Source: Phoronis australis
Taxonomy: Eukaryota; Animalia; Phoronida
Direction: 5' to 3'
Length of the DNA stretch: 64,000 nucleotides
Assembly: GCA_002633005.1 (NCBI GenBank)
Contig: NMRA01001032.1
Coordinates: 2,899-66,898 of the forward strand
This document shows positions 1 to 64,000 of this stretch, in pieces (within the stretch, counting starts at the first letter, position 1; every line of letters starts with the position of its first letter). The position numbers and the translations under genes are program-made. The notes below the pieces were generated by a model. That model did no database searches. It saw nothing but the letters and a program-made list of their open reading frames with translations, and had not been told where the DNA came from.

Positions 1-1479
1 CTGTTAAAATCAGCTGATAAGTGTACACATAGAAAATCAGCCGAAGACGTTTGTGGCGCTAATAACTCATAACATGTCTGAATTATCATGTGAATGCTTT
101 TAAATGACGTGACAGATAACAATATACGCATTTTATTTCTATAAGTCTTAAAAATTAAAAAATTTAAGCAATTCCATTATTTACGTAACCAAATCTTCAG
201 ACGAGGGAACGTCCGTTCCGTAAATCCGGAAGTTTTCTATCCTAAGTTTACAGCGTCCTCTCATAGTCAGTGTTTATGTCCCTTGGTCAGCAACATGATC
301 AACGCGCTCTCACGGAGTTTCCAGTCCTTATCTATAAACCTACGATAGCCTTGTCGGCTTATCGGCATGCTGGTTGTATTCCGCGTTGCTCGAACGGCTA
401 GAAAAAATGCGAACTCTCAACTGTCTGTTTTACAATCTCTAAGGACGTTGAAATTCGGAAGCGTTTGGTCGTTGTCATACACCGTGATGAAGGGAAATAT
501 ATCCGTGTAAAATTTAGATCATATTTTGTCGCATCTCGGTTGCCGAGCATTATAGCAACGACCGGAGAATCTTCGGCCAGCCAAGCTGTGTTTTCATGAC
601 TGCGGGTTGAAAGATGTTGCATTTTTCTTTCCAAAAAGGACAGGGCCCTCAATAACTCGATTTTGGGGCTAAATATCGGTCCTAATAATATATGGTCAAA
701 TAATTTTTATTTTCAATTACGGGCCTGGTTTTTTATTTTGATAAAAATATATTTAATAACACCAGTTATTCTTTCAGATCAATGACAAATCAGCTGTTAG
801 CCCCGGTAGTTCGTACCTCACCAGGACCTAGGCTGTGCGTGATGTTGATATTCTTGATCAACAAATTAAACCAGATGTGACTAATTGCACATGAAAGCAA
901 AATGCGATGAGCCACCACTGTCGAATAAATCTTCAACTCGTCAACAAAACGAGCAGATGACCTGGTTCGCGTAGAAAGCATTTTTATCAACATTCAGCAT
1001 AATACCTAATCCGTAACACTGCGATCGTCGCAGTTTGGTCATATTTACTTTTCATGTTTCGAACCTAGTTTTTTGAAACAACACTTATACTCTTTCGTCA
1101 GACAACTCTTTGGTGCATTGACTTGTTCTCTGATGTATTTTCTACGTCTCTGTGGTTAATTATCGACACATTTTTAAGATTTAATGTCCAGGTTGGACTG
1201 GAAAGACCGGTCATTTAACTCACGCAATGTCAACTTCCGTTTTGTTTATCGCGTTGAGCCTCGCTTTGAATTTTAATATCCGCCGCGTGAATTATGTCTA
1301 TAGTCTATGATCACAGTGACAATAAGAAGTGCGCGAATAGGAGAGTTCACTCAGTCATCTTGCCATTTGCCGCAATGGTTATCGGTGGAATAGCTAGCGC
1401 CTCAAGCGGCGAACAAGCAACACTAACTTATGGGCGCAGTCCGAACCATGTAAACACTGATGAATTCATAACGTTCAAA

Positions 1480-1550
1480 AAATAAACGGGAACACGATTC
1501 TGCCGGGATCTGGAGTCTGAGTCCACCCCTCATCCGCTACTGGTCCTAGC
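1480..1550. repeat. Dispersed repeat, inverted copy at ~35738-35810
   Basis: CGGGAACACGATTC...CCCCTCATCCGCTACTGGTCCTA is the reverse complement of TAGGACCGGTAGCGGATGAGGGG...GAATCATGTTCCCG. Confidence 0.6.
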
Positions 1551-1614
1551 TACTGACCTCAGTATTTCCTCACGCTTCACGCTGGACATTGCTGTTTCAT
1601 TTCGCAGCAGTCAA

Positions 1615-2081
1615 GTATGGTGGGCCGTTGAGGGGAAAGTGTCGCCGTAAAATTACGCTCGTAATTACGAGCGTAAATTAAATTGCAGGAGTGTCGCCGT
1701 ACAATTACGCCCGTAAATTAAATGGGGGAAATGTCACCATAAATAACGCTCGTAAGAACGTTCCAGATTTAAACCAATCAGTGATTACCTAACATACACG
1801 ACTGTTGCTGGGCAGCTCGTTCTTGCACAATCGCTGACATAGCAGCAGCGATTTGATCCGCCATGATTCAGCGCTCGTATCGTAGACATGAAATCCGTCT
1901 GTAAATAATTATTTCCATGAGCTAAGAGTTTAAACTAAATTACAAGCGTAATTTTGCGCCTAAAGAATTAAATTACGCTCGTAATTTTACGGCGTAATTA
2001 ACGGCGTAAATAACGGCGTATTGTACACGATTACGCTCGTATTTTTCCGGCCACACTTTCCCCCCCAAAGGCCCATCATAG
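1615..2081. mobile_element. MITE with ~40-bp TIRs and internal TTACG/CGTAA repeats
   Basis: TATGGTGGGCCGTTGAGGGGAAAGTGTCGCCG pairs with CGGCCACACTTTCCCCCCCAAAGGCCCATCATA; flanked on both sides by (G)TCAA. Confidence 0.75.
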
Positions 2082-2819
2082 TCAATTGGCCTGCCCCCTA
2101 ATTCCGCCTATGTAAGGTATCACCAAACACGGTTCATTCCTATAGAGCATGCTCTAAGCACGTGTCATCCTCGTCCCCAAGCCTCGATATGACGTTGATC
2201 GGTTTAGCGATCAGCGCTCTCTTGAGGCTTGCGAACGACACTGCTTTCCAGAAAATTAGCACAAAATAGTGACTATTACTGCGCAGAAAGGTAATTGATT
2301 AACCTTCATGTATATGGCAATACGTTTTCCTAAAAAAAAATTGCTTGTGTTACAAAAGTACAATTTGAACTATCTTTTACATGAGATAAATATTTCATTT
2401 CCATGTTTTTTTAATGCGCATCAACTTAATAGTAAACAGGCAAAAAACAGGATGGCGAGCATCGACAACAATGAGACGATACCAGAGACCTTTACGCAGG
2501 AAGTTTTTTCCATTTTCTTGGGGTGAAATAGGTGAAGGAGAGGGTTTTTTCAAGGAGTTAGAACGGTCCATGTTATTTTGAGAAGACAGCACAAGATAAC
2601 GGAAGTCTCACTGTCAAAAGTAAGAACTGATGTTACAAACAGGTTTGGGAAGCCAATAAATTGTGTAACAAATAAGCAGTTTAAATGATGTTTATTGTTT
2701 CTAAATCATAACAATTGCATCACAATACAGACAAAAACAATATGAAAGATATATTTGATCTCGCACCCATTACACATCTGTCGAAGTTGACAAATTACAT
2801 TTGACGGTAAGTTAACCGT

Positions 2820-2980
2820 GTTTCTTCGTGAATGTGAGTCCGTGACCCGTGTATTTGGGGTGAATGGATCGTATTTTGAGAGTCCGATCCAGTGTTTGTG
2901 AGTCAGTGAACGGCGTTTGCAGGTACGTGAGTCGTGTTCATGCGCCCGTGAACGTTTTCATGAGTCCGTTAACCGTGCAG
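2820..2980. repeat. Degenerate ~20-bp tandem repeat (GTGAGTCCGTGA-like)
   Basis: Recurrent TGAGTC(C/A)GT motifs at roughly 20-bp spacing. Confidence 0.45.
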
Positions 2981-3779
2981 TTTAGGTACCTTGAAATAGC
3001 AGACTTTGTTCTTAGTTCACCTGACAGTCAGACGTAAAATCACACACTGACAGAGGTCATTTGCACTGACAATGTCAATTCAAATGCCCATCGAGCGAAA
3101 CGTGCAAGCTTAACCTACTTTGCTTTGTTTGCGCATTAACAGGTATAGTTATGTGGCTTGCAGTGGTATCCATCTATGGTTTTCAAGGCCCTGGGCCAGT
3201 CATCGTTTTTAGTATGTGGGTGTAACTGGGGTGGTCATAAAAAGAAACGTGACAGCCATGTTTACACCAAGGGCTGGAAACGTGTCCCGTACCTACATTC
3301 ATGAAAGCTAAAATGCAAACCTAGAAAAAGTCTACCACTCTAACCTACCGTCTAGCATCCTAAGCTTTCAAAGTAAGCTATATTTCGCGTTCTTCTAAAA
3401 CAATGATTTGCTGATTTTTGAAAACCACGCTAGCACTTTTATAGCCCAGATTACCATCAGACGGAAAATTATACCAAGAAAAATACTATCCCACTTTTAT
3501 TTCTTTGAATCTGAATTGCCATTCCAATTTACACCAAACTGCTGAAAATACAATTTAAAAGTTCATTAGAAAATAACAGCACTCATCTCAACTGAACTTA
3601 CCCCACATCCTTATTCCGTAAACTGCCCCCGGACTACTAAACACCTCTCCACATCCTTATTACGTAGACTGACCCCCCGGACTACGGGACTGCCATTTTA
3701 CTGATGCGTGTAATGCGCAAAGATTTTTCAACACCCCGGATTTAAGGTAGTTACTTTACAGGGACGTGACAGGGAGAAG

Positions 3780-3835
3780 ATGTTGTCTTGGCTTGCGTTG
3801 CTCTTAGTGGCCTCGACCGTAACCGGCACTGTCAG
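3780..3835 (+). CDS. Copy 1 exon 1, signal peptide MLSWLALLLVASTVTGTV(R)
   Basis: ATG followed by a hydrophobic core and AG|GTGAGA donor; same 56-nt exon at 46029-46084. An acceptor-like TTTACAG just upstream (~3761) suggests a 5' UTR intron. Confidence 0.8.
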
Positions 3836-4180
3836 GTGAGATTAAAATATTCTTAATGTTTAATCGTTAAATTTTAGCGTGACTTTATGTGACTGCGTTT
3901 GAAAAATGTACACATGAGAGATATAAAGACCGAAACGTTTTTTTACTTTAATTTCAAAAGGTGTCTTAAAACCCTGCAAAGCATGTGTGCAAAGCTCTCT
4001 TTTGTTTTTATTGTATATGAGCCATTTGAAATGAATAGTGAAGTGGGATCTGGTATCCAAGTGACCCAAAATATTAAACCCACATTCCGATTGAGTTTTT
4101 CAGATGGTGTCACGTTATTTGGTGACTGTAGTGGAGTGGCAACGACGGCTAAATACCCTTGAAAATGCATACATGCATAA

Positions 4181-4267
<87 letters not shown>

Positions 4268-7200
4268 CCTGGAATGTGGTTTGGGGACCGAAGGCCTGCA
4301 AAATCGCAATAAAGTATTTTTTTTTTTCTATTCTATTTAAACATTAATGACATGCTCCTCTGGGCATTTTCGTAAGAACTGCACTGCACATGTTGTATCG
4401 CGGGGTGAATGGACAGCTCATGGATAAAATGATATCTCTTGTACTGTGTTGAGTTACTTTGAAGTTGCACGGTTGCTTAATTCAGAGTTAAATTAAAATA
4501 ATTCCCCTTGAAATCCTGCAACCCTCCCCCGCTTTGAATATAGATTCGGTCAACCTTGCACGATTTTAATTTAATACTTAACACATCATTGTGAGTACCT
4601 GTAAGATATCAAAGCTATGAAATGAAGCCTCAATTGCATAAAAACATTCCGAATTATAAAGATTTGTATTCAATTCAACGTTTTAAATTCAGCCACAAAA
4701 TATATTCCGATACGGTCAGCCCCTACCAGCCCAGTTGTTTGAAAACTATCGTCAAAATACAGTTAGCTGGCACTGTGTATTGAGCTCCGTTAGACACCGA
4801 GTTTTCATACAGCCCGGGGGGTTGTTCTGCTAGTCACCTCGATGTGAAACTTGTATCAACATGATGAGCTAACGACCGTTGGGGTGCATGCAAAATATGG
4901 GAGCAAACCGACACACCCCTTACCCGGTGCAACCGCTTGGAGGATAAGATCAGATGTTTGAGATTGCTTCCCTCACTAAAATGGACATTCGATTGCTTGA
5001 CACTACACCATACAAGGAATTATTAACCTTGAAAACTGCGCAGACTGTATACGTCTGCTCTCATTATGAGATTTGTTTCCAAAATAGAATCCAGTAATGC
5101 CCGTCTATATTTATTCGGTTTTCTATCAAACGTTTCTCTTGCACTTTTGCAAAGAACTTTTAACATACCAAAATGACAGTAATGTTCTGTCGTTTACAAC
5201 AGGAGTGTGGACGACGGGATGTGGTGCGATTTCGTCATCGTCGGTGCGGGCACCTCCAGCTTAGGTCTCGCCAGTAGACTTTCTGAAATACCATCATGGA
5301 AAGTTTGCGTTTTTGAGAGAGGTAAGTAACACCTCAGTTGATATAAATCTGTTTTTTAATTAGGGGAGAAATCCCCAGTTTGCAGTCCACGGGTGGACTT
5401 AATGGAATTCAGGATTCACTCCTCCACGAACAGGATAAAAAACACCGTCGACATGCCTTCGGTACCCAGTAACTAAACATTTAGAAGTCGTAGTCCGACA
5501 GTAATCTCTACGCTTTTAGCGGTCGTAGATTCAAATCTACGTAACCAACTTGAACACAAAAAATGAGACAGTATCATCAACGTTCGTCTTAAACATACCG
5601 CGTGACACGATCTAGAAACCTAACTTTGTTTGCAACCATGTCTATATCGTACAATGCATTGCACTTCGCAAAACCGCCTTGAGGTGGTGATGTTGTAACA
5701 TCATGTCTAAAATCTCGTGTTCTGTTTCCACCAAGCTCTAATCTATTTAAATTGGCACGGGGTTTCGGTTGGTCATTTCTCCGGCCATCCTCTGGTGTTA
5801 CAGCGTACTTGGAATAACGAGCGCGTGCATCTGATTCACTCATGGAGGGCACTTGAATTATATTATTCCTGGAAGAAGGCATGTTATGAACCCGGGACCT
5901 TTCTGTTGCCAGTCCAGTCCTAGGCAACTGAGTGATATACATTATGCTTTCGGTGGTAGACCATGATATAACCAATTAGTACTGTTCTTTTCATATTTTT
6001 GTGGACCTATACATTCTGTTTAAAAGAAGGGTCCCAGTGGCCTCTTTCTCTGAATTATAAAAACCGTTCACAATGAGACCCTCTTCTCGAAGAGGAGGAC
6101 CAAGATAATTCTCTCCTTCTCCGATGAGTCGGGCTCCCATTTTGCGCAGCTCGCAGCTACTCGTCTACGCTCACCCTTAGCACACGGCTTACCTTGTCTG
6201 CAAACTCTAAAGATATATGCTAACGGAGTTAAAGACATCCAACACTTGAGACATTCGCTATACGTTGACCTGGGAGAGAGTAAGACAATTTGAACCGTGA
6301 TTTGAACCATCCAACCTTTCGACATAACGTAGATCTATACAAGTACGTACTGATCCTGAAGCAGTTAAGTTATATGGACCGTAGGCAAAATTCCCAGAGG
6401 GATCAGTCTAATACGACCACTTGGTATCTTAATATATTGGGATGCGTTTACCTATTTGAAGTTTTGACCTCACCTGTTCACTTTGTCTACAACGTCACGG
6501 TGTTTTGCAATGGTCAATTCATTCACAAATATTGTCACCTGTCGTCCGAGGAAGGCTCGTTTTTGTGAAAAAAGACCGTGCAATGATTAACATGTAAATT
6601 GTTCATGTTTGCGGTTTGGCGCACATACAGCAACTGCCACATAAAGGCGGGTGTTATCAGTCATGAGTAACAAACAGCAGTACTAGCTTTTGTTCATTGC
6701 CATCCTGTTACGTGCTTAAAGCGTTGAAAGTGCGCTTCTACTGTTAAGGATATCTCACTCTCCTTGCCTCTCCCTTGCCCTCCTCACTCAGCTCACTAGG
6801 ATGCCTGCTGTTATTGTCCACATTACAGGCCCAATGGAATCCGGAATGGAGAGCTGGTACACCAACAGCTACAAGTTTACCAGCCCTCACGATCCATTCT
6901 GGCTTACCCAACCGACGCTGAGAACCATGGTAACAAAAGATGGAAAATACCTGACCAACGAAAATAAAGATGGCCGCTTGATCTATATTCCACGCTTCCG
7001 AGGACGCGGGGGCACTTCTCGCGTGTACGGAGCCATAGCAAGACGCGCGAGCCCGGCTGTTCTCGACCTGTGGCCTGAAGGTAATTCTCAATCAAATGTT
7101 AAATAAAACATGCACAATCAATACAGTTAACAATACAGTAGGACCCCAAAATTTGGCTAACTTTAAAACATCGTATCTCATGAACAGTTATAAAAATTTC

Positions 7201-10200
7201 AGATGCAGTACTTTATGTAATATCCTGCATTAGGGATTGTTTTTGAAATGTTCTATTTTAGCATGAGGGGCCACAAAAACTTTGAATTTTACGATTTTAA
7301 TAAATAAATAAAAAACTGCATGAACAAAAACGAATTTAGAAAGCTGTAAGTGCGTTTTAAAGTTTTCATCCAGCACATTTACACCAAGTGAAAAGTGGTC
7401 ATGTTATTGACATCGTTATTTTGTTTGCAATGCACCTTTCGTTTTCCTAAGTTTCACTGAAATGACATGACCACAAGACTGAATCAATTGTAGATTTGAA
7501 AAAAATCAAACATCAAATTGTTGAAATATGTCACTTTTTGGTTGCAAAAATGAAACCACAACACATCGTGAGAATGACCTAATCTATTGTGAAAAAGAGA
7601 TTAACTACCACAAAACAACTAATCGTAATAATGCGGTCGATGTAACGTAGAAGGAATTTAAACTAATAAATGATTTTCAACACTCTCCTCAGCTGTTAGT
7701 GTTTAAGTTCAAACATAACCAATAAAAGAGTTTCTCAAAGTCCTCAATGCAGGTATGATAAAGTATTCACTAGACGTTAACTAATTAGTGCCAACACTCC
7801 TCCTCACTTATGTTAACCGTTGAGCAACTAAAAAACTAATGTTTAACTAACTCCTGCCATGGCCCTGAGTTTTTCGAATGTTTCTCTTGGCAATGGCTTG
7901 GTCAACATGTCTGCTATCATTAGTGCACTACAACAATACATTAAGTCAATAGAATCAGTGCTGACCAAATCAAGGATACAGTGATGTTTGATTTCAATAT
8001 ATTTGGCACGACCATGAAATTTTGGATTGTGACACATGGATATGGCTGCCTGGTTATCCTCAAAAATAGTTTTTGAATTCAAGAACAAGTTTGGAAAGCC
8101 ACATGGCTTCCTGCGCAGCCATCCCCAAGGCAACATACTCCGCTTCAGCTGATGACAGAGCAACACACGACTGACGTTTGCTTCTTCAGCTAACAACTGA
8201 TACAGCCACATAAAAATATATCCAGATGTCGATCTACGTACGACTTCTCCTCCGCAGTCGGAGTTGGAATATCCTACATAGTCCAGGAACTCACTACTTG
8301 GAAATCGCAATCCAAAATTAACCGTTCCTTTCAAGTATCGCATTATCCGCTGAACAGCAGACCAGTGCTGTTAGGTTGGTTTCGAGAAGAACTGAGAAAC
8401 ACGACTCACTGCAAATGGTATATCTGACCTTGTCCACTGACTCAGATATAGTAAACTTCCAACAGCAGACTGATATAATTCCTGATCAAAAGTTTTAAAC
8501 CCATTTCCACAGGGTACTGACTGGCTTACACTCGCTCATACCAAACTTGTCCAGGATTTTGGTCGTGTAACCTGGTTGCGACAAACTAATTGAGCAATCA
8601 CTTGATAGCTGATCAATCACAACCCCCAAGAAGTATTTCGATTCTCTCATGTCAGTTACTTTGAATTTTTACCTTTATTACTAACGTAATCTCAGTTGCA
8701 TAATTATGTCATCGACATAAACTGCTAGCATAGGAGTACCACCATCCAACATATAAATGCATGTATCTTTAACTGAACACTTAAAACCAATGTTGTGCAA
8801 ATGCTCATCCAAAACAATGTTCCAACAACGAGGTGACTGCTTCAACCCATAAATACTTTTGTTGAGCTTACAAACAAGGTTTTCCTTGCCTTTCTCAACA
8901 AATCCATCGGGTTGTCTCATATACGCCTCCTCATGTAACACACCATTTAGAAATACAGTGTTCACATCCACCTGATGAAGCATCATATTTTGCTTTAATG
9001 CAAGAGCAATCAGTTCATGCACAGACTCCTGTCTCACAACAGGACTAAAATTGTCATCATAGTCCTGATCAAAACATGGTGAGAAACCCTGAGCCAGTAA
9101 GAGTGCCTTGTAACGCTGAACACAGCCGTCAGACCCAAGTTTCTCTTTAAAAACCCATTTACACCCAACAACAGAGCGATTTACGGGGGTTCAACCAATG
9201 TCTACACATTGTGTTCCCGGAGTGATTCCAATTCCTTGTCCATAGCAGATCTCCAATTTACCTTGTTAGGCCAGGATAATGCTTCACCCACCGGAATAGG
9301 TTCAGACTTATTTTGAGTAGCGTGAACCCACTCACCGTACCTATCTGGACTGTGTCTCTAGCGGTTCGACCTACGTAACTCTACCGAATCATCAGGAGTG
9401 ACATTCACTTGCGACTGGTTGTCATCCGCCTGTTCCACATTGATGCATTTCTCACTACCAATCTCGGACAGTGCCGTTGGCCTTTTATGCTCGTTCTCAA
9501 GTTCGAATATGTACTCGTCACACACAACATCACGAGTAAGAATGATCACGAGTTATATCATACACACGATATGCCTTACTATCAGGTGCATAACCCCGAA
9601 AGATGGTCTTTCTAGATTTTGAATCAAACTTTGAACGTTCGTCCTTAGGGACATGTGCATATGCTCTGCAGCCAAAAACACGTAGAATATCAACACTCTG
9701 TTTCTCGCCCATAAAGGCCTCAAATGGAGTTTGACCATTTACTGCCCTCGTAGGACTTTGGTTTCGCAAATAGGTAGCAGTGGAGACTGCTTCTGCCCAA
9801 AATTTCTGGGCAAAAACGATTCAGCGAGCGTTGAGCGTGCAGTTTCAACAAGGGTGCGATTCATTCTTTCGGCAACTCCGTTTTGCTCTGGTGTCTTCGG
9901 AACAGTAACTTGGTGTCTGATTCCCTCTCGTCTGAGGTACTGTTCAAACAACTTTGAAATGTACTCTCCTCCATTGTCAGATCTTAAAGTTTTTAGCTTC
10001 TGACCAGTAAGATTCTCAGCCATAGTATTCCATTCTAAAAAGGAATCGAATACCTGATCCTTAAGCTTGATGATGTACAACCAAGTATACCGGGAATAAT
10101 CATCGACAAATGTCAGAAAGTATTCACATCCACTGAGGGAAGCTGTGCTCATTTTACCGCAAACATCAGTGTGCACAAGCCCCGGAGGGACATTGCTACG

Positions 10201-13200
10201 ATGGGCCATGCCTACTGGAAAGCTGTCTCTGTGCAGTTTACCTTGAACAAAAGGCTTACAAACTCTCAGTTCACAATCCGACTTACAGTCAAGTCCAATT
10301 GTCATCTTATTGCGTATCAATTGTTTCAAACTTTGGCCACCTAAATGACCAAAAGGACGATGCCACAACTCAAACTGTAAGTTAGTCTCATCTACTGACA
10401 CAGACTCAGTCATGGGCTTTACATTTAAGTAATACAGGCCATTGACTTCACGGCCTTTTGCAACTTCTTTACCAACATCCTTCATAATGTTACATTCAGT
10501 ATCAGTAAATTCTATGGTACCAAGTTTGCTGGTAGCTTGTGAAACGCTTAACAAACTGAATGACAGGCCTGGTACAAACAGAACATTTTCTCCAACACAC
10601 ATTTTGTGCTATTCCCGTTCAGGGAATCAAGTTCGAGTTCAACCGCTCCTTGGCCGGTTCCTTTTAAAACACGTCCATCCCTAAGCGTTACGTCTCTATT
10701 GTCCTGCAGCTCCGTAAACTCGGTATATTTTGCTCTGTCATTGCATATGTGTGTTGATGCTCCCGCGTCTATGGTCCATTCACAAGTTGACCTAGCACCA
10801 GTAAGCATTGCATTTATCAGCAAGCCAATAGACACCTCACTGTCACTGTCTTTAGTCGCTATGTTGGCTGTATCGGCTTTGTATTTTGTATCACTGCCAT
10901 CTTTGTTTGGACAATTACGTTTTATGTGACCATACAATTTACATCCATAACACTTAGGACCCTTGTTTGACCTAGCCTTTTCGCGAGCGACAAGTGCTTC
11001 CCCGGCTGACTGTTCGCTAAGTTTCCGCTCTTCGTGTAATAAACGCTCAGTCACTAGTTCCATCCTAGGCACCTCCTCGCAAGCCTCCAATGCTGTAACC
11101 AACACACCATACATATTGGGAAGACTTGCAAGAAGATGCACAACACGATCTCGATCGTTTACTGGACCACCAATTACTGCAAGTTCGCTAAAAAGCTCAG
11201 TCATGGATTTGATAGGAGCACTGACGTCATCACCAGCATTTAACTTCATTGAATATAGGTTTTTACGTAAATGCAGCTCATTTGCCCAAGTTTTCTTTTG
11301 AAACTGGTTCTGAAATGTGTGCAACACGTCACAGGGATCCACAGGGTCTCCTAGTATGTACAACAGACTAGTGTCCACTGAGAGAACTATGGTAGCACGT
11401 GCTTTGTCCCTTCTTACATTGAATTTCTCAAGTTTTGAAGCATCATCTCCCGAAGAAGGAACTTCCTTACCCGCGACAATGTTCCACAGGCCATCTTTCA
11501 TCAGCGCCATTTGACACCGAACCTTCCACGTCGCATAGTTTTTACCAACCAGCGGTGAAATTACCCGAAATCACTGATTTTTCCGCCATCTTTGATTTTT
11601 CAAGTCCAAAACAACGTCACTAATCAACCTATTAGTGGCACACAAAAATCGTCCATAACCTTTTGAAATATGTCACTTTTTGGTTGCAAAAATGAAACCA
11701 CAACACATCGTGAGAATGACCTAATCTATTGTGAAAAAGAGACTAACTACAACGAAACAACTAATCGTAATAATGCCGTTGATGTAACGTAGAAGGAACT
11801 TAAACTAATAAATGATTTTCAACACAAATTCTGCAGACTTTCCACTATCAAAAAGTGTACTAACCTTTATTTTGTTGAAATCTGTAGTTTGCAGGTATTT
11901 GTCTAAATACAGAGACGTCTCGAGAAGGTCCCACGTAACCGCCACTGTTAAAATACACGCCCATTTCGTATGTGATAGATACTGGCTGGTTAACCGTAGA
12001 AAGTTTTACATTTGTTAATGCAGGATGGAAACATGAAGACATGACGTATTACTACAAGAAAGTTGAGGACCATTACTGCCACTATGATTCAGAAGAAGCC
12101 ACCGGAATTTCGTCAGCGGATTGCGAGAAATGGCACGGTAAAGGCGGGCCGATGCAACTCAATTCACAGTTAGAGGTACCGTACCGCCAGGATTGCACAT
12201 CCCTACACAAGAGTTAAAAGGGACTCTTTTTTGGCTTTGACTCACTTTGAATAATAGACCGGGCTCAACATATGAAACCAAAGGGTACGACCGTGAACCC
12301 AGTTATCTTCTCTTTCCCTAATTTTACAGTCAAGGGGGGAACGTGGGTTAAAAAGGTAGAAGGGTGTAGGAGTCGAGCGGGCTCAAGGATAATCTTACGT
12401 ACTTCCATTTACAGGAAGCCTTCCACCTGTTCCCGAGAGAGATGAAATACCTTTGTGAAGACAAGACGAAGCCTTGGAATGGTTACAAGCCTGATTACAA
12501 CGGTCCAGTGGAGGACAGGTACAAATACTGAACACACGATTTCCCCATACAGTTAGCAACGATAAACAAGAGCTTTGGAACAGGGAAGGGCGAACAGCAA
12601 CGAATTTTCTGGAGGTTGTCGTTGCGTAACATCCTCACTAATAGTCGCCTGACATATGCGGGGTTGCTGGGGGGTTGGTTCAATCTGGGTCGAAAATTTT
12701 TTAGATTGACGGGCGTGTAACACCCTCACTAAAAATCAGGCAAATAGGTGCGCAAGAACGTGATGTCAATATTTGTGACAACTGTAAGGAATTCTATATA
12801 GGACTCGCACAGAGATGCGTCTGTGACAGGTTGAAAAAACATCTCACCTCAGAGAAAAGTAACATATATAGGCATTGTATTAGCTACAATCACCAATTTC
12901 AAGAATGACGATCAATCACCAGCATTTCACACGTGATTATATTCTATTGTTGGCACTTGAATAGTCGGTGCCAAAATATAAGACAACAAATTTAATTTTC
13001 AATAAATTCGAAATTGTCACAACTGTTTCCTGTTGCGTGAAATAATGGACTCAACTAAGTTCTCTGATTCTCCCACGCATTTATGCATTTGTTTACTCAC
13101 AAGCGTTGTGCTTGTCTATCATCATATCGTTATAATGCTCTTCTCTTTGACTAATAACATTTCATAATAAACTATATAAAACAACGACCTTATTTCAGTG

Positions 13201-16200
13201 AAAATGAACAGGAACTTGGTCTTTAGGTTAGGGGCCTTGCATGAAAAGATGCCTATTTATTTTCGAGACTATCATATCGAGAATTCAACGGAGGGTTTGC
13301 GATCAGTTTGTATCATAAGCAAAAGCAGAATTAGTAACGAAAATCCACAGTAAAGCAAATACACTATTTTCACAAGTCCACAAATGTGTAGAAAACTTAA
13401 TGTGCTGGACGAGTGGTCCCTATTTACGTAATCAGCCCATAATGTCTGCACTTCGCAAGGTTTTCACATTCTTTAGTACGATCGCAATGTGATGTCGAAA
13501 GCTATCTTTAAATTCAGAGTAACAAAATAACAAAATAAACATTCTCAAATTACTGATACAATCTGTTATTTGAAACATAAAAGAACTAAACAAATGTTTT
13601 ATACGCTACTGAATGAAGCGGGCCCCCAGTAATTGCAATAATGTCTTTGAGCCTCCAATATTATAAACGGTCCAGTGAACTGACGTGTCATTTTTGATCG
13701 CGTACGTAACACAGAGTGTCGAATAAACATACAGATGCAGCTGCTGTGGTTTCCAACATGGGGTTATGTATGGGGAGTGTCGACGCATACTGGACCCACC
13801 GCTACCGATTAAAGTCCATAAAATACCGTATTTGGTATTGGTAATACTTCTTAGCAATAGTGAAGACAAGCATGAAGCGCATTTGCTGCAATTTATTTTA
13901 CAGAATAAGCTGCAGTGTCTTCCAGCAGTACAAACTTCGCACTGATGAAGACTATAATCCGACTGAGGAAGCTCGCGCCAATCGCGCCTCTCAAACAGCA
14001 CGCGGGAGTAGTTTCACTGGCTACTACAAAGAAAACGCCAAGAAACCTTATCTGGCTATATCTGCACCAGTAACAGGTACAGTACCGATTTTGTCCTCCG
14101 CTGCGCCTTCATGACGCTCCGTTCGTATCGTACTTCCAACGATGTTGTTGAGTAGCGGGGAGGGCATATATGCAGTTTTGTAAAAATTGAGTACTTTGTG
14201 ACAGATTTTTGCAATTTAGTACACTGTCAGGTATAAGAAAAGAAGATTTAAAAAACAAAGTGTTCTGACTCCCTGGTGATCGCTAGGCACAAAATTCAAT
14301 GTGGTTGCCGCCAGAATGGAAGTTGGCGTATTTCGGCTATTATTATCACTAGAACAAATTATGTCATGTTTTCAATATTTTTGGGGGCGGGGAGTTCATT
14401 TCTGGAGTTCAGTTTAAGTTTTGAGGTCAATTCAAATGCAAAGTGATAATCTCAAGGCAAATGTCATTCACAAATAACTCAAACTTATGTTTGTTCTCAT
14501 AGACGTTACATCGTTTATTTAATGGGTATATCGATTTGATTGGCTACACAAAATCCTAAAATTACCATTTTTCAAAACCAGATTTGCACAGCATAGAACT
14601 TTATTTAGCTGACTGTGAAAATACTTGTAGATTGAGACATGTAGAAACATCCTCCTTCACTTATAAAAATGGCACATGTGTTACTACTGGGAAGAGTAGG
14701 GAATTTCTTTCTCGTCAGTGGCTGTATCGCCTATATCTCTTAAAGATCTTCTTAAATCGGAATGGTTTATTTTAAGGAACGTGACAACGAATGACAACGG
14801 CTTCCAAACGGATCCAATTACCGCTGTGCCTCCTAGTGGTAATTTAACTACCTGCGTTTTCCTTCTTGTCTTAATGTGTATCCATTGACGGACATTTCTG
14901 AAACAGCAAATTGATTTCTATAAAAGAATCAATGACACGTTTCTATTCTCGGAAGGGTTGAAGATATTGTATGCTATTCAGTGGCCATAATGATTATTTG
15001 CCACTCTGTTTGCGTTATCAGCCAAATAACACTAAAGATTATGTGTTCCAAATGGGACGAAGACGTTTGACTGGGTCCAATATCTGTGTCTCCCTCTTGT
15101 GGCAATTAATTTTTCAACGGTTGAATATAAGCTCTTGATGGGTTTAAAGGAATTTTTGGGAATTAAGTTATAATGATTCAGACAACAGCATCGGTCATGT
15201 TTCAGATGGATTTGACCTAGCTTGTTTCCCCTTGTGAACTTCCTTCTGTTTTCTTGTTTTTGTTTTCTTTGTCGTCTGCTTTTCCCTGTCCTCCAAACGT
15301 TTTGAAAATCATGTTGAAACGTGGCAGGTGTGTTTCTATTCTGAACTGCTTTGCACCCCCTAGAAGTTATTTCTAAGTTAACGAGCATTGGCCCGTTTAA
15401 GTCGGAATTTTTTAAAATGATGACGCAATGCACACCGAGGGGTTCATTTCAACGTTCTGCAGTTGCAAATAAAACGTTGCAAAGATGTTCATCAGGCTCA
15501 CCTTCACACAAGAGTAATCTTTAGCAAATGATATAGAAGCCGTTAAAGTATGCGATTCCCGAGGCGGCGGGGGCCAATTTGGTTCCCCTTTGACAAACAC
15601 ATATCTGGTTACAGGTTGGGACGCTTTGTTGGCGAATGCGATCTTATAGAGTTGCCCAGGACTCCGTGATATTTCCAGCAGGCGGCATTACTGTTTGTAG
15701 CAGAAGAACTGCAGCAGTTTGGGTCTTTTAGGGTTATCCGATTCTGAGCCATTTTACCCGCGGAAGTTACAACATTTCCTTTATTCGTTAGTCAGCACTA
15801 AAATAATGAGCAGACGCTCTTCATTTTTGGAGTTAATATAATCGGCTTCCAGTGGCCGCATTTGATTGAAAACCGTAACAAACATTAGAAGGCACTAGAC
15901 ATTAGGTTTTGCCTGACCGTGCACACACCACTGGACTTACGGTCTTTCGTCCACTCTGAGGAGATTTGTATGAGCAGAATAAAAGGCTGCTGGATATTTC
16001 AGGTCAGAAGTGCCACACATGGCAGAATGAACTTCATTCTGTCTCATTTTTGCTCCGCTCGCTTCCACCGATCAGCAAGTCAAACTGAAAATTCGGTGGC
16101 ATAAAACGCAAAATTGACACTTATCAACTCAAAGCCACCACTTCTTCTACAACGTACAACAAGCGATTGAAGTACTGCTTCCTATATGCTGGCGTATGTT

Positions 16201-19200
16201 AGTGATAAATTTGAGCTGTGCATAACTGTGAAAATAACAAAAAAAAATTGCGGGTTATTGCCAGGATAAAAACACGTTTTATTATTTCCTGATTAAGATT
16301 GATGTTTGAGATGCAACTCCTGAAAATCTCTATTATTTCTGATAAAATGGCATGTTGTGGGAGTCTATTCCAGAGTAAAACAGTAAATGGGAAGAACGAG
16401 TTTGCGTAGTATACAGTGGGAATGTGTGTTCTTTCAAAGGTATGAGAGTGGGCATTGCGTGATCTAGAAATATTTAGGGGTCTAGGGTATGTGTTAGGAA
16501 TGGCAACCAGTGTGTACACTGCCTTGTACATGTGAAACCGTTTCTTTTGAGCACGTCTTTCTTGAAGAGTGGGCTAGGTGCGAGTGGTGAGCATAGACGT
16601 AACAAATCAGCTCTGGAGTGATCATAATGGATGAACCTGGCTGCTGAACGCTATATTCTTTCTATCTTGCCAATATTGGAGCGTGTGGAGGAATACCAGA
16701 GGAGTGATAATCAACTGTGCGCCTCATCAATGAAGTGTAGGCCAAGGTGTTTGTTTCACGAAGTGCACATTTGAGGTTCCGCTTAATGAAGCCAAGAGTT
16801 TGTTTGCCTTAGAGATGATTGCGTCTATTTGAGTGTTCCATATTGAATTATTGGTAAGAAAGAGCCCAAGGTAGGGTGCATGCGAGTGGTGAGATGTGAA
16901 GACTGTGGCAGTATATCCTGGGGTAAAGTTTTCTATGGACACGTAGAATATTGCATTGGAAAACGACGAGATCCGATTTCCAGGATTTTCCCGGTAGGCT
17001 AGGAAGTCTAAATCTTTTTGATATTTTTTGCAAAAATGGGGGAAGCAATACGTCTTTAGAGGATTGAATCATCGAAAAAGACACGGACGTATGAAACAAT
17101 GGAATCAGGAAGGTATTTAATATATAGTATGAGGAGTGCAAGACCAAAGGCAGAACCCTGGGGCACCCCTGACTGAACTGGAAAGGAATTTGAGAACTTG
17201 CCATTGACGACGACACTTCCTTGTGGATGCTCGAGACACGACAAATATACTTCTATAGATTGCACACGTGTGGTCCAAAGTGCTTACATCCGTCTAGGTT
17301 TTATGAAATTCTGGATTACTTGAGGGCTGTTCGAAATCGCAGCAGATTAATCAGTCGCTTATCAACAGTGTAACAATGGTAGAAGGAGTTGCCGTTTTAA
17401 AGAAAAGTTTATATGCTGGCGAAGTAGTGGACTTACAACATGGTCGTAACTACCAACAAACCACAATCACTTAACCTATTTGCAATGTATACCATAAAAC
17501 TGCCGCCAAATTCTATTATGTGCAAGGTAGTCGTGGCTTGTGTACCACCTCATTAATTTAGAGAGTGTCCAATAGACTTTAGGGATATATACGCACTAAG
17601 TACAGTTCGGAATACGCATTGGAAAATTGTAATCAATTTCCACACCATATTGGATTAGTACGCTCTTGCTCCGATTTTGCCTGAAATTCACCCTAGGCCG
17701 GGTTTCTTTGAAGAGGCTGAGTGAAAACCAAACATGGTGGTACTTTTGATTTAGTCAGCAAGTCGTTCAATGACTGAAAATTTGTTCAGACTTGTTTGGC
17801 TATTGTCATCCCGAAATTCGCACCTGAAGGCAATTGAGGTCTCTGACAAGGACGACTTTTGTTCTTCATTATAAAGCTCATGAGTTGAGGAAATTTCTAT
17901 TGCTCGAAAGCTACATTTGATATGTATGAGGTAGCCCACTGCCAACTCCATGTTCTGATATGATGTATACATCTCTTCCGGCTTATAATTTTCTATCTAT
18001 CATTAACCCTACATGAAATTGTTACTGCATGTGTAGAGATCCTGTTCAACGAAGAGCGCAAAGCCATTGGAGTGACCTTCTGGGACGAAGAAAATGGGCA
18101 GACTAAAAAGGCATTCGTCCGTAAAGAAGTCATCGTTGGTGCGGGCTCTTTCGATACACCACATTTACTTCAGGTACACTTGATATTTACATATAAGCTC
18201 ATGCATTTCATGTTTTAATAACAATAACAATAACAATAACAATAACAATAATAATAATAATGTTTATTGTACATCTTAGGCTTTGCCTACTCATACATAT
18301 ATACATAAATTCAAACATATATTCAGAATATTTGCACGGAGAGCAGTTCTTCTCTTAAAGCCATAGCCCTCTGAATATACAATGCGAGGCGCTGGATGCT
18401 GTCATGATTTTTCTGTTGGAATAACCTAACAAGAGAGTAGTTAACACTGACAAGCTCTGGAAGAAGATTTCGTGTAAGCACTTCAAGAACAGGGCATCGA
18501 CACATGAAATGAGGCCCATCTTCAATTTCACCCAGACAGCCTATGCCGCATATTCTCTCACCTCTAGGAATACCCATATGTCTCCCTTTCTCTATATTAA
18601 GTGAGTGAAGTGAACACCGAAATTGCGCAAGTATTTTTCTTGAATAAGCGCTTAAACAATTCACATATTGCTCGCTGACAAGATCACGTTTAATAAGACT
18701 ATAAAATTCATATTTATTTGAGCTATCTATTTCCAGTTGTCATTCCTGTACGCCATAATCCAGTAATCTCTGATTAAATACCATAATAAACTCAGCACTA
18801 TTGCCTGGGCCAAATAACCACACTTCTCCATAGCCGTACCTATACAAAATTTCTTTGACACGGTGTGCCCAGTTACAATTACCATTTTCACTTTGTTCCC
18901 TTAGCATACTATAACATTTCAGTGGGTACCTATGTTCTTCCATATCCAGAAATTTTGTCCAATTGATGATTGGTTTACACATATAGTTTGTAATTAACAA
19001 TTGTCTCCCACATTCACCACGAGCCATAGCATTTGGCGTTTTAATACTCAATCTCAGAACATATTTACAGAAATCATTATGAACTTTTTTTAATAAATTC
19101 ACGCATTGATGTTTCTCATATTTCTGCACCATATGTTAACATGGGCATTATCATAGAGTCAAAGAGTTTAAAATGCACTCCATGGGAAATACAGTTAAGT

Positions 19201-22200
19201 TTTGACAGAGTGGCTTTAATAACGTTCATTGCTTTTCGAGCTTGGCTTGCAAGTACTCTACAACACTCTGTCCATTTAAGTCTGCAGGAGAATGTGACTC
19301 CTAGGTACTTGTACTACGATTTGGTATCTACTTTCTTATCGCCAAAACCCACCTTTCATTACTTGAAAGTATGCTCCCTCGCTTAAATACCACAACATTC
19401 GTTTTATCCAAATTAACTTGCAAATTCCAGTCTCGACGAAACTTTTCGAGGACATTGAGCTTCATCTGTAGCCCAGCAACGGTATTCGACACCAGCACTA
19501 AATCATCAGCAAAAAACAAAGAACCTATTTCACAACCCTGAGAGACACGTATACCTCTGCCTACATTTTCTCTAATATCTGACACTAATGTGCTAACAAA
19601 CACCGAGAACAGCCTGGCATTAAAACACATCCTTGCCGGACACGAACTGTACAGTTGAAATATGGTGTGGTCTGGGACTGTACCATAACACACGATTGTA
19701 TAGAGTCGTATGTACTGCGCAAAATGTTAAATATTTTTCCATGCAAACCTTTGGTTAAAAAGGCATAAAATAAACGGGAAATATCTACACTATCAAATGC
19801 CTTACTAAAATCAACGAATGCACAATATACTTTCCCATTCCGTTTAGTGACATGTTTCTGGAAGATACACTGTAGGTTAAAAATGTTATCGATTGTAGAA
19901 TACCCAGTCCTAAAGCCTGCTTGTTCTTCCGGGATACATTTCGTATTATTCGACCATTCAATTATACGAGAATAAAGAATAGTTGTAAAATTTTTATTAA
20001 TACTATCTATAACGGAGATCCCTCTGTGGATTAAATATGTCTCCTTCTTTGATACTTTTTGACCATTGGGATGGATAATGCCCGGTATGTACATGTATTA
20101 TGACGTATGACATTTCACGAGTAAACTATTTTTCATCCACTATCATGTGCTCTTTTATAGTTTTATTTCAGTGTTCATAATGCTTACAATTGATTGACTT
20201 CGCCGACATTGTTGGGTCAACCAGCCAAGACATCTCAAAGGCTTTTGGTGACGACTTCCTGCTAACAAACCAATCAGATGCTGGTTGACCTTACAAAACC
20301 GGCGAAGTCAATCAAGTGTAGCCAAATCTTTTAAATATCCCGTGAAAGACAGAAGCAACCAAGAGTTTTCATATATGCAGATGACGACGTAAAACTGATT
20401 TAAAGAAAATCCTCCAGAAGCACTTCCTGAAAATGTAGGCCCGATTATGCGTGCCTGTTGTTACCGAGGTTGGAATTGACAGTTTGCAATCTAACGAATA
20501 AGCCTAGTATACTAATTATTATATTGTTGATAGAACAGATGTTAAGTAAGTAGTAAACCAACCAACCAACCATCTAACCCATTTACCAGCCAACCAACCA
20601 TGCCAGCCAACGAACAACTGACGAAGCAACCAACCGAAGGACATTATACGTTTCCTTCGTACATTCCGTGTTATGAAAATCTTTCGATTGAAACTTGCCT
20701 GAAATACATAAATTTTGCTGCAGGTGAGCGGAGTCGGGCCTAAAGAGCTTCTCAAAGATATCGGCGTAGACCTTGTTGCTGAGAACAAGCATGTGGGCCA
20801 GCATTTATGGGACCATATCTCGGTACCGTACGTTCTAAAACTTAGTTCAGCCTCCGATGACTTATGCTGCGGCACTCCACCAAAAGTTGACATTGACGGT
20901 ACCGAATACAATACAGGGGATTTGGCCAGCATCAACGGTCCATTTTCCTGGATTTTGCATTATCGTTCTAACGTTTCCCGTGTTCCCGCTTCGATGTCCG
21001 ACATCCAGCTGTATGTGATGGGAAACTCCAAGCTATTTGACGAGACAGGTAATGTTATGACGATCTACAACAACGAGTCTAAAGGTCAAGACTGGGATTG
21101 TGTCCCTGTAATTTGTTGCTTAATACTGTAGCAGTCTAAATCACCTTCATATTATTTGGGAATCTTCTCATTCAAGTCTCTATAGTTCGGTGACACCTCT
21201 TTGTTTACACAAACTTCGTTGAAACACGTCTAGACGTTTTGTTTGAAAGCTTGATACTGGTTCTGTCTTAGTGTCAGAGTAATATCCTTTCTTCAGGTCT
21301 GCAGCTATGTAGTTAAACACCGAGAGACATAACAAACAAACAAACAAACAAATTAAAACACAAGCTATGTTTTGAGACTGCAGTTATCATTATCAGGAAA
21401 TAAGTTGAATGATCATATACATACCGCAATAGACAGTGAAATACACGTGACAGCGGGAAGAGGGTCATACAAGCAGAGAGTGTGAATGCAACACAATGTA
21501 GGACGCCCGCAACCCTATAGAAACAGAGCCAGAGTGCTCATTCAACACAGTTTTTTTGACTGATCAATAGTGATTCAGGGGACAGATACCTTGTGAGTCT
21601 GCTGCTGTGTGGAGACAATAATTCATCGTCTCAGAAGTGTCATAACTAGGTTAAACTCCTCTTTGGAAACGACGCGCTTACAATAATTATTTTGTCGTCG
21701 TTTGATTGGTTGATCTAATCACACTGCCCTGACACCTTGTGGGCAACAAAATATTTCAGGCTTTCTTTTCTCCAACATTGAAATTAAAATTCTTAATGAA
21801 AATGAAATTGTATTCTTGAACACTTTGTTCATTGGACTGGATAATGAATTACCCAAAGTTCTTATATCACCTCACGCCCTGAGGTAGCCGCGGACATGTA
21901 AGATAGGGGACATGTGTCCAATGATTGTCCATCTGGCCGTCTTTTGACGTTAGTCTTCATACAGCTAGCTGAGTGGTTACCACTACATGTAAGTGTGATC
22001 CTCACTATTTGGTATACACCTTTGTTGCTCCATAAAATAAATGGATATCGTTTCATTCAATTATTCATCCCCACATTCATTCATTATCCGTGCTTTCTCT
22101 CACTTATTAAGACATTCATTCATTCATTCGTTCGTTGTTCACAGGTGCGCTATGCACAGCTGACCCTCCTGAATACGAAGATGATGCACAAAACAAGCAA

Positions 22201-25200
22201 TACGAGGACTCCAGCGATACACTCGAAGGTATATCCAAATTTCGTCAATTTCTTGACCAAGATATTTTACTAACAGGTGTATTGAGTGAAGACGAGACAT
22301 GAGCAGTTTCGAAATATAACCGTCCTTTATAATATCTCTTGGTGATCTATTCTTGCTGACAAATATGCCAGAAGTTTGCACGAGTCTCTGCCAAATCAAT
22401 GAATAGAACTCTCCGTAAACAAGGTTATACATGTAAATATTGAATTGAATTCCAAGTCCCACGCGAAACCCATACATTCTAGCATTAAGGCTTGCTTTCC
22501 AGAGATTTCACATGACTAACATTGGGAATAGCTGGTTGTCCACTCGGATTAGTTTTGATTGATATCTTTTCAGTTTCAGTCTGAGAGTCACTTTTGACAA
22601 CCTATAAAACTGTATATTACGAGTTTTTCAACAAGGCATATTTGGGTGCTAAAATGATATTTTTGTCTAAGAAATATTGGTTATGTAATTAATAAAGATA
22701 GTTCCATCGAAGTTAACCAAAATTTATGCACATGTACTTTTAAATCCTGAGTGTCAAACTTGTTTACATGTACTTTTGATATCTACGTGTATTTTTAGAT
22801 GATGCTTACCTCTTCTGGTCTATGGTCAGTGTCCTGTAAGGCTTCTAAAAATTCTGATATCATATTGTAACCACCAATGATATGAATAGATAAGATCATG
22901 TGGTTTTTATTAGCTAATTAGCTAATTGTTGACTGAGTACATCGTTATAATTTGGCAGAAGTCGGGTGTTGCAGCACCTGTAGTCTGTCGTTAACAGAAA
23001 ACGTTGTTTTTGTGTGTTGCGGCGAACATTTTACCCCGATGATGTGGAATAGAACCAGATGTCCCACTTTTAATACAGATGTTCTGCTTTTCAATCAAGT
23101 TGTCCCGTTTTCTCATTCTCGAATGCTGATAGTTATGCAACTGGTGTTCCAAATAACAGTATCTCTTTCTTATGAATGTTTGATTTTCCAGAAGCCATTT
23201 TCCTTAGTAATATAACAATTATAAAAATATTTTCCAATGTCTCTTGTTCATTGTAACACACCTCACTAATTTTAATTATTGAAAAATGGGTTTATTCCTA
23301 GATTTCGCTTTAATGTAATGAGCTATCCACGTGCTTCAAATCTACAAAAACATGTTTTGCCATGTTTATCTTTCGGTAAACCCTTATCCCCATATTTCGG
23401 ATAGATAATTAGGGTATTTGGTTTATCACGGTTTTTGTACATGTAAGTGTCATTGAACACTGATTTTTACTAAAAAATGTAGATGTATCAAACGGATGAA
23501 TGCCTGACTAAATTCTTCACAGCAACTCTGAGACATTCATTGTCTAAAACCATTGTCTTTCTCCGGTAGCAATCCTTTGAATCTGATGGCTTAATTAGTT
23601 ATTTATGTAATGTCTACCTCTGTATCATTTTCTTTTTTATCACATCCCAAATTCGTTGACATTTCAAGCTAATTAGTTGATTGTTAGATAAATAATGAGT
23701 CAATTAGTGCATGCAAAATAAAATTTGTATATGAAATTAATTTCTTATCTTTTGTTTCTAGTATAATCATACACCATCGAGAGTTCATGGAGGACTTTTT
23801 AATATGACTCTGATGCAATGCGCTTGAAAGCAATTCGGTGAAAAACGGAAGATTTGCGAAAAGTTTTACTATAGTAAATTTTTCACTTTCCCATTGCCTT
23901 AGTGTGATGAAAAAAGACATTCCATTCCTAGAGTTCTACGATAACTTTAAAACAATGTGTATACCTGTGAGAAAAATATCATTTTGCTTTCTGATATTGA
24001 CTTCTTTAGGTACTATTCGTATCATCGATCAGTGGCCTGAGTATCGCGGCCATGTCAAAGCAGTCACTTCACACATATTTGACAAGCCGGAGATAGAGTA
24101 TGGCTGGGGATACACTGAAGATGGGGTACCGACAGAAGAGTTCAAGAAGGTCTCCAAGCTTGTCCGAGATCAAATTCGCCTGTTGCGCAACATGTTCTTT
24201 GGAAAAAACGTCAGCAAAGAGTTAAAAGAACTGGTTTTAGACGAAGTTGCACCAGGGCTGGATATAGATACGGACGATAAGTTGGACGCATGGATGCGTG
24301 GAATGCTGGTGTCTGCACTTCACCCTGTCGGTACATGCAAAATGCCAGACTGTGCTGATGAGTTTCTACAAGTAAGAGGAGTTTCCAATCTCAGAGTGTG
24401 TGATGCCTCAGCCTTCGCAACACAAACCGACGGAAATCCAGCCGCTACTCTATTCGCTATGGGCGAAAAACTGGCAGACATGCTCAAGTTCCAATATCTG
24501 AAATACGTAAACGTGGCAGTTCGTAAAGAATTAGCGATTCCAAGAGATAAGAATACCTTCAATTCCGAACTACCCCCCGGACATGCTGCAGTTGACATGG
24601 GTCCAGTGAAGTCAGCTTCAAATTGTATGGACGTATCAGTGTCCTCTGAATGGATTTCAACAGGAAAGGGTACTTCAGCTTTGATTGTCAAATGGTCTTT
24701 GGTATGCGTCAAGGACACCAATGAGCGTCAGATTGCAGACTTAGTAGCTATGGCTACATTGGGAACTGATCCAAGAGACGGTTGCAATGCTCAAGGTTAT
24801 CCAAAGTTCAACAGACCAGAAGCGACTCCCGATCCAAGAGAGCCAAGCCCAAAGCATAAAATATCACGTCACGTTTTTGCCGTGTGGTGCCAATCGTTCC
24901 CTGGTGTGGATCCCGATACACTATGGACACAAGCTGGTTCGTGGAACGGAGAAGGTGGCAGGTATGTGCTCAGACAATTTAGCTGAAATGGTATACTATA
25001 TGTAAAGCAACATGAATTTTAATATGTATATAGGTTGGTCAAGCGCATGCAGGACCAGAGCGACAAGTCTCATGCTGTTTTACAATACATTTACCTATAA
25101 ATAATTACCATAATCTACTTGGAAATAAAAGAAGTCTGTGATACTTATTATAGAAGACAAGAATCCAAACATAATATTTCTGTACGTCACCTGTTTCTTA

Positions 25201-27345
25201 ACATCAGTTTACGCATTCGTACTTATTATTACAGAATTCCTGGGTCTGAGCACTGCTTCACCCTAAACTGCCAGCCGGAGATGTGCTCCATTCTTGTACA
25301 CGTGGATGACTCCAACCGGGAATGGATTTACAAAGAGCCCAACATAGACCTTCCATTGGTGGACTACTATTCGACAAAAAAGGTGGTCGACCTGAACCCA
25401 GGATCTTCGGCATTCTTCCGCACGGGATCGATGATCTCCAATCCAGGTACTGACTGGTATGAGGAGCTGGCCGGATATCTCCTCGAGAGTGTGTATTGGA
25501 GCTCAGGTCGTCGCTTGTCCCGTGAGTATCCCCCGCTCAATACACTCCCCGGCTGGTGGACACAGCTGTCCAACGGCCTTCTCTACTACGAAACTAAGAA
25601 CCAGATTTATTCAAGTGAACACGTGGCATCTTTTGACCTGGATAATACCATCAGCAAAACAAAAAGTGGCGAAGATTTTCCTGTCGACGAAAATGACTGG
25701 ATGTTCACGTCTGACAAAGTCAAACCCAAAATACAAGATAACAAGAACAAGGGCATCAACAACGTAATCTTGAGCAACCAGGTAAAACATTCAGACGTAA
25801 ACCAGCTACATCTACATTTTCAGGGTATTTTAAGGCAACGATGTGATATCCAAAAAAGATCTGGTGGGTTTGAATATTAACCACCTAATAACGTAAGTGA
25901 GCGGATCAATTCCTTTTAGTAATAATTCAAACAATATACATAGGCTGAATTCAAACGAGGTGGCTAAACTTTGTAAATAGTTCACTTACGTAAAGTTTTA
26001 AAGTGTGTGCAGGCTCACTTCGGTGGCGGTCTTGGTAAGGCCTACAGATCATCCATATAGAATGCAGCAGATGCATTTTGTGCCTTTTGCTGATTATTAT
26101 AGACTTCCATTCTGCAGTTAAGTGGGGTAGGGTAGAATGCAAACTAAATGATGGTTGCACTAACTCCGTCTCAGTGATTGTTCAAAAATATGTAGAGCCT
26201 CCCTTGGTAACTGTACATCATATCCACCCCATTACGTATTTGTTGCAGGCAGGCATCGGGAGCGGCTCTCAAAATAAAGACGAGTGGATGTCAAAGATTG
26301 AAGCCATCACCACTGAACTGGGTGTACCCATGTTTGTCCTAGGTGCCACAGGGTACAACAATCTTCGCAAGCCTGACCCTGGAATGTGGACATATTACAG
26401 GCATGAGTATATTTATCTTGTGCACGTTGTTTTTGGCCCCATGGATTTCAGATTGACGGTGTTTCCTTCAAATTTTGCTTGCCTAGCATATAAAATATGT
26501 AATAAAGATAGCTAAATGTAGTTTAGAAATTTCTCAGTATTTCAGTTAATAACAACTTTTTAACACTGCAAATCTCTACTTTTCACATTTTTTGCACACC
26601 GTCTCTGCTTAATATTATGTTTTATCTAATTTCCCTTCGAGGACCGCGTGAAAGACTATTTATTCGCTTACCTAAATGTCAGAATTAAATGTTAAGGTTA
26701 CGGGAGACAAAAAATGAGGGGGGTCGAAATTCAAACCAGATGCTGGACTGCACGCTCTGTTCTCTAAAATATGGTTAGGAATTATATTTTATATCCTCTT
26801 TGGCATTATGGATTGTCAAAAATGGAACTTGTAGGGAAACATCGAAATCAAAATAAAAGGAAAACGAAAAGATCATTTAGAGAACTGTCACAGATTTTGA
26901 GATTTCGTCGTGAACATTTACATTGAAAAAAATAAAATATTGTTGTTCTTAATAGCGTTGTTTTCATACAAAAGTGTCTTTACCTTTTTGTAAATATCCT
27001 TAAAATGAAATACGGTAGTCATTTGACCCAATTAATAGGAGAATGGTATAAAATGAACGATTGTTACTTTCACACAGTTGAATTCTGTTAGCTTTGTTGT
27101 TTTTTTGTGTAAAATCTTTACAATATTTTTGAATGTCCTACTTAACTTACATACAATGTCCTTACAGCTGCACACTGAATCAGTTCAAGACCATTGACAA
27201 GTCCACTGCGGTGTATGTTGGGGATGCGGCTGGTAGACCAGGAGATCATAGCGACTCGGACAAAGTGTTTGCCGAGAACGTTGGTATCGCTTTCCACACC
27301 CCTGAGGAGTACTTTGAAGGACAGAGGGGACACACTGAACTTTAA
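3780..27345 (+). CDS. Gene copy 1 (13 coding exons, 1076 aa): signal peptide + GMC oxidoreductase + SRPBCC/START-like + PNKP-like HAD phosphatase + HTEL
   Basis: Exons 3780-3835, 5203-5321, 6829-7080, 12024-12175, 12415-12518, 13904-14076, 18037-18173, 20724-21048, 22145-22228, 24010-24961, 25235-25781, 26249-26400, 27168-27345 join with matching phases. Introns are GT-AG except one probable GC-AG. Total 3231 nt, ending TAA. GMC motifs appear in canonical order. Exons 1-8 are confirmed by the paralog downstream. Confidence 0.85.
4191..4267. repeat. (AC)n(AT)n compound microsatellite in intron 1
   Basis: Directly visible. Confidence 0.98.
5203..5321 (+). CDS. Copy 1 exon 2, GMC FAD-binding Rossmann start
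   Basis: SVDDGMWCDFVIVGAGTSSLGLASRLSEIPSWKVCVFERG; CAG acceptor, G|GTAAGT donor. Confidence 0.92.
6829..7080 (+). CDS. Copy 1 exon 3, GMC N-terminal domain
   Basis: GPMESGMESWY...IYIPRFRGRGGTSRVYGAIARRA...WPEG, a variant of the GMC RGxxLGGSSxxN motif; conserved in the paralog. Confidence 0.92.
7519..7682 (-). repeat. Copia 3' LTR
   Basis: TG...CA ends; adjacent CTCTCCTCA is the polypurine tract on the minus strand. Confidence 0.95.
11661..11824 (-). repeat. Copia 5' LTR
   Basis: Seven mismatches to the other LTR by my count; followed on the minus strand by PBS-like GGTTATGGAC. Confidence 0.95.
12024..12175 (+). CDS. Copy 1 exon 4
   Basis: GWKHEDMTYYYKKVED...WHGKGGPM matches GMC GWxxxxxxPYFKKxE and HGxxGP motifs. 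Confidence 0.92.
12415..12518 (+). CDS. Copy 1 exon 5
   Basis: EAFHLFPREMKYLCEDKTKPWNGYKPDYNGPVEDR (GMC DxNG motif); paralog exon at 54946-55049. Confidence 0.9.
13904..14076 (+). CDS. Copy 1 exon 6
   Basis: ISCSVFQQYK...ARGSSFTGYY...ISAPVT; paralog exon of the same length at 56904-57076. Confidence 0.9.
16141..17270 (-). mobile_element. 5'-truncated decayed LINE (CR1/L2 group), RT 3' part
   Basis: SGVPQGSAFG, FFDD and C-terminal NSFFPFTVLLWNRLP; many frameshifts. Confidence 0.75.
18037..18173 (+). CDS. Copy 1 exon 7
   Basis: EILFNEERKAIGVTF...RKEVIVGAGSFDTPHLLQ matches GMC EVIxxAGxxxxPxLL. Confidence 0.93.
18217..20100 (-). mobile_element. 5'-truncated LINE (RTE-X-like) with (TTA)n/(TTGTTA)n tail, copy 1 intron 7
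   Basis: EEQAGFRTGYSTIDNIF, AFVDFSKAFDSV, RQGC, LFFADD, C-terminal HSLNIEKGR...C..C...HF...CP; AATAAA then a TTA tail on the minus strand. Absent from copy 2 intron 7. Confidence 0.85.
20182..20323. mobile_element. Small hairpin MITE (Tourist/PIF-like ends)
   Basis: TTGATTGACTTCGCCG...GGTCAACCAGC pairs with GCTGGTTGACC...CGGCGAAGTCAATCAA; right end TGTAGCC. Confidence 0.65.
20724..21048 (+). CDS. Copy 1 exon 8
   Basis: VSGVGPKELLKDIGV...VGQHLWDH matches GMC SGIGP and VGxNLxDH motifs. Confidence 0.93.
22145..22228 (+). CDS. Copy 1 exon 9, acidic 84-nt symmetric exon
   Basis: Pyrimidine-rich CAG acceptor, open phase 1-1 frame GALCTADPPEYEDDAQNKQYEDSSDTLE, G|GTATAT donor. Not confirmed by the paralog within the window. 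Confidence 0.65.
24010..24961 (+). CDS. Copy 1 exon 10, GMC C-terminal domain plus start of SRPBCC-like region
   Basis: PEYRGHV...PEI, HPVGTCKM, VRGVSNLRVCDAS, GNPAATLFAMGEKLADML; reading frame stays open ~150 aa further to an AG|GTATGT donor. Confidence 0.92.
25235..25781 (+). CDS. Copy 1 exon 11, SRPBCC-like C-half plus N-half of PNKP-like phosphatase
   Basis: Phase-2 CAG acceptor matches the exon 10 donor; VASFDLDNTISKTKSGEDFPVDENDW (HAD motif I in PNKP context) and ILSNQ (motif II). Confidence 0.88.
26249..26400 (+). CDS. Copy 1 exon 12, PNKP-like phosphatase
   Basis: AGIGSG...KIEAITTELGVPMFVLGAT...RKPDPGMW (motif III). Donor is CAG|GCATGA, or a weak GT at 26407. Confidence 0.88.
27168..27345 (+). 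CDS. Copy 1 exon 13, phosphatase motif IV and HTEL-stop
   Basis: YVGDAAGRPGDHSDSDKVFAENVGIAFHTPEEYF, then EGQRGHTEL-TAA. Confidence 0.92.
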
Positions 27346-27941
27346 GAAGATACTGGTGACCACGAAGAAGGGTTCTCTGTGTGTGTTTAATAACTCTGAC
27401 GAAGGATTTCCGGAAAATGTGTGCATAACCTTTCACAGACTCGTGGGATATTTTGGTGTCGAAAAGACACGCAGAGTTCTCCTTATTCATTGTATGCACA
27501 ATGATCATGATTAACATTTTTAGAAAACACTGGTTGGCTAGAATTGATTGAGTTTGGTATTATTTGTGTTAATTGTCACACGCGGGAAGGTATGTTGAAT
27601 GAGTAAGGTGTCCGTCGAGTATTACTAATGCATACATATCTCAATTTTCTAAATGTGTATAGTAGTCTACAGTTGTCCGCGTGATATGGCGATGTCTCGC
27701 GCATGACGATACTGGATGTATAGCGTGTCACAATACACTCTAACATGACAAAGTTCAGTTTGTTTATTAGAGGATTTAGTAAAACAAGTATTGAAACCTG
27801 AACATCATTTCTTTTTGGCATTCAAGTTTCTCACGTTTCACTAAGTTCAAATTAGGTAGTGTTTTGCCCTGTTCCTCAGTTGATGTCTCTGCTGTCAAAC
27901 CCTTAGTATGAATTTCTACAAGAGACGCTTCATATCTTCTT

Positions 27942-30900
27942 TAGTCCAGTTATTCTAGGGCTCCAGAGGGCCCAACCTAGAAAAATTGCAACAGAAGGTT
28001 TTTTGTATAAATGACGTCTTCAAACATCCCTTGGTGCCAGAAAAAAGTCTATCGCAATCGAAGTGGCGGAAGTCGGTTTTTCAAGATGGCGGAAAAATGG
28101 CCGCCAAATTCGGTGTTTACTGCTTTCTGGCATGTTGCTCATATGTAACAGTTGAGTTTATACTTTTCGTAACAGGCATACCAATCAGAAGATGCCAATT
28201 TTCCGTAAAATAAAACCAATATGGACGACAAAATGGCGGCCGAAACGCCAATTTGGTACATGTTGCAAAATTTCTTTTTTATATTTTGCCCTGAAAATAG
28301 CAAAATTTTTATTCTTTTGTAGGTTAGACAATTGAAAATATCTGGACCTTACAATTGGTCACTGGTTTTCTGAGAAAAAATCAAGATGGCTGACAAAATG
28401 GCCGCCAAAATGGCCGCCAATTCACAAAACCCCAATCTTCCTGATAGGCAATCGCACAAAAACATTTTACAATCTACAGTCAGGGTTAATGATTTGATTG
28501 TTTCTATCATTTGTATTTAATATTTAGATACTAAATGTGGAATTTTAATCACATTTTAGATTATATAACATAAAAGTTGGTGTGTTTTTCAGAAAAGGCT
28601 TTCGTTAAATTTTCATAATAAATTTCACGCACTCAATAATTTTTCTGTAAAATATATTCATTTGAGGTATCAAAAATAATTATTGTTACCAAACTAATTA
28701 ATTCTGGTGGAGTTACTGGCTTATTCATTACACGAACCATTAATAAAAATGGGCAGGAAGTGGCTTCTTTCTCTGCTATTGGAGATGCTGTTAGATGTTC
28801 CCAAGCAATGATTTCGTCTGCTGCTGGCATGTGTGGAGAATTTGGCTGCTGATTTCACCTGAATTTGATGAAAAGCAAATAGAATTGTGTAACAAAAAGT
28901 TAATTTATAAATTTTAACAATTAATACTCACAATTTGTTTAATATGCATGCTTTTTATGAACTGATTTTAGAGGAGGTTAGTGCCAGCAAACCAAACTAA
29001 AGTGATCTGCAGTCAGTTGTTCTTAACCAAAGTTGGCACATTTCATACTAAGATGAGCTTTTTGGAATGTATTGGATACGTAATGTCAGGCACGGGGCTT
29101 CAAGAAGTTCTTGAGACGGTGTGATCCTAATGTTAAATGGAAAAAGTGTGGATAGAGCAGTGAGGGTGCACATGTTGGTAGAATCAGCACTGAATGCTAT
29201 CATAAAAGCCAGAACATTCAACATCCCACTTCCAAATATTGACAGATCAAGTAAGGCCAATCCAGAACCAATGAAGAAAGAAGTTCCGGTACTTTAGAAA
29301 TTCCAGGAGTCCCGAATGTCACCAACACAGAACTTACAGATTCCATACCAAGAGGTGGAGCAATTCAATGATTTTACACAAATGTTGACTCGTCAGAACA
29401 TGGAGACAGAATTTCAGGCATCCCAACTGATCAAATAACTAGATGTATACACTGGGGCATGCCATGCCCAGCCAGTGTTTTTCGATTCTGAAACTTCGAT
29501 TACAGTGGAATACCCTCACGAGAGTTCACTTCTGGCTCCCGAACTACTGCCACTGGTATATTCAAACACGACTGAATCAGAGTATAGGTCTTCAGAATTC
29601 GCAGTGACAGAGAATAGTTCGTCAGAAGAATCAATGGCCAATGATATACTTGATGATCATTTGAGAGCTGGTATGAAGCTTTATTATGATCTTATTGCAG
29701 GTCTGACGTGTGTGTGTGTGGCGATGTACGCTCGTCAGAGTGTCTCTTAGGTATCCATAAAAATCGAAGCACATAAATCAGACTTGTCCTTGCAAAGTCG
29801 AATCATGAGTCTTTGGCTACAGTAAATGAAAATGACTGACATCCTTCGACTTTTTTAAAAGCAGAAATAACGTCAGTTTGGGAGCTTCACCTAAAAGCAG
29901 CTTATGAAATGCTGCCTTACTTTACAGCTGCTGGTCACAACTCTTATGCAAAATCTACATACATATTCTTGCAGCCGAACCAGCAACTCAAAGACACCCG
30001 TCCAGACGTCTATGACTAACACGCCGTAAGACAAAGTGACAGATTCTGGGCAGGTTTGTCATGAGATACGATCTTGCAATTGAACAAACGCTCATGAAAA
30101 GTATTGAAACAACAGGATGTTTAACAAGAGGTTGCATAATGGGAGATGCACAACGTGGGTGCATTCCTTGCCGGCATGCTCAAGTATAAATGGCGCCATG
30201 CAGACTGTGACAAACTTGAGCTGTGAAACAAGTCAGCAGCATAAAGAATGTACCCAGGCAAGACAGTCGCGTGACAACAAAGACATCCGTAGTCTTGTTG
30301 AATTCCTCCACACCAGAACCCATTTTGAAGAGAAACATTACATCATTGCCACTGTTGTGACTGCAGGCAAATGCGTCAATGCCTAAAATGCCAGAGAAGT
30401 GGGGAAGGCGATTCACTTGTCTATGGAGGAGTCAAGTGCAAAAGACTTCACATTCAGAAAGAAAGACAAGGTTGTGGGAATGACATGTCAATCAGTGGAT
30501 CCACGACTGCTATTTTAGCGAATCCTGACAGCTGCAACAGACAACAGTGAAAGTTCATCAAGCCTTTTGAAGTTTGAGCTGTGTTGGTTCCCCTGCTTTT
30601 TTGACACATTTGGTCTTCCCATAATCGCTGATAAATCAATATTAGCTGATACAGTCTGGTCCAGTGGGGGACTACATGAGGATTTCAATTTCCAGAAAAC
30701 ATGGTGATGCACGTAATCGACGGCGGTTCTCTCCTTCACCGTATTGCATGGCTTAGAGGTGCAACGTTTCAGTCATTTGTTAGAGCTTGTGTGAATTACA
30801 TCAGCAAGTGCACCAAGACTACTGTTGGACCATCAACTAAAGATGTCTCCAAGTTCGAAGACTGGGTGAGGTGGTTGGAACTGAAGTTCACTTCAATGGT

Positions 30901-32918
30901 GACATGGTGATCAAGTCAAAAGAAGGAACATTTTTCGCAATGAGCAAAAACAAACAACGATTCATTCACTTCTGGTCAAGTTTGCTGGGAAATGCAGGTT
31001 GCACAGTGGTACAACCTCAAGGTGACGCACATGTTTTAATCGTAGAAACAGTAGTAGAGAACGCAGCACAAGGTCTAACTAACCTTATTACAGACGATAC
31101 AGGCTTGTTGGTTCTTTTGTGTTACCATGTTACTTCACAACGAATTCCAATGTTCATGAAATTTGACAAGAGGCGCAAAAGCATGATAGTCTGGGACAAG
31201 AAGAAACTATTGTTGTCTCTTGGTGCCGGAACTTGTGCAGTTTTGCCATTTGCACATGCAATTGGTGGTTGCAATACAACGTTACGGTTGTTCGGTATTA
31301 GAAAAGGTTCTCCCATTCAAGAAACTGCGTGATCAAAAATTCTGCAAAAAACGCTAGTAAGAGTATTCACAAGATCCGTACAGCTGAAGCAAGACAAGCT
31401 GGTAAGAGCTGTGTCTGCTTTATGGCGGTACTGACTCTGGAAATTTGAATGACTTGCGATACAGGCGATTTGTGGATGAGGTGTCAAACTAGCCCAGTCC
31501 AAATACAGTCATTACCACCAACTTTAGTAGCTAAATTCCATGCTGCCGGGACATATTATCAAGAGCAAGAGTGGTCAAGTTTCCATGGCAGTGACCTAGA
31601 CTCGCTGTATTGGGGATGGGTGCTCGCAGGTGGAAAAGTCATTCCCACGACGACAGATCAGTCAGCCGCACTGGAGAACCTGCTAAAAGTAGTAAGATGC
31701 TCATGTAAGACCAACTGCAAATCCAAGAGATGTACTTGCAAGAAGTTAGGATTGCCGTGGTCGGTTGCATGTGGAGAATGCCGTGATATAAGCTGCAGCA
31801 ATTCATTCTCAGTTGACAGAGAGTAGTTGTGTAAATACTGTTTGATTGGGTGTTGATTCATTTGTTACAACTAACTGGATAGTAAATCACTAAATTAATC
31901 GCAGAGAGTTATTTTCGATACAGCACATTTTTTCAGGAAGAGAATGATCCTTCAGCCCAGGCGAAACTGATGTTTTTCACCAAAATAAGATATTATCCAT
32001 TAAACAATCTTGAAAATGGTAGTCGTAATCATTAGAGCCAAACAAAAATTATTGTAGTGGACGTGATGGCCGAAAAACTCAGGATATGATATCTGTGAAG
32101 ATGGCGTGTCTCTGGAATCTGAAGTTCTTACATGAACCAACTATTTGGTGGCCATCTTAGAAAATGGTGGAAGTAATCATTAGAGCCAAACGCCACGAGT
32201 CTCAATGGATTAGTCGACTCAGAAACCTATGATGCAATGTTTGAAGCAAGACAGTACACTAATCTGTTTGTGCGAAGTTGTGCCACTTGAAATAGTTTTA
32301 GAGGCCATCTTGGGAAATGGCGGATGGTGTCACTACAGCCATGCAAAACTTTTTCCAATGGATTTGTTGATCCCCAAAAGATAGGTAAACCTTTTTGAAT
32401 TTTTACTCTATCACATTCCACTCTCAAGTTATAATGATCATCGGCAAATATGGCGGTCATTTTGTCCGCCATCTTGGAAATGGTGGAAGTAAACATTAGA
32501 GCCAAATGCAATGAGTCTCAATGGATTAGTCGACCCAGAAAACCTATGATGCAACCTTTGAAGCAAAACGACACACTAATCTGTTTGTGCTAAGTTGTGA
32601 GACTCGAAGTAGTATTGGCGGTCATCTTCGAAAATGGTGGACAGTGTCACCACAACCATCCAATGGATTTGTTGACCCATGAAAGATAGGTCAACCTTTT
32701 GAATTTTTATTCTACATTGTATCACATACCACTCTCGACTTATAATGGTCACGTGCAAATCTGGCGGGCCATTTTGTCAGCCATCTTGAAAAACCAACTT
32801 CCGCCACTCCGATTCCGGTAGCCTTTTTTCTCACACTAAGGGGTGTGAGAGGATACCATTCATGCAATAAAACCTTCTGTTGCAATTTTTACTGGTCATC
32901 CGTAGAATGACTGGAATA
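27942..32918 (+). mobile_element. Decayed Academ-like (AcademX) DNA transposon, ~5 kb, long TIRs
   Basis: ~160-bp imperfect TIRs (TAGTCCAGTTATTCTA...AAAATTGCAACAGAAGGTTTT versus its reverse complement ending TAGAATGACTGGAATA). Broken ORF with WELHL...MLPYFTAAGHNSYAKS, XPG/PIN-like IDGG, GDAH, DDTG, HAIGGCNT, LPPT and a C-terminal Cys-rich CSCKTNCKSKRCTC...CGEC...CSN. Confidence 0.75.
32150..32790. repeat. Two ~310-bp subterminal tandem units inside the Academ-like element
   Basis: GCCATCTT..AAATGGTGGAAGTAA.CATTAGAGCCAAA...GAGTCTCAATGGATTAGTCGAC repeated at ~32150 and ~32468. Confidence 0.8.
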
Positions 32919-33025
32919 CCTATACATGTTCTGTTTATGGTGAGAAGTCATTGTGTACACTGTTTCTGCAGAACTGTTTGAAGTACTAGCCAGGATCCCA
33001 AAGAACATCTTCCCTTCTACACTCA

Positions 33026-35290
33026 ATATCACTGCTGAGTGTAGAAGGGAAGATATTCTTTGGGATCCTTGCTAGGAGGATGACATCCTATCTCTTAGAC
33101 AACAAGTACATAGACGAATCTGTCAAGACGGGAGAAATTCCTGGCTTCTCAGGCTGTGTTGAACATACGAGTGTCTTGAGCCAGCTGATTAGGGAGGCCA
33201 AGTTGAAGAGGAAAGACCTGACATGTGTGTGGCCGGACTTAGCCAATGCCTACGGTTCCATACCCCACCAGCTGATCAACATAGCATTAGAGTACTATCA
33301 CGTTCCGGAGCATATCAGTCGCATGTTAACAGATTATTTTCGAGGAATCCAGTTGAGGTATACTGCCATCACTACAGACTGGATCAAGCTGGAAAGAAGT
33401 ATAATAACTGGATGTACCATCTCTCCTATTCTGTTCATAATGGGGATGAATTTTCTGATAAAGGCCGGAAAAAGGGAATGTAGGGGTCTGGTATCGTGGT
33501 GCCTGTAATTAGTGCATTTATGGACGACTTGACAATAACTACAGTGACGCATGTGCAAGCTCGGTGATTTTGGCAGCACTAGATGGCGTTCCAACGTGGG
33601 CTCGTATGGAGTTTAAACCCAGGAAGTCGACACTTCTGATAATGAGAGGTGGGAAAGTGGTAAACAGATTTACCTTGACCATTCAAGGCGAAGAAATTTC
33701 ATCAATTGTTAACAACCCCATTATGTGCCTAGGTAAATGATACGGTGATCTCCTGTGCGACAAGAACAACATCAAGCAGATGGAGACCCAGGTGACGGAG
33801 TGGTTGAAGAGAATAGAGAAAAGCGGTCTTCCTGGCAAGTAAAAGGCGTGGATTTACCACCACGGGCTGTTACCTCGAGCAACGTGGGGTCTTATGCTGT
33901 ATGACATCCTGACATCGGCAGTAGAGTGCCTGGAGAGAACAGTAAGCAAGTGGCCGAGGTAGTGGTTGGTAGTCCCAAGAAGCTTCACACAGGTTGGTCT
34001 TTATAGCAGAACGGCAGAGCTCCAGCTGCCTCTAGCGTCACTCAAAGAGGAGTTTAAAGCAGGAAAGTGCAGGCTAGTTCTCACATAACGCGACTCTAGA
34101 AATCCAAAGCTGAGGGATGCTGGTGTCATGACGAGACCTGGGAGACGGTGGTCAGCAGACACATCTGTGAGCCAGGCGGAGAGTTTGTTACAGATCAGAG
34201 ATATAATTGGCAACACCTGCGTAGGATGTCAGGGGTCGGGGACATCCCAGTTCCAACAGTGGGAGAAGGCGAGTGAGAGGCAGCGGAGGGAGATGGTCTA
34301 AGCTGAGGTGAGAACAGCAGAGGATGAAGCCCGTAAAGCCAAGGCATTCTAACTGAGCCAGCAGGGAGCATGGACCAGGTGGAATCTTTCAGAGAGGAAG
34401 ATATCGTGGGCAGACGTGTGGAGGATGGAGCCGATGCGTGTCCAGTTTTTACTTCGCTCGGTTTACGATGTGTTACCATTGCCTGCAATCCTTGACTGCT
34501 GGGGCCTAGTGAATGACCCAGCCTGCCAGTTGTGTGGAAGAAGAGGTACATTGGCCCAAGTCTTATCAGGGTGCAAGATGGCACTTCAGCAGTGCCGATA
34601 CAGATGGCGTCACGACCAAGTAGTGAAGACCCTTGCAGACATCATAGATGGAGAGCGTAAGACAAGAGCAACTCAGCCTAGGGCAAGCAGCCAGCACATA
34701 AAATTCGTCAGGCCAGATGAGATACGGAAGAAGTCACGTCAGTAGCCTTGCATCCTGGATGGAGCAAGTTGGGAAATGAGAGTAGATCTGGGGAGAAAGC
34801 TTGTGTTCCCTAGTTTTGTGGAAGCATTACTGCGGCATGACGTCCTTCTGTGGTAGGATATTCATCAATGTATAGTGATTATAGAGCTTACGTTGCCTTG
34901 GGAGGAAGGATGCGAAGAGGCCCATGGGAGGAATTGATCTTAGTGTAGCGAGCTGGCGGAGACATGCAGAGCTCGAGGCTGGCGAACTTGGTTGTTTCCT
35001 GTAGAGGTGGGATGTAGCGGATTCCCTGCAGGATCTGTATTGTGGTTGCTGGAGAAGCCTGGTGTGCGAGGGGGAAGGAAGAAAGCTGCAGTAAAGAAGA
35101 CTGGTCGACACAGCTGAGAGGACATCTTGGTGGCTGTGGTAACGTCGGATTGATGGAAGTTGGAGGCCCCAGTGATGCACTGTGAGTTGGCCCCCACTGT
35201 GGACCCAGCAGTGGAGACCGTTATCGTTTAGGGTCGAAACGAGTCAAGGAAGATGGATGCCATCTGACGACATCAAGCTACGCCTCCAAT
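33026..35290 (+). mobile_element. 5'-truncated decayed RLE-type non-LTR retrotransposon (HERO/NeSL-R2 group)
   Basis: ISLLSVEGKIFF, GCVEHT, DLANAYGSIPH, GCTISPILF, FMDD, degenerate CCHC (CQLC...QVLSGC), RYRWRHDQV, and RLE-like ELTLPWEE and FPVEVGC; many stops. Confidence 0.88.
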
Positions 35291-36199
35291 CAGTTAGTGT
35301 ACGGCGGGTAGAAGAGGATCATGGTTTAGCTGTTACGAAGAAGGGGCGACAAGACGTCAGACTGCATAGAAGCCTGACAACTACTAAGGCAGATAAAATC
35401 ACTGTAAGTACACACATCTACGCGCGCGGCACGTTGTGCTGAGTGGGGGAAGATCAGAAAGGGGTTTCCCTCCCGCCTAAGAAACCTTTGATTTTTGTCC
35501 TTGAAAGGAAGTACTTTCTTGATTTCTGCAGGATCAGCTTGCTAATTTTGCTTATCGATGTCTTTCGTTGAACGTAACACCCTAATTTCGTACCTTAACT
35601 GCTTTCCCGGCGTTCTTCCAATGCATGCAGTGCACAGGTAGATCGAAGGATAGCAATCTTCCATAGGCCCTTCCCCCCTTGGCTGCCGCAAGCAAAACGA
35701 AACGGCAACAACGTGAGGAAATATTGAGTTCAGCAAGTAGGACCGGTAGCGGATGAGGGGGAACTCAGACCCCGAATCGCGGCGGAATCATGTTCCCGAT
35801 TTTTTTTAGTGCACCGATAGATTTTCTGAACAGAAGGTCCACATACCCTACCCGGCAACTTTCGGGTAGCGCTTTGCCCAATTCCCCGAGGCAACATGTC
35901 GGCCCCCCCTTATGGTATCCTAGATCCGCCACTGTCTTCACAAATACTAGATCTGTTTACATCAGATCCGTCAGCTTCAAAAAAGCCGCTATTGTGCAGA
36001 GCTCGGCTGTTGCCCGACAGCTCGACAGCAGGTAACTTTTAGCACCCAGACAAAAGAGAGTTCAAACTTATTTGCCCGACTGGCATATTTAAATGAAAGT
36101 TCTGTTTAGGAATTTTATTCCCTTTGAACGTTAATTGAACAGTAACAGTTTAGTGACCTCCATTCTATCTCGTATATAAAACAGGCTTATAAAAACAGA

Positions 36200-36201
<2 letters not shown>

Positions 36202-36242
<41 letters not shown>

Positions 36243-36268
36243 ATATGTATATGTATATGTATATACAT
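36202..36268. repeat. (TA)n / (TATATG)n microsatellite
   Basis: Directly visible. Confidence 0.97.
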
Positions 36269-37182
36269 AGATTATTACATGGCGAAGTCGTAATCCCCCG
36301 TAATCTAGAAATCGAGTGGATTTTGGAAAATTATCGCTCGAGGGGCTCTAGATAAGGGGTAAATCGACTGAGAACATGTAATAATCTTTTTATACCACAA
36401 ACTGAACGGGGAACATTACAATGATTCGATCTGCCTTTCTCGACTCGCCTCGGCTTTTGTAACTACTTTCTATGTCAGAGGCCTGAGGTCGGAGGTCGTG
36501 ACCTTTCAAGGAACGCCGATTTTTTCTTGTTAAAATGATGTTTTTACTTAAAGCAAAATAAAAATTGAACCAAAATAGAACTAAATTGAATCTGTTAACA
36601 ATTTTTTTTCAAGCATCTACTCTAGTTTACTACACATCTTATCATGCTAAGCTTCCATTGTGAAAATATTGTCTGCTAAAGTAGGTTACCACTGCTTACT
36701 GAGTTTAATGTCCAAGTCAAAGCATCCCGACCACACGTTACTCGCATTCACATTGGAGATCGATGATTTACAAGTGAGAGAAAATAACTGATTAAATTTT
36801 ACTGAATTAAAGATGTCGTTTTCATTGCAATTTTGAGTCTCAGTTTTCATAGCGTATAAATGTCGGTGCAATGCCTTTTGCTGAACATGCTATTGTTGCG
36901 CGTGCTCATTTAAAGTCCTTCTTGCAAACTGCCCTTGTGGTTCCAGTATCCGAAAATACTTACTACATAAATTCTTATTTTCGACACCCTTTCTTTATAT
37001 TCTTTTCGCCTTTCTTGCCAAAAGCGATTTTTAACAGTATTTGACCCTTCTCTCTGAGCGTATGATTACCGGTTGTCATCGGTTATTTCCGTACCCACAT
37101 TTCCGGCTCATCAGTTCAGGAACTTGTCCTGAACGCCGCCATTTTTTCCTTGTAACTGAATGTGCTATGGCTTGCTCGAAAA
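36269..37182 (-). mobile_element. Possible Crypton-like remnant cut by the gap
   Basis: Local inverted repeat AGATTATTACATG...CATGTAATAATCT (36269-36387) next to TA repeats; weak minus-strand NSM...ALHRHL...DIF resemblance to Crypton proteins. Confidence 0.3.
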
Positions 37183-37939
37183 NNNNNNNNNNNNNNNNNN
37201 NNNNNNNNNNNNNNNNNNNNNNNNNNNNNNNNNNNNNNNNNNNNNNNNNNNNNNNNNNNNNNNNNNNNNNNNNNNNNNNNNNNNNNNNNNNNNNNNNNNN
37301 NNNNNNNNNNNNNNNNNNNNNNNNNNNNNNNNNNNNNNNNNNNNNNNNNNNNNNNNNNNNNNNNNNNNNNNNNNNNNNNNNNNNNNNNNNNNNNNNNNNN
37401 NNNNNNNNNNNNNNNNNNNNNNNNNNNNNNNNNNNNNNNNNNNNNNNNNNNNNNNNNNNNNNNNNNNNNNNNNNNNNNNNNNNNNNNNNNNNNNNNNNNN
37501 NNNNNNNNNNNNNNNNNNNNNNNNNNNNNNNNNNNNNNNNNNNNNNNNNNNNNNNNNNNNNNNNNNNNNNNNNNNNNNNNNNNNNNNNNNNNNNNNNNNN
37601 NNNNNNNNNNNNNNNNNNNNNNNNNNNNNNNNNNNNNNNNNNNNNNNNNNNNNNNNNNNNNNNNNNNNNNNNNNNNNNNNNNNNNNNNNNNNNNNNNNNN
37701 NNNNNNNNNNNNNNNNNNNNNNNNNNNNNNNNNNNNNNNNNNNNNNNNNNNNNNNNNNNNNNNNNNNNNNNNNNNNNNNNNNNNNNNNNNNNNNNNNNNN
37801 NNNNNNNNNNNNNNNNNNNNNNNNNNNNNNNNNNNNNNNNNNNNNNNNNNNNNNNNNNNNNNNNNNNNNNNNNNNNNNNNNNNNNNNNNNNNNNNNNNNN
37901 NNNNNNNNNNNNNNNNNNNNNNNNNNNNNNNNNNNNNNN
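37183..37939. other. Assembly gap (757 N)
   Basis: Run of N. Confidence 1.
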
Positions 37940-38524
37940 CTAACCAGCCCGTAATTTCATGCAAGTGTCTGAAACTACCCTTGAATATATGCAGCATTTA
38001 TCATTTGACCATTTTACTTCGACAAAACAGCTTGCAACCGCATGCATTTACCGTTCGCCAGTGTTTGGTCTCGATCCGCACCGGGTCCGATAGGCTGCGG
38101 TCCCGAGTCTGGCAAAATAATTTCTGTCAAAATTTATTCGCCACATTTCTTCAGCAAATTGCATAAAATTGTCCGTAGTTCGATTTTATCAAAATTAAGG
38201 AGCACTGTCGATTTTTTTTATCCACGTTTGCTGGCTGGTAACAGTACAGGCACTGCTCCAGTCGCACTGACGGCGTTTTCACGGCCTGGGTTCCTAAATG
38301 AATTGTACTTCCGGGTTCGCGGCAAGTTCAAAATGGCGGTGTTTCTTCGGGTGCGAATCGTGAGTGGCGCGTTCATTTAAACTGTTTTCGAATACGGATC
38401 GTGTATTAGTTATAGGGTAGGTACTTCTTGGATCCTTATAACATCTTCTAACCATGTAATAAGGGTTAACAACGCGTGACAGAAGGACTTTAAGAATTCT
38501 ATTTTCACGTTCGATGACGTCAGC

Positions 38525-38596
38525 GGCTGAGTGGTGTAGTGGTAAAGTCGGCAAATCGAAAGTTTTGACGCCCGGATTCGAACCCGGTCTCGGTTT
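38525..38596 (+). pseudogene. tRNA-like sequence (pseudo-tRNA or SINE head)
   Basis: A-box TGGTGTAGTGGTAA, B-box-like GGATTCGAACCC, acceptor stem GGCTGAG/CTCGGTT; D and anticodon arms pair poorly. Confidence 0.45.
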
Positions 38597-39100
38597 CCCG
38601 CCAAAATGTTATCTCACGGTTGTATCTGCCATTCGAGGCTAATATTGTGGTATAAATATACATATGCATAGATTAGAAGTTCCATAGTTAAACTACGTGA
38701 AGCCACGTTTCTCACGGGGTGACATTTTTGGGGTTGTATGTAGCTCTCTGTCAACCATACGCGTGGTTATACGCAGATAAGGGAATTTGGTGTATTAACC
38801 TTATTGCAACATCGCATAAAAAGCGCACAATTATTAAACACTAACGCTGACTTTGACGTTGGCCGTTCTTGTTCCATACAACCTGCTTTCTATGAATACT
38901 TGTTCAAATCTCTCACTGTGTTTTTTAATGAAATAGGGGGACGTTTTGTACTGAGAATGAATGTTTTCAAACAGACACAAAAATGATATCACGGTGGGTA
39001 TCCTCACGTTACGATTTAAGTGGCAAACAGAAGCTCACAGCCTCAATTCAGTTTTTCGTAGCGAACTACAGAAGGGCCTAGTTATGTTACAAACAATACC

Positions 39101-40011
39101 GGATTGTTCTAAGACACCCACGACCCCTCGACCCACGAACTTATCGACCCACGAACCCCTCGACCAACGACCCCATCTACCCACGAGCCACTACCTTCAT
39201 CCCCTCGACCCACGGCCCACAACCCCCTCAACCCAGACTACACAAGCTCGAATCGATCTGAACATGGAACAAGCGCTGACTTGCAGGACCAACGACGAGT
39301 CTGGACGTGAGCTCGGGTGGCTTTTCCCTATTGTTTGCAATAAGAGAGTCAATTCCGGAATTTTGAAGACCAAAAACAGAAAAAATGACCAAATCAAATC
39401 AAAGACCTACCGGCGATACAAATGTCGCTCCCGGCAAATTGAAATCGTCTCGTCTACTCTTCAATGAATGGCAGATTCAACCTTTTTGGGAGAGTGCGAG
39501 GAACTGATGGATATGTGATCTCTTCAGTTAATACAGTTTGAAAAAACAAACTGTCAATTAAAAATATTTCAACTTTACTTGGTGTATCTTTTAAACGAGA
39601 ATGCAACAAAACGCAAATAATAAAAGTTTGAAATTATGTACATTCACGTCAGCGTACTCTCTCCCTAAGTTTAGTAGAACAGGGCCATTGGTATCCGGTA
39701 GTGGAACTAGTTTCGTGACAAAGATAGCACGCTCACAATTCGCTATTTCATATCATGTTCTTACGCTACTTTCTGTTTTTAAACACCGGATTTGAGCCAG
39801 AGCAGATTCGCCTTTAAGCAAATCTCATGGGAAAGTCATTCAGCGAAGTAAATATGATTAAGCAATGTGCAAAAAGCGCAAAGATACATCTATTGCTACA
39901 GATCGTGGGTCGAGGGGGTTCTGGGTCATGGGTCGTGGGGGTTGTGGGTCGAGGGGGTATTGGGTCGCGGAAGTCGTGGGGTGTGAGGGTCGAGGGGTTT
40001 TAGAACAATCC
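39101..40011. mobile_element. Non-autonomous TIR element (MULE/foldback-like) with subterminal ACCCACGACCCC repeats
   Basis: Ends GGATTGTTCTAA / TTAGAACAATCC; 9-bp TSD AACAATACC / AACAATACT; mirror C-rich and G-rich repeat arrays. Confidence 0.85.
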
Positions 40012-40619
40012 AACAATACTGACCTTGCCGATAGCTCCGAAATAATTAATTGAGGTTGGCAACCTCTTCGTTTCCAAGAAAGGACTACTCTGCATCCGAT
40101 GGTGTCAAGATTTTCTCGAGATATTGTAAGGGTTGAACCAAGGAACCGTTTTCAAATTCTTTTGAAACAGCACTCGCTGTAGAAATATTAATAGTAATAC
40201 TAATTATAATGATAATGATTAGCCAAATTCAAGCCATGTCAGTCCGGAAGGTTTCAAGAGGTATACGAATGGTATTGCCCAAAAGGATGTTTTCTCACAA
40301 CAAAAATGCTCCCCAAAAGGTGCCATTTTCCGACGAAATACTATCTAAAAGGGCGCCTTTTCTGAATTTCTGGAACATATCTGGGCAAAAATGTGAATTT
40401 TGTACCCAAAATTACACTCTAAATGAGTCACTTTTTGTCGGAGCTCACTCTCTAAATGGGTATGTATCCAAATTTTCAAGCGGCACCCCTCGCCCAAAAA
40501 TACTCGCGTACCCCCGGCCGTGTCAAACACCACTTGTTCGTGATTTTTGTCATTTACTTTGTGATATGATGTTGGATCCATAAAATGTAACTATGGCACA
40601 TTTCTCGCATGCACATTCG

Positions 40620-40750
40620 ATATAAAATGTAACAATTACGTAAAATGAAAGAGCTTGTTACAATTTAGGAGAGGCTTACCAACGTAAAATGTAAGAATGA
40701 CGTAAAATGTAAGAGTTGTTACATTTTACGAAATTGTTACATTTTACGCC
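40620..40750. repeat. CGTAAAATGTAAC direct/inverted repeats (MITE fragment)
   Basis: Several TAAAATGTAA copies followed by inverted TTGTTACATTTTACG copies. Confidence 0.55.
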
Positions 40751-42850
40751 GTATCAACGCACCTCCGCCGGTCGTTAGCTACATGTTGATATAGGTTTTG
40801 CAACGAGCTGTGTGAAATTTCGGGTCGAAGTTCAACAGAGTGTAGCCAGCCAGCTAGCTGCATGAAAGCTATCGTCAAAATACATTATATATTTAGTGTA
40901 CAGCTTAGCACCAAGGCTACACACAGTGGTACCTAACTGTATTTTAATATTTGTCTGCATGCAGCTAGCTGGCAGTCTAGTTACGACGATGCTTTACCCG
41001 AGAACCAGTTATCCTCGAACGCGTTTTGACTTGACTAAAACGTCAAATTTGAAAAAAAGTTTTAAAATTAACGCAATGGATAAAATTGCATTTCTTTAGC
41101 ACACAAATATGCGATGTGGTTGGTTTTTAATTTTAAATGTTGTTGTAGTCTTAGGGCCAGAGAGTACTGGCGCTCCATTTTCCTGTTCCTGGAAAAGGCG
41201 TATGATTTCATCATGTTTACTCTGTTCGCTGTTTATATCGCCTGAACAACTCGATGTCGGACACTGTTGTTATCGTTGATGACTGTGCTGGTACATGTAA
41301 GCCCGTACAGGAGTGCAAAAGAGACAAAAATAACAGTTTGTAGTTATCCGCTGTACGTAAATTGTTCAAGTTGGACTCGAACAGTAATGAAGTATAATGC
41401 CAAGAGCGGGAGTTTTTGGTTAGGTCTTCTTTCAATTATTTAAATGTTATCACAATGGAGTGGGGGCGGTCATGTTTAGTCTCCGGCGGTCCTGTTTTGT
41501 GGTGGGGCGGTCATGTTTTTAAGTGCGTAAGTTCCCTTGATCCGCGTAAGTCATGTTTTGTGACGAGTCGGTCCGATTTGGACGACCGATGGGAATGTTT
41601 GGGGTCCGACGGTCATGTTGTTTCTCACCCGCGAGCTGCTCATCCCTGGAGCATTACTACGGACATGGTGACTTACGAAAAACGCTTTACGTAACTTCGA
41701 GTTAGTCACTGATTGATTGGAGCACAATGTAAATGCAGCTTTTGTAAATAATAACCATCACAGGTTTTTATTTCTGCGCGCATCGCCTATACATGACCTT
41801 GTAAATGTGGCGGGACGGGCTGTTCTTCGTCATGAGTCACTATTCAAATTCTGATGACCATGTGAGGTCTACTTTAAGCTATTATTGATCGACAAATGCC
41901 CATGCGGGTTCTCTAAAGACCTCGTGCTTCGAGTCAGTCTTTAATCGGAGTTCGCGAAGTGTGGCTGCATCGTTGATAGACATTCAATATTTGATTAAAC
42001 TGCAGTCGCTGGTCTTATTTACTTGAATTGCGAACTCGTGACATAAATATATTACTTAACTATTTATTTATCTATTCATGTTATACTCTACGTACTCTAC
42101 CTCCAAATTTGTTCTTTATTAACCTTCAGACTTTATAATGTACTGTGGATTTAGTCTACTTTGTTTAGCACACTGTTGTACTACTTATCTTGGTAAGAGA
42201 AACATCCCGATGGACTTATGTTGCCTGCTTTATATTCACTGACGTAAAATGACGCTCATGTATCTTGTATCTTGTATCTTGTAGTCAAGCTTCTCCAGAG
42301 ACCAAAGGTGCAAGTTTAGTTACGTAACTTTTTGTCACATATTGATTCGCTCCTGCATGGTAAATATTTTGTAGCCTATTTCATAAAGGTGGTTTAAATA
42401 TTAACCTAATCTGTACAAAGATAAGAACCCATTACCTGGTGATCCGTACTTTTAGAACAGCTGTCTAGCCAAACCTGGTCTAAACCAGTGTTTATTCCAC
42501 CACCGAGATCTGAACTCCTTAGACCTGCGTTTTAATATAAGGTGTTACAGGTTTAACTTGATATCTGGTTAACGTGCCCGATAAATATGAACTCTAACGT
42601 GTAGTGGTAATTAATTTAACTAGGTAACACGGATTCAATCAAAATTCCCTGCAAAGGTGTCTTAAGTAACAAAGTAAGCGAATGACTAGTGACTTTTTCA
42701 ACGAAAAAATGGAATGAAAACTGTCTGTTTCAAGGGTTTGTCGAGTTAGCCGATTTTTTGGTTTCTGTCAAACGACTTTGTTTGAGCTTAGTGTGGTAGA
42801 GTGAAGTTTCTACGGTGACCCATAGATGACATTGCGTGTTTTTTGCTTTT

Positions 42851-43013
42851 CTCAGGATCTCGTTATCCCGACTTAATTATCTTGGGATCTCGAGATCCCG
42901 ACTTAATGATCTCGGTGTATCGAGATCCCGATTAAATTATCTCGGCATTTCGAGATCCCGACTTAATTATTTCGGAATCTTGAAAACCCGACTTAATTAT
43001 CTCGGGATCTTGA
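42851..43013. repeat. 30-bp palindromic minisatellite, ~5.4 copies
   Basis: Unit CGAGATCCCGACTTAATTATCTCGGGATCT in exact 30-nt register. Confidence 0.92.
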
Positions 43014-46000
43014 GCATGGTGCTTCCCTGGCCTCGATATTTTTCGTTCTGTGAAACCAAGCACATCATCAATGTCTGAACAACTGTTACTACACGCAAGA
43101 CCTAGTCTCGGCAGCAAAAGCCGAAGGTGCCTAACGCTAATAATGTAACGCTAATAATGATACCAACAAGATACCCGAGCATGTCCACAGTTTCTGTTTG
43201 CGAAAACCCTAAGTTGGAAGATCTCAAACAGCTTCACCTCTATCCAAGTTGAAATATTCTTGGTAACAGAAATCAAGGCCTATCATGTTAGAGGCCTAAT
43301 TCTGTAATTTTTGTTCTTCAGCCAGCAAAACTAGTAGTTCTGCAGTATTTCGCGGAAAGAGTATCTTTAAAATCACCCCATTAACATCAGAAACGTAAAT
43401 CTGTTGTGGCGTGATAACTCAAAGTCCTGCCCATTCCGCATGCTATCTGGCCTGTTGACAGATGGAGGTGCTAGATATAAGCGATGTCTGATGTTTTGTT
43501 GATGTGATGCGTCTTGATAAGTCTACATGTATTATAAATTGCAGATGGTCTTGATCACTAGTCATGATGATTATGTTGGAGTCATCGAAACATGTTGAAG
43601 CTGAAAAATCTCGTTGTTTTTATTAATAATGTCACTTACTTTTCTTTGTTGAGGGCATAAGCGTTATACTTAAGTTTCACACCAGATAGGGTCGTACGTA
43701 TTTTCACAAACGTTGAAAGTTGAGTCATCTATCTTGTTACTTAAAATATAGAAATGTTATCAGTGCAACTATATTTCATAAAGTGACATGCCCATCACTA
43801 TGTCATGGCTCAGAAATATGAGGTTTTAAGGAGTACGTTTGAAAAGGAAAGGTGCATTTACGTAAAACTATTCTTGGAATACAGTATAAGTAGGAATCAC
43901 CAGCTTTAATTCTATACAGTTTTGCTCGAGTGGTACTCAATTTTTTTCGGTAGGGATGCCGCTGAAAAAGTAGCCTACCTTCGCAACCTTTATTTTCTTG
44001 TACAGAATTCCTACATTGTCTTTTCTTTTAACAGCTGTCACTAATCTTTTAGCAATTTTTAAACTGTTCCCATAAAATTTTCATGTCCCCTCGTGGGTTT
44101 CTGAGTTGTTATCCTTGTCCAACTGAGGCTGAACGCCTTCTGGAACATGTGTTTTTTGCTGTACCGTTTTTACTTGGCGGAATTTTTCGAATTCCGACAA
44201 GTATGTTGGTCTGCCGTCAAGTTTTTTTTTGTTCGATCCGCACAAAATTCGCCTACGACGTGTAAATCTGGAAGTCCTAGAAGCCTGTTGTTTTTTGTCA
44301 TGGTCAGATTCAAAATGGCGGACGTGATGGCCATTTTGTTTCCGGTTTCAAATTCAAATGCTCATTGAGGCCGCATTTTTCAAGGTACAGAGCTGAAACT
44401 TGGAGCGATTATTACCAGACACAAGTTCTACAACTGCGCGGTAAATGGTTAACTTCCGGTTGAAGATGACGGAAATATTGGCTATGGCGCATGCGCACCT
44501 CAATATCTGGGCGAAAACATTTTCTCCTGTAGAGGGCGCATTGGTGAACCAATCATTTTCAATCTCGTCACCTGTTTCGTTTGATTGGCTACTATAAAAA
44601 TAATTTAACCGGATGTTACTTTCAAGATGGCGGCTCTGGCGCATTTTCACCCATTTTTGATCGTTCTGCGGTCGCATTTTTAACGGAAAAGCAAATGACG
44701 TGAATTTTTGCTTGTGGATTTCTTCAATTTTGCAAATTTAAAGCTCTCCGATAACTTTTCTCTCGGACTTGCCGTTTTCGAGTTATTTGACTTTGAATTT
44801 CAAAAAAACCCGAAAAAATTCATTTTTTTCGAAAATTTACGGAATCGTGCGTTGCTATCAATTAAGATAGAGTTTTGAACGGGCTTTCAGATGATGTTTT
44901 CCAGTTTTGGCTAGGACGTCTACTTTTCAAATTATTCGAGATTTTCTGATTTCGCTGTTCCTTTGTTGAGCGCTCTTGCTGCATTGAAGTTGGTTCAGCT
45001 TCTATTGAACAAGACTGCAGCCTATTTCTTAGTAATTTCTTCGCTAGTCACATGAATGTTATCGTGTTGTTCATTATCGCCGCCTTCATCGTCATCATCG
45101 TCGTCGTCCTCCTCCTCCCTATTATCGTCTTTTCGCTTAAATTCGCCAAGTGTCGAGCGCCCTCGTTTGTTATTTTTTTCCTTCACCTAAGGACCGCCTT
45201 AACTGTCACGGGACCCGGAGTTCTGGAACACCATGGTTTTGGGACCGTGAGTGTAATTGATCTTACAAATATGGGTCGATTTTGATAACAGGCCAAAATG
45301 GAAAAAACGATACACGTGTTTATACCAAGAGCTACAACTGTAGCAATGTGTCGCGTGTCTACATCTATGAAACGTAAAAAGTAACGCATTATACCCCATC
45401 TACGGAAATCTATTTGGATACCCCCATCCTTGTGCCAAGCATCACAGCTTTTCTAAATACCCATTACCCTATAACAATAATATGTCAATGTTTGAAAGTC
45501 TCGTTAGTATTTCTGCTTCCTTGAATAGAATCCGACCGAAATTAAAAAAACCAATAAAAATAGTGATTTGCTAACACTTAATCTAACACTTGGCATCCCA
45601 AATTTAGAGCAAAATAGTGAAAATACGATGTAAAAGTATAACCAGAAATTTATAAAACGGCACTCTTCTCTCCGGCCCGCCTTGACGTTCTTATCCAGTT
45701 GACTGGCCCACGGAGTTAAGGACCGTCAATACAGGTCGAGCTAAAAGTATTCAGACGACGTAAAAGCTGGGTGGAAGCCGATTTCATCGTAAGAATAGTC
45801 TTTCCTCATGACCGAGAGTGAAGGGAATCAACAGGAAGCCATTTTACCATGAAGTTTGCCGCCCTAATAGTTATTGCCAGTCATTTTTGTTGTTAAGAGA
45901 CTTAGCCACCATGATGTAAAGGTGGCATTTTGTCTGATTTCTTTTGTGTTGCACTGTACTTTGCTGTGTGCAATGCATGCACCCAAGTCTTAAAGTGGCT

Positions 46001-46028
46001 ATTTTGAAGGAACGTGGCCGGGAGAAAG

Positions 46029-46084
46029 ATGTTGTCTTGTCTTGAGTGGCTCTTAGTGACCTTGGCCATAACCAGCACTGTCAG
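46029..46084 (+). CDS. Copy 2 exon 1, signal peptide MLSCLEWLLVTLAITSTV(R)
   Basis: Homologous to 3780-3835, including the donor and intron start. Confidence 0.8.
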
Positions 46085-49000
46085 GTGAGATTAAAATATT
46101 CTTGATATTTGTGATTCCTCTGCTCATTTTTAGTGTGAATTTGTGTGACTTTTTAAAAATGTTAGCATCAGAGGTGCAAAAAGTATTTCTGTACATTTAT
46201 CTGGGATGATGTAACAACGGCATGTGAATTTTAAGATGATCAAAATTCCTGAACATACACTATAAATAAACATTGGTGACATGCTTCTACCGGTGTTTCC
46301 GCACTGCACTGTACAGTGCTCTACCGTGTGAAAGAACATCTCAGTTGCAGAAAATATACATCTCGTGTTTTATTAAGTATGAAAAAGGTTTCATTTTACG
46401 TACACTACAGTTGGTGAGAATTTTGTGAGCAAAAACTGGCTTGTCCGATTTTCAAAATACATGTACCTAACCATATACTTTTCACGAACTATTTTAAATT
46501 CGCAGAAAGCTCAAAGGACGATTCCATTTTAAGATTAACTAAACAAAAATCCTCCAAAACTCTTACGAAACAGCACGCAAACACGTAGGGAAGTTTAGAC
46601 GTTTTATTCGTGCCAAACTAATTCACCAAAAGCCGTTGTTGCTGCTTCGTCTTAGGACACTTGCAAAACCTGCAAAAACACATCCGCTGGACGTTCTTAT
46701 TATTAATGAAATTTTATTTCTTGTCTTGGTGTGTCCACCACAGAGAATCGAGATGCTAAATTCATGACTGACGCGTTCCCAGATTCCAAATAACCCAGAT
46801 CCGGGTTAAACAGACGGGCCATTTAACAACTCACTGTTTGAACAATTAATCGTTTCAGTGTAAATTTTTGTTTTATTTTTGGTGGTGGGGGATGCTTAAA
46901 ATAATGTATGTTTATCAGGATGGAGTTCCGTAGACGCATCATGCTATGCAAGGTGTGACACGGGCTTCACTCGTAATCGGAATGATTGGCATTGCGTAAT
47001 TTTGTTATCACGTTTTAGTCCCAGTGTGACGGTATGTCTATTCTTATTTTTGGGTCCAAAGTGTGTCATCTACTGCATGACATGTCATCATTAAACATCC
47101 AAGTACGTGGTAACAGCTCAGGAGGTTTTTCACCGGGACTCTAGCGTCTGAAAGAAACTTGTGTCTACGGAACTCTGCCAAGGTTTCTCAGAACCTATTG
47201 ACTTTGCCCAGCAAGATTTCAAGTAAACTCATCAGGAACCACTGGCACTTACAATTATGCCTGCTAAATTAACATTTATACGAATGATTTACAAATCCCA
47301 TTTAAGACTCAGAGGCTTCATTTGTAATAATAGTTGATAAACCAGACCAAATCAAAGTATATACATGCACGCAGTTCTAAATATTTTGATTCTGATGTGG
47401 CTCAAGTCGTGTATCGATACTTTCGCCAACTAAGCAAGACCTTCTTCAAACGATGCATGAATGTGTGCGTACGTGTAGACTCACGTACCTTGCGGGCTAG
47501 GAAGCGTGTAGCACATTTTTAGAATAAATAAAATAAACCTGAAGGAGATTGTTGCTTTGTTAGTAGTGTGAAGGTTAACGTATAAAGATGTTTCAGCTTT
47601 CCTGCCTTATTTTCAAACCGAGTTTGTAACACGCATCTATTCCTAATATTATTCAGATTCAGGAGTTTACCACTACCCGAAGTCAATTTCCCTCACATAA
47701 CATTAAAAACTGTGTAGTCTAGAGATCTGTGCTCCGATCGTGGAATTTGTTTTCAAAATAGAATCCAGTCCTGCGTTGGCTGAACGTTTTCAGCATCAGT
47801 AGTTCTCTTTCACGCATTTCGCTGTCCTTTACGATAGGAGTGTGGACGATGAGATGTGGTGTGACTTCATCGTAGTTGGTGCTGGCACCTCCAGCCTGAG
47901 TCTCGCTGGTAGACTAGCTGAAATACCATCATGGAAAGTCTGCGTTTTTGAGAGAGGTAAGTGGCATCTCAGTTGAGTTTAATCAGTTTTTAATTAGGGG
48001 AGAAAACCCCAGTCTGTAATCGATGGGTGGATGCAATGGAGTTCAAGTGATCCGCTCCTCCATGCACGCGACCAAACAAGCACAGCCGCCATGCCGTTAG
48101 TACCCCCACCCTAACGGCTACCTAAATTTGACAGTGATTTACGATCTTTCAGTGGTACTAAATACAAAACTACGTTACCAACTGGAAAAACATTCACCTA
48201 AAACGTACCGCGTGGCACAATTTAGGAACCAGATTTTGCCTGTAATCAATTATATATCGTACAGTGCATTGTTTTGTAACAGTGATTGAGAGAGAGAGAT
48301 AGAGAAACCCTTTAATTACATTAAATTATGATAATACAGTGCTTAAAGATTCGTTTTCAATTTAGGAGGCCTTCTAAAGGTTATTAACCGCTAATAAGAA
48401 AGACCCATGTACAAAATAAACAAATGGACATGCAAAAATCAGTAGGAATAGGTGGGGAAGCCATATATATAACATACGTGATTGAACTTCCTAAAACCGT
48501 TTGTGGTGGTGATGTAGTAAAATCGTGTCTAAACATCTTGGTCTATTTGCATCAAGCTCTAGCCTATTTTCTTTGGCATATCGTTTGGTTCAGACATTTC
48601 TCCCGGCCGTAAATAGAAGGTTTTGTAGTGTTTTAGGAATAATGTTGTTTTCGGGACCTGTTTGAGCGGGACCTCTGCCAAAGTCATAAACCAAAGGTCA
48701 AAGGTCATGTGTAATGAGTGAAACAGAACGTGACGTCATCTAAAAACCGAAAAGAAGTAAAATGGAAGCCAAGGGTTAACATGCAATCGGTCAAAAAAGG
48801 CTTAAAATGACGTCACAACTAAAGCAGAAGGCAGTCTGCGTGTGTAACAGGAAGTGCGTCTAGAGCTGAAGTGGTGTGCTTTAATGCTGACATGTGGTAG
48901 ACGTGACAACGAAATTTAATAAAAACCGTTATTTTCGATACTTTGAATTTTGGGTAAAGCGTCAGTTTCTGTGTATACTAGCCCCACCTCTCGTCATGGT

Positions 49001-52000
49001 CTCTTTCATATCAGTCCAAATATTACTCAGCTTCAAACGTCACGTAAAATAATTTTGCACCTTTACACAATTAAAATTAAACTATAGCAAGGAAAGAGGA
49101 CACTGCGTTGGTTCGATAATCAGGAGACTGTTTCGTTCAGCTTGATGTCTGATCACGAATGAGCCGCCCCTATGGGGAAGCAATCCTTGACGACTGGAAT
49201 AGACTTTGCAAGAGACTTGCTGCAAGAGAAAAATGCAAAAGCGCCGCCGTAGAACGGTCCTGGAAGGCATCGGTGGGGGGGGAGGTTGTTGAACAGCGAT
49301 TTTTCGCTTGCTGGTCCAAGCCCTAAGGCACCACATTGTGCGTGGCTATAAAACCTTGATCATCGAACAAACGAGTTGTTTCTAAGAAAACAAATAGAAG
49401 AACAACATTGCAACACAGAGATATCTGTGCTTAGAATGGCTCTGGTACACGACAGGNAGCTTGATGTCTGATCACGAATGAGCCGCCCCTATGGGGAAGC
49501 AATCCTTGACGACTGGAATAGACTTTGCAAGAGACTTGCTGCAAGAGAAAAATGCAAAAGCGCCGCCGTAGAACGGTCCTGGAAGGCATCGGTGGGGGGG
49601 GAGGTTGTTGAACAGCGATTTTTCGCTTGCTGGTCCAAGCCCTAAGGCACCACATTGTGCGTGGCTATAAAACCTTGATCATCGAACAAACGAGTTGTTT
49701 CTAAGAAAACAAATAGAAGAACAACATTGCAACACAGAGATATCTGTGCTTAGAATGGCTCTGGTACACGACAAGTCCTGAGAGTGCGCCAAAACCGAAC
49801 TACTTTTATTTGCCGTGTCGCCTACTCAAGAATGCCCAGATCAGGGACAGAGAGTGGAACAGTGTCAAAGACAATGGAACATTTGAGTTTTTTATCTTCG
49901 GTTCCGGTGATGAATATATAGACTTAGCAAGCATAGAGCTTTACGCCAGAGCGAAAATAATTAAGGCAGGCGGATGCTGCCAGCTGTGGCCCTACCAACT
50001 TGTGGCTATATTGGATGTTCAGTCAAGTCGAAATCTTGAACAAAAAGCTGAATTTTACTTTAACCAACACTTATTGCTATAGAGCCTATTTGGAAGCACC
50101 GTTGTCTTACCGAAACGAGACCTAGAGCGAGCTTCGACTGCAGCACTCTGATACAGGTATACTAGTGGGAAAATTGACACGATGAGCGGACATTACTTAG
50201 GAGTTACCACGCGCAAAACTCTTACAAAAAGCGCCGTCATTGACATGAAGAACAGACTACACATTGCCATATTCATGCAAGACTGGTATCTACTCAACAA
50301 CGTTGTCGCAAAGATTGGATTGGTGCGTAGTAAGAACACATTTGCTGCCATGTTTCCGACTGCAGATGCAAGTTTCTAAATGAAGATCGAAGACGCCAAG
50401 ATATTGGTCAGGGAAACGAAACTCAGCCAAATTGTACAGCTGGCGCACATAAAGGTCCTAGAAAAAAGATTTGCGAAGTACCCTCTTCGACGCATCGAGT
50501 GCAAAGTGTTTTCCATACCGGCGTAATAGCTGTCCATTACCAGGGAGAATTTATTTTTAGGCCAAATATCCAAACAGGATATCGTGTGCCTTTGCAATAC
50601 CATCGCTTACAACGGGTCGTATTCAAAGAACCCCTTGAACTTCAAACTTTACTACATCACAAATTTCTCGCTTTACGTCAACGGAGTGCAGGGGCCTTTT
50701 GAACCCATAGAGTCGAAATTTGACAAATCTACGTTCGTCAGAGCTTTCACGACTTAATTTTCGATAACTGGGCAGAATTACGAGGACGAAGGCAACGCCA
50801 TCGAACGCCTGGAAACTTAAATACGCCTTGAAGTTCCTTGCGCATCGACACTGCCTGCTACAGTCGACGCCATTTTTACGCTGTGTTTGAGAACAGTGTG
50901 GAAATCTACAGATCTAGGAACGTCTTGCTTGATTTTTCACCATGAGGACTGCTGAGATACGTGAAATTCTAGCAAACGACGACTTCCTGGTCCAATCTTT
51001 GGTGTTTGCGACGAACAGTGTAATCTGGGTGTTGTTTCACAGTCGGCTGCTCCTTGGGACGCAACATTGCCAACAGAGGTCAGAATGAGCGCACCCAGCT
51101 ATGAAACATCATTTGAAAGACTTTATCAAGAAAAAAGTCGATTTTCGTCGACAGTTTGTGGAGAGTGCTGAATATTATGCCACTCGAGGGGATAGCAGAT
51201 GAACTTCATTACTAACATGTTTGATAAAGATACTGAGACCAATGATAAGCTGGTAATAGTTTTGATAATTTTCTACAAAAACAGCATACATGTACATGTA
51301 TTCAGTGTCTAAGCGCTCATTGTACATATATTCAATGTAGTAGCGCTGATTGTAAGATTTAATGATTGAAAAGCGTTAAATATGTGAATGCTTGCTTAGA
51401 GTAGAAGATACGTAAGTAACAAATATTTGGAGCATCGGTGTAATTGTTATCACGGCTCACAAGAGGCTCGCTTTGCACGCAAACAGGCACCTCTAGTTTT
51501 ACAGGTTTATTATTTTCTCTTCCACATGTTGTAACGCTCCTTTACTTTCGCATTCGCAATAAGTACAGACCTGTTAGCAAAGACTTAACATGGGTCAGAC
51601 AAATCCATTCAGCAGAACAACGTTCTCTGCGACTATGCATAAACCAGAGGCTTGAGTTAAAGAGGCACCAAACATGAAAGCTCGTCAAAAATATCTTTTA
51701 AACAAATCCTGATGAAAGTACCATCTCGAAACGTCTAATACAGAGTAATTAACTTTTCCATGTGAGAAAACTTCCAGAAAAATCACAAACTTCACGATTT
51801 TTGAAATACGTGTGACAGAAAAGTCTGTGCTTTCCACCGAGTTTCTTATCTCCCACCCATTTATGAAAAATGCACGCATGCGCTCACAGTCAGTTGCTTG
51901 AAGTTGCTTGAGGCCCAAGGTCACATTTTCCATATAAGGAAAATTTGCTACGTATATGTCTTGTACCAAATAAATAGACTCGCTTTGCCCTGTGGAAGAA

Positions 52001-55000
52001 AAATCGACATAGTGGCGACCAGTTGATAGATCGTTTTTTTTTGTAATTTCAAACTATAAGAAAATGCTTTGCTATTAACAAAAATTAAAAATCTATACGA
52101 AAAAAACTTAAAAATACATGATGAGCTGGTTAAATTTTTTTCAGTGACAGGGAGCCACTTTCCATACTATAGTTTAGTTTGTTTGTCACGTCCCAGGCCC
52201 ATTTAAATAGCGAACCGATAAAGAGATGGCTCACCGTTACAATCGGACGTGTGTGTATAATGAAAAATGAACTCACCACAACTGTGTCGGTTAACTCCTC
52301 ACAAACCTAAAGACGCTGATTAAATGTGCAACATACAAAATAGAAAAATAAATAAAAAGGGTCTCGCATCGTAATACGTACAACACCAATGTCATTAAAA
52401 AACTTACCAGTTGACAAATGTTAATATTTGCTTCGGAAATAAGATAATTATATAAAACGTTTTTACATCATAGGACTTATAATATAATTATATACTTTAC
52501 TGACGCGCTCAAACGGCCATGGGCTCAAAGCGCGGTGATACATATAAACATGCGGAGAGTACACAGCAACGACCTATAAATACGCAACAATAACAAAACT
52601 TACTTAAGAGTATTCTTCTATTGTGGAACTTGTTTTACTGAAAAACAAACTCACCACCTTTAACCTTTAATCTATGACCTTTGACCAAGGGACCTCTGAA
52701 AACGTTCGTAGTAGTAAACGTCATTGTGACAGACTCACAAAGCATGTTGCGCAAAATACAGCAGGGCCTTCTAAAGCCCACATGGATACACCTCATTCGG
52801 CAGAGCCACCTGGAATCCCTTGTCTGAATTTTTTCACCGGATCATGCAGGAGTTGTCGGTAACGAAAGGGCTGACAAACTTGCGGGAATGGGCAATATGG
52901 GTGGACCCTTGAAGATGGGTGAGGCAGAGGTGCTTGCTGCCCTGGATGAGAAGCGGGAGGTGGAAACTGGGGAATTAGTCTAAAGATTGCGACAGTTCGG
53001 TGTAGACAAGGGAACCGCAGCAAAGTCTACAATTAGAGGAATGTGGCGGAAAATCCAGAATCAGCACCTTACTGGAACAATTAGTCAAGGTGTTCTGCGT
53101 GAGCTTCTGAGGTGGAGGACTGAGCATATATGGGTGTGCTCAACATGTTATGACGTCGACTCTGCACCCAGATAACCAGATAAACGTCAATGCAAAACAC
53201 ACGTTTGGAAAGAACAAGTGGGAGAAATTTGATGTTTAATTCTCAGTGGCTCCCAAAGGTAGATGTAGGGCGAACGCTGACAAAGAGCTACGCACATCGA
53301 ATGAAAATTATCACAGCTCATAATTCACGTTTGTGGCAAAAGGAACTGTAAGGATTTTGTCTCGTGAGGCGATGAAACGAATTTCTCACTTGGCAACTTT
53401 CTTTTACCTTCTGTTTTCATCGTCAAGATTTTACCAATTCTGCAATTGGTCAATTTGCTCACAAATAGTACCATCTGTCGTCTTGGTGGCTCATTAGTGA
53501 ACAATTTTATGGATAGCGTAGTGACAGTAAGTTGTTCATGTTCACGGCGTTGGCGTATTTATAGCAACTTTCTTTGTGACGCATGATCACGTGTAATAAA
53601 CTGCTACAGATATTTGTAGAACTAGCTTATGCTCATTGACATCCTGTTATGATTTCACTCTCATTAGGCTTTCCCTTGCTCTATTTACTCAGCTCAGTTG
53701 GAAGCCTGTTGTTATTGTCCATGTTACAGGTCCAATGGAATCCGGAATGGAGAAGTGGTATACCAACAACTACAGGTTTGTCAGCCCTCACGATCCAATA
53801 TATCTGACCAAACTGACGATGAAAACTATGGAAACGAAGTTTGGAGTAAATGGGAACTACACAACTAACGCCAATCATGATGGCCGCATGATCTATATTC
53901 CCCGATTCCGTGGACGAGGGGGCACTTCTCGCGTGTATGGAGCTATAGCAAGACGCGCGAGCCCGGCTGTTCTCGACCTGTGGCCTGAAGGTAAATCTCA
54001 ATGGAATGTCAAATAAAACTGGCACAATCAACAAACGCAAGGTTATTGGGTATGACCTCAGGAAAATATCCTAATGTGGCTAATTTCAGATGCTGTTTTT
54101 TAATGTGTTACTCTCTGTTAGGAATTGTTTTGAAAAGTTTCAGTTTTACATAAGGGGCCACAAAACACGACGTATACTATTTATATGAAAATTATCGAAA
54201 CTTGCCACAAACGAAAACAAAATCATGCTTTAGGAAACTCTCTCCGGGTTTTTGAGAATTCATCTTGCATATTTATATTAAAAGACATTTGGTCACTTTA
54301 TTGGTATCATTTTGTGCTGTCTATGTACCTATGTTTCCTGAAAATTTTCAGAAAAAACATAACAACATCTAACCCAGTCAACTGCAGACTAGCATTTAAA
54401 GAAAGTTAATATTCATTTGTGTAGGTTTTTTGCTTTCTGAAAAAATATTTTACTGAATCGAAATCTGTAGTAGTTCTACAAATATTTGTCTAAATACACT
54501 GACTTGTCGATTAGGTCCCACATAACCGAAACTAAAAATATACGTCCTTTTCGTATTTGGCACTGGCTAGTTAACGTAGAAAGCTTTCTTTATGACAGGA
54601 TGGCGACATGAAGACATGACGTATTACTACAAGAAGTCTGAGGACCATTACTGCTACTACGATCCACCAGAAGTCACCGGAATTTCGCCAACCGATTGCA
54701 AGAAATGGCACGGAAAAGACGGGCCGATGCAACTCAATTCCCAGTTAAAGGTAAGGTGCCGTGAATGCGAGACCCCCTTGCCCTAAAATAATGGCGGTTT
54801 TGATTCACCAGACTCGATTTGTGAGACCCATGGGTTTGACAATAAACCCAACTGGCTTCTCTTTCCCCATTTTTACTATGGGGTCGTGGGTTTAAAGGTG
54901 GGGTCGAGCGGGCTTAAGAACAATCCTCTGTACTTTCATCCACAGGAAGCCTTCATACTGTTCCCCAGAGAGATGAAATATCTTTGTGAAGACAAGACGA

Positions 55001-58000
55001 AGCCTTGGAATGGTTATAAGGCTAATTACAACGGTCCAGTGGAGGACAGGTACAATTTCTTTAAACACAAATTACGAAGCTTGTGGGTGATTGCCGTTGT
55101 ACTTACAAACAAGGAAGTCCGAGATACAACACACGCGCGCGGAGACTGGTTTCACCCTCTACATTTACGCCTCGCCAGCTGTTACTGGTGCCATTATTCC
55201 GATGCTTTCTTTGAAAAATATTTAAACTAAACCTCCATAGCTGCCTACGGATGTAGAAAAATTTCGCTTGTTGAGAATTTTCTTCCGCTATTTCTCTTTT
55301 TATGGCATGCACCTCCATTTTGCAAAAATTGGGCGCCGAACTAAACATGTTTGAACGCATTTTACTAGCATGTACAGCTAGCTGATAACGAATTAGTGAT
55401 ACGGTTTTAAATGACCACAATTGATTAATTCAATGTAATATCTTTTAAAAGTCATTTTCAAATTTGCTTTTGTGTGGCAAATACGGCTGGCTATTTAGGC
55501 AGGTTTTCACCGGAGCCATTTTCGGCCAAATGTGGCACTCTGTAGCAGCCATATTGCACCTTTTCAAATAGTAACCTTATAATAATTTGCTTATTCATTC
55601 CCAACCTCTTCATAATCTAAAATAAAAAAAATCTTGCCTCTCCCGTAGTTTTTGCTTACGAAGCATTACACGAACTGCATTTCGCCCTATTTGCCTTTTC
55701 TCAGTTGCTTCAACAACCAACGTGTAAATAGTTTGCAAAAAAGCTTGTATTTTAGATAAAAAGCAGACAGCACAACTAATAACCATTCTTTCAAAGCCAC
55801 ACTGATGATTATTGCTTATTACAAACATTATGTAAATAAATTGTGAATGGCATGCGTGCTTCGTCTAAAATAAGTGATAGATGGCGTCGCTGATTATTTT
55901 CATGCATACTGTGAACTCCTCTACCAGCCAAATTTTCGTTATTCGGTTTTGTTGTGTTCGGTGTGAGAACCGTTGGCATAGGAAGGGAGGCACCAAAGGT
56001 GATTTTGGTCCTCTCTTCAGTCGCAGGCACATTTAATCCGCGCTCGACGATATACTATAGTAAAGAGAAAGGTATACGGCTGCTATCGAATATGGTCGCC
56101 GCCAAGCACTTCCGGAGTGTCAAAGCGTTTCAAATCTAGCAGTAATTGAAGTTAAATTTTATCTGCGACAACAACACGTTTACTACTTACATTTGGTGAC
56201 AACTAAATCAATAAATACCATAAAAACCTCCAGAGTTTCCTAATTCAATCGGCAACATTCACGGAAAAACATAGTGCCCGTGATGATTCATTGGCGACAA
56301 CTATTGCCCACGCTTATAAGGCCGCTCACAATATCACCAGAACGCTTACATCAACTAAAAAACAGCAGCATTATCCTTATACTACTGTAGGGGCACACTT
56401 TTTGAGAAACAAATAATGCAGTAAACAACTGCAACAAACATTATTTGAATATGCTTTGACTCTGAGGTTACTGACATCGTCTCAGAAAAAAATTGCAAAA
56501 TGTCCCTGTTTATTTCCCATCCCCGGGGTTCCAGTTTTAAAAGTCGGGGTTCGTGTTTTAGGGCTCGTTTGAAGGTCCGGATGCCTGTTTCCGACTCCGG
56601 GATGTCTGTTTTACATCGGAATTCCATTTTCGATGAAACACCCTGTGTGAAGCCACTTGAACTTTTCCCTACAAACTCACAATGGGATCTGGTAAATGCT
56701 GGAAGATAATTAGGCCTCCCATATGAAAAACGTTTTTGAGCAATATCTAATCGGTGTACTGGCGTCATAGGTATCGGCTCTCAACACCTGGTGTAGAATG
56801 GACGTACAAATACAGATACGCGTTTGAATTAAAAATGGTTTCCAATTTGGAGTTTTTGTAGTCAGTGTCATGCTTAAAAAGTGTTCGAAAAAATATTTTT
56901 CAGAACAAGCTGCAGTATCTTCCAGCAGTATAAGCTCCGCATCGATAAAGACAGCAATCCGACGAAGGAAGCTCGTGCCAATCGTGCCTCTGAAACGGCA
57001 CGCGGAAGTAGTTTCACTGGGTACTACAAATACAACGTCAACAAACCGTATCTCGCTGTATCTGCACCTGTAACAGGTACAGTGACTCTGCGTTTCGTTC
57101 CCGGCAGTGCGTTCCCTACAGTTCGTACCAATGTCACGAGATGTTGCAGAAAACATACATTAAGATTGCGTTGATATTCCTTTTTAATGTGTAGGAGAGG
57201 CAACAGATATGTATTGAGAGGATGAAGAGAGGAAAGGAGGGAAGGAGAGAGGGAGGTAGAGTTGTAAAATGAGAAAGTGACGTTGCAGGGATATTATTGG
57301 ACGCAGTAGGAAAACATAAGATTTCAAAGTAGAGCCTTTAGCCCACTTACTTCCACGTTCAACAAAACAAAACAAAATGGCCTCCGGGCTAAACGTGTAC
57401 AGGGTCACGCGATAAGCAATCTCTTCTCTATATCTATGGGTAAAGTAACTCCGACACAAGAACCTTGAAAAAGTGGGATATCTCGCAAATCCTCGCGAGA
57501 TTTCACCCTGCATTATAAGCGAACCACATGTTATCATTAGTTTCCTTTGCGAATGCAAGGAGCGTGGCCCAAATGACAAAGAAATTTGACGTCTCTGACG
57601 CCGTTTTCAAGGTAATTAAAGAAAATTCAGTATAACATGGGAAAACGTTGCTAAAACTTTGTCTCAAGAAGGGAGCTTAAAGACTCATGAAAGACAAAAG
57701 CTCTTCAAGAATATCTTTTAATCAATTCCTGATGAAAATACCATCTCGCAACGTCTAGTACTTGTACACAGTAACTCACTTTCCCTTGTGGAAATTTCCA
57801 GAAAAAATCACAAAATTCACGATTTTTGAAATACCCGCAGAAGAAAAACTGTTGTTGCCACAGAGTTTCTTATCTCCCTCCCACTTCTCGAAAATGCGTG
57901 CATGCCCTCACATTCAGTTGCTTGAAGTCATAGGTCATATTTAACATATACGAGAAATAATGCAGTTCTTCACAGATTTTCATGAAATGTATCAGATAGG

Positions 58001-61000
58001 TTTCTATTAAAGAGAGGATGACACCCTCTTGTTACGGATAGTATTACGTGCCACCTAGTGGCTATTTTCATTATTTTCTAGTCTGTTTTGGCACCCGTCT
58101 ATTCGACAAAGCCCCTTAAAGCTCATGATAAACGTGTCAAATTTCTCCCTGTATTATTAAAAGACAACAACTGACAGACTACTCTGGAACCCCTTAATGG
58201 CTGTACTTTTTCATCCGAGGCTGCATCTTCTAATTACCTTTTGCAGGACCTTTGTTAAACTGGGCGGATTTATGTCAAGGAGCATGGCAACGAATGAAGA
58301 CAACTTTTGAACGGATCCAAAAGTGCCCCCTAGGGGTGATTTCACGTTCTATGTTGTCTTTGACGTTCCTTGACGGATTTTAAGAAACATACCAAATAGG
58401 TTTATAATAAAGAAACGGTAAAACTTTCTCATTTTCGGATGGATTCAATAGATTTTGTGCCATCCATAAGCCACTAAGTACGATTTCTAAGTCTGCGTTT
58501 TTGGCGTCTCTGCCTCTCTTTCGGCCCAATCACACTTGGGTTCAATATGGAAATTGACATGTGTGCTTCTTTTGGCAAGTGCATGGCTGACGAAAGCTGT
58601 GGTACCCTCTTGTGGTAAATCATTTTTTTTTTCAAATATGGTTCAATACAAGTTCCTTTAATGGATCATCATGAAGTGCGGGAAAAAGTTACTATCACGC
58701 AAACAACAACGTTCATGTTTCTGACGGATTTGACCCAGGTTGCTCCACCTAGTGGCTTTCATATTTTTTGTCGTTTGTAGTCTGGCTATCTATCATCAAA
58801 ATTCCTAAAGAATTATAACGAAAAGTAGGAAGGTGTGTTTCTTCTACTGAGGGCAGCATTTTTGAATCGCTTTGCATCCCGTGCAGGATATTCTTAAGGT
58901 TGCTAGCGTTGCTCCAGTTAGTTTTAATAATAATCATCTCTTGTACCTGTGGTGTATTTATTGCACACCGTGGGTGCATAGCAACGACACTGCGTTACTC
59001 CTGTGGGACATGACTTGAATAACATGTTGATATTGTTGGCATTACTGATTGAGGCAGAAGAACTGTCACAGTAGGGCACTTTCAGGGTTACCCGACGCTG
59101 CGCCGTTTCCCATCCAGAAGTTGCTACAGTACTCATCATGTTCCTCGATTCGTTAGTCCGCCCTAATATAATGAGAAGACGCTTTTCATTTTTCAAGTTA
59201 ATCCAAACGGCTGCCAGCGGCCACATTTGAGTGAAATCGTAACACACGTTAAAAGGCACTAGACGGTTGGCATTGGATTTTGCCTGACTGTACCGACTGT
59301 ACTTCCTGCCATTCGTCCAGTCTGTGGAAAACTGTGCGGTCAGAATCAAAATATGAGTGTCATCTTAGATCAAAAGTACAACGCATGACTACATGAAGTT
59401 CATTATGCCTCATCAGTTTTTACTTTTTGCTTTTAAGCAACTCCGTCTGAAGAAGCAGGTGGTAAAAAGCGCATATTAACTCTTTTCATCCCAAGACCAT
59501 CATGTTCCTACCAATGCTTGTCAAGAGACAACACTAGGTTTTGAAAGAAAGGGTACTAAATCCAAAAGGGTGGTTTAAAAGTGTCTCCTCAAACCAGTTC
59601 TTTACAACCACCAAACTAGACTCACTTAATAAACTTGTAACGCATATCGCGTAAGTACTGCCACCAGGAATAGACACCACAAGAATTCAATCCCTAGGTT
59701 ATGCAAATTAGCCATGGTAACAGCGTAATTGTAGGGTGCCATCCTATATCTTGGGAACTACCCAACAAATTTTCAGAAGATTGACATCCTGCATGTTGTT
59801 CGGAATACATGGCTAAACCATATACTGAGTCCGCTCTGGCTCGGATCTGGTTGAAATGCATCACAAAATTTGGTTGAAACAAATGTAGTGTTGATTTTGA
59901 TTTGGTCGGCAATTCGTTGGTTAACTGACCTCAACATTCGTTCAGGCTGGTATTGGTTTGAAATTCGTCAATTGAGCTTCATTCATTATTATAAAAATCG
60001 CTTGTTAAAGACGGTACGATAACTCAAAAGCTATACTTCGTGGCAATGAGAGCAGCATACTGCAAAATTTAGGCTCTGGTATGATATAAACATATGTTCT
60101 CCTATTACAGCAAAACGTGTCCTATGTGATTTGCTAGCGCATATTAATCGTGAATAAAAATTTTATTATATTTATAGAGATTCTCTTCAACGAAGAGCGT
60201 AAAGCAATCGGAGTGTCCTTTCTTGATGGACATACTGGGCGAATTAAAAAGGCGTTCGTCCGTAAAGAAGTCATCATTGGCGCGGGGGTCTTTGATACAC
60301 CACATTTACTTCAGGTACACTTGATTTTTATATTTAATCTCATGCATTTAATGATGCACTGTTAAAGCCTTGTTTCTGTGCTGATAATGGTGGACTTCGG
60401 TGACTCCATCGCCTGAGACGTCTGGCTGGACGTGTATACCCGTGTATCCTAGACTGCAGTCTACCAAGCGGGTGTGTATGTTGACGTAAACTCCTCGTAC
60501 AGTACGTACCTCTTTAAAATGTTTTTATAGAAAACACTTCTTAACACCTGTCAATATTCACACGAGACCCGATTTTACACATGTACGTGTATGCTTCTAT
60601 TTTGCTGCTATGGGTATGAACTGTTTGCAATCCAACAGAGAAGCTTAATACTCTGATCAGTACATTATTTACAAACTTAAGTCGATTTGCTGAATAAGCA
60701 GCAAATCAAGAAACCGTGTTCTAACCCATTTACCAGTCAATCAGCCAAGCCAATGTACAACCAACTGACGAAGCAACCAACAGAAACATAGAATAATAGA
60801 GTTTTCATCATGTAGTGATGTTTGCGAAATACGTTCGATTGAAACTTACTTGAGTTTTACTCCAGGTGAGTGGGGTCGGACCGAAGGAGCTTCTCAAAGA
60901 TATCGGCGTAGACCTTATTGCCGAGAACGTGCACGTGGGACAGCACTTATGGGACCAGACGTCGGTACCGTACATGCTCAGGCTGAAATCGGAGTCCAAT

Positions 61001-61190
61001 GACTTGTGCTGTGGCAATCCACCAAAAATTAACATTAGCGGTACCGAATACGAAACACAGAGTGTGTACAGCATCAACGGTCCTTTTACCTGGATCATGA
61101 ATTATCGTTCTAACGTCTCCCGTGTTCCCGTTGAGATGACCGACGCCCAGCTCTATGTGGTGGGGAATTCCAAGCTATTTGAAGTGACAG
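46029..61190 (+). CDS. Gene copy 2 (partial, exons 1-8), paralogous secretory GMC oxidoreductase continuing beyond the window
   Basis: Exons 46029-46084, 47838-47956, 53730-53990, 54599-54750, 54946-55049, 56904-57076, 60178-60314, 60866-61190. Same phases and lengths as copy 1 (exon 3 is 9 nt longer); no stops or frameshifts seen. Confidence 0.9.
47838..47956 (+). CDS. Copy 2 exon 2
   Basis: WCDFIVVGAGTSSLSLAGRLAEIPSWKVCVFERG. Confidence 0.92.
49139..49773. repeat. Apparently identical 316-bp tandem duplication around a single N (49457)
   Basis: 49139-49454 matches 49458-49773; probable contig-overlap artefact. Confidence 0.9.
49800..50940 (+). pseudogene. Polinton/adintovirus major capsid protein pseudogene
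   Basis: FEFFIFGSGDEYIDLASIELYARAKI, YRAYLE, LHIAIFMQDWYLLNNV..KIGLVRSK, LAHIKVLEK.FAKYPLRR, NLFLGQ, AYNGSYSKNPLNF, EI..SRNVLLDF across frames. Confidence 0.8.
50942..51260 (+). pseudogene. Adenain-type cysteine protease remnant
   Basis: Follows the capsid gene directly; MRTAEIREILAND start, SSTVCGEC catalytic-Cys region, NDKLV end. Confidence 0.5.
51685..51950. repeat. Dispersed repeat, second copy at ~57705-57955
   Basis: Shared CCTGATGAAA.TACCATCTCG.AACGTCTA and TTCCAGAAAAATCACAAA.TTCACGATTTTTGAAATAC. Confidence 0.75.
52715..53192 (+). mobile_element. 3' fragment of an RNase H-bearing LINE with TSD
   Basis: VIVTDSQSML...IFSPDHAGVVGNERADKLAG (RNase H motifs), (CCAGATAA)2 tail, flanking TAAACGTCATTG / TAAACGTCAATG. 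Confidence 0.75.
53730..53990 (+). CDS. Copy 2 exon 3
   Basis: GPMESGMEKWY...RFRGRGGTSRVYGAIARRA...WPEG. Confidence 0.92.
54599..54750 (+). CDS. Copy 2 exon 4
   Basis: GWRHEDMTYYYKKSED...WHGKDGPMQLNSQLK. Confidence 0.92.
54946..55049 (+). CDS. Copy 2 exon 5
   Basis: EAFILFPREMKYLCEDKTKPWNGYKANYNGPVEDR. Confidence 0.9.
56904..57076 (+). CDS. Copy 2 exon 6
   Basis: TSCSIFQQYK...ARGSSFTGYY...VSAPVT. Confidence 0.9.
60178..60314 (+). CDS. Copy 2 exon 7
   Basis: EILFNEERKAIGVSF...RKEVIIGAGVFDTPHLLQ. Confidence 0.92.
60866..61190 (+). CDS. Copy 2 exon 8
   Basis: VSGVGPKELLKDIGV...VGQHLWDQ...GNSKLFEVT. Confidence 0.92.
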
Positions 61191-64000
61191 GTAATGTTAT
61201 GGCGATCTATTTTTTGTAGACTGTTCTAAAACAACCGCAATACTTTATTATAGCCAACAAATTCAACAGGTCCAGACTAGGATCGTGTTTATGTGTTTTC
61301 TTGTTCAATACTGTAGTATTCTAAAACACCTTTAAATTCCTTGGGAATCTTCATTCAAGTCTATATAGCCACCATGAATGACCTGTCGATTAATACTCTT
61401 TTGATGCACTGTTTGTTGGTTTAGAAGCAGAACAGAATTCGTTTTTGTCATGCCATGAAACCTTTAAAAGGGGGTTTCTTCTCTTAATCACCACCGAGCT
61501 CGTTCGAGATTGCCAATTTCCGTAAACTTTATCGTGTACGTTACTGAATGTTTTAGAAGTTTGTGGAACGGATTTCCCTCAAAACCGGATCATTGGCTTG
61601 AGGAACAGGATTTTAAGACACTGTATTCATTTTAGAGCCTAAAACCATGGATGTGTATATATCAAAGTTTAGTTACCTTAGTTATCGTCGCATTTGAACG
61701 GTTAGCCTCTGAAATTCTTTTTTACAAACAGTAAACGCCTTGGCCACTTATATTACTGTATAATACTTGGAACTTCACTCGTAACTAAGAAGCACACTTT
61801 TTCATTCGGACCATGAATTCCAGATAAACTGTTATTGTACTTACTGCCCTGGTACTCAATGACGATTACCTTGCTTGAGTCACCAATCCGAGAGGAAATT
61901 TGCCTGCACATCTTGTTAAATGCACGCGCTAATGCGAAACTAGAACGGGGTAAAAACTTAAAAAATAACCAGTTGTACACTGCATTAGCTTTGCCAGATA
62001 ACGTAAGTCATTTAACAAAACTGGAAACATATAGTTTGAGTCATTTTGCTTGGTTGATTGAGATGAGTATGAAGTTGTAATACTTACTAGTTCGTTCAGG
62101 CTACCTCAAGCAAGCGTTCGTCAATTATTAAGACAAACACTCGCAGATATGACATTTTAAGACTTTCGAGTTTGTTAATTTAATAAAAAATCTTAAGGGA
62201 AGTAGTTTGAACGATATGAACGGGAGATGCTACAAAGACGACTGCCAAGACGCCAGATCCTCAAAGTTTGTTGGGCTTTCTAAACAACTTATTCCAAAAT
62301 ATGGTTTACGCCGAAAATGCGTCGCACAAACTTGCATTTATGCATGTGCACGATAATTTCGTGTTCAAACTGGCGACAGTTAGAGGAATTGGTCTAAATT
62401 CGCCACCGGATATCACATTAACGTTTAAGTGGTGTCCCTTCGCGCACGTGCCGTTAACAGGCAGCTTAGTGAAACTTGCAAGGGACTATGATTAATATAT
62501 AATGATCGTTTTAAATTGCAGTGACATTAAATAAATTTCAAGTGACGAGGCTGTACGTGTTCGGTCATGCTACGAACAAACCTCCATGGAAATCAAAATA
62601 TCCTATTCAGTGGTCCAAATCAACAGGGAATCAATTACCCAGGCTTTCTAACGGAGTCAGACATGGAGAAACATCCAGACAATTCGGCACTCATCCAACT
62701 CGACCATTTTGACGTTGTCGTACCAGAAGGAATTTTGTCCCCTGCCGTCCTTCTTCTAGATAAATTCTGGACACGTGCCTGCCTTTTGAGGCTGATTGCG
62801 TTTTCAGTTAAAACAACGCAAACACATCCTCTGGATGTAGTGGCAAGGTACTACAAAGTAAGGGTGGTTGTGTTACGTCTGCCTCGGCTATCACCCTGGC
62901 TCATCTGACTAAAACTAAGTCCAGCACATATACCAAAAACAATATGGCTCCAGGAATAATCAGTAAAACATGTTTGTTCATTCTCTATACCTGTACTTAA
63001 ACCACGTCTACTTGTCGTGTCGGAGGAGGAAGCGGAAATCGTAATCTACAGTGTAACACCTGCAACAGAGGGCCGCGGATGGAGTGCAGTTAGCGAAGAC
63101 GGGATGACACAATTTTCTATACAGTAGCTCCAAGTAATTACAACCCAGAGTATAAATTCCCAAGGTTTCACCCTTTTTTCTAAGTTTTTGGAGCCGTCGT
63201 ATTCCCCTGCTTACAGCCCCATGGCAGTAGAGCGTCACCTATTGGCTCATTTCTTTCTTTGTCAGTTTCCCAATCAACTTTTCTGCTTCCACAACCTAGT
63301 TCATTTTGAAAACTGCTGTGCCAGCATTTAAAAAATAAGTGCAGGCGGTGTGGTATACGTTGTACCAGACTTGGCCAGACCGCGCACGTGGGTCCATTGC
63401 ACTGATCACCTGGAACCGGAGCTGAGTTGCTAGAAACATGTATCAATTGTCTAGCAGTGTGGCCCAGCGAGACTCGAATCCACGACCTCAAGTAAAGAAA
63501 GCGGGCACCTACATGTATCACACTTGGCCACACTGACTCACTGTACCAGCATTTTGGTGATTTATGCCTATGAAATCCTAGTTATACAGAAGTTAGCTTT
63601 CTCACTCGAGTAATCCTCATAATATTGAACACTTTATTTTCTACGGCATAGTATAATTTGCGGAAAATTGTAACCAGTGCTCTGCGTGTCTTGTCGCTGT
63701 GGCAATTACAAGTCACATTAATGACTCAGCTCGAGTAATACGTCTGGAAAATTTAGAACCTTTCATGTGACTAGTGCACAATAGCAGAACTATACAAGAA
63801 AACAAAAATGTGCATCATGCTGAATCAAAGATGTTTAACTGTTGGCACAGTAGAATAGAAATTGTATAAAAATATTTTCAATAAAATTAGACATAAACTG
63901 TAGCATCTTTCACTTTCCGGTGAATTATTGGGGACAAATAAAACAACAAGAATAATAAATATTTTAAGTTGTATTGGCGATTTCAGGGTCACAGCTCTAC

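Follow-up and report, generated by a model that had tools for sequence, protein, structure and literature searches.

The window, a 64,000-nucleotide stretch of Phoronis australis contig NMRA01001032.1, carries on its forward strand a gene of 13 exons (3780..27345), whose 3231 nucleotides form one frame of 1076 amino acids and a stop, free of internal stops. All acceptors are AG, and the donors are 11 GT and one GC (after 26400). The frame ends in the residues HTEL, and the phase-compatible assembly of 13 exons proposed in a preliminary description of this DNA is confirmed. The product joins a GMC oxidoreductase to an SRPBCC domain and a PNK3P phosphatase. The features are:

3780..3835, +, exon 1, predicted signal peptide (aa 1-19), from hydropathy; ATG, length and phase as in the paralogue; junction without read coverage
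5203..5321, +, exon 2, FAD-binding GxGxxS (G33-G35-S38); frame, alignment, Pfam; 6 reads into exon 3
6829..7080, +, exon 3, GMC flavin loop with family-specific Tyr125 (codon 7026-7028); frame, alignments
12024..12175, +, exon 4, GMC, invariant Cys161 and Cys176; frame, alignment; 16 reads into exon 5
12415..12518, +, exon 5, GMC, invariant Cys207; frame, reads from exon 4, alignment
13904..14076, +, exon 6, GMC, invariant Cys231; frame, alignment; 16 reads into exon 7
18037..18173, +, exon 7, GMC_oxred_N core; Pfam E 5.3e-7; 3 reads into exon 8
20724..21048, +, exon 8, GMC substrate-binding domain; frame, stranded RNA depth, alignment
22145..22228, +, exon 9, acidic loop of GMC; frame; 11 reads into exon 10
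24010..24961, +, exon 10, GMC C-terminal part, with Arg471 at 24018, His572 at 24321, Asp608, and Asn610 at 24435; Pfam, alignments; 8 reads into exon 11
about 24501-24773, +, partial module a, within exon 10; model
from about 24864, +, predicted SRPBCC start, within exon 10; model
25235..25781, +, exon 11, rest of SRPBCC (Tyr829, Lys833, Arg847; to about 25535); fold matches, profile match, alignment; 13 reads into exon 12
within 25235..25781, +, PNK3P start, Asp919-x-Asp921 at 25635-25643, and Ser965-Asn-Gln; Pfam, alignment
26249..26400, +, exon 12, PNK3P motif III Lys1008, GC donor; Pfam; 21 reads into exon 13
27168..27345, +, exon 13, PNK3P motif IV (Asp1037, Asp1049), HTEL at 27331-27342, stop; Pfam, reads
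46029..61190, +, tandem paralogue, exons 1-8; 442 codons, no stops, 346 identical residues

The tandem paralogue has a rough dN/dS of 0.33, and no exon 9 or later exon of it was found before the window ends.

One spliced transcript

Stranded RNA reads cross eight of the 12 junctions, all on one strand. The reads come from three runs of one study that carries the same species label, with about 18-19% of each run read. The two junctions singled out for RNA evidence in the preliminary description are both crossed, 24961/25235 by 8 spliced reads from two of the three runs and 25781/26249 by 13. Another 21 reads cross 26400/27168, called 6 bases leftward within a 6-letter ambiguity, and 11 cross 22228/24010. 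Further upstream, spliced reads support 5321/6829 (6), 12175/12415 (16), 14076/18037 (16) and 18173/20724 (3). No junction was called at 7080/12024, 12518/13904 or 21048/22145, within stretches searched with reads, and 3835/5203 lay outside read coverage. These four junctions are supported by collinearity with full-length homologues, and the three of them among exons 1-8 also match the tandem paralogue in exon lengths and phases. Read identity to the window was mostly 90-99%, so the reads derive from other individuals or from a close copy.

It is hardly credible that two adjacent genes were wrongly joined here, or that the main product is a GMC transcript cut short at a stop in intron 10. An in-frame stop does lie 3′ of the exon-10 donor, AATAAA occurs at 25124, and one of the three runs has no read across 24961/25235. 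However, eight reads are spliced across that junction, read depth in two intron-10 bins is close to the expectation from exon share alone, and full-length fusions are known from many other organisms. Transcripts that end at the intronic stop at 24986, named beforehand as the outcome that would count against a fusion, are not the main product, as eight reads splice past it; a minor truncated isoform may arise there. The RNA junctions and the full-length homologues thus bear out a single fused gene.

Domains and active sites

Pfam searches of 12 exon pieces detected GMC_oxred_C (E 3.6e-19) and GMC_oxred_N (5.3e-7 and 0.1), both above cut-off, and PNK3P (PF08645) in three successive exons (1.4e-11, 1.1e-8 and 1.3e-15), above cut-off in each. 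The middle region of the window protein had no Pfam match, and PF10604 (Polyketide_cyc2), the third family expected beforehand, exceeded the Pfam cut-off in none of 13 middle regions. The GMC, SRPBCC and PNK3P architecture as first proposed is borne out by Pfam (GMC, PNK3P), a fold model (SRPBCC) and homologues. AlphaFold2 modelled the full-length protein (19 sequences) poorly in its GMC and phosphatase parts (mean pLDDT 49), and for this reason we read active sites from alignments. These readings build on residue roles in PNKP, glucose oxidase, choline oxidase and photodecarboxylase that we take as given.

The superfamily criteria set out in PMC6509819 include a GxGxxG/A/S FAD-binding motif, present here as GxGxxS (G33-x-G35-x-x-S38), and an hGGpp motif, for which the window protein has GG-Thr-Ser with Arg at h, where distant family members have Leu, Val, Ile or Met. 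His572 and Asn610 align with the catalytic His/Asn of other GMCs and are kept throughout the family rows, apart from the distant P0036, in which Asn is kept and the His alignment is uncertain. With these motifs intact, the GMC part is predicted to be competent for alcohol oxidation. Compared with 18 other GMCs, Tyr125 (33/33 rows) and Arg471, Gln606, Asp608 and Asn402 (34/34 each) are family-specific, and Cys161, Cys176, Cys207 and Cys231 are invariant in all 34 rows. Tyr125 occupies the position of the usual flavin-loop Asn. In fatty acid photodecarboxylase the residue aligned with Arg471 is a Gln on a strand of the substrate domain, a position that presumably lines the active site. Asp608 could neutralise Arg471, leaving no case for an anionic substrate in the GMC site.

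In a quick tree the GMC part forms a separate clade. Motif-limited pattern scans returned no close prokaryotic or viral GMC relative, only generic GMCs (28 loci in genome contigs, at 24-30% identity with one short 44% segment, and one viral locus). The best solved structural matches are choline oxidase (2JBV/4MJW) and choline dehydrogenase (BetA, 9LQ0), which, like related His/Asn GMCs, share the fold, the GxGxxS motif and the His/Asn pair. Identity to this group is about 17-29%, and the flavin-loop Asn is replaced by Tyr. Unlike them, the window protein has the family-specific Arg, Gln, Asp and Cys residues, a predicted signal peptide, a KDEL-like end and two added domain types. Cellobiose dehydrogenase, described in PMC6509819, is likewise secreted and combines a GMC with accessory domains, but these are a cytochrome and a carbohydrate-binding module rather than SRPBCC and a phosphatase.

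The middle domain was modelled in homologue P0025 (pLDDT 85, pTM 0.87). The predicted model has the helix-grip fold that defines SRPBCC/START proteins, and its match to XoxI (3CNW; Z 12.3, rmsd 2.8 over 128 residues, Foldseek E 1.3e-7) upholds the SRPBCC assignment. The same fold is found in Tfu_2981 (2LE1), PYL, norcoclaurine synthase, fern hydroxynitrile lyase (5E46) and lachrymatory factor synthase (5GTE), with Z scores from 9.7 up to that of XoxI, and a profile match to 2LE1 has E 2.2e-4. It is the minimal XoxI/PR-10 type, and the sterol-binding domain of AsterA reaches just Z 7.7. Tyr829 and Arg847 are conserved in 23/23 rows and Lys833 in 22/23. In an alignment with the bacterial proteins 2LE1 and 3F08, Leu/Ile stands in place of Lys833 and Trp in place of Arg847. 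Both basic residues are predicted to point into the pocket, which looks cationic rather than lipophilic and argues against a lipid ligand. The domain thus differs from Polyketide_cyc2/SRPBCC proteins in falling below Pfam detection (13/13), in its putative pocket Lys and Arg, and in the partial module in front of it. This module a (aa 632-722) has three strands and two helices in the model, whose fold matches mainly cover the later domain, and its protist version has a weak profile likeness to full SRPBCC (probability 25%). Of the START-type pocket proposed earlier, one complete SRPBCC preceded by a partial module stands. Among 1.84 billion representatives there were only five relatives of the SRPBCC domain, the named ones eukaryotic; the middle region had no usable match in the ESM Atlas and none in metagenome contigs by a motif-limited scan.

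The phosphatase carries HAD motifs I-IV (D919, D921, S965, K1008, D1037, D1049), in common with DNA 3′-phosphatases of the PNKP/Tpp1 type (PF08645, TIGR01664, HAD-IIIA). Asp919, Asp921, Ser965, Lys1008 and Asp1049 are conserved in 19/19 same-order rows and Asp1037 in 18/19, and catalytic competence is predicted from these intact motifs. TIGR01664 exceeded its cut-off of 107.65 bits in three of five homologues scanned (158, 153 and 148 bits; two homologues and Diplonema), and homologue P0004 matches mouse PNKP at E 1.9e-26. The domain ends 8 residues before the C-terminus with no kinase domain after it, and the bifunctional PNKP model TIGR01663 reached just 136-163 bits against a cut-off of 503. 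Unlike PNKP, the protein lacks kinase, FHA and basic loop (the last compared between mouse PNKP and P0004), is predicted to be lumenal rather than nuclear, and is fused to a GMC. The predicted signal peptide, the KDEL-like end and the absence of a kinase led us to reject a role in DNA repair. Phosphonatases require a cap-domain Lys that PNK3P domains lack, and phosphonate cleavage was dropped on that ground.

Family and predicted cellular location

The GMC–SRPBCC–PNK3P fusion also occurs in crinoids (feather stars), a brittle star, Mytilus, an octocoral and Diplonema. The Paramoeba fusion has an extra SRPBCC, and that of the bdelloid rotifer Adineta has its domains reordered and a decayed phosphatase. 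GMC plus PNK3P accounts for 13 of 24 matches, with more fusions in Diplonema, Paramoeba and Adineta. A separate PF10604 domain is present in the Paramoeba and other-order proteins, and all four other-order fusions have lost phosphatase motifs. The three domains remain joined in three supergroups and in two domain orders. Members from cnidarians, molluscs and echinoderms share 57-80% identity in their GMC and phosphatase parts, and in the animal group a short conserved linker joins SRPBCC to phosphatase. Quick trees of the GMC, SRPBCC and PNK3P domains give much the same groups, and therefore the domains were inherited together. The GMC tree left out P0039, the domain trees P0202 and P0002, and the phosphatase tree P0062 as well.

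Stand-alone GMCs exist in the same clade, several of them ending in xxEL themselves (Acropora, P0052-P0058), and SRPBCC and GMC persist where the phosphatase has decayed. XP_044162855.1 is a stand-alone GMC from Acropora, and CAF1374367.1 is the Adineta form. The GMC active site is identical in both kinds of member. Because such members exist, coupling of the three activities is not obligatory.

The preliminary description knew of no protein with this architecture. In our literature search, which covered main texts and few subscription journals, neither a description nor a characterised family was found, and named database records of homologues bear automatic labels only; supplementary domain tables of genome papers may list the architecture. 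The protein is not a one-off; it belongs to a family in three eukaryotic supergroups. Each domain family is well known, and it is the combination, the GMC clade and a secretory-pathway PNKP-type phosphatase for which we found no earlier description.

An ER-lumenal or secretory location, as first suggested, is likely. It is predicted from the hydrophobic N-terminus (as judged by a hydropathy window), the family-wide cysteines and the KDEL-like end. Such an end (xxEL or HDDL) is found in 12 of 15 animal-group rows and is absent from three, as it is from the Diplonema, Paramoeba and rotifer-type proteins. According to PMC2140024, His at -4 and any -3 residue except Pro are effective in a reporter; HTEL falls outside the Prosite pattern quoted there and within its wider rules, and HTEL itself was not found in its main text.

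Proposed function and alternatives

We tentatively favor a model, at somewhat less than an even chance, in which this likely ER-lumenal enzyme oxidizes a phosphorylated polar metabolite and then strips the phosphate. The GMC part would oxidize a hydroxyl of a phosphorylated polar small molecule in the ER lumen, the oxidized product would be held or rearranged in the cationic SRPBCC pocket, and the phosphatase would take off the phosphate last. The pocket residues lead us to infer an anionic, polar substrate, such as a sugar, polyol or nucleoside phosphate. Oxidation would come first because the GMC site is unchanged in stand-alone GMCs and in proteins whose phosphatase has decayed. It is more doubtful that the protein embodies an old, unrecognized ER-lumen pathway in one chain, retained here and there among aquatic animals and protists, in which the GMC would oxidize a sugar or nucleoside phosphate, the SRPBCC domain (Lys/Arg/Tyr) would catalyze a lyase reaction or a rearrangement, and a re-routed repair phosphatase would free the product.

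Two unrelated lumenal activities could instead share one signal peptide, an unlikely arrangement in which the phosphatase would act on nucleotide 3′-phosphates (PAP from sulfotransferases or 3′-NMPs from RNA digestion) and GMC with SRPBCC on some other alcohol. The phosphatase is nearest to DNA 3′-phosphatases, residue 933 is aromatic in 19/19 rows, and one lineage has let the phosphatase decay and kept GMC and SRPBCC. The retained PNKP aromatic and Arg-Lys-Pro are just as compatible with a nucleotide substrate that has no part in the GMC reaction. Yet linkage of the three domains across three supergroups and two orders would be unexpected. Less probable again is the reverse order, in which the phosphatase would first free an alcohol that the GMC oxidizes, as in phosphocholine to choline to betaine. 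In its favor are the nearest solved GMCs and a separate, mostly nematode ESM Atlas cluster of 68 members (score 0.88; a lead only) that likewise joins a GMC to a HAD hydrolase, though with different HAD Pfams (PF00702/PF13242) and no SRPBCC or PNK3P listed. Against it, homologues scored far below the betA cut-offs (TIGR01810, 158-188 bits against 732; PRK02106, 188-224 against 605), identity to choline dehydrogenases is only 25-29%, and the GMC site is unchanged in members without a working phosphatase. Choline dehydrogenase also reads Asp-His-Leu-Glu, with a Glu that functions in choline binding, where the window protein has Ser364 at the Glu position, and on that ground choline phosphate, an early candidate, was dropped.

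Plant PYR/PYL receptors gate PP2C phosphatases, and by analogy the SRPBCC domain might bind the GMC product and switch the phosphatase on or off. This is improbable. PYL/PYR1 rank high in the fold comparison (3OQU, Z 11.6) and the SRPBCC–phosphatase linker is short and conserved in the animal group, but PP2C is not a HAD enzyme, PYLs score level with many other SRPBCC proteins, and SRPBCC is retained despite a decayed phosphatase. Handling of a steroid or lipid phosphate in a hydrophobic START pocket seems more improbable still. Lipid metabolism takes place in the ER, among other sites, and SRPBCC/START folds frequently bind lipids. However, Lys and Arg take the pocket positions held by hydrophobic residues in 2LE1/3F08, the fold is of the minimal type and matches AsterA less well, and the family-specific GMC residues are polar. 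The steroid and lipid candidates of the preliminary description were dropped because the pocket looks cationic.

The protein lends itself to direct tests, for which natural stand-alone GMCs and dead-phosphatase forms serve as built-in controls. A GMC with a flavin-loop Tyr may also carry out unusual flavin chemistry. Finally, conservation across animals and the reach into Euglenozoa and Amoebozoa point to a conserved piece of ER/secretory metabolism.

The fusion gene, its transcripts and its neighbourhood

We rebuilt the exon structure from splice signals and by comparison with a tandem paralogue, itself intact, that the window also contains. Thirteen exons, from window position 3780 to 27345, encode 1076 residues with no internal stop, hydrophobic at the start and ending in HTEL, bearing out the single frame of the preliminary description. 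By Pfam, exons 3-10 contain GMC_oxred_N and GMC_oxred_C, while PNK3P extends over exons 11-13; the middle region between them has no Pfam match.

RNA reads from three runs of one study with the same species label, about one fifth of each run being read, were aligned on window 20600-27700 and 4400-22300. Spliced reads occur at 8 of the 12 junctions, 3 to 21 per junction and on a single strand throughout; three other junctions lie inside read-covered stretches with no listed spliced reads, and the first lies outside coverage. The transcript expected to run across 24961/25235 and 25781/26249 does so, with 8 spliced reads (from two runs) and 13, respectively. The donor after 26400 is GC, and each of the 21 reads listed for this junction uses the resulting non-canonical GC-AG intron (26400/26401). 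Read depth in intron 10 is close to the value predicted from the exon share of its bins, so transcripts reading through to the stop in that intron are at most a minor component. Sequence divergence of 1-10% between these reads and the window indicates that they come from other individuals or a close copy.

Other features of the window are:

46029-61190, + strand: tandem paralogue, exons 1-8 intact, 78% identical, rough dN/dS 0.33
about 7501-11825, - strand: broken Ty1/copia-type LTR retrotransposon in intron 3 (gag, integrase and RVT_2 each in a different frame), bounded by 183-bp direct repeats, 93% alike
about 18326-20097 and 16202-17283, - strand: LINE-like reverse transcriptase fragments in introns 6 and 7 (RVT_1 matches)
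30108-33505, + strand: RVT_1 fragment (32990-33505) and several open frames with no Pfam match, between the two paralogues
49717-50754, + strand: three short open frames in intron 2 of the paralogue, no Pfam match at E 0.01
about 37180-37940: a 757-N gap in the assembly, between the two paralogues

The LINE-like fragments draw many RNA reads from other copies. The frames at 30108-33505 are probably decayed transposons, and those at 49717-50754 presumably resemble a Polinton/Maverick capsid-type protein. No paralogue exon from exon 9 onward was found up to the window end. Intron 1 holds a CA microsatellite (about 4190-4270). An intronic stretch with no exon assigned (15684-16047 versus 59038-59413) is 71% conserved between the paralogues over 382 bases, a level similar to other exon-flanking DNA; further blocks lie at 5322-5786 and 14766-15259.

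Distribution and history of the family

With a full-length homologue as query, GMC and PNK3P were both present in 13 of 24 matches. Those with species names (Anneissia japonica, Antedon mediterranea, Amphiura filiformis, Mytilus galloprovincialis, Dendronephthya gigantea) are all labelled uncharacterised, and the names of other Mytilus records are automatic, for example PNKP or ecdysone oxidase-like. GMC parts are 68-80% identical to that of the window protein, middle regions 41-75% and phosphatases 57-71%. Outside the GMC clade, identity drops to about 25-30%. Diplonema papillatum has a fusion of the same order, and Paramoeba aestuarina a partial protein with an additional Polyketide_cyc2 domain. 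Adineta ricciae and three unnamed proteins share a second order, GMC-PNK3P-Polyketide_cyc2-SRPBCC. The clade also includes stand-alone GMCs, from Acropora millepora and unnamed records; several of these end in xxEL. In prokaryotic genomes and viral contigs, pattern scans yielded generic GMCs only, with no close relatives of the clade. The fusion is thus a family spread over several organisms, not a one-off, and since about 8000 candidates were scored per search, its patchy range is a lower bound.

Among the 52 rows of a quick GMC tree, 34 family rows form one clade (SH-aLRT 95; 100 once the distant row P0036 is included), with 17 other GMCs apart. The octocoral and five unnamed rows are the ones that cluster with the window protein. 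When the SRPBCC and phosphatase domains are each analysed in a tree, the main groups are the same, and several subgroups are shared. The simplest reading of these midpoint-rooted trees, in which long branches were flagged, would be that the domains fused once, long ago, and that rearrangement and repeated loss followed. In its animal part, the GMC tree is at odds with species relationships (Mytilus sits beside Amphiura, and the crinoids are elsewhere); animal members may therefore have a history of hidden paralogy or transfer.

Conserved sites, folds and predicted targeting

PMC6509819 uses three criteria for GMC membership: the FAD-binding motif, hGGpp and the catalytic residues. GxGxxS and His572/Asn610 of the window protein correspond to two of these three, and the h position of its hGGpp motif is Arg. 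The tandem paralogue has Asp-Gln-Thr-Ser in place of Asp-His-Ile-Ser. Against 18 other GMCs, Tyr125 is family-invariant where 17 have Asn; Arg471, Gln606, Asp608, Asn402, Cys161, Cys176, Cys207 and Cys231 are likewise family-specific and invariant. In fatty acid photodecarboxylase, the residue aligned with Arg471 is the Gln on a strand of the substrate domain, a position that we take to contact substrate both there and in glucose oxidase.

The middle region of a homologue was modelled confidently (pLDDT 85, pTM 0.87). Its second part resembles SRPBCC proteins, best XoxI (Z 12.3, rmsd 2.8, 128 residues), closely followed by YPO0625, PYL9, Tfu_2981 and fern hydroxynitrile lyase; its first part, about 90 residues, may, on weak indications, be a decayed second SRPBCC copy. 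Tyr829 (23 of 23 rows), Lys833 (22 of 23) and Arg847 (23 of 23) are conserved across both domain orders. The bacterial structures in the alignment instead have Leu/Ile at the Lys833 position and Trp at that of Arg847, from which we infer a cationic pocket suited to an anionic ligand rather than a lipid.

HAD motifs are intact in same-order proteins (five residues in 19/19 rows, Asp1037 in 18/19) and degenerate in all four of the other order. Those four (rows P0046, P0057, P0059 and P0062) contain a pseudo-phosphatase in progressive decay and a second SRPBCC of Polyketide_cyc2 type, with 9-15 N-glycosylation sequons versus 2 in the window protein. Unlike mouse PNKP, the family phosphatase has no kinase and no nine-residue basic loop, a loop that presumably contacts DNA.

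In twelve of the 15 animal-group rows the C-terminus is xxEL or HDDL and the first letters vary, a pattern that suggests selection on ER retrieval. Nine homologues of this group whose N-terminus is intact start with a hydrophobic leader, and six appear truncated at the start. Protist and rotifer-type proteins lack a KDEL-like end but, where complete, have a leader or anchor. PMC2140024, in its main text, reports that in a reporter His is effective at -4, and at -3 every residue other than Pro; HTEL itself is absent from that text.

A possible reaction order and its alternatives

The best-supported model, which we hold tentatively, is a lumenal enzyme whose GMC part would oxidise a phosphorylated polar metabolite, whose SRPBCC domain would hold or rearrange the anionic product, and whose phosphatase would then release it. 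Oxidation is placed before dephosphorylation on the basis of the cationic residues and of relatives that retain the GMC site but have no working phosphatase. Such relatives also argue against obligate coupling, and a doubtful alternative is that the activities are independent, the phosphatase being a nucleotide 3'-phosphatase. That the phosphatase acts first, unmasking a substrate such as choline for oxidation, is rather unlikely: choline oxidase and choline dehydrogenase are the nearest solved structures to the window GMC, but family scores fall far under the betA cut-off and the Glu of the choline dehydrogenase Asp-His-Leu-Glu motif is Ser here.

It is improbable that a ligand gates the phosphatase. 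A lipid or steroid substrate is more improbable still; the START-type pocket domain of the preliminary description stands, but its steroid and lipid candidates fit poorly with Lys and Arg at the bacterial Leu/Ile and Trp positions. Finally, a mis-joined gene is close to negligible in probability, given the reads spliced between the GMC and phosphatase parts, the intron 10 depth and the full-length fusions elsewhere.

In the ESM Atlas, a separate, mostly nematode cluster of 68 members joins GMC to another HAD hydrolase (PF00702/PF13242); this lead may be a GMC-phosphatase fusion of independent origin or an artefact of gene models. In the literature covered, mainly open-access main texts, we found neither the architecture nor six of the accessions described; the family sequences already stand in public databases under automatic labels only. 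The fusion represents a real, conserved and apparently undescribed family of predicted enzymes built from known parts.

Follow-up and report, generated by a model that had tools for sequence, protein, structure and literature searches.

Results

Gene structure and domain order

The window analysed here, a stretch of 64,000 nucleotides from the phoronid Phoronis australis, contains a gene of 13 exons and 12 introns on the + strand (3780..27345) whose single open frame, closed by one stop, encodes a protein of 1,076 residues (Table 1). From N to C terminus, this protein consists of a signal-like N-terminus, a GMC oxidoreductase, a linker of ~265 residues (628-892), a PNK3P-type HAD phosphatase and the C-terminal sequence HTEL. 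The linker, which extends from the C-terminal helix of the GMC domain to the phosphatase and includes the segments here called D1 and D2, shows 40-75% identity, depending on the sub-region, across 11 relatives. The gene is spliced and expressed: RNA reads from raw-read runs cross the last three exon junctions on the expected strand, the junction over the intron inside D2 being covered by 8 reads from two of the three runs (6 in X6, 2 in X7). RNA support for the exon 9-10 junction takes the form of loose read ends, and the junctions upstream of it were placed from splice signals and from relatives, to which identity is 68-80%. The first-pass annotation of this DNA was silent on the GT-AG intron that splits the helix-grip domain. 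We regard the GMC/helix-grip/PNK3P architecture, as read here, as very probably correct.

Table 1. Features of the Phoronis australis gene, with positions in the window
Feature	Position	Strand	Remarks
Exons 1-5	3780-3835, 5203-5321, 6829-7080, 12024-12175, 12415-12518	+	
Exons 6-9	13904-14076, 18037-18173, 20724-21048, 22145-22228	+	
Exons 10-13	24010-24961, 25235-25781, 26249-26400, 27168-27345	+	
Signal-peptide-like N-terminus (residues 1-18), exon 1	3780..3835	+	From sequence; hydropathy 2.5
GMC oxidoreductase (residues 26-627, exons 2-10)	5222..24488	+	His572 at 24321, Asn610 at 24435
D1 (residues 628-722)	24489..24773	+	Likely shortened first helix-grip copy
D1-D2 linker (residues 723-749)	24774..24854	+	Conserved Cys726; P-x-F motif shared with protists
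D2, first part (residues 750-785)	24855..24961	+	First strand with Trp760/Gln762, first helix
Intron inside D2	24962..25234	+	273 bases, GT-AG
D2, second part (residues 785-882)	25235..25526	+	Tyr829, Ser831, Lys833, Arg847, C-terminal helix
PNK3P-type HAD phosphatase (residues 912-1068, exons 11-13)	25614..27318	+	Asp919 at 25635, Asp1037 at 27223
C-terminal HTEL and stop	27331..27345	+	Predicted ER-retrieval signal

The GMC oxidoreductase

Exon 10 matches PF05199 (Pfam, E 3.6e-19), and both PF00732 and PF05199 recognize a relative that is 82% identical in the GMC domain. The active-site pair His572/Asn610 is present in 16/16 sequences, and the FAD motif GxGxxG reads GAGTSS in the window protein, with a small residue in place of the final Gly; the motif varies across the subfamily. 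Choline oxidase and choline dehydrogenase BetA provide the nearest solved GMC structures and have the His/Asn pair in common with the window protein. They differ from it in that their SSING motif reads SRVYG here, and relative P0006 falls far under the BetA cut-offs (TIGR01810, 169.8 versus 732.1; PRK02106, 207.4 versus 605). The Glu that follows the DH motif in 9LQ0, which we take to be the choline-binding acidic residue, is aligned to a Ser here, and this Ser is found in 16/16 sequences. The GMC subfamily is set apart from other matches by an E-value gap (1e-71 to 1e-44); PF08645 is present in 17 of its 45 matches, and many members lack the phosphatase or the helix-grip part. Database labels of the family include uncharacterised, PNKP, choline dehydrogenase, ecdysone oxidase-like and sorbose dehydrogenase.

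The PNK3P-type phosphatase

The phosphatase, of HAD type IIIA, is recognized by PF08645 on exon 11 (Pfam, E 1.4e-11). Its HAD catalytic residues Asp919, Asp921, Asn966 and Lys1008 are each conserved in 16/16 sequences and Asp1037 in 15/16, and a close relative scores, in its HAD domain, above the cut-off of the DNA 3'-phosphatase profile TIGR01664 (158.5 versus 107.65). The nearest solved structures are those of mammalian PNKP, with which the window protein, aligned here to mouse PNKP, has PF08645, TIGR01664 and all catalytic residues in common. However, the window protein has neither the FHA nor the kinase domain of PNKP and is predicted to be lumenal; the stop lies 8 residues past the HAD domain, with no kinase domain 3' of the phosphatase, and the TIGR01663 score is 136.3 against a cut-off of 502.8. 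Residues by which PNKP contacts DNA are given in the available text of PMC13640680 as K183, V184, K226, K303 and K304; in the window protein K183 is replaced by Glu, V184 by Asp and K226 by Ser, and the K303/K304 basic loop is deleted. Lys occupies the K183 position in 3/16 sequences and the K226 position in 2/16, and the position of PNKP F185 is aromatic in 16/16. Some true plant DNA 3'-phosphatases also lack the basic loop. Several database entries of the fusion are named PNKP.

Predicted location

The signal-like N-terminus and the HTEL end lead us to predict that the protein resides in the ER lumen. HTEL is bound by a KDEL receptor, according to the available text of PMC2140024. Among the animal-type fusions 12/15 have an xEL or DDL C-terminus and 3/15 lack the xEL end; in the family at large, 19/49 members end in xEL or DDL. 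The linker and HAD domain contain seven cysteines, suited to a lumenal protein, six of which are invariant (15/15).

D2 is a helix-grip domain

The first-pass annotation had proposed a hidden SRPBCC domain of the Polyketide_cyc2 or PYR/PYL-like branch, and all of the motifs that it quoted were found on the + strand, in translations of window 23814-24986 and 25101-25880. A profile of D2 searched against 177,635 PDB sequences returned 2LE1 (E 1e-6), 3CNW (9.1e-4), 3F08 (1.4e-3) and 7TMU (0.11); the last of the five matches, an endolysin (E 0.62), is unrelated. For fold searches we used a model of a relative 74% identical in D2, which predicts for D2 a strand, a helix, four more strands and a C-terminal helix (pLDDT 74, pTM 0.80, with residues 146-170 below pLDDT 50; one of five models passed pLDDT 70); a full-length AlphaFold model (pLDDT 36) was left out. 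Foldseek, the check that the annotation had suggested, listed 39 matches, every one of them a helix-grip entry and two at E<=0.001, spanning model residues about 121-245. VIA structural comparison gave a best Z of 7.2 (rmsd 3.2, 110 aligned), no match reaching the Z of 8 taken as safe by the tool. Relative to 3CNW, D2 has a deletion of ~10 residues after the first helix; with this deletion and the low-confidence residues 146-170 of the model, a complete sheet of seven strands, including strands 2-3 and the second helix, would be a tentative reading. By profile and predicted fold, then, D2 is a helix-grip/SRPBCC domain homologous to bacterial Polyketide_cyc2 and PYR/PYL-like proteins, and the proposal is borne out.

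Other searches gave little. The gathering score of PF10604 (Polyketide_cyc2) was reached by 0/4 window pieces and by 0/6 and 0/12 aligned linker sequences, Pfam scans of the linker detected no SRPBCC family, and an ESM Atlas search with D2 gave no usable match. Single-sequence PDB searches gave nothing useful for D1 and, with the second half of D2, a match at E 0.073 at best. Over 40 residues D2 also matched the N-terminus of chitobiose phosphorylase (E 0.013-0.077), but we rejected this match, which was gone with a wider profile.

Conserved within D2 are Trp760 (20/21 sequences), Gln762 (19/21), Tyr829 (21/21), Lys833 (20/21) and Arg847 (21/21), and in the alignment Lys833 and Arg847 stand where 3CNW and 2LE1 have Ile/Leu and Trp. 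Lys, Arg, Tyr and Gln are thus conserved where the pocket is predicted to lie, which suggests a polar, basic lining and an anionic rather than a hydrophobic ligand, on the alignment register from which we infer that Lys833 and Arg847 point into the pocket. The hydrophobic ligand previously envisaged is thus disfavoured. Neither a Glu nor a His that could act as general base was found to be conserved in the predicted pocket. Tyr829, Ser831 and Arg847 presumably match PYR1 pocket positions Y120, S122 and E141. In the gate-matching loop the window protein reads LNC, as do 15/15 animal-type copies, and it has no HRL latch, HRL being found in 0/15; among 21 sequences, GLPA/GLPR occurs in two protists only.

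D1 is likely a shortened first copy

The same annotation had read the segment before D2 as an internally shortened first repeat, and this is likely, mainly because in Diplonema and Paramoeba D2 is duplicated at full length in the D1 slot (hhalign 78-80%, E about 1e-5 to 1e-6). The match between animal D1 and D2 themselves is weak (hhalign probability 8.5%, E 0.004, score 21.5) and appears only with alignments of 15 and 21 sequences, none being detected by HMM and hhalign with 12 (0.3%); the score nevertheless exceeds all 100 of 100 column shuffles (maximum 18.5) and a reversed control (12.3). Within D2, the weak resemblance concerns the last hairpin and helix. Animal D1 has no detectable similarity to protist D1, the score being reached by 24 of 100 shuffles, and D1 had no match among the listed structures, the fold searches having barely touched it. 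A model of a relative 68% identical predicts a strand-helix-strand-strand-helix order for D1, which we regard as a remnant probably unable to form a full pocket.

Distribution of the fusion

GMC, helix-grip and phosphatase parts occur together in Mytilus, Dendronephthya, Antedon, Anneissia, Amphiura, Diplonema and Paramoeba, and in a different order in Adineta, so that the fusion is represented in soft corals (cnidarians), mussels, echinoderms, rotifers (reordered) and two protists from two supergroups. The distribution is patchy. In a quick tree, from which P0003, P0051, P0046, P0067, P0090 and P0091 are left out, the 15 animal-type fusions form one clade (SH-aLRT 100). In five relatives scanned, from Paramoeba and the rotifer-type group, a separate additional domain passes Pfam Polyketide_cyc2. 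Rotifer-type copies retain D2 alongside HAD motifs that have partly decayed; because of this, and because many GMC relatives lack the other parts, the modules are not obligately coupled.

The linker profile searched against 1.84 billion proteins gave five matches, with no named prokaryote, plant or fungus among them. A pattern scan of 185,579 prokaryote genomes and viral contigs, which detects close relatives only, found no relative, and a metagenome scan found one GMC-only member (L001). A match in Sycon (P0049) was spurious, being to an immunoglobulin-repeat protein.

Discussion

Our working model is that the protein is an ER-lumen enzyme that would dephosphorylate, hold and oxidise a small phosphorylated metabolite. 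The HAD phosphatase would strip phosphate from the metabolite in the ER lumen, the basic helix-grip pocket of D2 would retain the anionic substrate, and the GMC flavoenzyme would then oxidise the alcohol freed by the phosphatase; we infer both the class of substrate (a sugar, polyol or nucleoside phosphate) and the order of the reactions. The model in full is tentative, and we put its chances at somewhat below even. We are similarly hesitant about its evolutionary counterpart, an ancient eukaryotic ER family in which a DNA-repair-type phosphatase may have been relocated to the secretory pathway and coupled to a flavin oxidase, with a helix-grip domain between them that would bind anions and act as channel or sensor, and with possible PYL-like gating in protists.

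Other roles for D2 have to be considered. Like other helix-grip enzymes with polar pockets, it could be a third enzyme, a lyase, dehydratase, isomerase or cyclase acting on the GMC product, as its fold neighbours include norcoclaurine synthase, lachrymatory factor synthase, fern hydroxynitrile lyase and the ARO/CYC cyclases, Tyr829 and Arg847 are invariant and Lys833 and Gln762 nearly so, and a red-algal lipoxygenase lost its lyase products on removal of its SRPBCC part (available text of PMC11507377). However, a common fold shows no function, the predicted pocket lacks a conserved Glu or His general base and many GMC-only relatives manage without D2, so that we consider a third enzyme unlikely. 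Similarly, the finding of PYL receptors among the nearest folds (Foldseek) raises the idea of a ligand-gated switch on the phosphatase or oxidase to which it is fused, much as the plant PYL receptor acts on its phosphatase but within a single chain. In both protist copies of D2, GLPA/GLPR occupies what aligns as the counterpart of the PYL gate loop, with the gate motif taken from the available text of PMC9028234. Such a switch is quite improbable in view of the LNC loop of every animal-type copy and the HRL found in none, of a HAD phosphatase that is not related to PP2C, and of the rotifer-type copies, which kept D2 even though their phosphatase has decayed.

The phosphatase might also still act on nucleic-acid or nucleotide 3'-phosphates within the secretory pathway, apart from the oxidase, with D1-D2 serving mainly as a spacer. 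Its scores above the PF08645 and TIGR01664 cut-offs, the closeness of the mammalian PNKP structures and the aromatic residue at the F185 position all accord with this, but the signal-like N-terminus, HTEL and likely disulfides point away from nuclear DNA, and the basic DNA contacts are mostly lost. A spacer, moreover, is disfavoured because it would need neither the polar D2 residues that are invariant across animals, rotifer-type copies and protists nor to move with the enzyme on domain reordering, as D2 does; we rate this reading, too, as having only a slim chance. The first-pass annotation had proposed a substrate-capture or cyclase module, possibly of horizontal origin; on this reading the helix-grip pair would capture a hydrophobic ligand (a lipid, sterol or polyketide) for the oxidase. 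The closest solved relatives by sequence are indeed bacterial, the fusion is patchily distributed, and a bacterial origin has been proposed for amphioxus lipoxygenases with PYR/PYL-like SRPBCC domains (bioRxiv 10.1101/2022.05.18.492404, available text). Basic residues nevertheless replace the hydrophobic ones of the bacterial proteins, and the animal-type fusions form one clade in the quick tree. A recent horizontal origin is not supported, because the gene has 12 introns, the fusion is shared by several animal phyla and by protists of two supergroups, and neither the linker profile nor the scan for close relatives detected a prokaryotic one, although the domain itself may have come from bacteria in the distant past. 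Capture of a hydrophobic ligand by a horizontally acquired pair therefore seems to us very unlikely.

Our preferred model of an anion-holding D2 can be set against known systems. With the bacterial SRPBCC proteins Tfu_2981 (2LE1), XoxI (3CNW), Q6HG14 (3F08) and YPO0625 (7TMU), D2 shares profile homology, a Y-x-S strand and an acidic-loop motif, and its predicted fold compares with 7TMU, 3CNW and 2LE1 at Z 6.4-7.2 (rmsd 3.2-3.5 over about 110 residues); it differs in being ~10 residues shorter and below PF10604, in its Lys/Arg, in its cysteines and in its place within a secretory-pathway enzyme. The plant PYR/PYL/RCAR abscisic acid receptors have the same fold, and protist relatives have a gate-like GLP loop, yet identity is 8-15%, the window protein lacks the GLPA gate and HRL latch, and its phosphatase is fused and of HAD rather than PP2C type. 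The lipoxygenases of amphioxus and the red alga Pyropia, as described in the available text, likewise carry one to five PYR/PYL-like SRPBCC domains on an oxidising enzyme of marine eukaryotes, but the enzyme is another one and has no phosphatase, and their SRPBCC domains were absent from the five linker-profile matches.

The GMC/helix-grip/PNK3P fusion is apparently undescribed, no account of it having been found in literature searches. A conserved four-domain enzyme that databases label variously can now be named, and a helix-grip subtype invisible to Pfam has been brought to light. His572, Asp919, Lys833 and Arg847 are open to direct test, with natural GMC-only and reordered versions as built-in controls. 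The enzyme points to a putative pair of ER reactions in corals, mussels, echinoderms and protists and, if the proposed mechanism is correct, a lumenal pathway of two or three steps would be common to marine invertebrates, rotifers, amoebae and diplonemids.

Gene structure and transcription

Exons 10 and 11 of a + strand gene in the eukaryotic window (3780–27345; 13 exons in all) encode the region for which the first-pass annotation had proposed a hidden PYR/PYL-like SRPBCC domain, probably in two copies, and all the motifs quoted in that annotation were found in the translated window. When joined, the 13 exons give a single open frame of 1,076 residues. They are covered by stranded RNA reads from three runs labelled as the same species; reads span the last three junctions and loose read ends connect exon 9 to exon 10, so that the end of the GMC oxidoreductase, the linker and the phosphatase lie on one transcript. 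Before exon 9, the junctions are based on splice signals and homology.

Features of the fusion gene, its product and the surrounding window
Feature	Position	Strand	Evidence or remark
Splice junction	24961/25235	+	8 RNA reads, 2 runs
Splice junction	25781/26249	+	13 RNA reads, 2 runs
Splice junction	26400/27168	+	22 RNA reads, 3 runs; GC-AG intron 26401–27167
Hydrophobic N-terminus	residues 1–18		sequence
GMC oxidoreductase	residues 26–627		PF05199
Linker	residues 628–892		no Pfam match
PNK3P-type HAD phosphatase	residues 912–1068		PF08645
Copia-type LTR retrotransposon, intron 3	7521–11825	−	gag, integrase, RVT_2 in several broken frames
Non-LTR reverse transcriptase relic	19588–20097	−	PF00078
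Decayed stretch resembling coding DNA, between the two gene copies	29000–31830		repeat-like DNA on flanks
Non-LTR reverse transcriptase relic	32990–33505	+	PF00078
Gap	37183–37939		757 bases
Tandem paralogue of the fusion gene	about 46030–61193, past window end	+	75–85% identical in most exons; intron positions match
Exact direct repeat, 316 bases	49139–49773		both sides of a single N at 49457

The Copia-type element is bounded by 163-base repeats (96% identical). Neither of two ORFs tested in the decayed stretch had a Pfam match, and the stretch is probably a DNA transposon relic; the exact repeat around the N is probably an assembly join. The paralogue's linker falls outside the window, and a DNA contig that matches the linker of the first gene at about 85% identity and carries a longer intron may be this second copy or a diverged allele.

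Helix-grip domain of the linker and its probable shortened copy

Sequence and model evidence combined make a firm case that the second linker domain (D2, residues 750–882) is a helix-grip domain, as had been suspected. A D2 profile including protist and rotifer-type (reordered) members matched 2LE1 (E 1e-6), 3CNW (9.1e-4), 3F08 (1.4e-3) and 7TMU (0.11), the last annotated ‘SRPBCC family protein’; linker profiles matched 2LE1 at E 0.0014–0.0019, as did the exon 11 half of D2 alone, against PDB sequences, at 0.073. No D2 tested passed the PF10604 threshold. Folding used a 10-row alignment and the linker of a relative that shares 68% identity in D1, the first linker domain, and 74% in D2; the best model reached pLDDT 74 and pTM 0.80, and the remaining four pLDDT 44–62. 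Foldseek with this model matched 3F08 and 3CNW at E≤0.001; helix-grip proteins (PYL receptors, PR-10, ARO/CYC, norcoclaurine synthase) made up all 39 rows among the matches listed, untitled entries assigned to these families included. In an exhaustive structure search 7TMU (Z 7.2, rmsd 3.2, 110 aligned) and 3CNW (Z 7.1) were matched over model residues about 121–245, all Z being below 8 and a few unrelated folds reaching 5.4.

The claim of a second copy fared less simply. Animal D1 (90–95 residues) is modelled in the relative as strand, helix, hairpin and helix, elements that reappear in a low-confidence full-length model, and this predicted pattern is that of a helix-grip without its middle strands. 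An hhalign comparison with D2 gave 8.5% (E 0.004) across the final hairpin and helix, a weak signal that nevertheless exceeded the reversed control and all 100 shuffles. Stronger, if indirect, evidence comes from Diplonema and Paramoeba: their D1 slot, bounded by the same flanking anchors, holds a 120–131-residue segment that aligns with D2 (78–80% over 109–121 columns, E 1.8e-5 and 1.6e-6; shuffle maximum 17.8 versus 35.1), but no similarity was detectable between animal and protist D1. On these comparisons, animal D1 is probably a shortened tandem copy.

Relatives and origin

At E≤0.001 the linker profile matched five proteins among 1.84 billion: one animal-type fusion (GMC-D1-D2-HAD), Paramoeba aestuarina (GMC-D1-D2-HAD-Polyketide_cyc2, N-terminally partial), Diplonema papillatum (GMC-D1-D2-HAD, a longer gene model adding part of a Polyketide_cyc2-like domain), Adineta ricciae (GMC-HAD-Polyketide_cyc2-D2) and an immunoglobulin protein, dismissed as spurious. 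With a GMC-only query, 51 of 7,995 scored candidates matched at E≤1e-40, of which 45 form one subfamily (weakest E 1e-71) and six are ordinary choline-dehydrogenase-like proteins (28–30% identity); PF08645 was present in 17 and PF10604 in five. Among the named members are Antedon, Anneissia, Amphiura, Dendronephthya, Diplonema, Adineta and Rotaria, with Mytilus from separate searches. Five relatives (P0046, P0048, P0074, P0076 and P0089) carry an additional canonical Polyketide_cyc2 domain adjoining the phosphatase; this domain is weakly related to D2 (hhalign 16–29%). HAD motifs are partly decayed in rotifer-type copies. A metagenome scan yielded an intron-free GMC-only member (L001:112–1995; 62% identical) that has a signal-like N-terminus and terminates directly after the GMC domain.

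A quick GMC-domain tree unites the 15 animal-type fusions in a single clade (SH-aLRT 100) and places the window protein beside that of the soft coral Dendronephthya (99). Fusions and GMC-only forms interleave, a pattern compatible with, though no proof of, an old fusion whose C-terminal part would have been lost repeatedly. Pattern scans of prokaryote genomes and viral contigs, which pick up close relatives, found none, so there is no support for a recent horizontal acquisition from bacteria, plants or fungi; the helix-grip domain may nevertheless have an ancient bacterial source or have passed between eukaryotes.

Predicted location and function

The window protein ends in HTEL and has no kinase domain. 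A human KDEL receptor binds HTEL (PMC2140024). Of the 15 animal-type fusions, 12 have an xEL or DDL C-terminus, as do 19 of the 49 family members, GMC-only forms included, and a hydrophobic segment opens most complete members. The linker and HAD part contain six invariant cysteines (15/15), and Cys792 and Cys802 are jointly absent in 4/15, which suggests disulfides. From these three independent features (C-terminus, hydrophobic start and cysteine pattern), we infer that the protein sits in the ER lumen.

Catalytic residues are retained in both the GMC and HAD domains. Neither the cut-off nor the acidic position that follows the DH motif places the former among choline enzymes; it also has Tyr in place of the Asn of SSING found in most GMCs. 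Across 21 sequences D2 keeps Trp760, Gln762, Tyr829, Ser831, Lys833 and Arg847. Strand periodicity, together with a putative register against the PYR1 pocket, predicts that Lys833 and Arg847 face the cavity; in 3CNW and 2LE1 the aligned residues are Ile/Leu and Trp. The PYR1 pocket is lined by Y120, S122 and E141 (PMC9028234). The predicted positions of the two basic residues point to an anionic ligand. In the simplest scheme, which we hold tentatively, D2 would hold a small phosphorylated metabolite on which the phosphatase would act first and the oxidase second; the modules are separable in nature.

It is unlikely that D2 is itself catalytic. A PYL-like switch is rather less likely still: a GLP loop occupies the gate position in the protist members but not in the animal ones. 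We give equally little credence to a nucleotide or nucleic-acid phosphatase with the linker as a spacer; the HAD domain passes the DNA 3′-phosphatase model, but most of the basic residues used on DNA by human PNKP (PMC13640680) are gone. Hydrophobic capture coupled with horizontal origin, the original interpretation, is very improbable, given Lys833 and Arg847 and the tree and scans. Of that interpretation the helix-grip domain is supported and the shortened copy is likely, whereas the hydrophobic ligand and recent transfer are not supported.

Literature searches, with subscription journals largely outside their coverage, found no published account of a GMC-helix-grip-phosphatase fusion, the amphioxus preprint being the only relevant match. 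As in the window protein, SRPBCC domains are appended to an oxidising enzyme in amphioxus lipoxygenases (bioRxiv 10.1101/2022.05.18.492404) and in red-algal lipoxygenases (PMC11507377). The component parts of the fusion are known; its architecture and its helix-grip subtype are new.

Follow-up and report, generated by a model that had tools for sequence, protein, structure and literature searches.

A GMC oxidoreductase, an SRPBCC domain, and a PNKP-type phosphatase are fused in a predicted ER-lumen protein of Phoronis australis

Results

A 13-exon gene ends in a PNKP-type phosphatase

We analyzed a 64,000-nucleotide stretch of Phoronis australis contig NMRA01001032.1, which we will call the window. 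It contains these features:

3780..27345, + strand: whole gene; 13 coding exons, 1076 amino acids, 11 GT-AG introns and one GC-AG intron
Exons 1-7, + strand: 3780-3835, 5203-5321, 6829-7080, 12024-12175, 12415-12518, 13904-14076, 18037-18173
Exons 8-13, + strand: 20724-21048, 22145-22228, 24010-24961, 25235-25781, 26249-26400, 27168-27345
3780..3835, + strand: exon 1, with the start codon and a hydrophobic leader, a predicted signal peptide (from hydropathy; full-length homologues have similar leaders)
5203..24497, + strand: GMC domain, amino acids 27-630, exons 2-10 (Pfam GMC_oxred_C, E = 6.5e-19; model of a homologue)
Within the GMC domain, + strand: GAGTSS FAD motif at 5243; Tyr125; Ser364; catalytic His572 (24321) and Asn610 (24435)
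24498..24860, + strand: linker domain X, amino acids 631-751, folded in the model
24861..25532, + strand: SRPBCC/START (Bet v1-like) domain, amino acids 752-884, split by intron 10 (24962-25234)
25587..27318, + strand: PNK3P-type HAD phosphatase, amino acids 903-1068, exons 11-13 (from Pfam, alignments, and the fold match of a model)
26401..27167, + strand: GC-AG intron of 767 nt (from the sequence and 21 reads; the register with homologues is preserved)
27331..27345, + strand: C-terminal HTEL and stop, a predicted ER retrieval signal (from the sequence)
46029..61192, + strand: tandem paralogue, represented by its first eight exons (from self-comparison; its 3' half lies outside the window)

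The spliced frame (3780-27345) has no internal stops. It encodes a hydrophobic leader, a GMC domain, a degenerate and then a whole START/SRPBCC-fold domain, a PNK3P phosphatase, and a terminal HTEL. A homologous protein (P0165) aligns with it from end to end (75% over 1066 columns). An earlier, sequence-only reading of this locus had described a PNKP-like domain without FHA or kinase, placed at 25555-27345. The domain is real, but it has no gene of its own: it is the last sixth of the 13-exon gene, and splicing joins its first exon, which begins at 25235, in frame with the GMC exon that ends at 24961. The conserved GMC-SRPBCC-phosphatase fusion, which that reading missed, is our main finding.

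RNA reads support 8 of the 11 testable introns, including the one between the GMC and phosphatase exons. (Intron 7 was left out of the testable set, and introns 3, 5, and 8 were not among the joints listed.) Four reads cross the joint between exons 1 and 2 (3835>5203), 8 reads, drawn from two of four runs, cross the fusion joint (24961>25235), and 13 cross 25781>26249. Another 21 reads cross 26400>27168, with a 767-nt skip and 6 letters of slack, which is compatible with a GC-AG intron. The reads match the window at only 90-99%, so they must derive from different alleles or from a close copy. As for the tandem paralogue, six of its seven aligned pieces have 66-85% amino-acid identity, and no stop was flagged in it.

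Could the phosphatase exons instead form a nuclear DNA 3'-phosphatase of their own, or a remnant of PNKP, beside an unrelated GMC gene? Exon 10 can be read through to a stop at 24986, and the intron at 24962-25234 is itself covered at low read depth in two of three raw-read runs. This explanation is refuted by the spliced reads over the joint and by single-frame fusions in other organisms (see below). Also, the SRPBCC domain spans the exon joint at 24961>25235. We give a separate phosphatase gene next to no probability, and the fusion is almost certainly real.

The fusion is scattered across animals and protists

The same architecture is found in Dendronephthya, Anneissia, Antedon, Amphiura, five species of Mytilus, Diplonema, and Paramoeba. 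Since Paramoeba harbors a kinetoplastid symbiont, its sequence might belong to the symbiont. In Logan contigs (3.4-4.1 kb) and in annotated genomes, the fusion is a single frame. The fusions from the octocoral, the crinoids, the brittle star, and the mussels have 59-67% identity. This level of identity across cnidarian, mollusc, and echinoderm, together with the patchy spread, raises the question of gene transfer versus repeated loss. Database entries for the copies in Mytilus bear the name "PNKP" or "choline dehydrogenase-like," which is an annotation trap.

In bdelloid rotifers, the three modules occur together in a different order, and the phosphatase is degenerate, with the second aspartate lost. 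Rotaria sordida encodes both a canonical FHA-containing PNKP and a fragment of the fusion. One homologue (P0052, a single sequence) has an N-terminal Endonuclease_NS domain, which is a DNA/RNA nuclease domain (E = 1.5e-25). There are also GMC-only members of the family in Acropora and rotifers, as well as KDEL-ended forms, and in a tree of GMC domains the GMC-only relatives are sister to fused ones in three places. The GMC-only members and the rotifer phosphatases without the second aspartate suggest that the GMC domain does not always depend on the phosphatase.

We found no paper on a GMC-SRPBCC-phosphatase fusion in the literature. The accessible portions of a paper on the GMC of the MAA cluster of dinoflagellates (PMC9298759) and of a survey of DNA repair in bdelloids (PMC6264785) give no link to the fusion.

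The phosphatase is probably active

Each of the three phosphatase exons matches PNK3P in Pfam (PF08645; E = 2e-12, 8e-9, and 2e-15). As first read, all four HAD motifs are intact, along with TKSGxxF and TPEEYF, and after splicing they lie in a single frame. Motif I (FDLDNT) contains D919 (at 25635) and D921 (at 25641), and is accompanied by TKSGEDF; the SNQ|AG motif is split by intron 11; RKPDPGMW contains K1008 (at 26369); and VGDAAGRPGDHSDSD contains D1037 (at 27223) and is followed by TPEEYF and then HTEL and the stop codon (27343-27345).

The phosphate-binding residues of human PNKP are D171, L172, D173, T217, N218, K260, and D289 (PMC13640680). The corresponding set in the window is D919, L920, D921, S965, N966, K1008, and D1037. 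All of the catalytic residues among these (D919, D921, S965, N966, K1008, and D1037) are kept. In the phosphatase domains of animal fusions, D921, S965, N966, and K1008 are present in 22 of 22 and D919 and D1037 in 21 of 22, although these domains share kinship and are not independent counts. The catalytic residues are intact in Diplonema as well. From the conserved residues, we predict that the phosphatase is catalytically active, and we consider this probable.

The absence of FHA and kinase domains was also read correctly. Four canonical PNKPs (FHA-phosphatase-kinase) match the 64-kb window solely at the phosphatase exons, which implies that the window contains no FHA or kinase. The upstream exons encode the GMC and SRPBCC domains, with no FHA, and homologues score 136-142 against TIGR01663 (cut-off 502.8). 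Homologues do reach 158.5 and 161.7 against TIGR01664, the equivalog for DNA 3'-phosphatases (cut-off 107.65): P0165, P0021, P0051, and P0052 are above the cut-off, and P0053 and P0356 are below it.

The sequence-only reading had called for a phylogeny against animal PNKP. In a quick tree with 145 rows, the fusion phosphatases form their own clade outside the animal PNKPs (SH-aLRT 100), but a joint clade was not rejected (p-AU = 0.25, with the AU test on 52 of the 145 rows). The closest neighbors of the fusion clade include green algal rows (support 85-89). To look for a prokaryotic or viral source, we scanned contig collections by pattern. No relative turned up in genome_contigs (22 stretches) or metagenome_contigs (44). 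In viral_contigs, 59 loci match the phosphatase only, and the fetched flanks of these loci contain neither a GMC nor an SRPBCC frame. Each scan used two short patterns, which makes these weak absences.

Targeting to the ER lumen

By hydropathy, amino acids 1-19 are the sole hydrophobic window, and there is no transmembrane span. The frame stops right after the phosphatase domain with HTEL (27331-27345), as the sequence-only reading had said; in one run, variant reads turn this into HIEL (30 of 30). According to PMC11845761, HTEL in human CES2 and HIEL in human CES1 serve as signals for ER retrieval. Ends of the form xxEL or xxDL are found in 13 of 18 animal fusions, versus 0/119 ordinary PNK3P proteins and 1/80 generic GMCs. 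They are absent from the other 5 of the 18 animal fusions and from all five protist or rotifer fusions listed. The leader in exon 1, the HTEL end, and the similar ends of animal homologues support the predicted routing, and we think it very probable that the fusion protein resides in the lumen of the ER or the secretory pathway.

The GMC domain lacks the markers of choline oxidase

The protein has the N- and C-terminal Pfam domains of the GMC superfamily. A full-length model has pLDDT 87 and pTM 0.86, and the model of P0165 matches GMC enzymes with Z = 44-47 and rmsd 2.1-3.5 Å. The FAD motif is GAGTSS in the window and in several homologues, and a full GxGxxG in other homologues. H572 and N610 align with the His/Asn pair of BetA and choline oxidase; across the family, the histidine is present in 38 of 38 GMCs and D[GA]NP in 38 of 38. 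A flavin-lining site is Tyr in 20/20 family rows (Tyr125 in the window), versus Asn in 63/78 generic GMCs. The family has about 16 conserved cysteines, and it forms a separate clade in the GMC tree (support 99), apart from animal CHDH. Its identity to each solved relative is about 25%, and the comparison names no substrate.

Under one explanation, the fusion would convert phosphocholine into the osmolyte glycine betaine: the phosphatase would act first and choline would then be oxidized. Choline oxidase and BetA rank at the top by both fold and profile, the His/Asn pair is as in choline oxidase, and the hosts are mostly marine. However, choline oxidase leads alcohol oxidase, glucose dehydrogenase, and formate oxidase by fewer than 2 Z units. 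Glu312 is the substrate-binding residue of choline oxidase, and its site (Ser364 in the window) is Ser in 15, Ala in 5, and Glu in 0 of 20 family rows. The site of His99, the flavin link, is Val, Ile, or Leu. BetA profiles reach 170-236 bits, well below their cut-offs of 605-732. Since these markers fail, we rejected the identification as a choline oxidase. With the family also standing apart from animal CHDH, we consider the glycine betaine route very unlikely.

The SRPBCC domain and linker X

A model of the SRPBCC domain from homologue P0003 (pLDDT 87) matches 3cnw with Z = 12.9 and rmsd 2.5 over 128 aligned residues; further matches include 7tmu, PYL9, and many other SRPBCC proteins. In Pfam, PF10604 is matched solely by the extra SRPBCC copy in protists and rotifers. 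Linker X is likely a shortened, degenerate SRPBCC copy. The protist linker matches the SRPBCC domain in hhalign (67%, E = 5e-5, 109 columns), and the animal linker gives a weak match (5%, E = 0.008, 35 columns). Structure searches, which had no separate model of linker X, listed no match to it.

Four residues of the SRPBCC domain (W760, Y829, K833, and R847) are near-invariant across 22 rows. These bear on another explanation, in which the alcohol processed by the GMC and START domains is lipophilic (a sterol, terpenoid, or polyketide), with the phosphatase as a losable accessory or regulator. The near-invariant Y829, K833, and R847 are polar or basic, and, if they face the cavity, would fit an anion better than a lipid. 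Also against this explanation, the catalytic residues of the phosphatase are near-invariant in the 22 animal fusions and intact in Diplonema. Yet the GMC is the best-conserved part (mean identity of 73%, versus 67% for the phosphatase), START/SRPBCC folds such as the PYL and PR-10 matches bind small ligands, and both the GMC-only sisters in three places of the tree and the degenerate rotifer phosphatase fit a losable phosphatase. Overall, we consider the lipophilic alcohol unlikely.

The phosphatase has lost DNA clamps

PNKP-type phosphatases are known for healing nucleic-acid ends. The sequence-only reading inferred a non-DNA substrate and pointed to the short loop in motif IV, which lacks the basic stretch of animal PNKP. 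The loop is indeed short, but it does not carry that argument, because many ordinary kinase-bearing PNKPs have it too. We examined 119 ordinary PNK3P proteins, of which 108 had a readable motif, and 39 of the 108 share the 18-residue length. We therefore rejected loop length as evidence that the substrate is not DNA.

Human PNKP contacts the DNA backbone at K183, V184, K226, K303, and K304 (PMC13640680). In the window, the first three sites are E931, D932, and S974, and the loop with K303 and K304 is absent. Counting at just the three sites named in that paper (K183, V184, and K226), an acidic residue is found in 16/22 fusions versus 4/119 ordinary domains (1/39 with short loops), and a basic residue in 6/22 fusions versus 103/119 ordinary domains (30/39 with short loops). 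The base-stacking F185 site is F933 in the window and aromatic in 22/22 fusions. The other stacking site, F306, is H1045 in the window; ordinary domains have His (59/119) or Phe (57/119) there. By alignment, then, the DNA-backbone lysines of PNKP are lost and the stacking aromatic is retained.

The net charge is -2.8 per 100 amino acids for the fusion phosphatase and +2.4 for ordinary ones. Because the GMC and SRPBCC parts are acidic as well (-3.5 and -6.3 per 100 amino acids), the charge of the phosphatase may partly reflect life in the lumen. We favor, with some confidence, a substrate other than long DNA.

It could still be that the phosphatase trims 3'-phosphates from fragments of DNA or RNA, in digestion or salvage, or that the domains serve separate substrates; both would be active in the secretory pathway, and the fusion would only co-place them. 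PNKP is the closest fold and family, some homologues exceed the TIGR01664 cut-off, and F933 and H1045 are retained. T4 Pnkp acts on both 3'-dTMP and RNA ends (PMC3592404). The protist forms, with a leader and without xxEL, may be secreted, and P0052 bears a nuclease domain. But that nuclease fusion is one sequence, animal forms have an ER retrieval signal, and the backbone-binding lysines are replaced, often by Asp or Glu. We consider trimming or separate substrates a minority possibility, though the least improbable of the alternatives.

A proposed lumenal pathway

We propose that the fusion is an ER-lumen enzyme that would dephosphorylate and then oxidize a small, possibly nucleotide-like metabolite; we put this at about an even chance. 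The protein would likely reside in the ER lumen, where its phosphatase would likely take the phosphate off a small metabolite. The flavin domain would then oxidize the alcohol that is set free, and the START pocket may hold the small molecule or hand it over. Whether both enzyme domains act on one pathway seems to us evenly balanced. We infer that the phosphatase is active, that its substrate is small and non-polymeric, and that the reactions are coupled. Since the domain retains the base-stacking aromatic but has lost the backbone clamps, our first-ranked candidate substrate is a nucleoside 3'-phosphate or the end of a very short oligonucleotide.

More tentatively, the fusion may be an ancient assembly-line enzyme of eukaryotes that works in the ER lumen and has been retained by soft corals, echinoderms, mussels, and protists from two further supergroups. 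Its re-tooled DNA-repair phosphatase would unmask a nucleotide-like or secondary metabolite, a new, Tyr-type GMC would oxidize it, and START would bind or convert the product. The lumenal pathway would then be one not described before, and the phosphatase the first of PNKP type to work outside nucleic-acid repair, a reading that we hold at somewhat below even. If it is true, the PNKP fold has been re-used for small-molecule chemistry with its DNA clamps swapped out, and the fusion points to a new ER pathway of marine invertebrates. It also offers a direct handle on the substrate, which must fit both active sites.

Comparison with known systems

The GMC domain resembles choline oxidase, BetA, CHDH, and further GMC alcohol oxidases with a His/Asn pair in its fold (4mjw: Z = 46.7, rmsd 2.5 Å, 504 aligned) and its His/Asn pair. 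It differs from choline oxidase in overall sequence (about 25% identity), in lacking Glu312 and His99, and in having Tyr instead of the flavin-lining Asn. The SRPBCC domain shares the helix-grip fold (Z = 12-13) with SRPBCC/Polyketide_cyc2 proteins such as 3cnw (XoxI), 2le1, PYL receptors, and PR-10 enzymes, but at 12-21% identity, and the copy in the window has no Pfam match. The retrieval signal is like that of the ER carboxylesterases CES1 and CES2 (HIEL and HTEL), whose fold is unrelated.

Among phosphatases, the 3'-phosphatases from fungi, green algae, and large DNA viruses that lack the kinase or have short loops (Tpp1/ZDP-like enzymes) have the same 18-residue motif IV region. Unlike the fusion, they mostly keep basic backbone sites (30/39), and none of the 119 ordinary proteins has an xxEL end. 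The phosphatase of animal PNKP (PF08645, TIGR01664; 3zvl, 3u7e-h) shares all of the catalytic and phosphate-binding residues and the stacking Phe, and the mouse structure 3zvl matches the model with Z = 27.4 and rmsd 2.2 Å (181 aligned, 36% identity). In contrast to animal PNKP, the fusion lacks the FHA domain, the kinase, and the basic loop, and it has GMC and START domains upstream, a leader, and HTEL.

A fusion gene with an HTEL end

The PNKP-type motifs named by the sequence-only reading are all present, in a single frame spread over three exons. Each exon matches Pfam PNK3P on its own, and the frame stops directly at HTEL (27331-27345). As that reading had claimed, neither FHA nor kinase is present: four canonical FHA-phosphatase-kinase PNKPs have no match in the window outside the phosphatase exons. 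The first of these starts at 25235, 350 bases ahead of the phosphatase domain, and its phase-2 acceptor is compatible with the donor that closes a long GMC oxidoreductase exon at 24961. Using a tandem paralogue as the guide, we traced the upstream GMC exons. The resulting gene (3780-27345) has 13 exons, 11 GT-AG introns, and one GC-AG intron, and encodes 1076 amino acids without internal stops.

Stranded RNA reads with the same species label map onto these exons. From roughly 20% of every raw run, they support 8 of the 11 introns inside the compared stretches:

Intron joints with RNA reads
3835>5203, + strand, 4 reads
5321>6829, + strand, 6 reads
12175>12415, + strand, 16 reads
14076>18037, + strand, 16 reads
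22228>24010, + strand, 11 reads
24961>25235, + strand, GMC exon to phosphatase exon, 8 reads (2 of 4 runs)
25781>26249, + strand, 13 reads
26400>27168, + strand, 21 reads

Given the joint at 24961>25235, a stand-alone repair gene is hardly credible. The reads are 90-99% alike to the window, so their source is either other alleles or a close copy. The 35 exonic differences taken from the rows listed include 20 silent ones and one that changes HTEL to HIEL; the catalytic residues are untouched by all of them. Retention of intron 10 would bring a stop after eight residues and yield a shorter protein, GMC plus linker, that lacks HTEL; read coverage at 24962-24986 is low.

Paralogue and mobile elements

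Other features of the window
7501-11825, - strand, Copia-type LTR element in intron 3, with broken gag, integrase, and RT frames
18326-20097, - strand, broken LINE reverse transcriptase in intron 7 (RVT_1 match)
30841-31823, + strand, broken frame without a clear Pfam match
32990-34742, + strand, broken LINE pieces (RVT_1 and zf-RVT matches)
37183-37939, assembly gap (Ns)
46029-61192, + strand, tandem paralogue; its first eight exons, a leader exon included, are in the window and the others are not
49139-49454 and 49458-49773, perfect 316-base tandem duplicate (self-comparison)
49717-50699, + strand, broken frame without a clear Pfam match

Together with the introns, the LINE and LTR pieces mark the DNA as eukaryotic. 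The paralogue's introns can still be aligned to those of the first copy (66-75%). The Copia-type element, with terminal repeats at 7501-7683 and 11644-11825 that are 92.9% alike, is absent from the paralogue's matching intron; two of three runs contain opposite-strand reads on it. The 316-base duplicate (49139-49773) is either a recent duplication or an assembly artefact. The frame at 49717-50699 may resemble Polinton-associated F54H12.2-like proteins, and the frame at 30841-31823 may resemble a Cys-rich (CxC) DNA transposon protein.

Distribution and history of the family

With exon 11 as the query, a search of longer proteins yielded 16 matches. Thirteen belong to the GMC-phosphatase family, 11 of them with both GMC and PNK3P. 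Five Mytilus species, Diplonema papillatum, bdelloid rotifers, and some GMC-only relatives came to light in a profile search, and Paramoeba aestuarina in a representative search. Identities to the window protein are 67% for Dendronephthya, 65% for Anneissia, 64% for Antedon, 60-62% for Mytilus, 59% for Amphiura, and 39% for Diplonema. In databases, members are labelled as uncharacterised or as PNKP, ecdysone oxidase-like, choline dehydrogenase-like, or L-sorbose dehydrogenase.

There are three layouts. Animals have GMC-X-SRPBCC-PNK3P, where X is a linker, as does one of the Diplonema models. Paramoeba, another Diplonema model, and P0052 add one more SRPBCC at the C-terminus of this layout, and rotifers have GMC-PNK3P-SRPBCC-SRPBCC. 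P0052, a homologue on a JGI contig (1571 amino acids), also has an N-terminal DNA/RNA non-specific endonuclease domain. The rotifers' terminal domain corresponds to the animal middle domain (hhalign 99.4%); their phosphatase has DLEQT or DLDET as motif I and has lost the later motifs.

The GMC tree, of 54 rows, unites the family in one clade (39 rows, support 99) that excludes animal CHDH and the bacterial rows. The window protein clusters with an octocoral clade (SH-aLRT 99). The fused state requires four changes; a single old fusion followed by repeated loss is the simplest reading. Because the echinoderm members are not grouped together, paralogy or transfer may have contributed. The sequence-only reading had looked to a phylogeny against animal PNKP. 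In the phosphatase tree, the animal fusion domains fall into a separate clade, which lies outside animal PNKP and next to protist fusions and green algal rows (support 85-89); a clade joining them with animal PNKP was, however, not rejected.

Predicted location

The only hydrophobic stretch is in exon 1, and homologues with intact starts have similar leaders. An xxEL or HDDL end is found in 13 of 18 animal fusions and 6 of the 8 GMC-only relatives listed. Among ordinary PNK3P proteins none of 119 has such an end, and among generic GMCs 1 of 80 does. The other 5 animal fusions and all 5 protist or rotifer fusions listed end differently. According to PMC11845761, human CES2 is retrieved to the ER by HTEL and human CES1 by HIEL, and such signals do not fully prevent secretion; PMC13324453 counts HSEL as KDEL-like. 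The family's conserved cysteines (about 16) are compatible with a lumenal protein. From these sequence features, we predict that the fusion resides in the ER lumen.

The GMC-only members with leaders (P0058-P0063, P0207, and P0213, including Acropora millepora) have KDEL-like ends (RDEL, KAEL, KTEL, KVEL, KSEL, REEL, and RKEL). They are a putative ER clade of GMCs without the phosphatase.

Oxidoreductase and pocket domains

The full-length model, from the homologue P0165, is confident (pLDDT 87, pTM 0.86). Structural matches to its GMC part include choline oxidase at Z 46.7 and, at 45, alcohol oxidase, glucose dehydrogenase, and formate oxidase, with identity near 25% throughout. The catalytic pair is His/Asn (H572 and N610), a kind tabulated in PMC3541233. 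The match to choline oxidase would suit betaine synthesis, but choline oxidase's Glu312 and His99 (PMC10980864) are missing in 20 of 20 family rows, and we consider this role very unlikely. All 20 rows have a tyrosine (Tyr125, window 7026-7028) at a flavin-lining site that is asparagine in 63 of 78 generic GMCs; this could change flavin chemistry or attachment.

For the middle domain, a model from the homologue P0003 shows a START/SRPBCC fold (Z 12.9), and five residues (W, Y, K, K, and R) are near-invariant. Linker X appears to be a second SRPBCC copy that has decayed. A lipophilic-alcohol oxidase with an accessory phosphatase would suit the pocket and the GMC-only relatives; with the phosphatase site intact, we think it unlikely.

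The phosphatase and its substrate

A model from the homologue P0003 matches mouse PNKP (Z 27.4). All catalytic and phosphate-binding sites of human PNKP, as named in PMC13640680, are retained, so the active site is intact, as the sequence-only reading had held. Its argument from the motif IV loop fared less well. The loop is indeed short, but 39 of 108 ordinary domains share this shortness. Many of these come with a kinase, and one ordinary domain is letter-for-letter identical over most of the loop. Shortness therefore proves nothing, and we rejected it as evidence for a non-DNA substrate.

In the window protein, E, D, and S stand at the sites of human PNKP's backbone contacts K183, V184, and K226, respectively. 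Across animal fusions, which are kin to one another, these sites have an acidic residue in 16 of 22 and a basic one in 6 of 22, versus 4 and 103 of 119 ordinary domains and 1 and 30 of the 39 with short loops. Net charge per 100 residues is -2.8 in fusion phosphatases versus +2.4 in ordinary ones; the rest of the fusion protein is likewise acidic. The F185 site is aromatic in 22 of 22 fusions. Since stacking is kept and the backbone clamps are lost, we favour a nucleotide-sized substrate on these sequence comparisons. Candidates would be lumenal 3'-phospho-nucleotides such as PAP or CoA. Fusion homologues still pass the DNA 3'-phosphatase cut-off, which would suit action on nucleic-acid ends; given the lost clamps, such a role, or separate substrates for the two sites, seems rather unlikely.

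Both sites are intact, their chemistries can be chained, a pocket domain lies between them, and the trio was kept through reshuffling. For these reasons, we consider it about an even bet that the fusion is an ER-lumen enzyme that dephosphorylates and then oxidises. The phosphatase would free a hydroxyl of the substrate, the GMC domain would oxidise the CH-OH, and the START domain would sit between the two sites.

Among the openly accessible titles and abstract openings covered, we did not find this architecture, this GMC clade, or a lumenal PNKP-type phosphatase; subscription journals and supplementary tables may list such genes. The constituent folds are already known; the fusion gene is real, expressed, and conserved, and it is a combination of known enzyme kinds.
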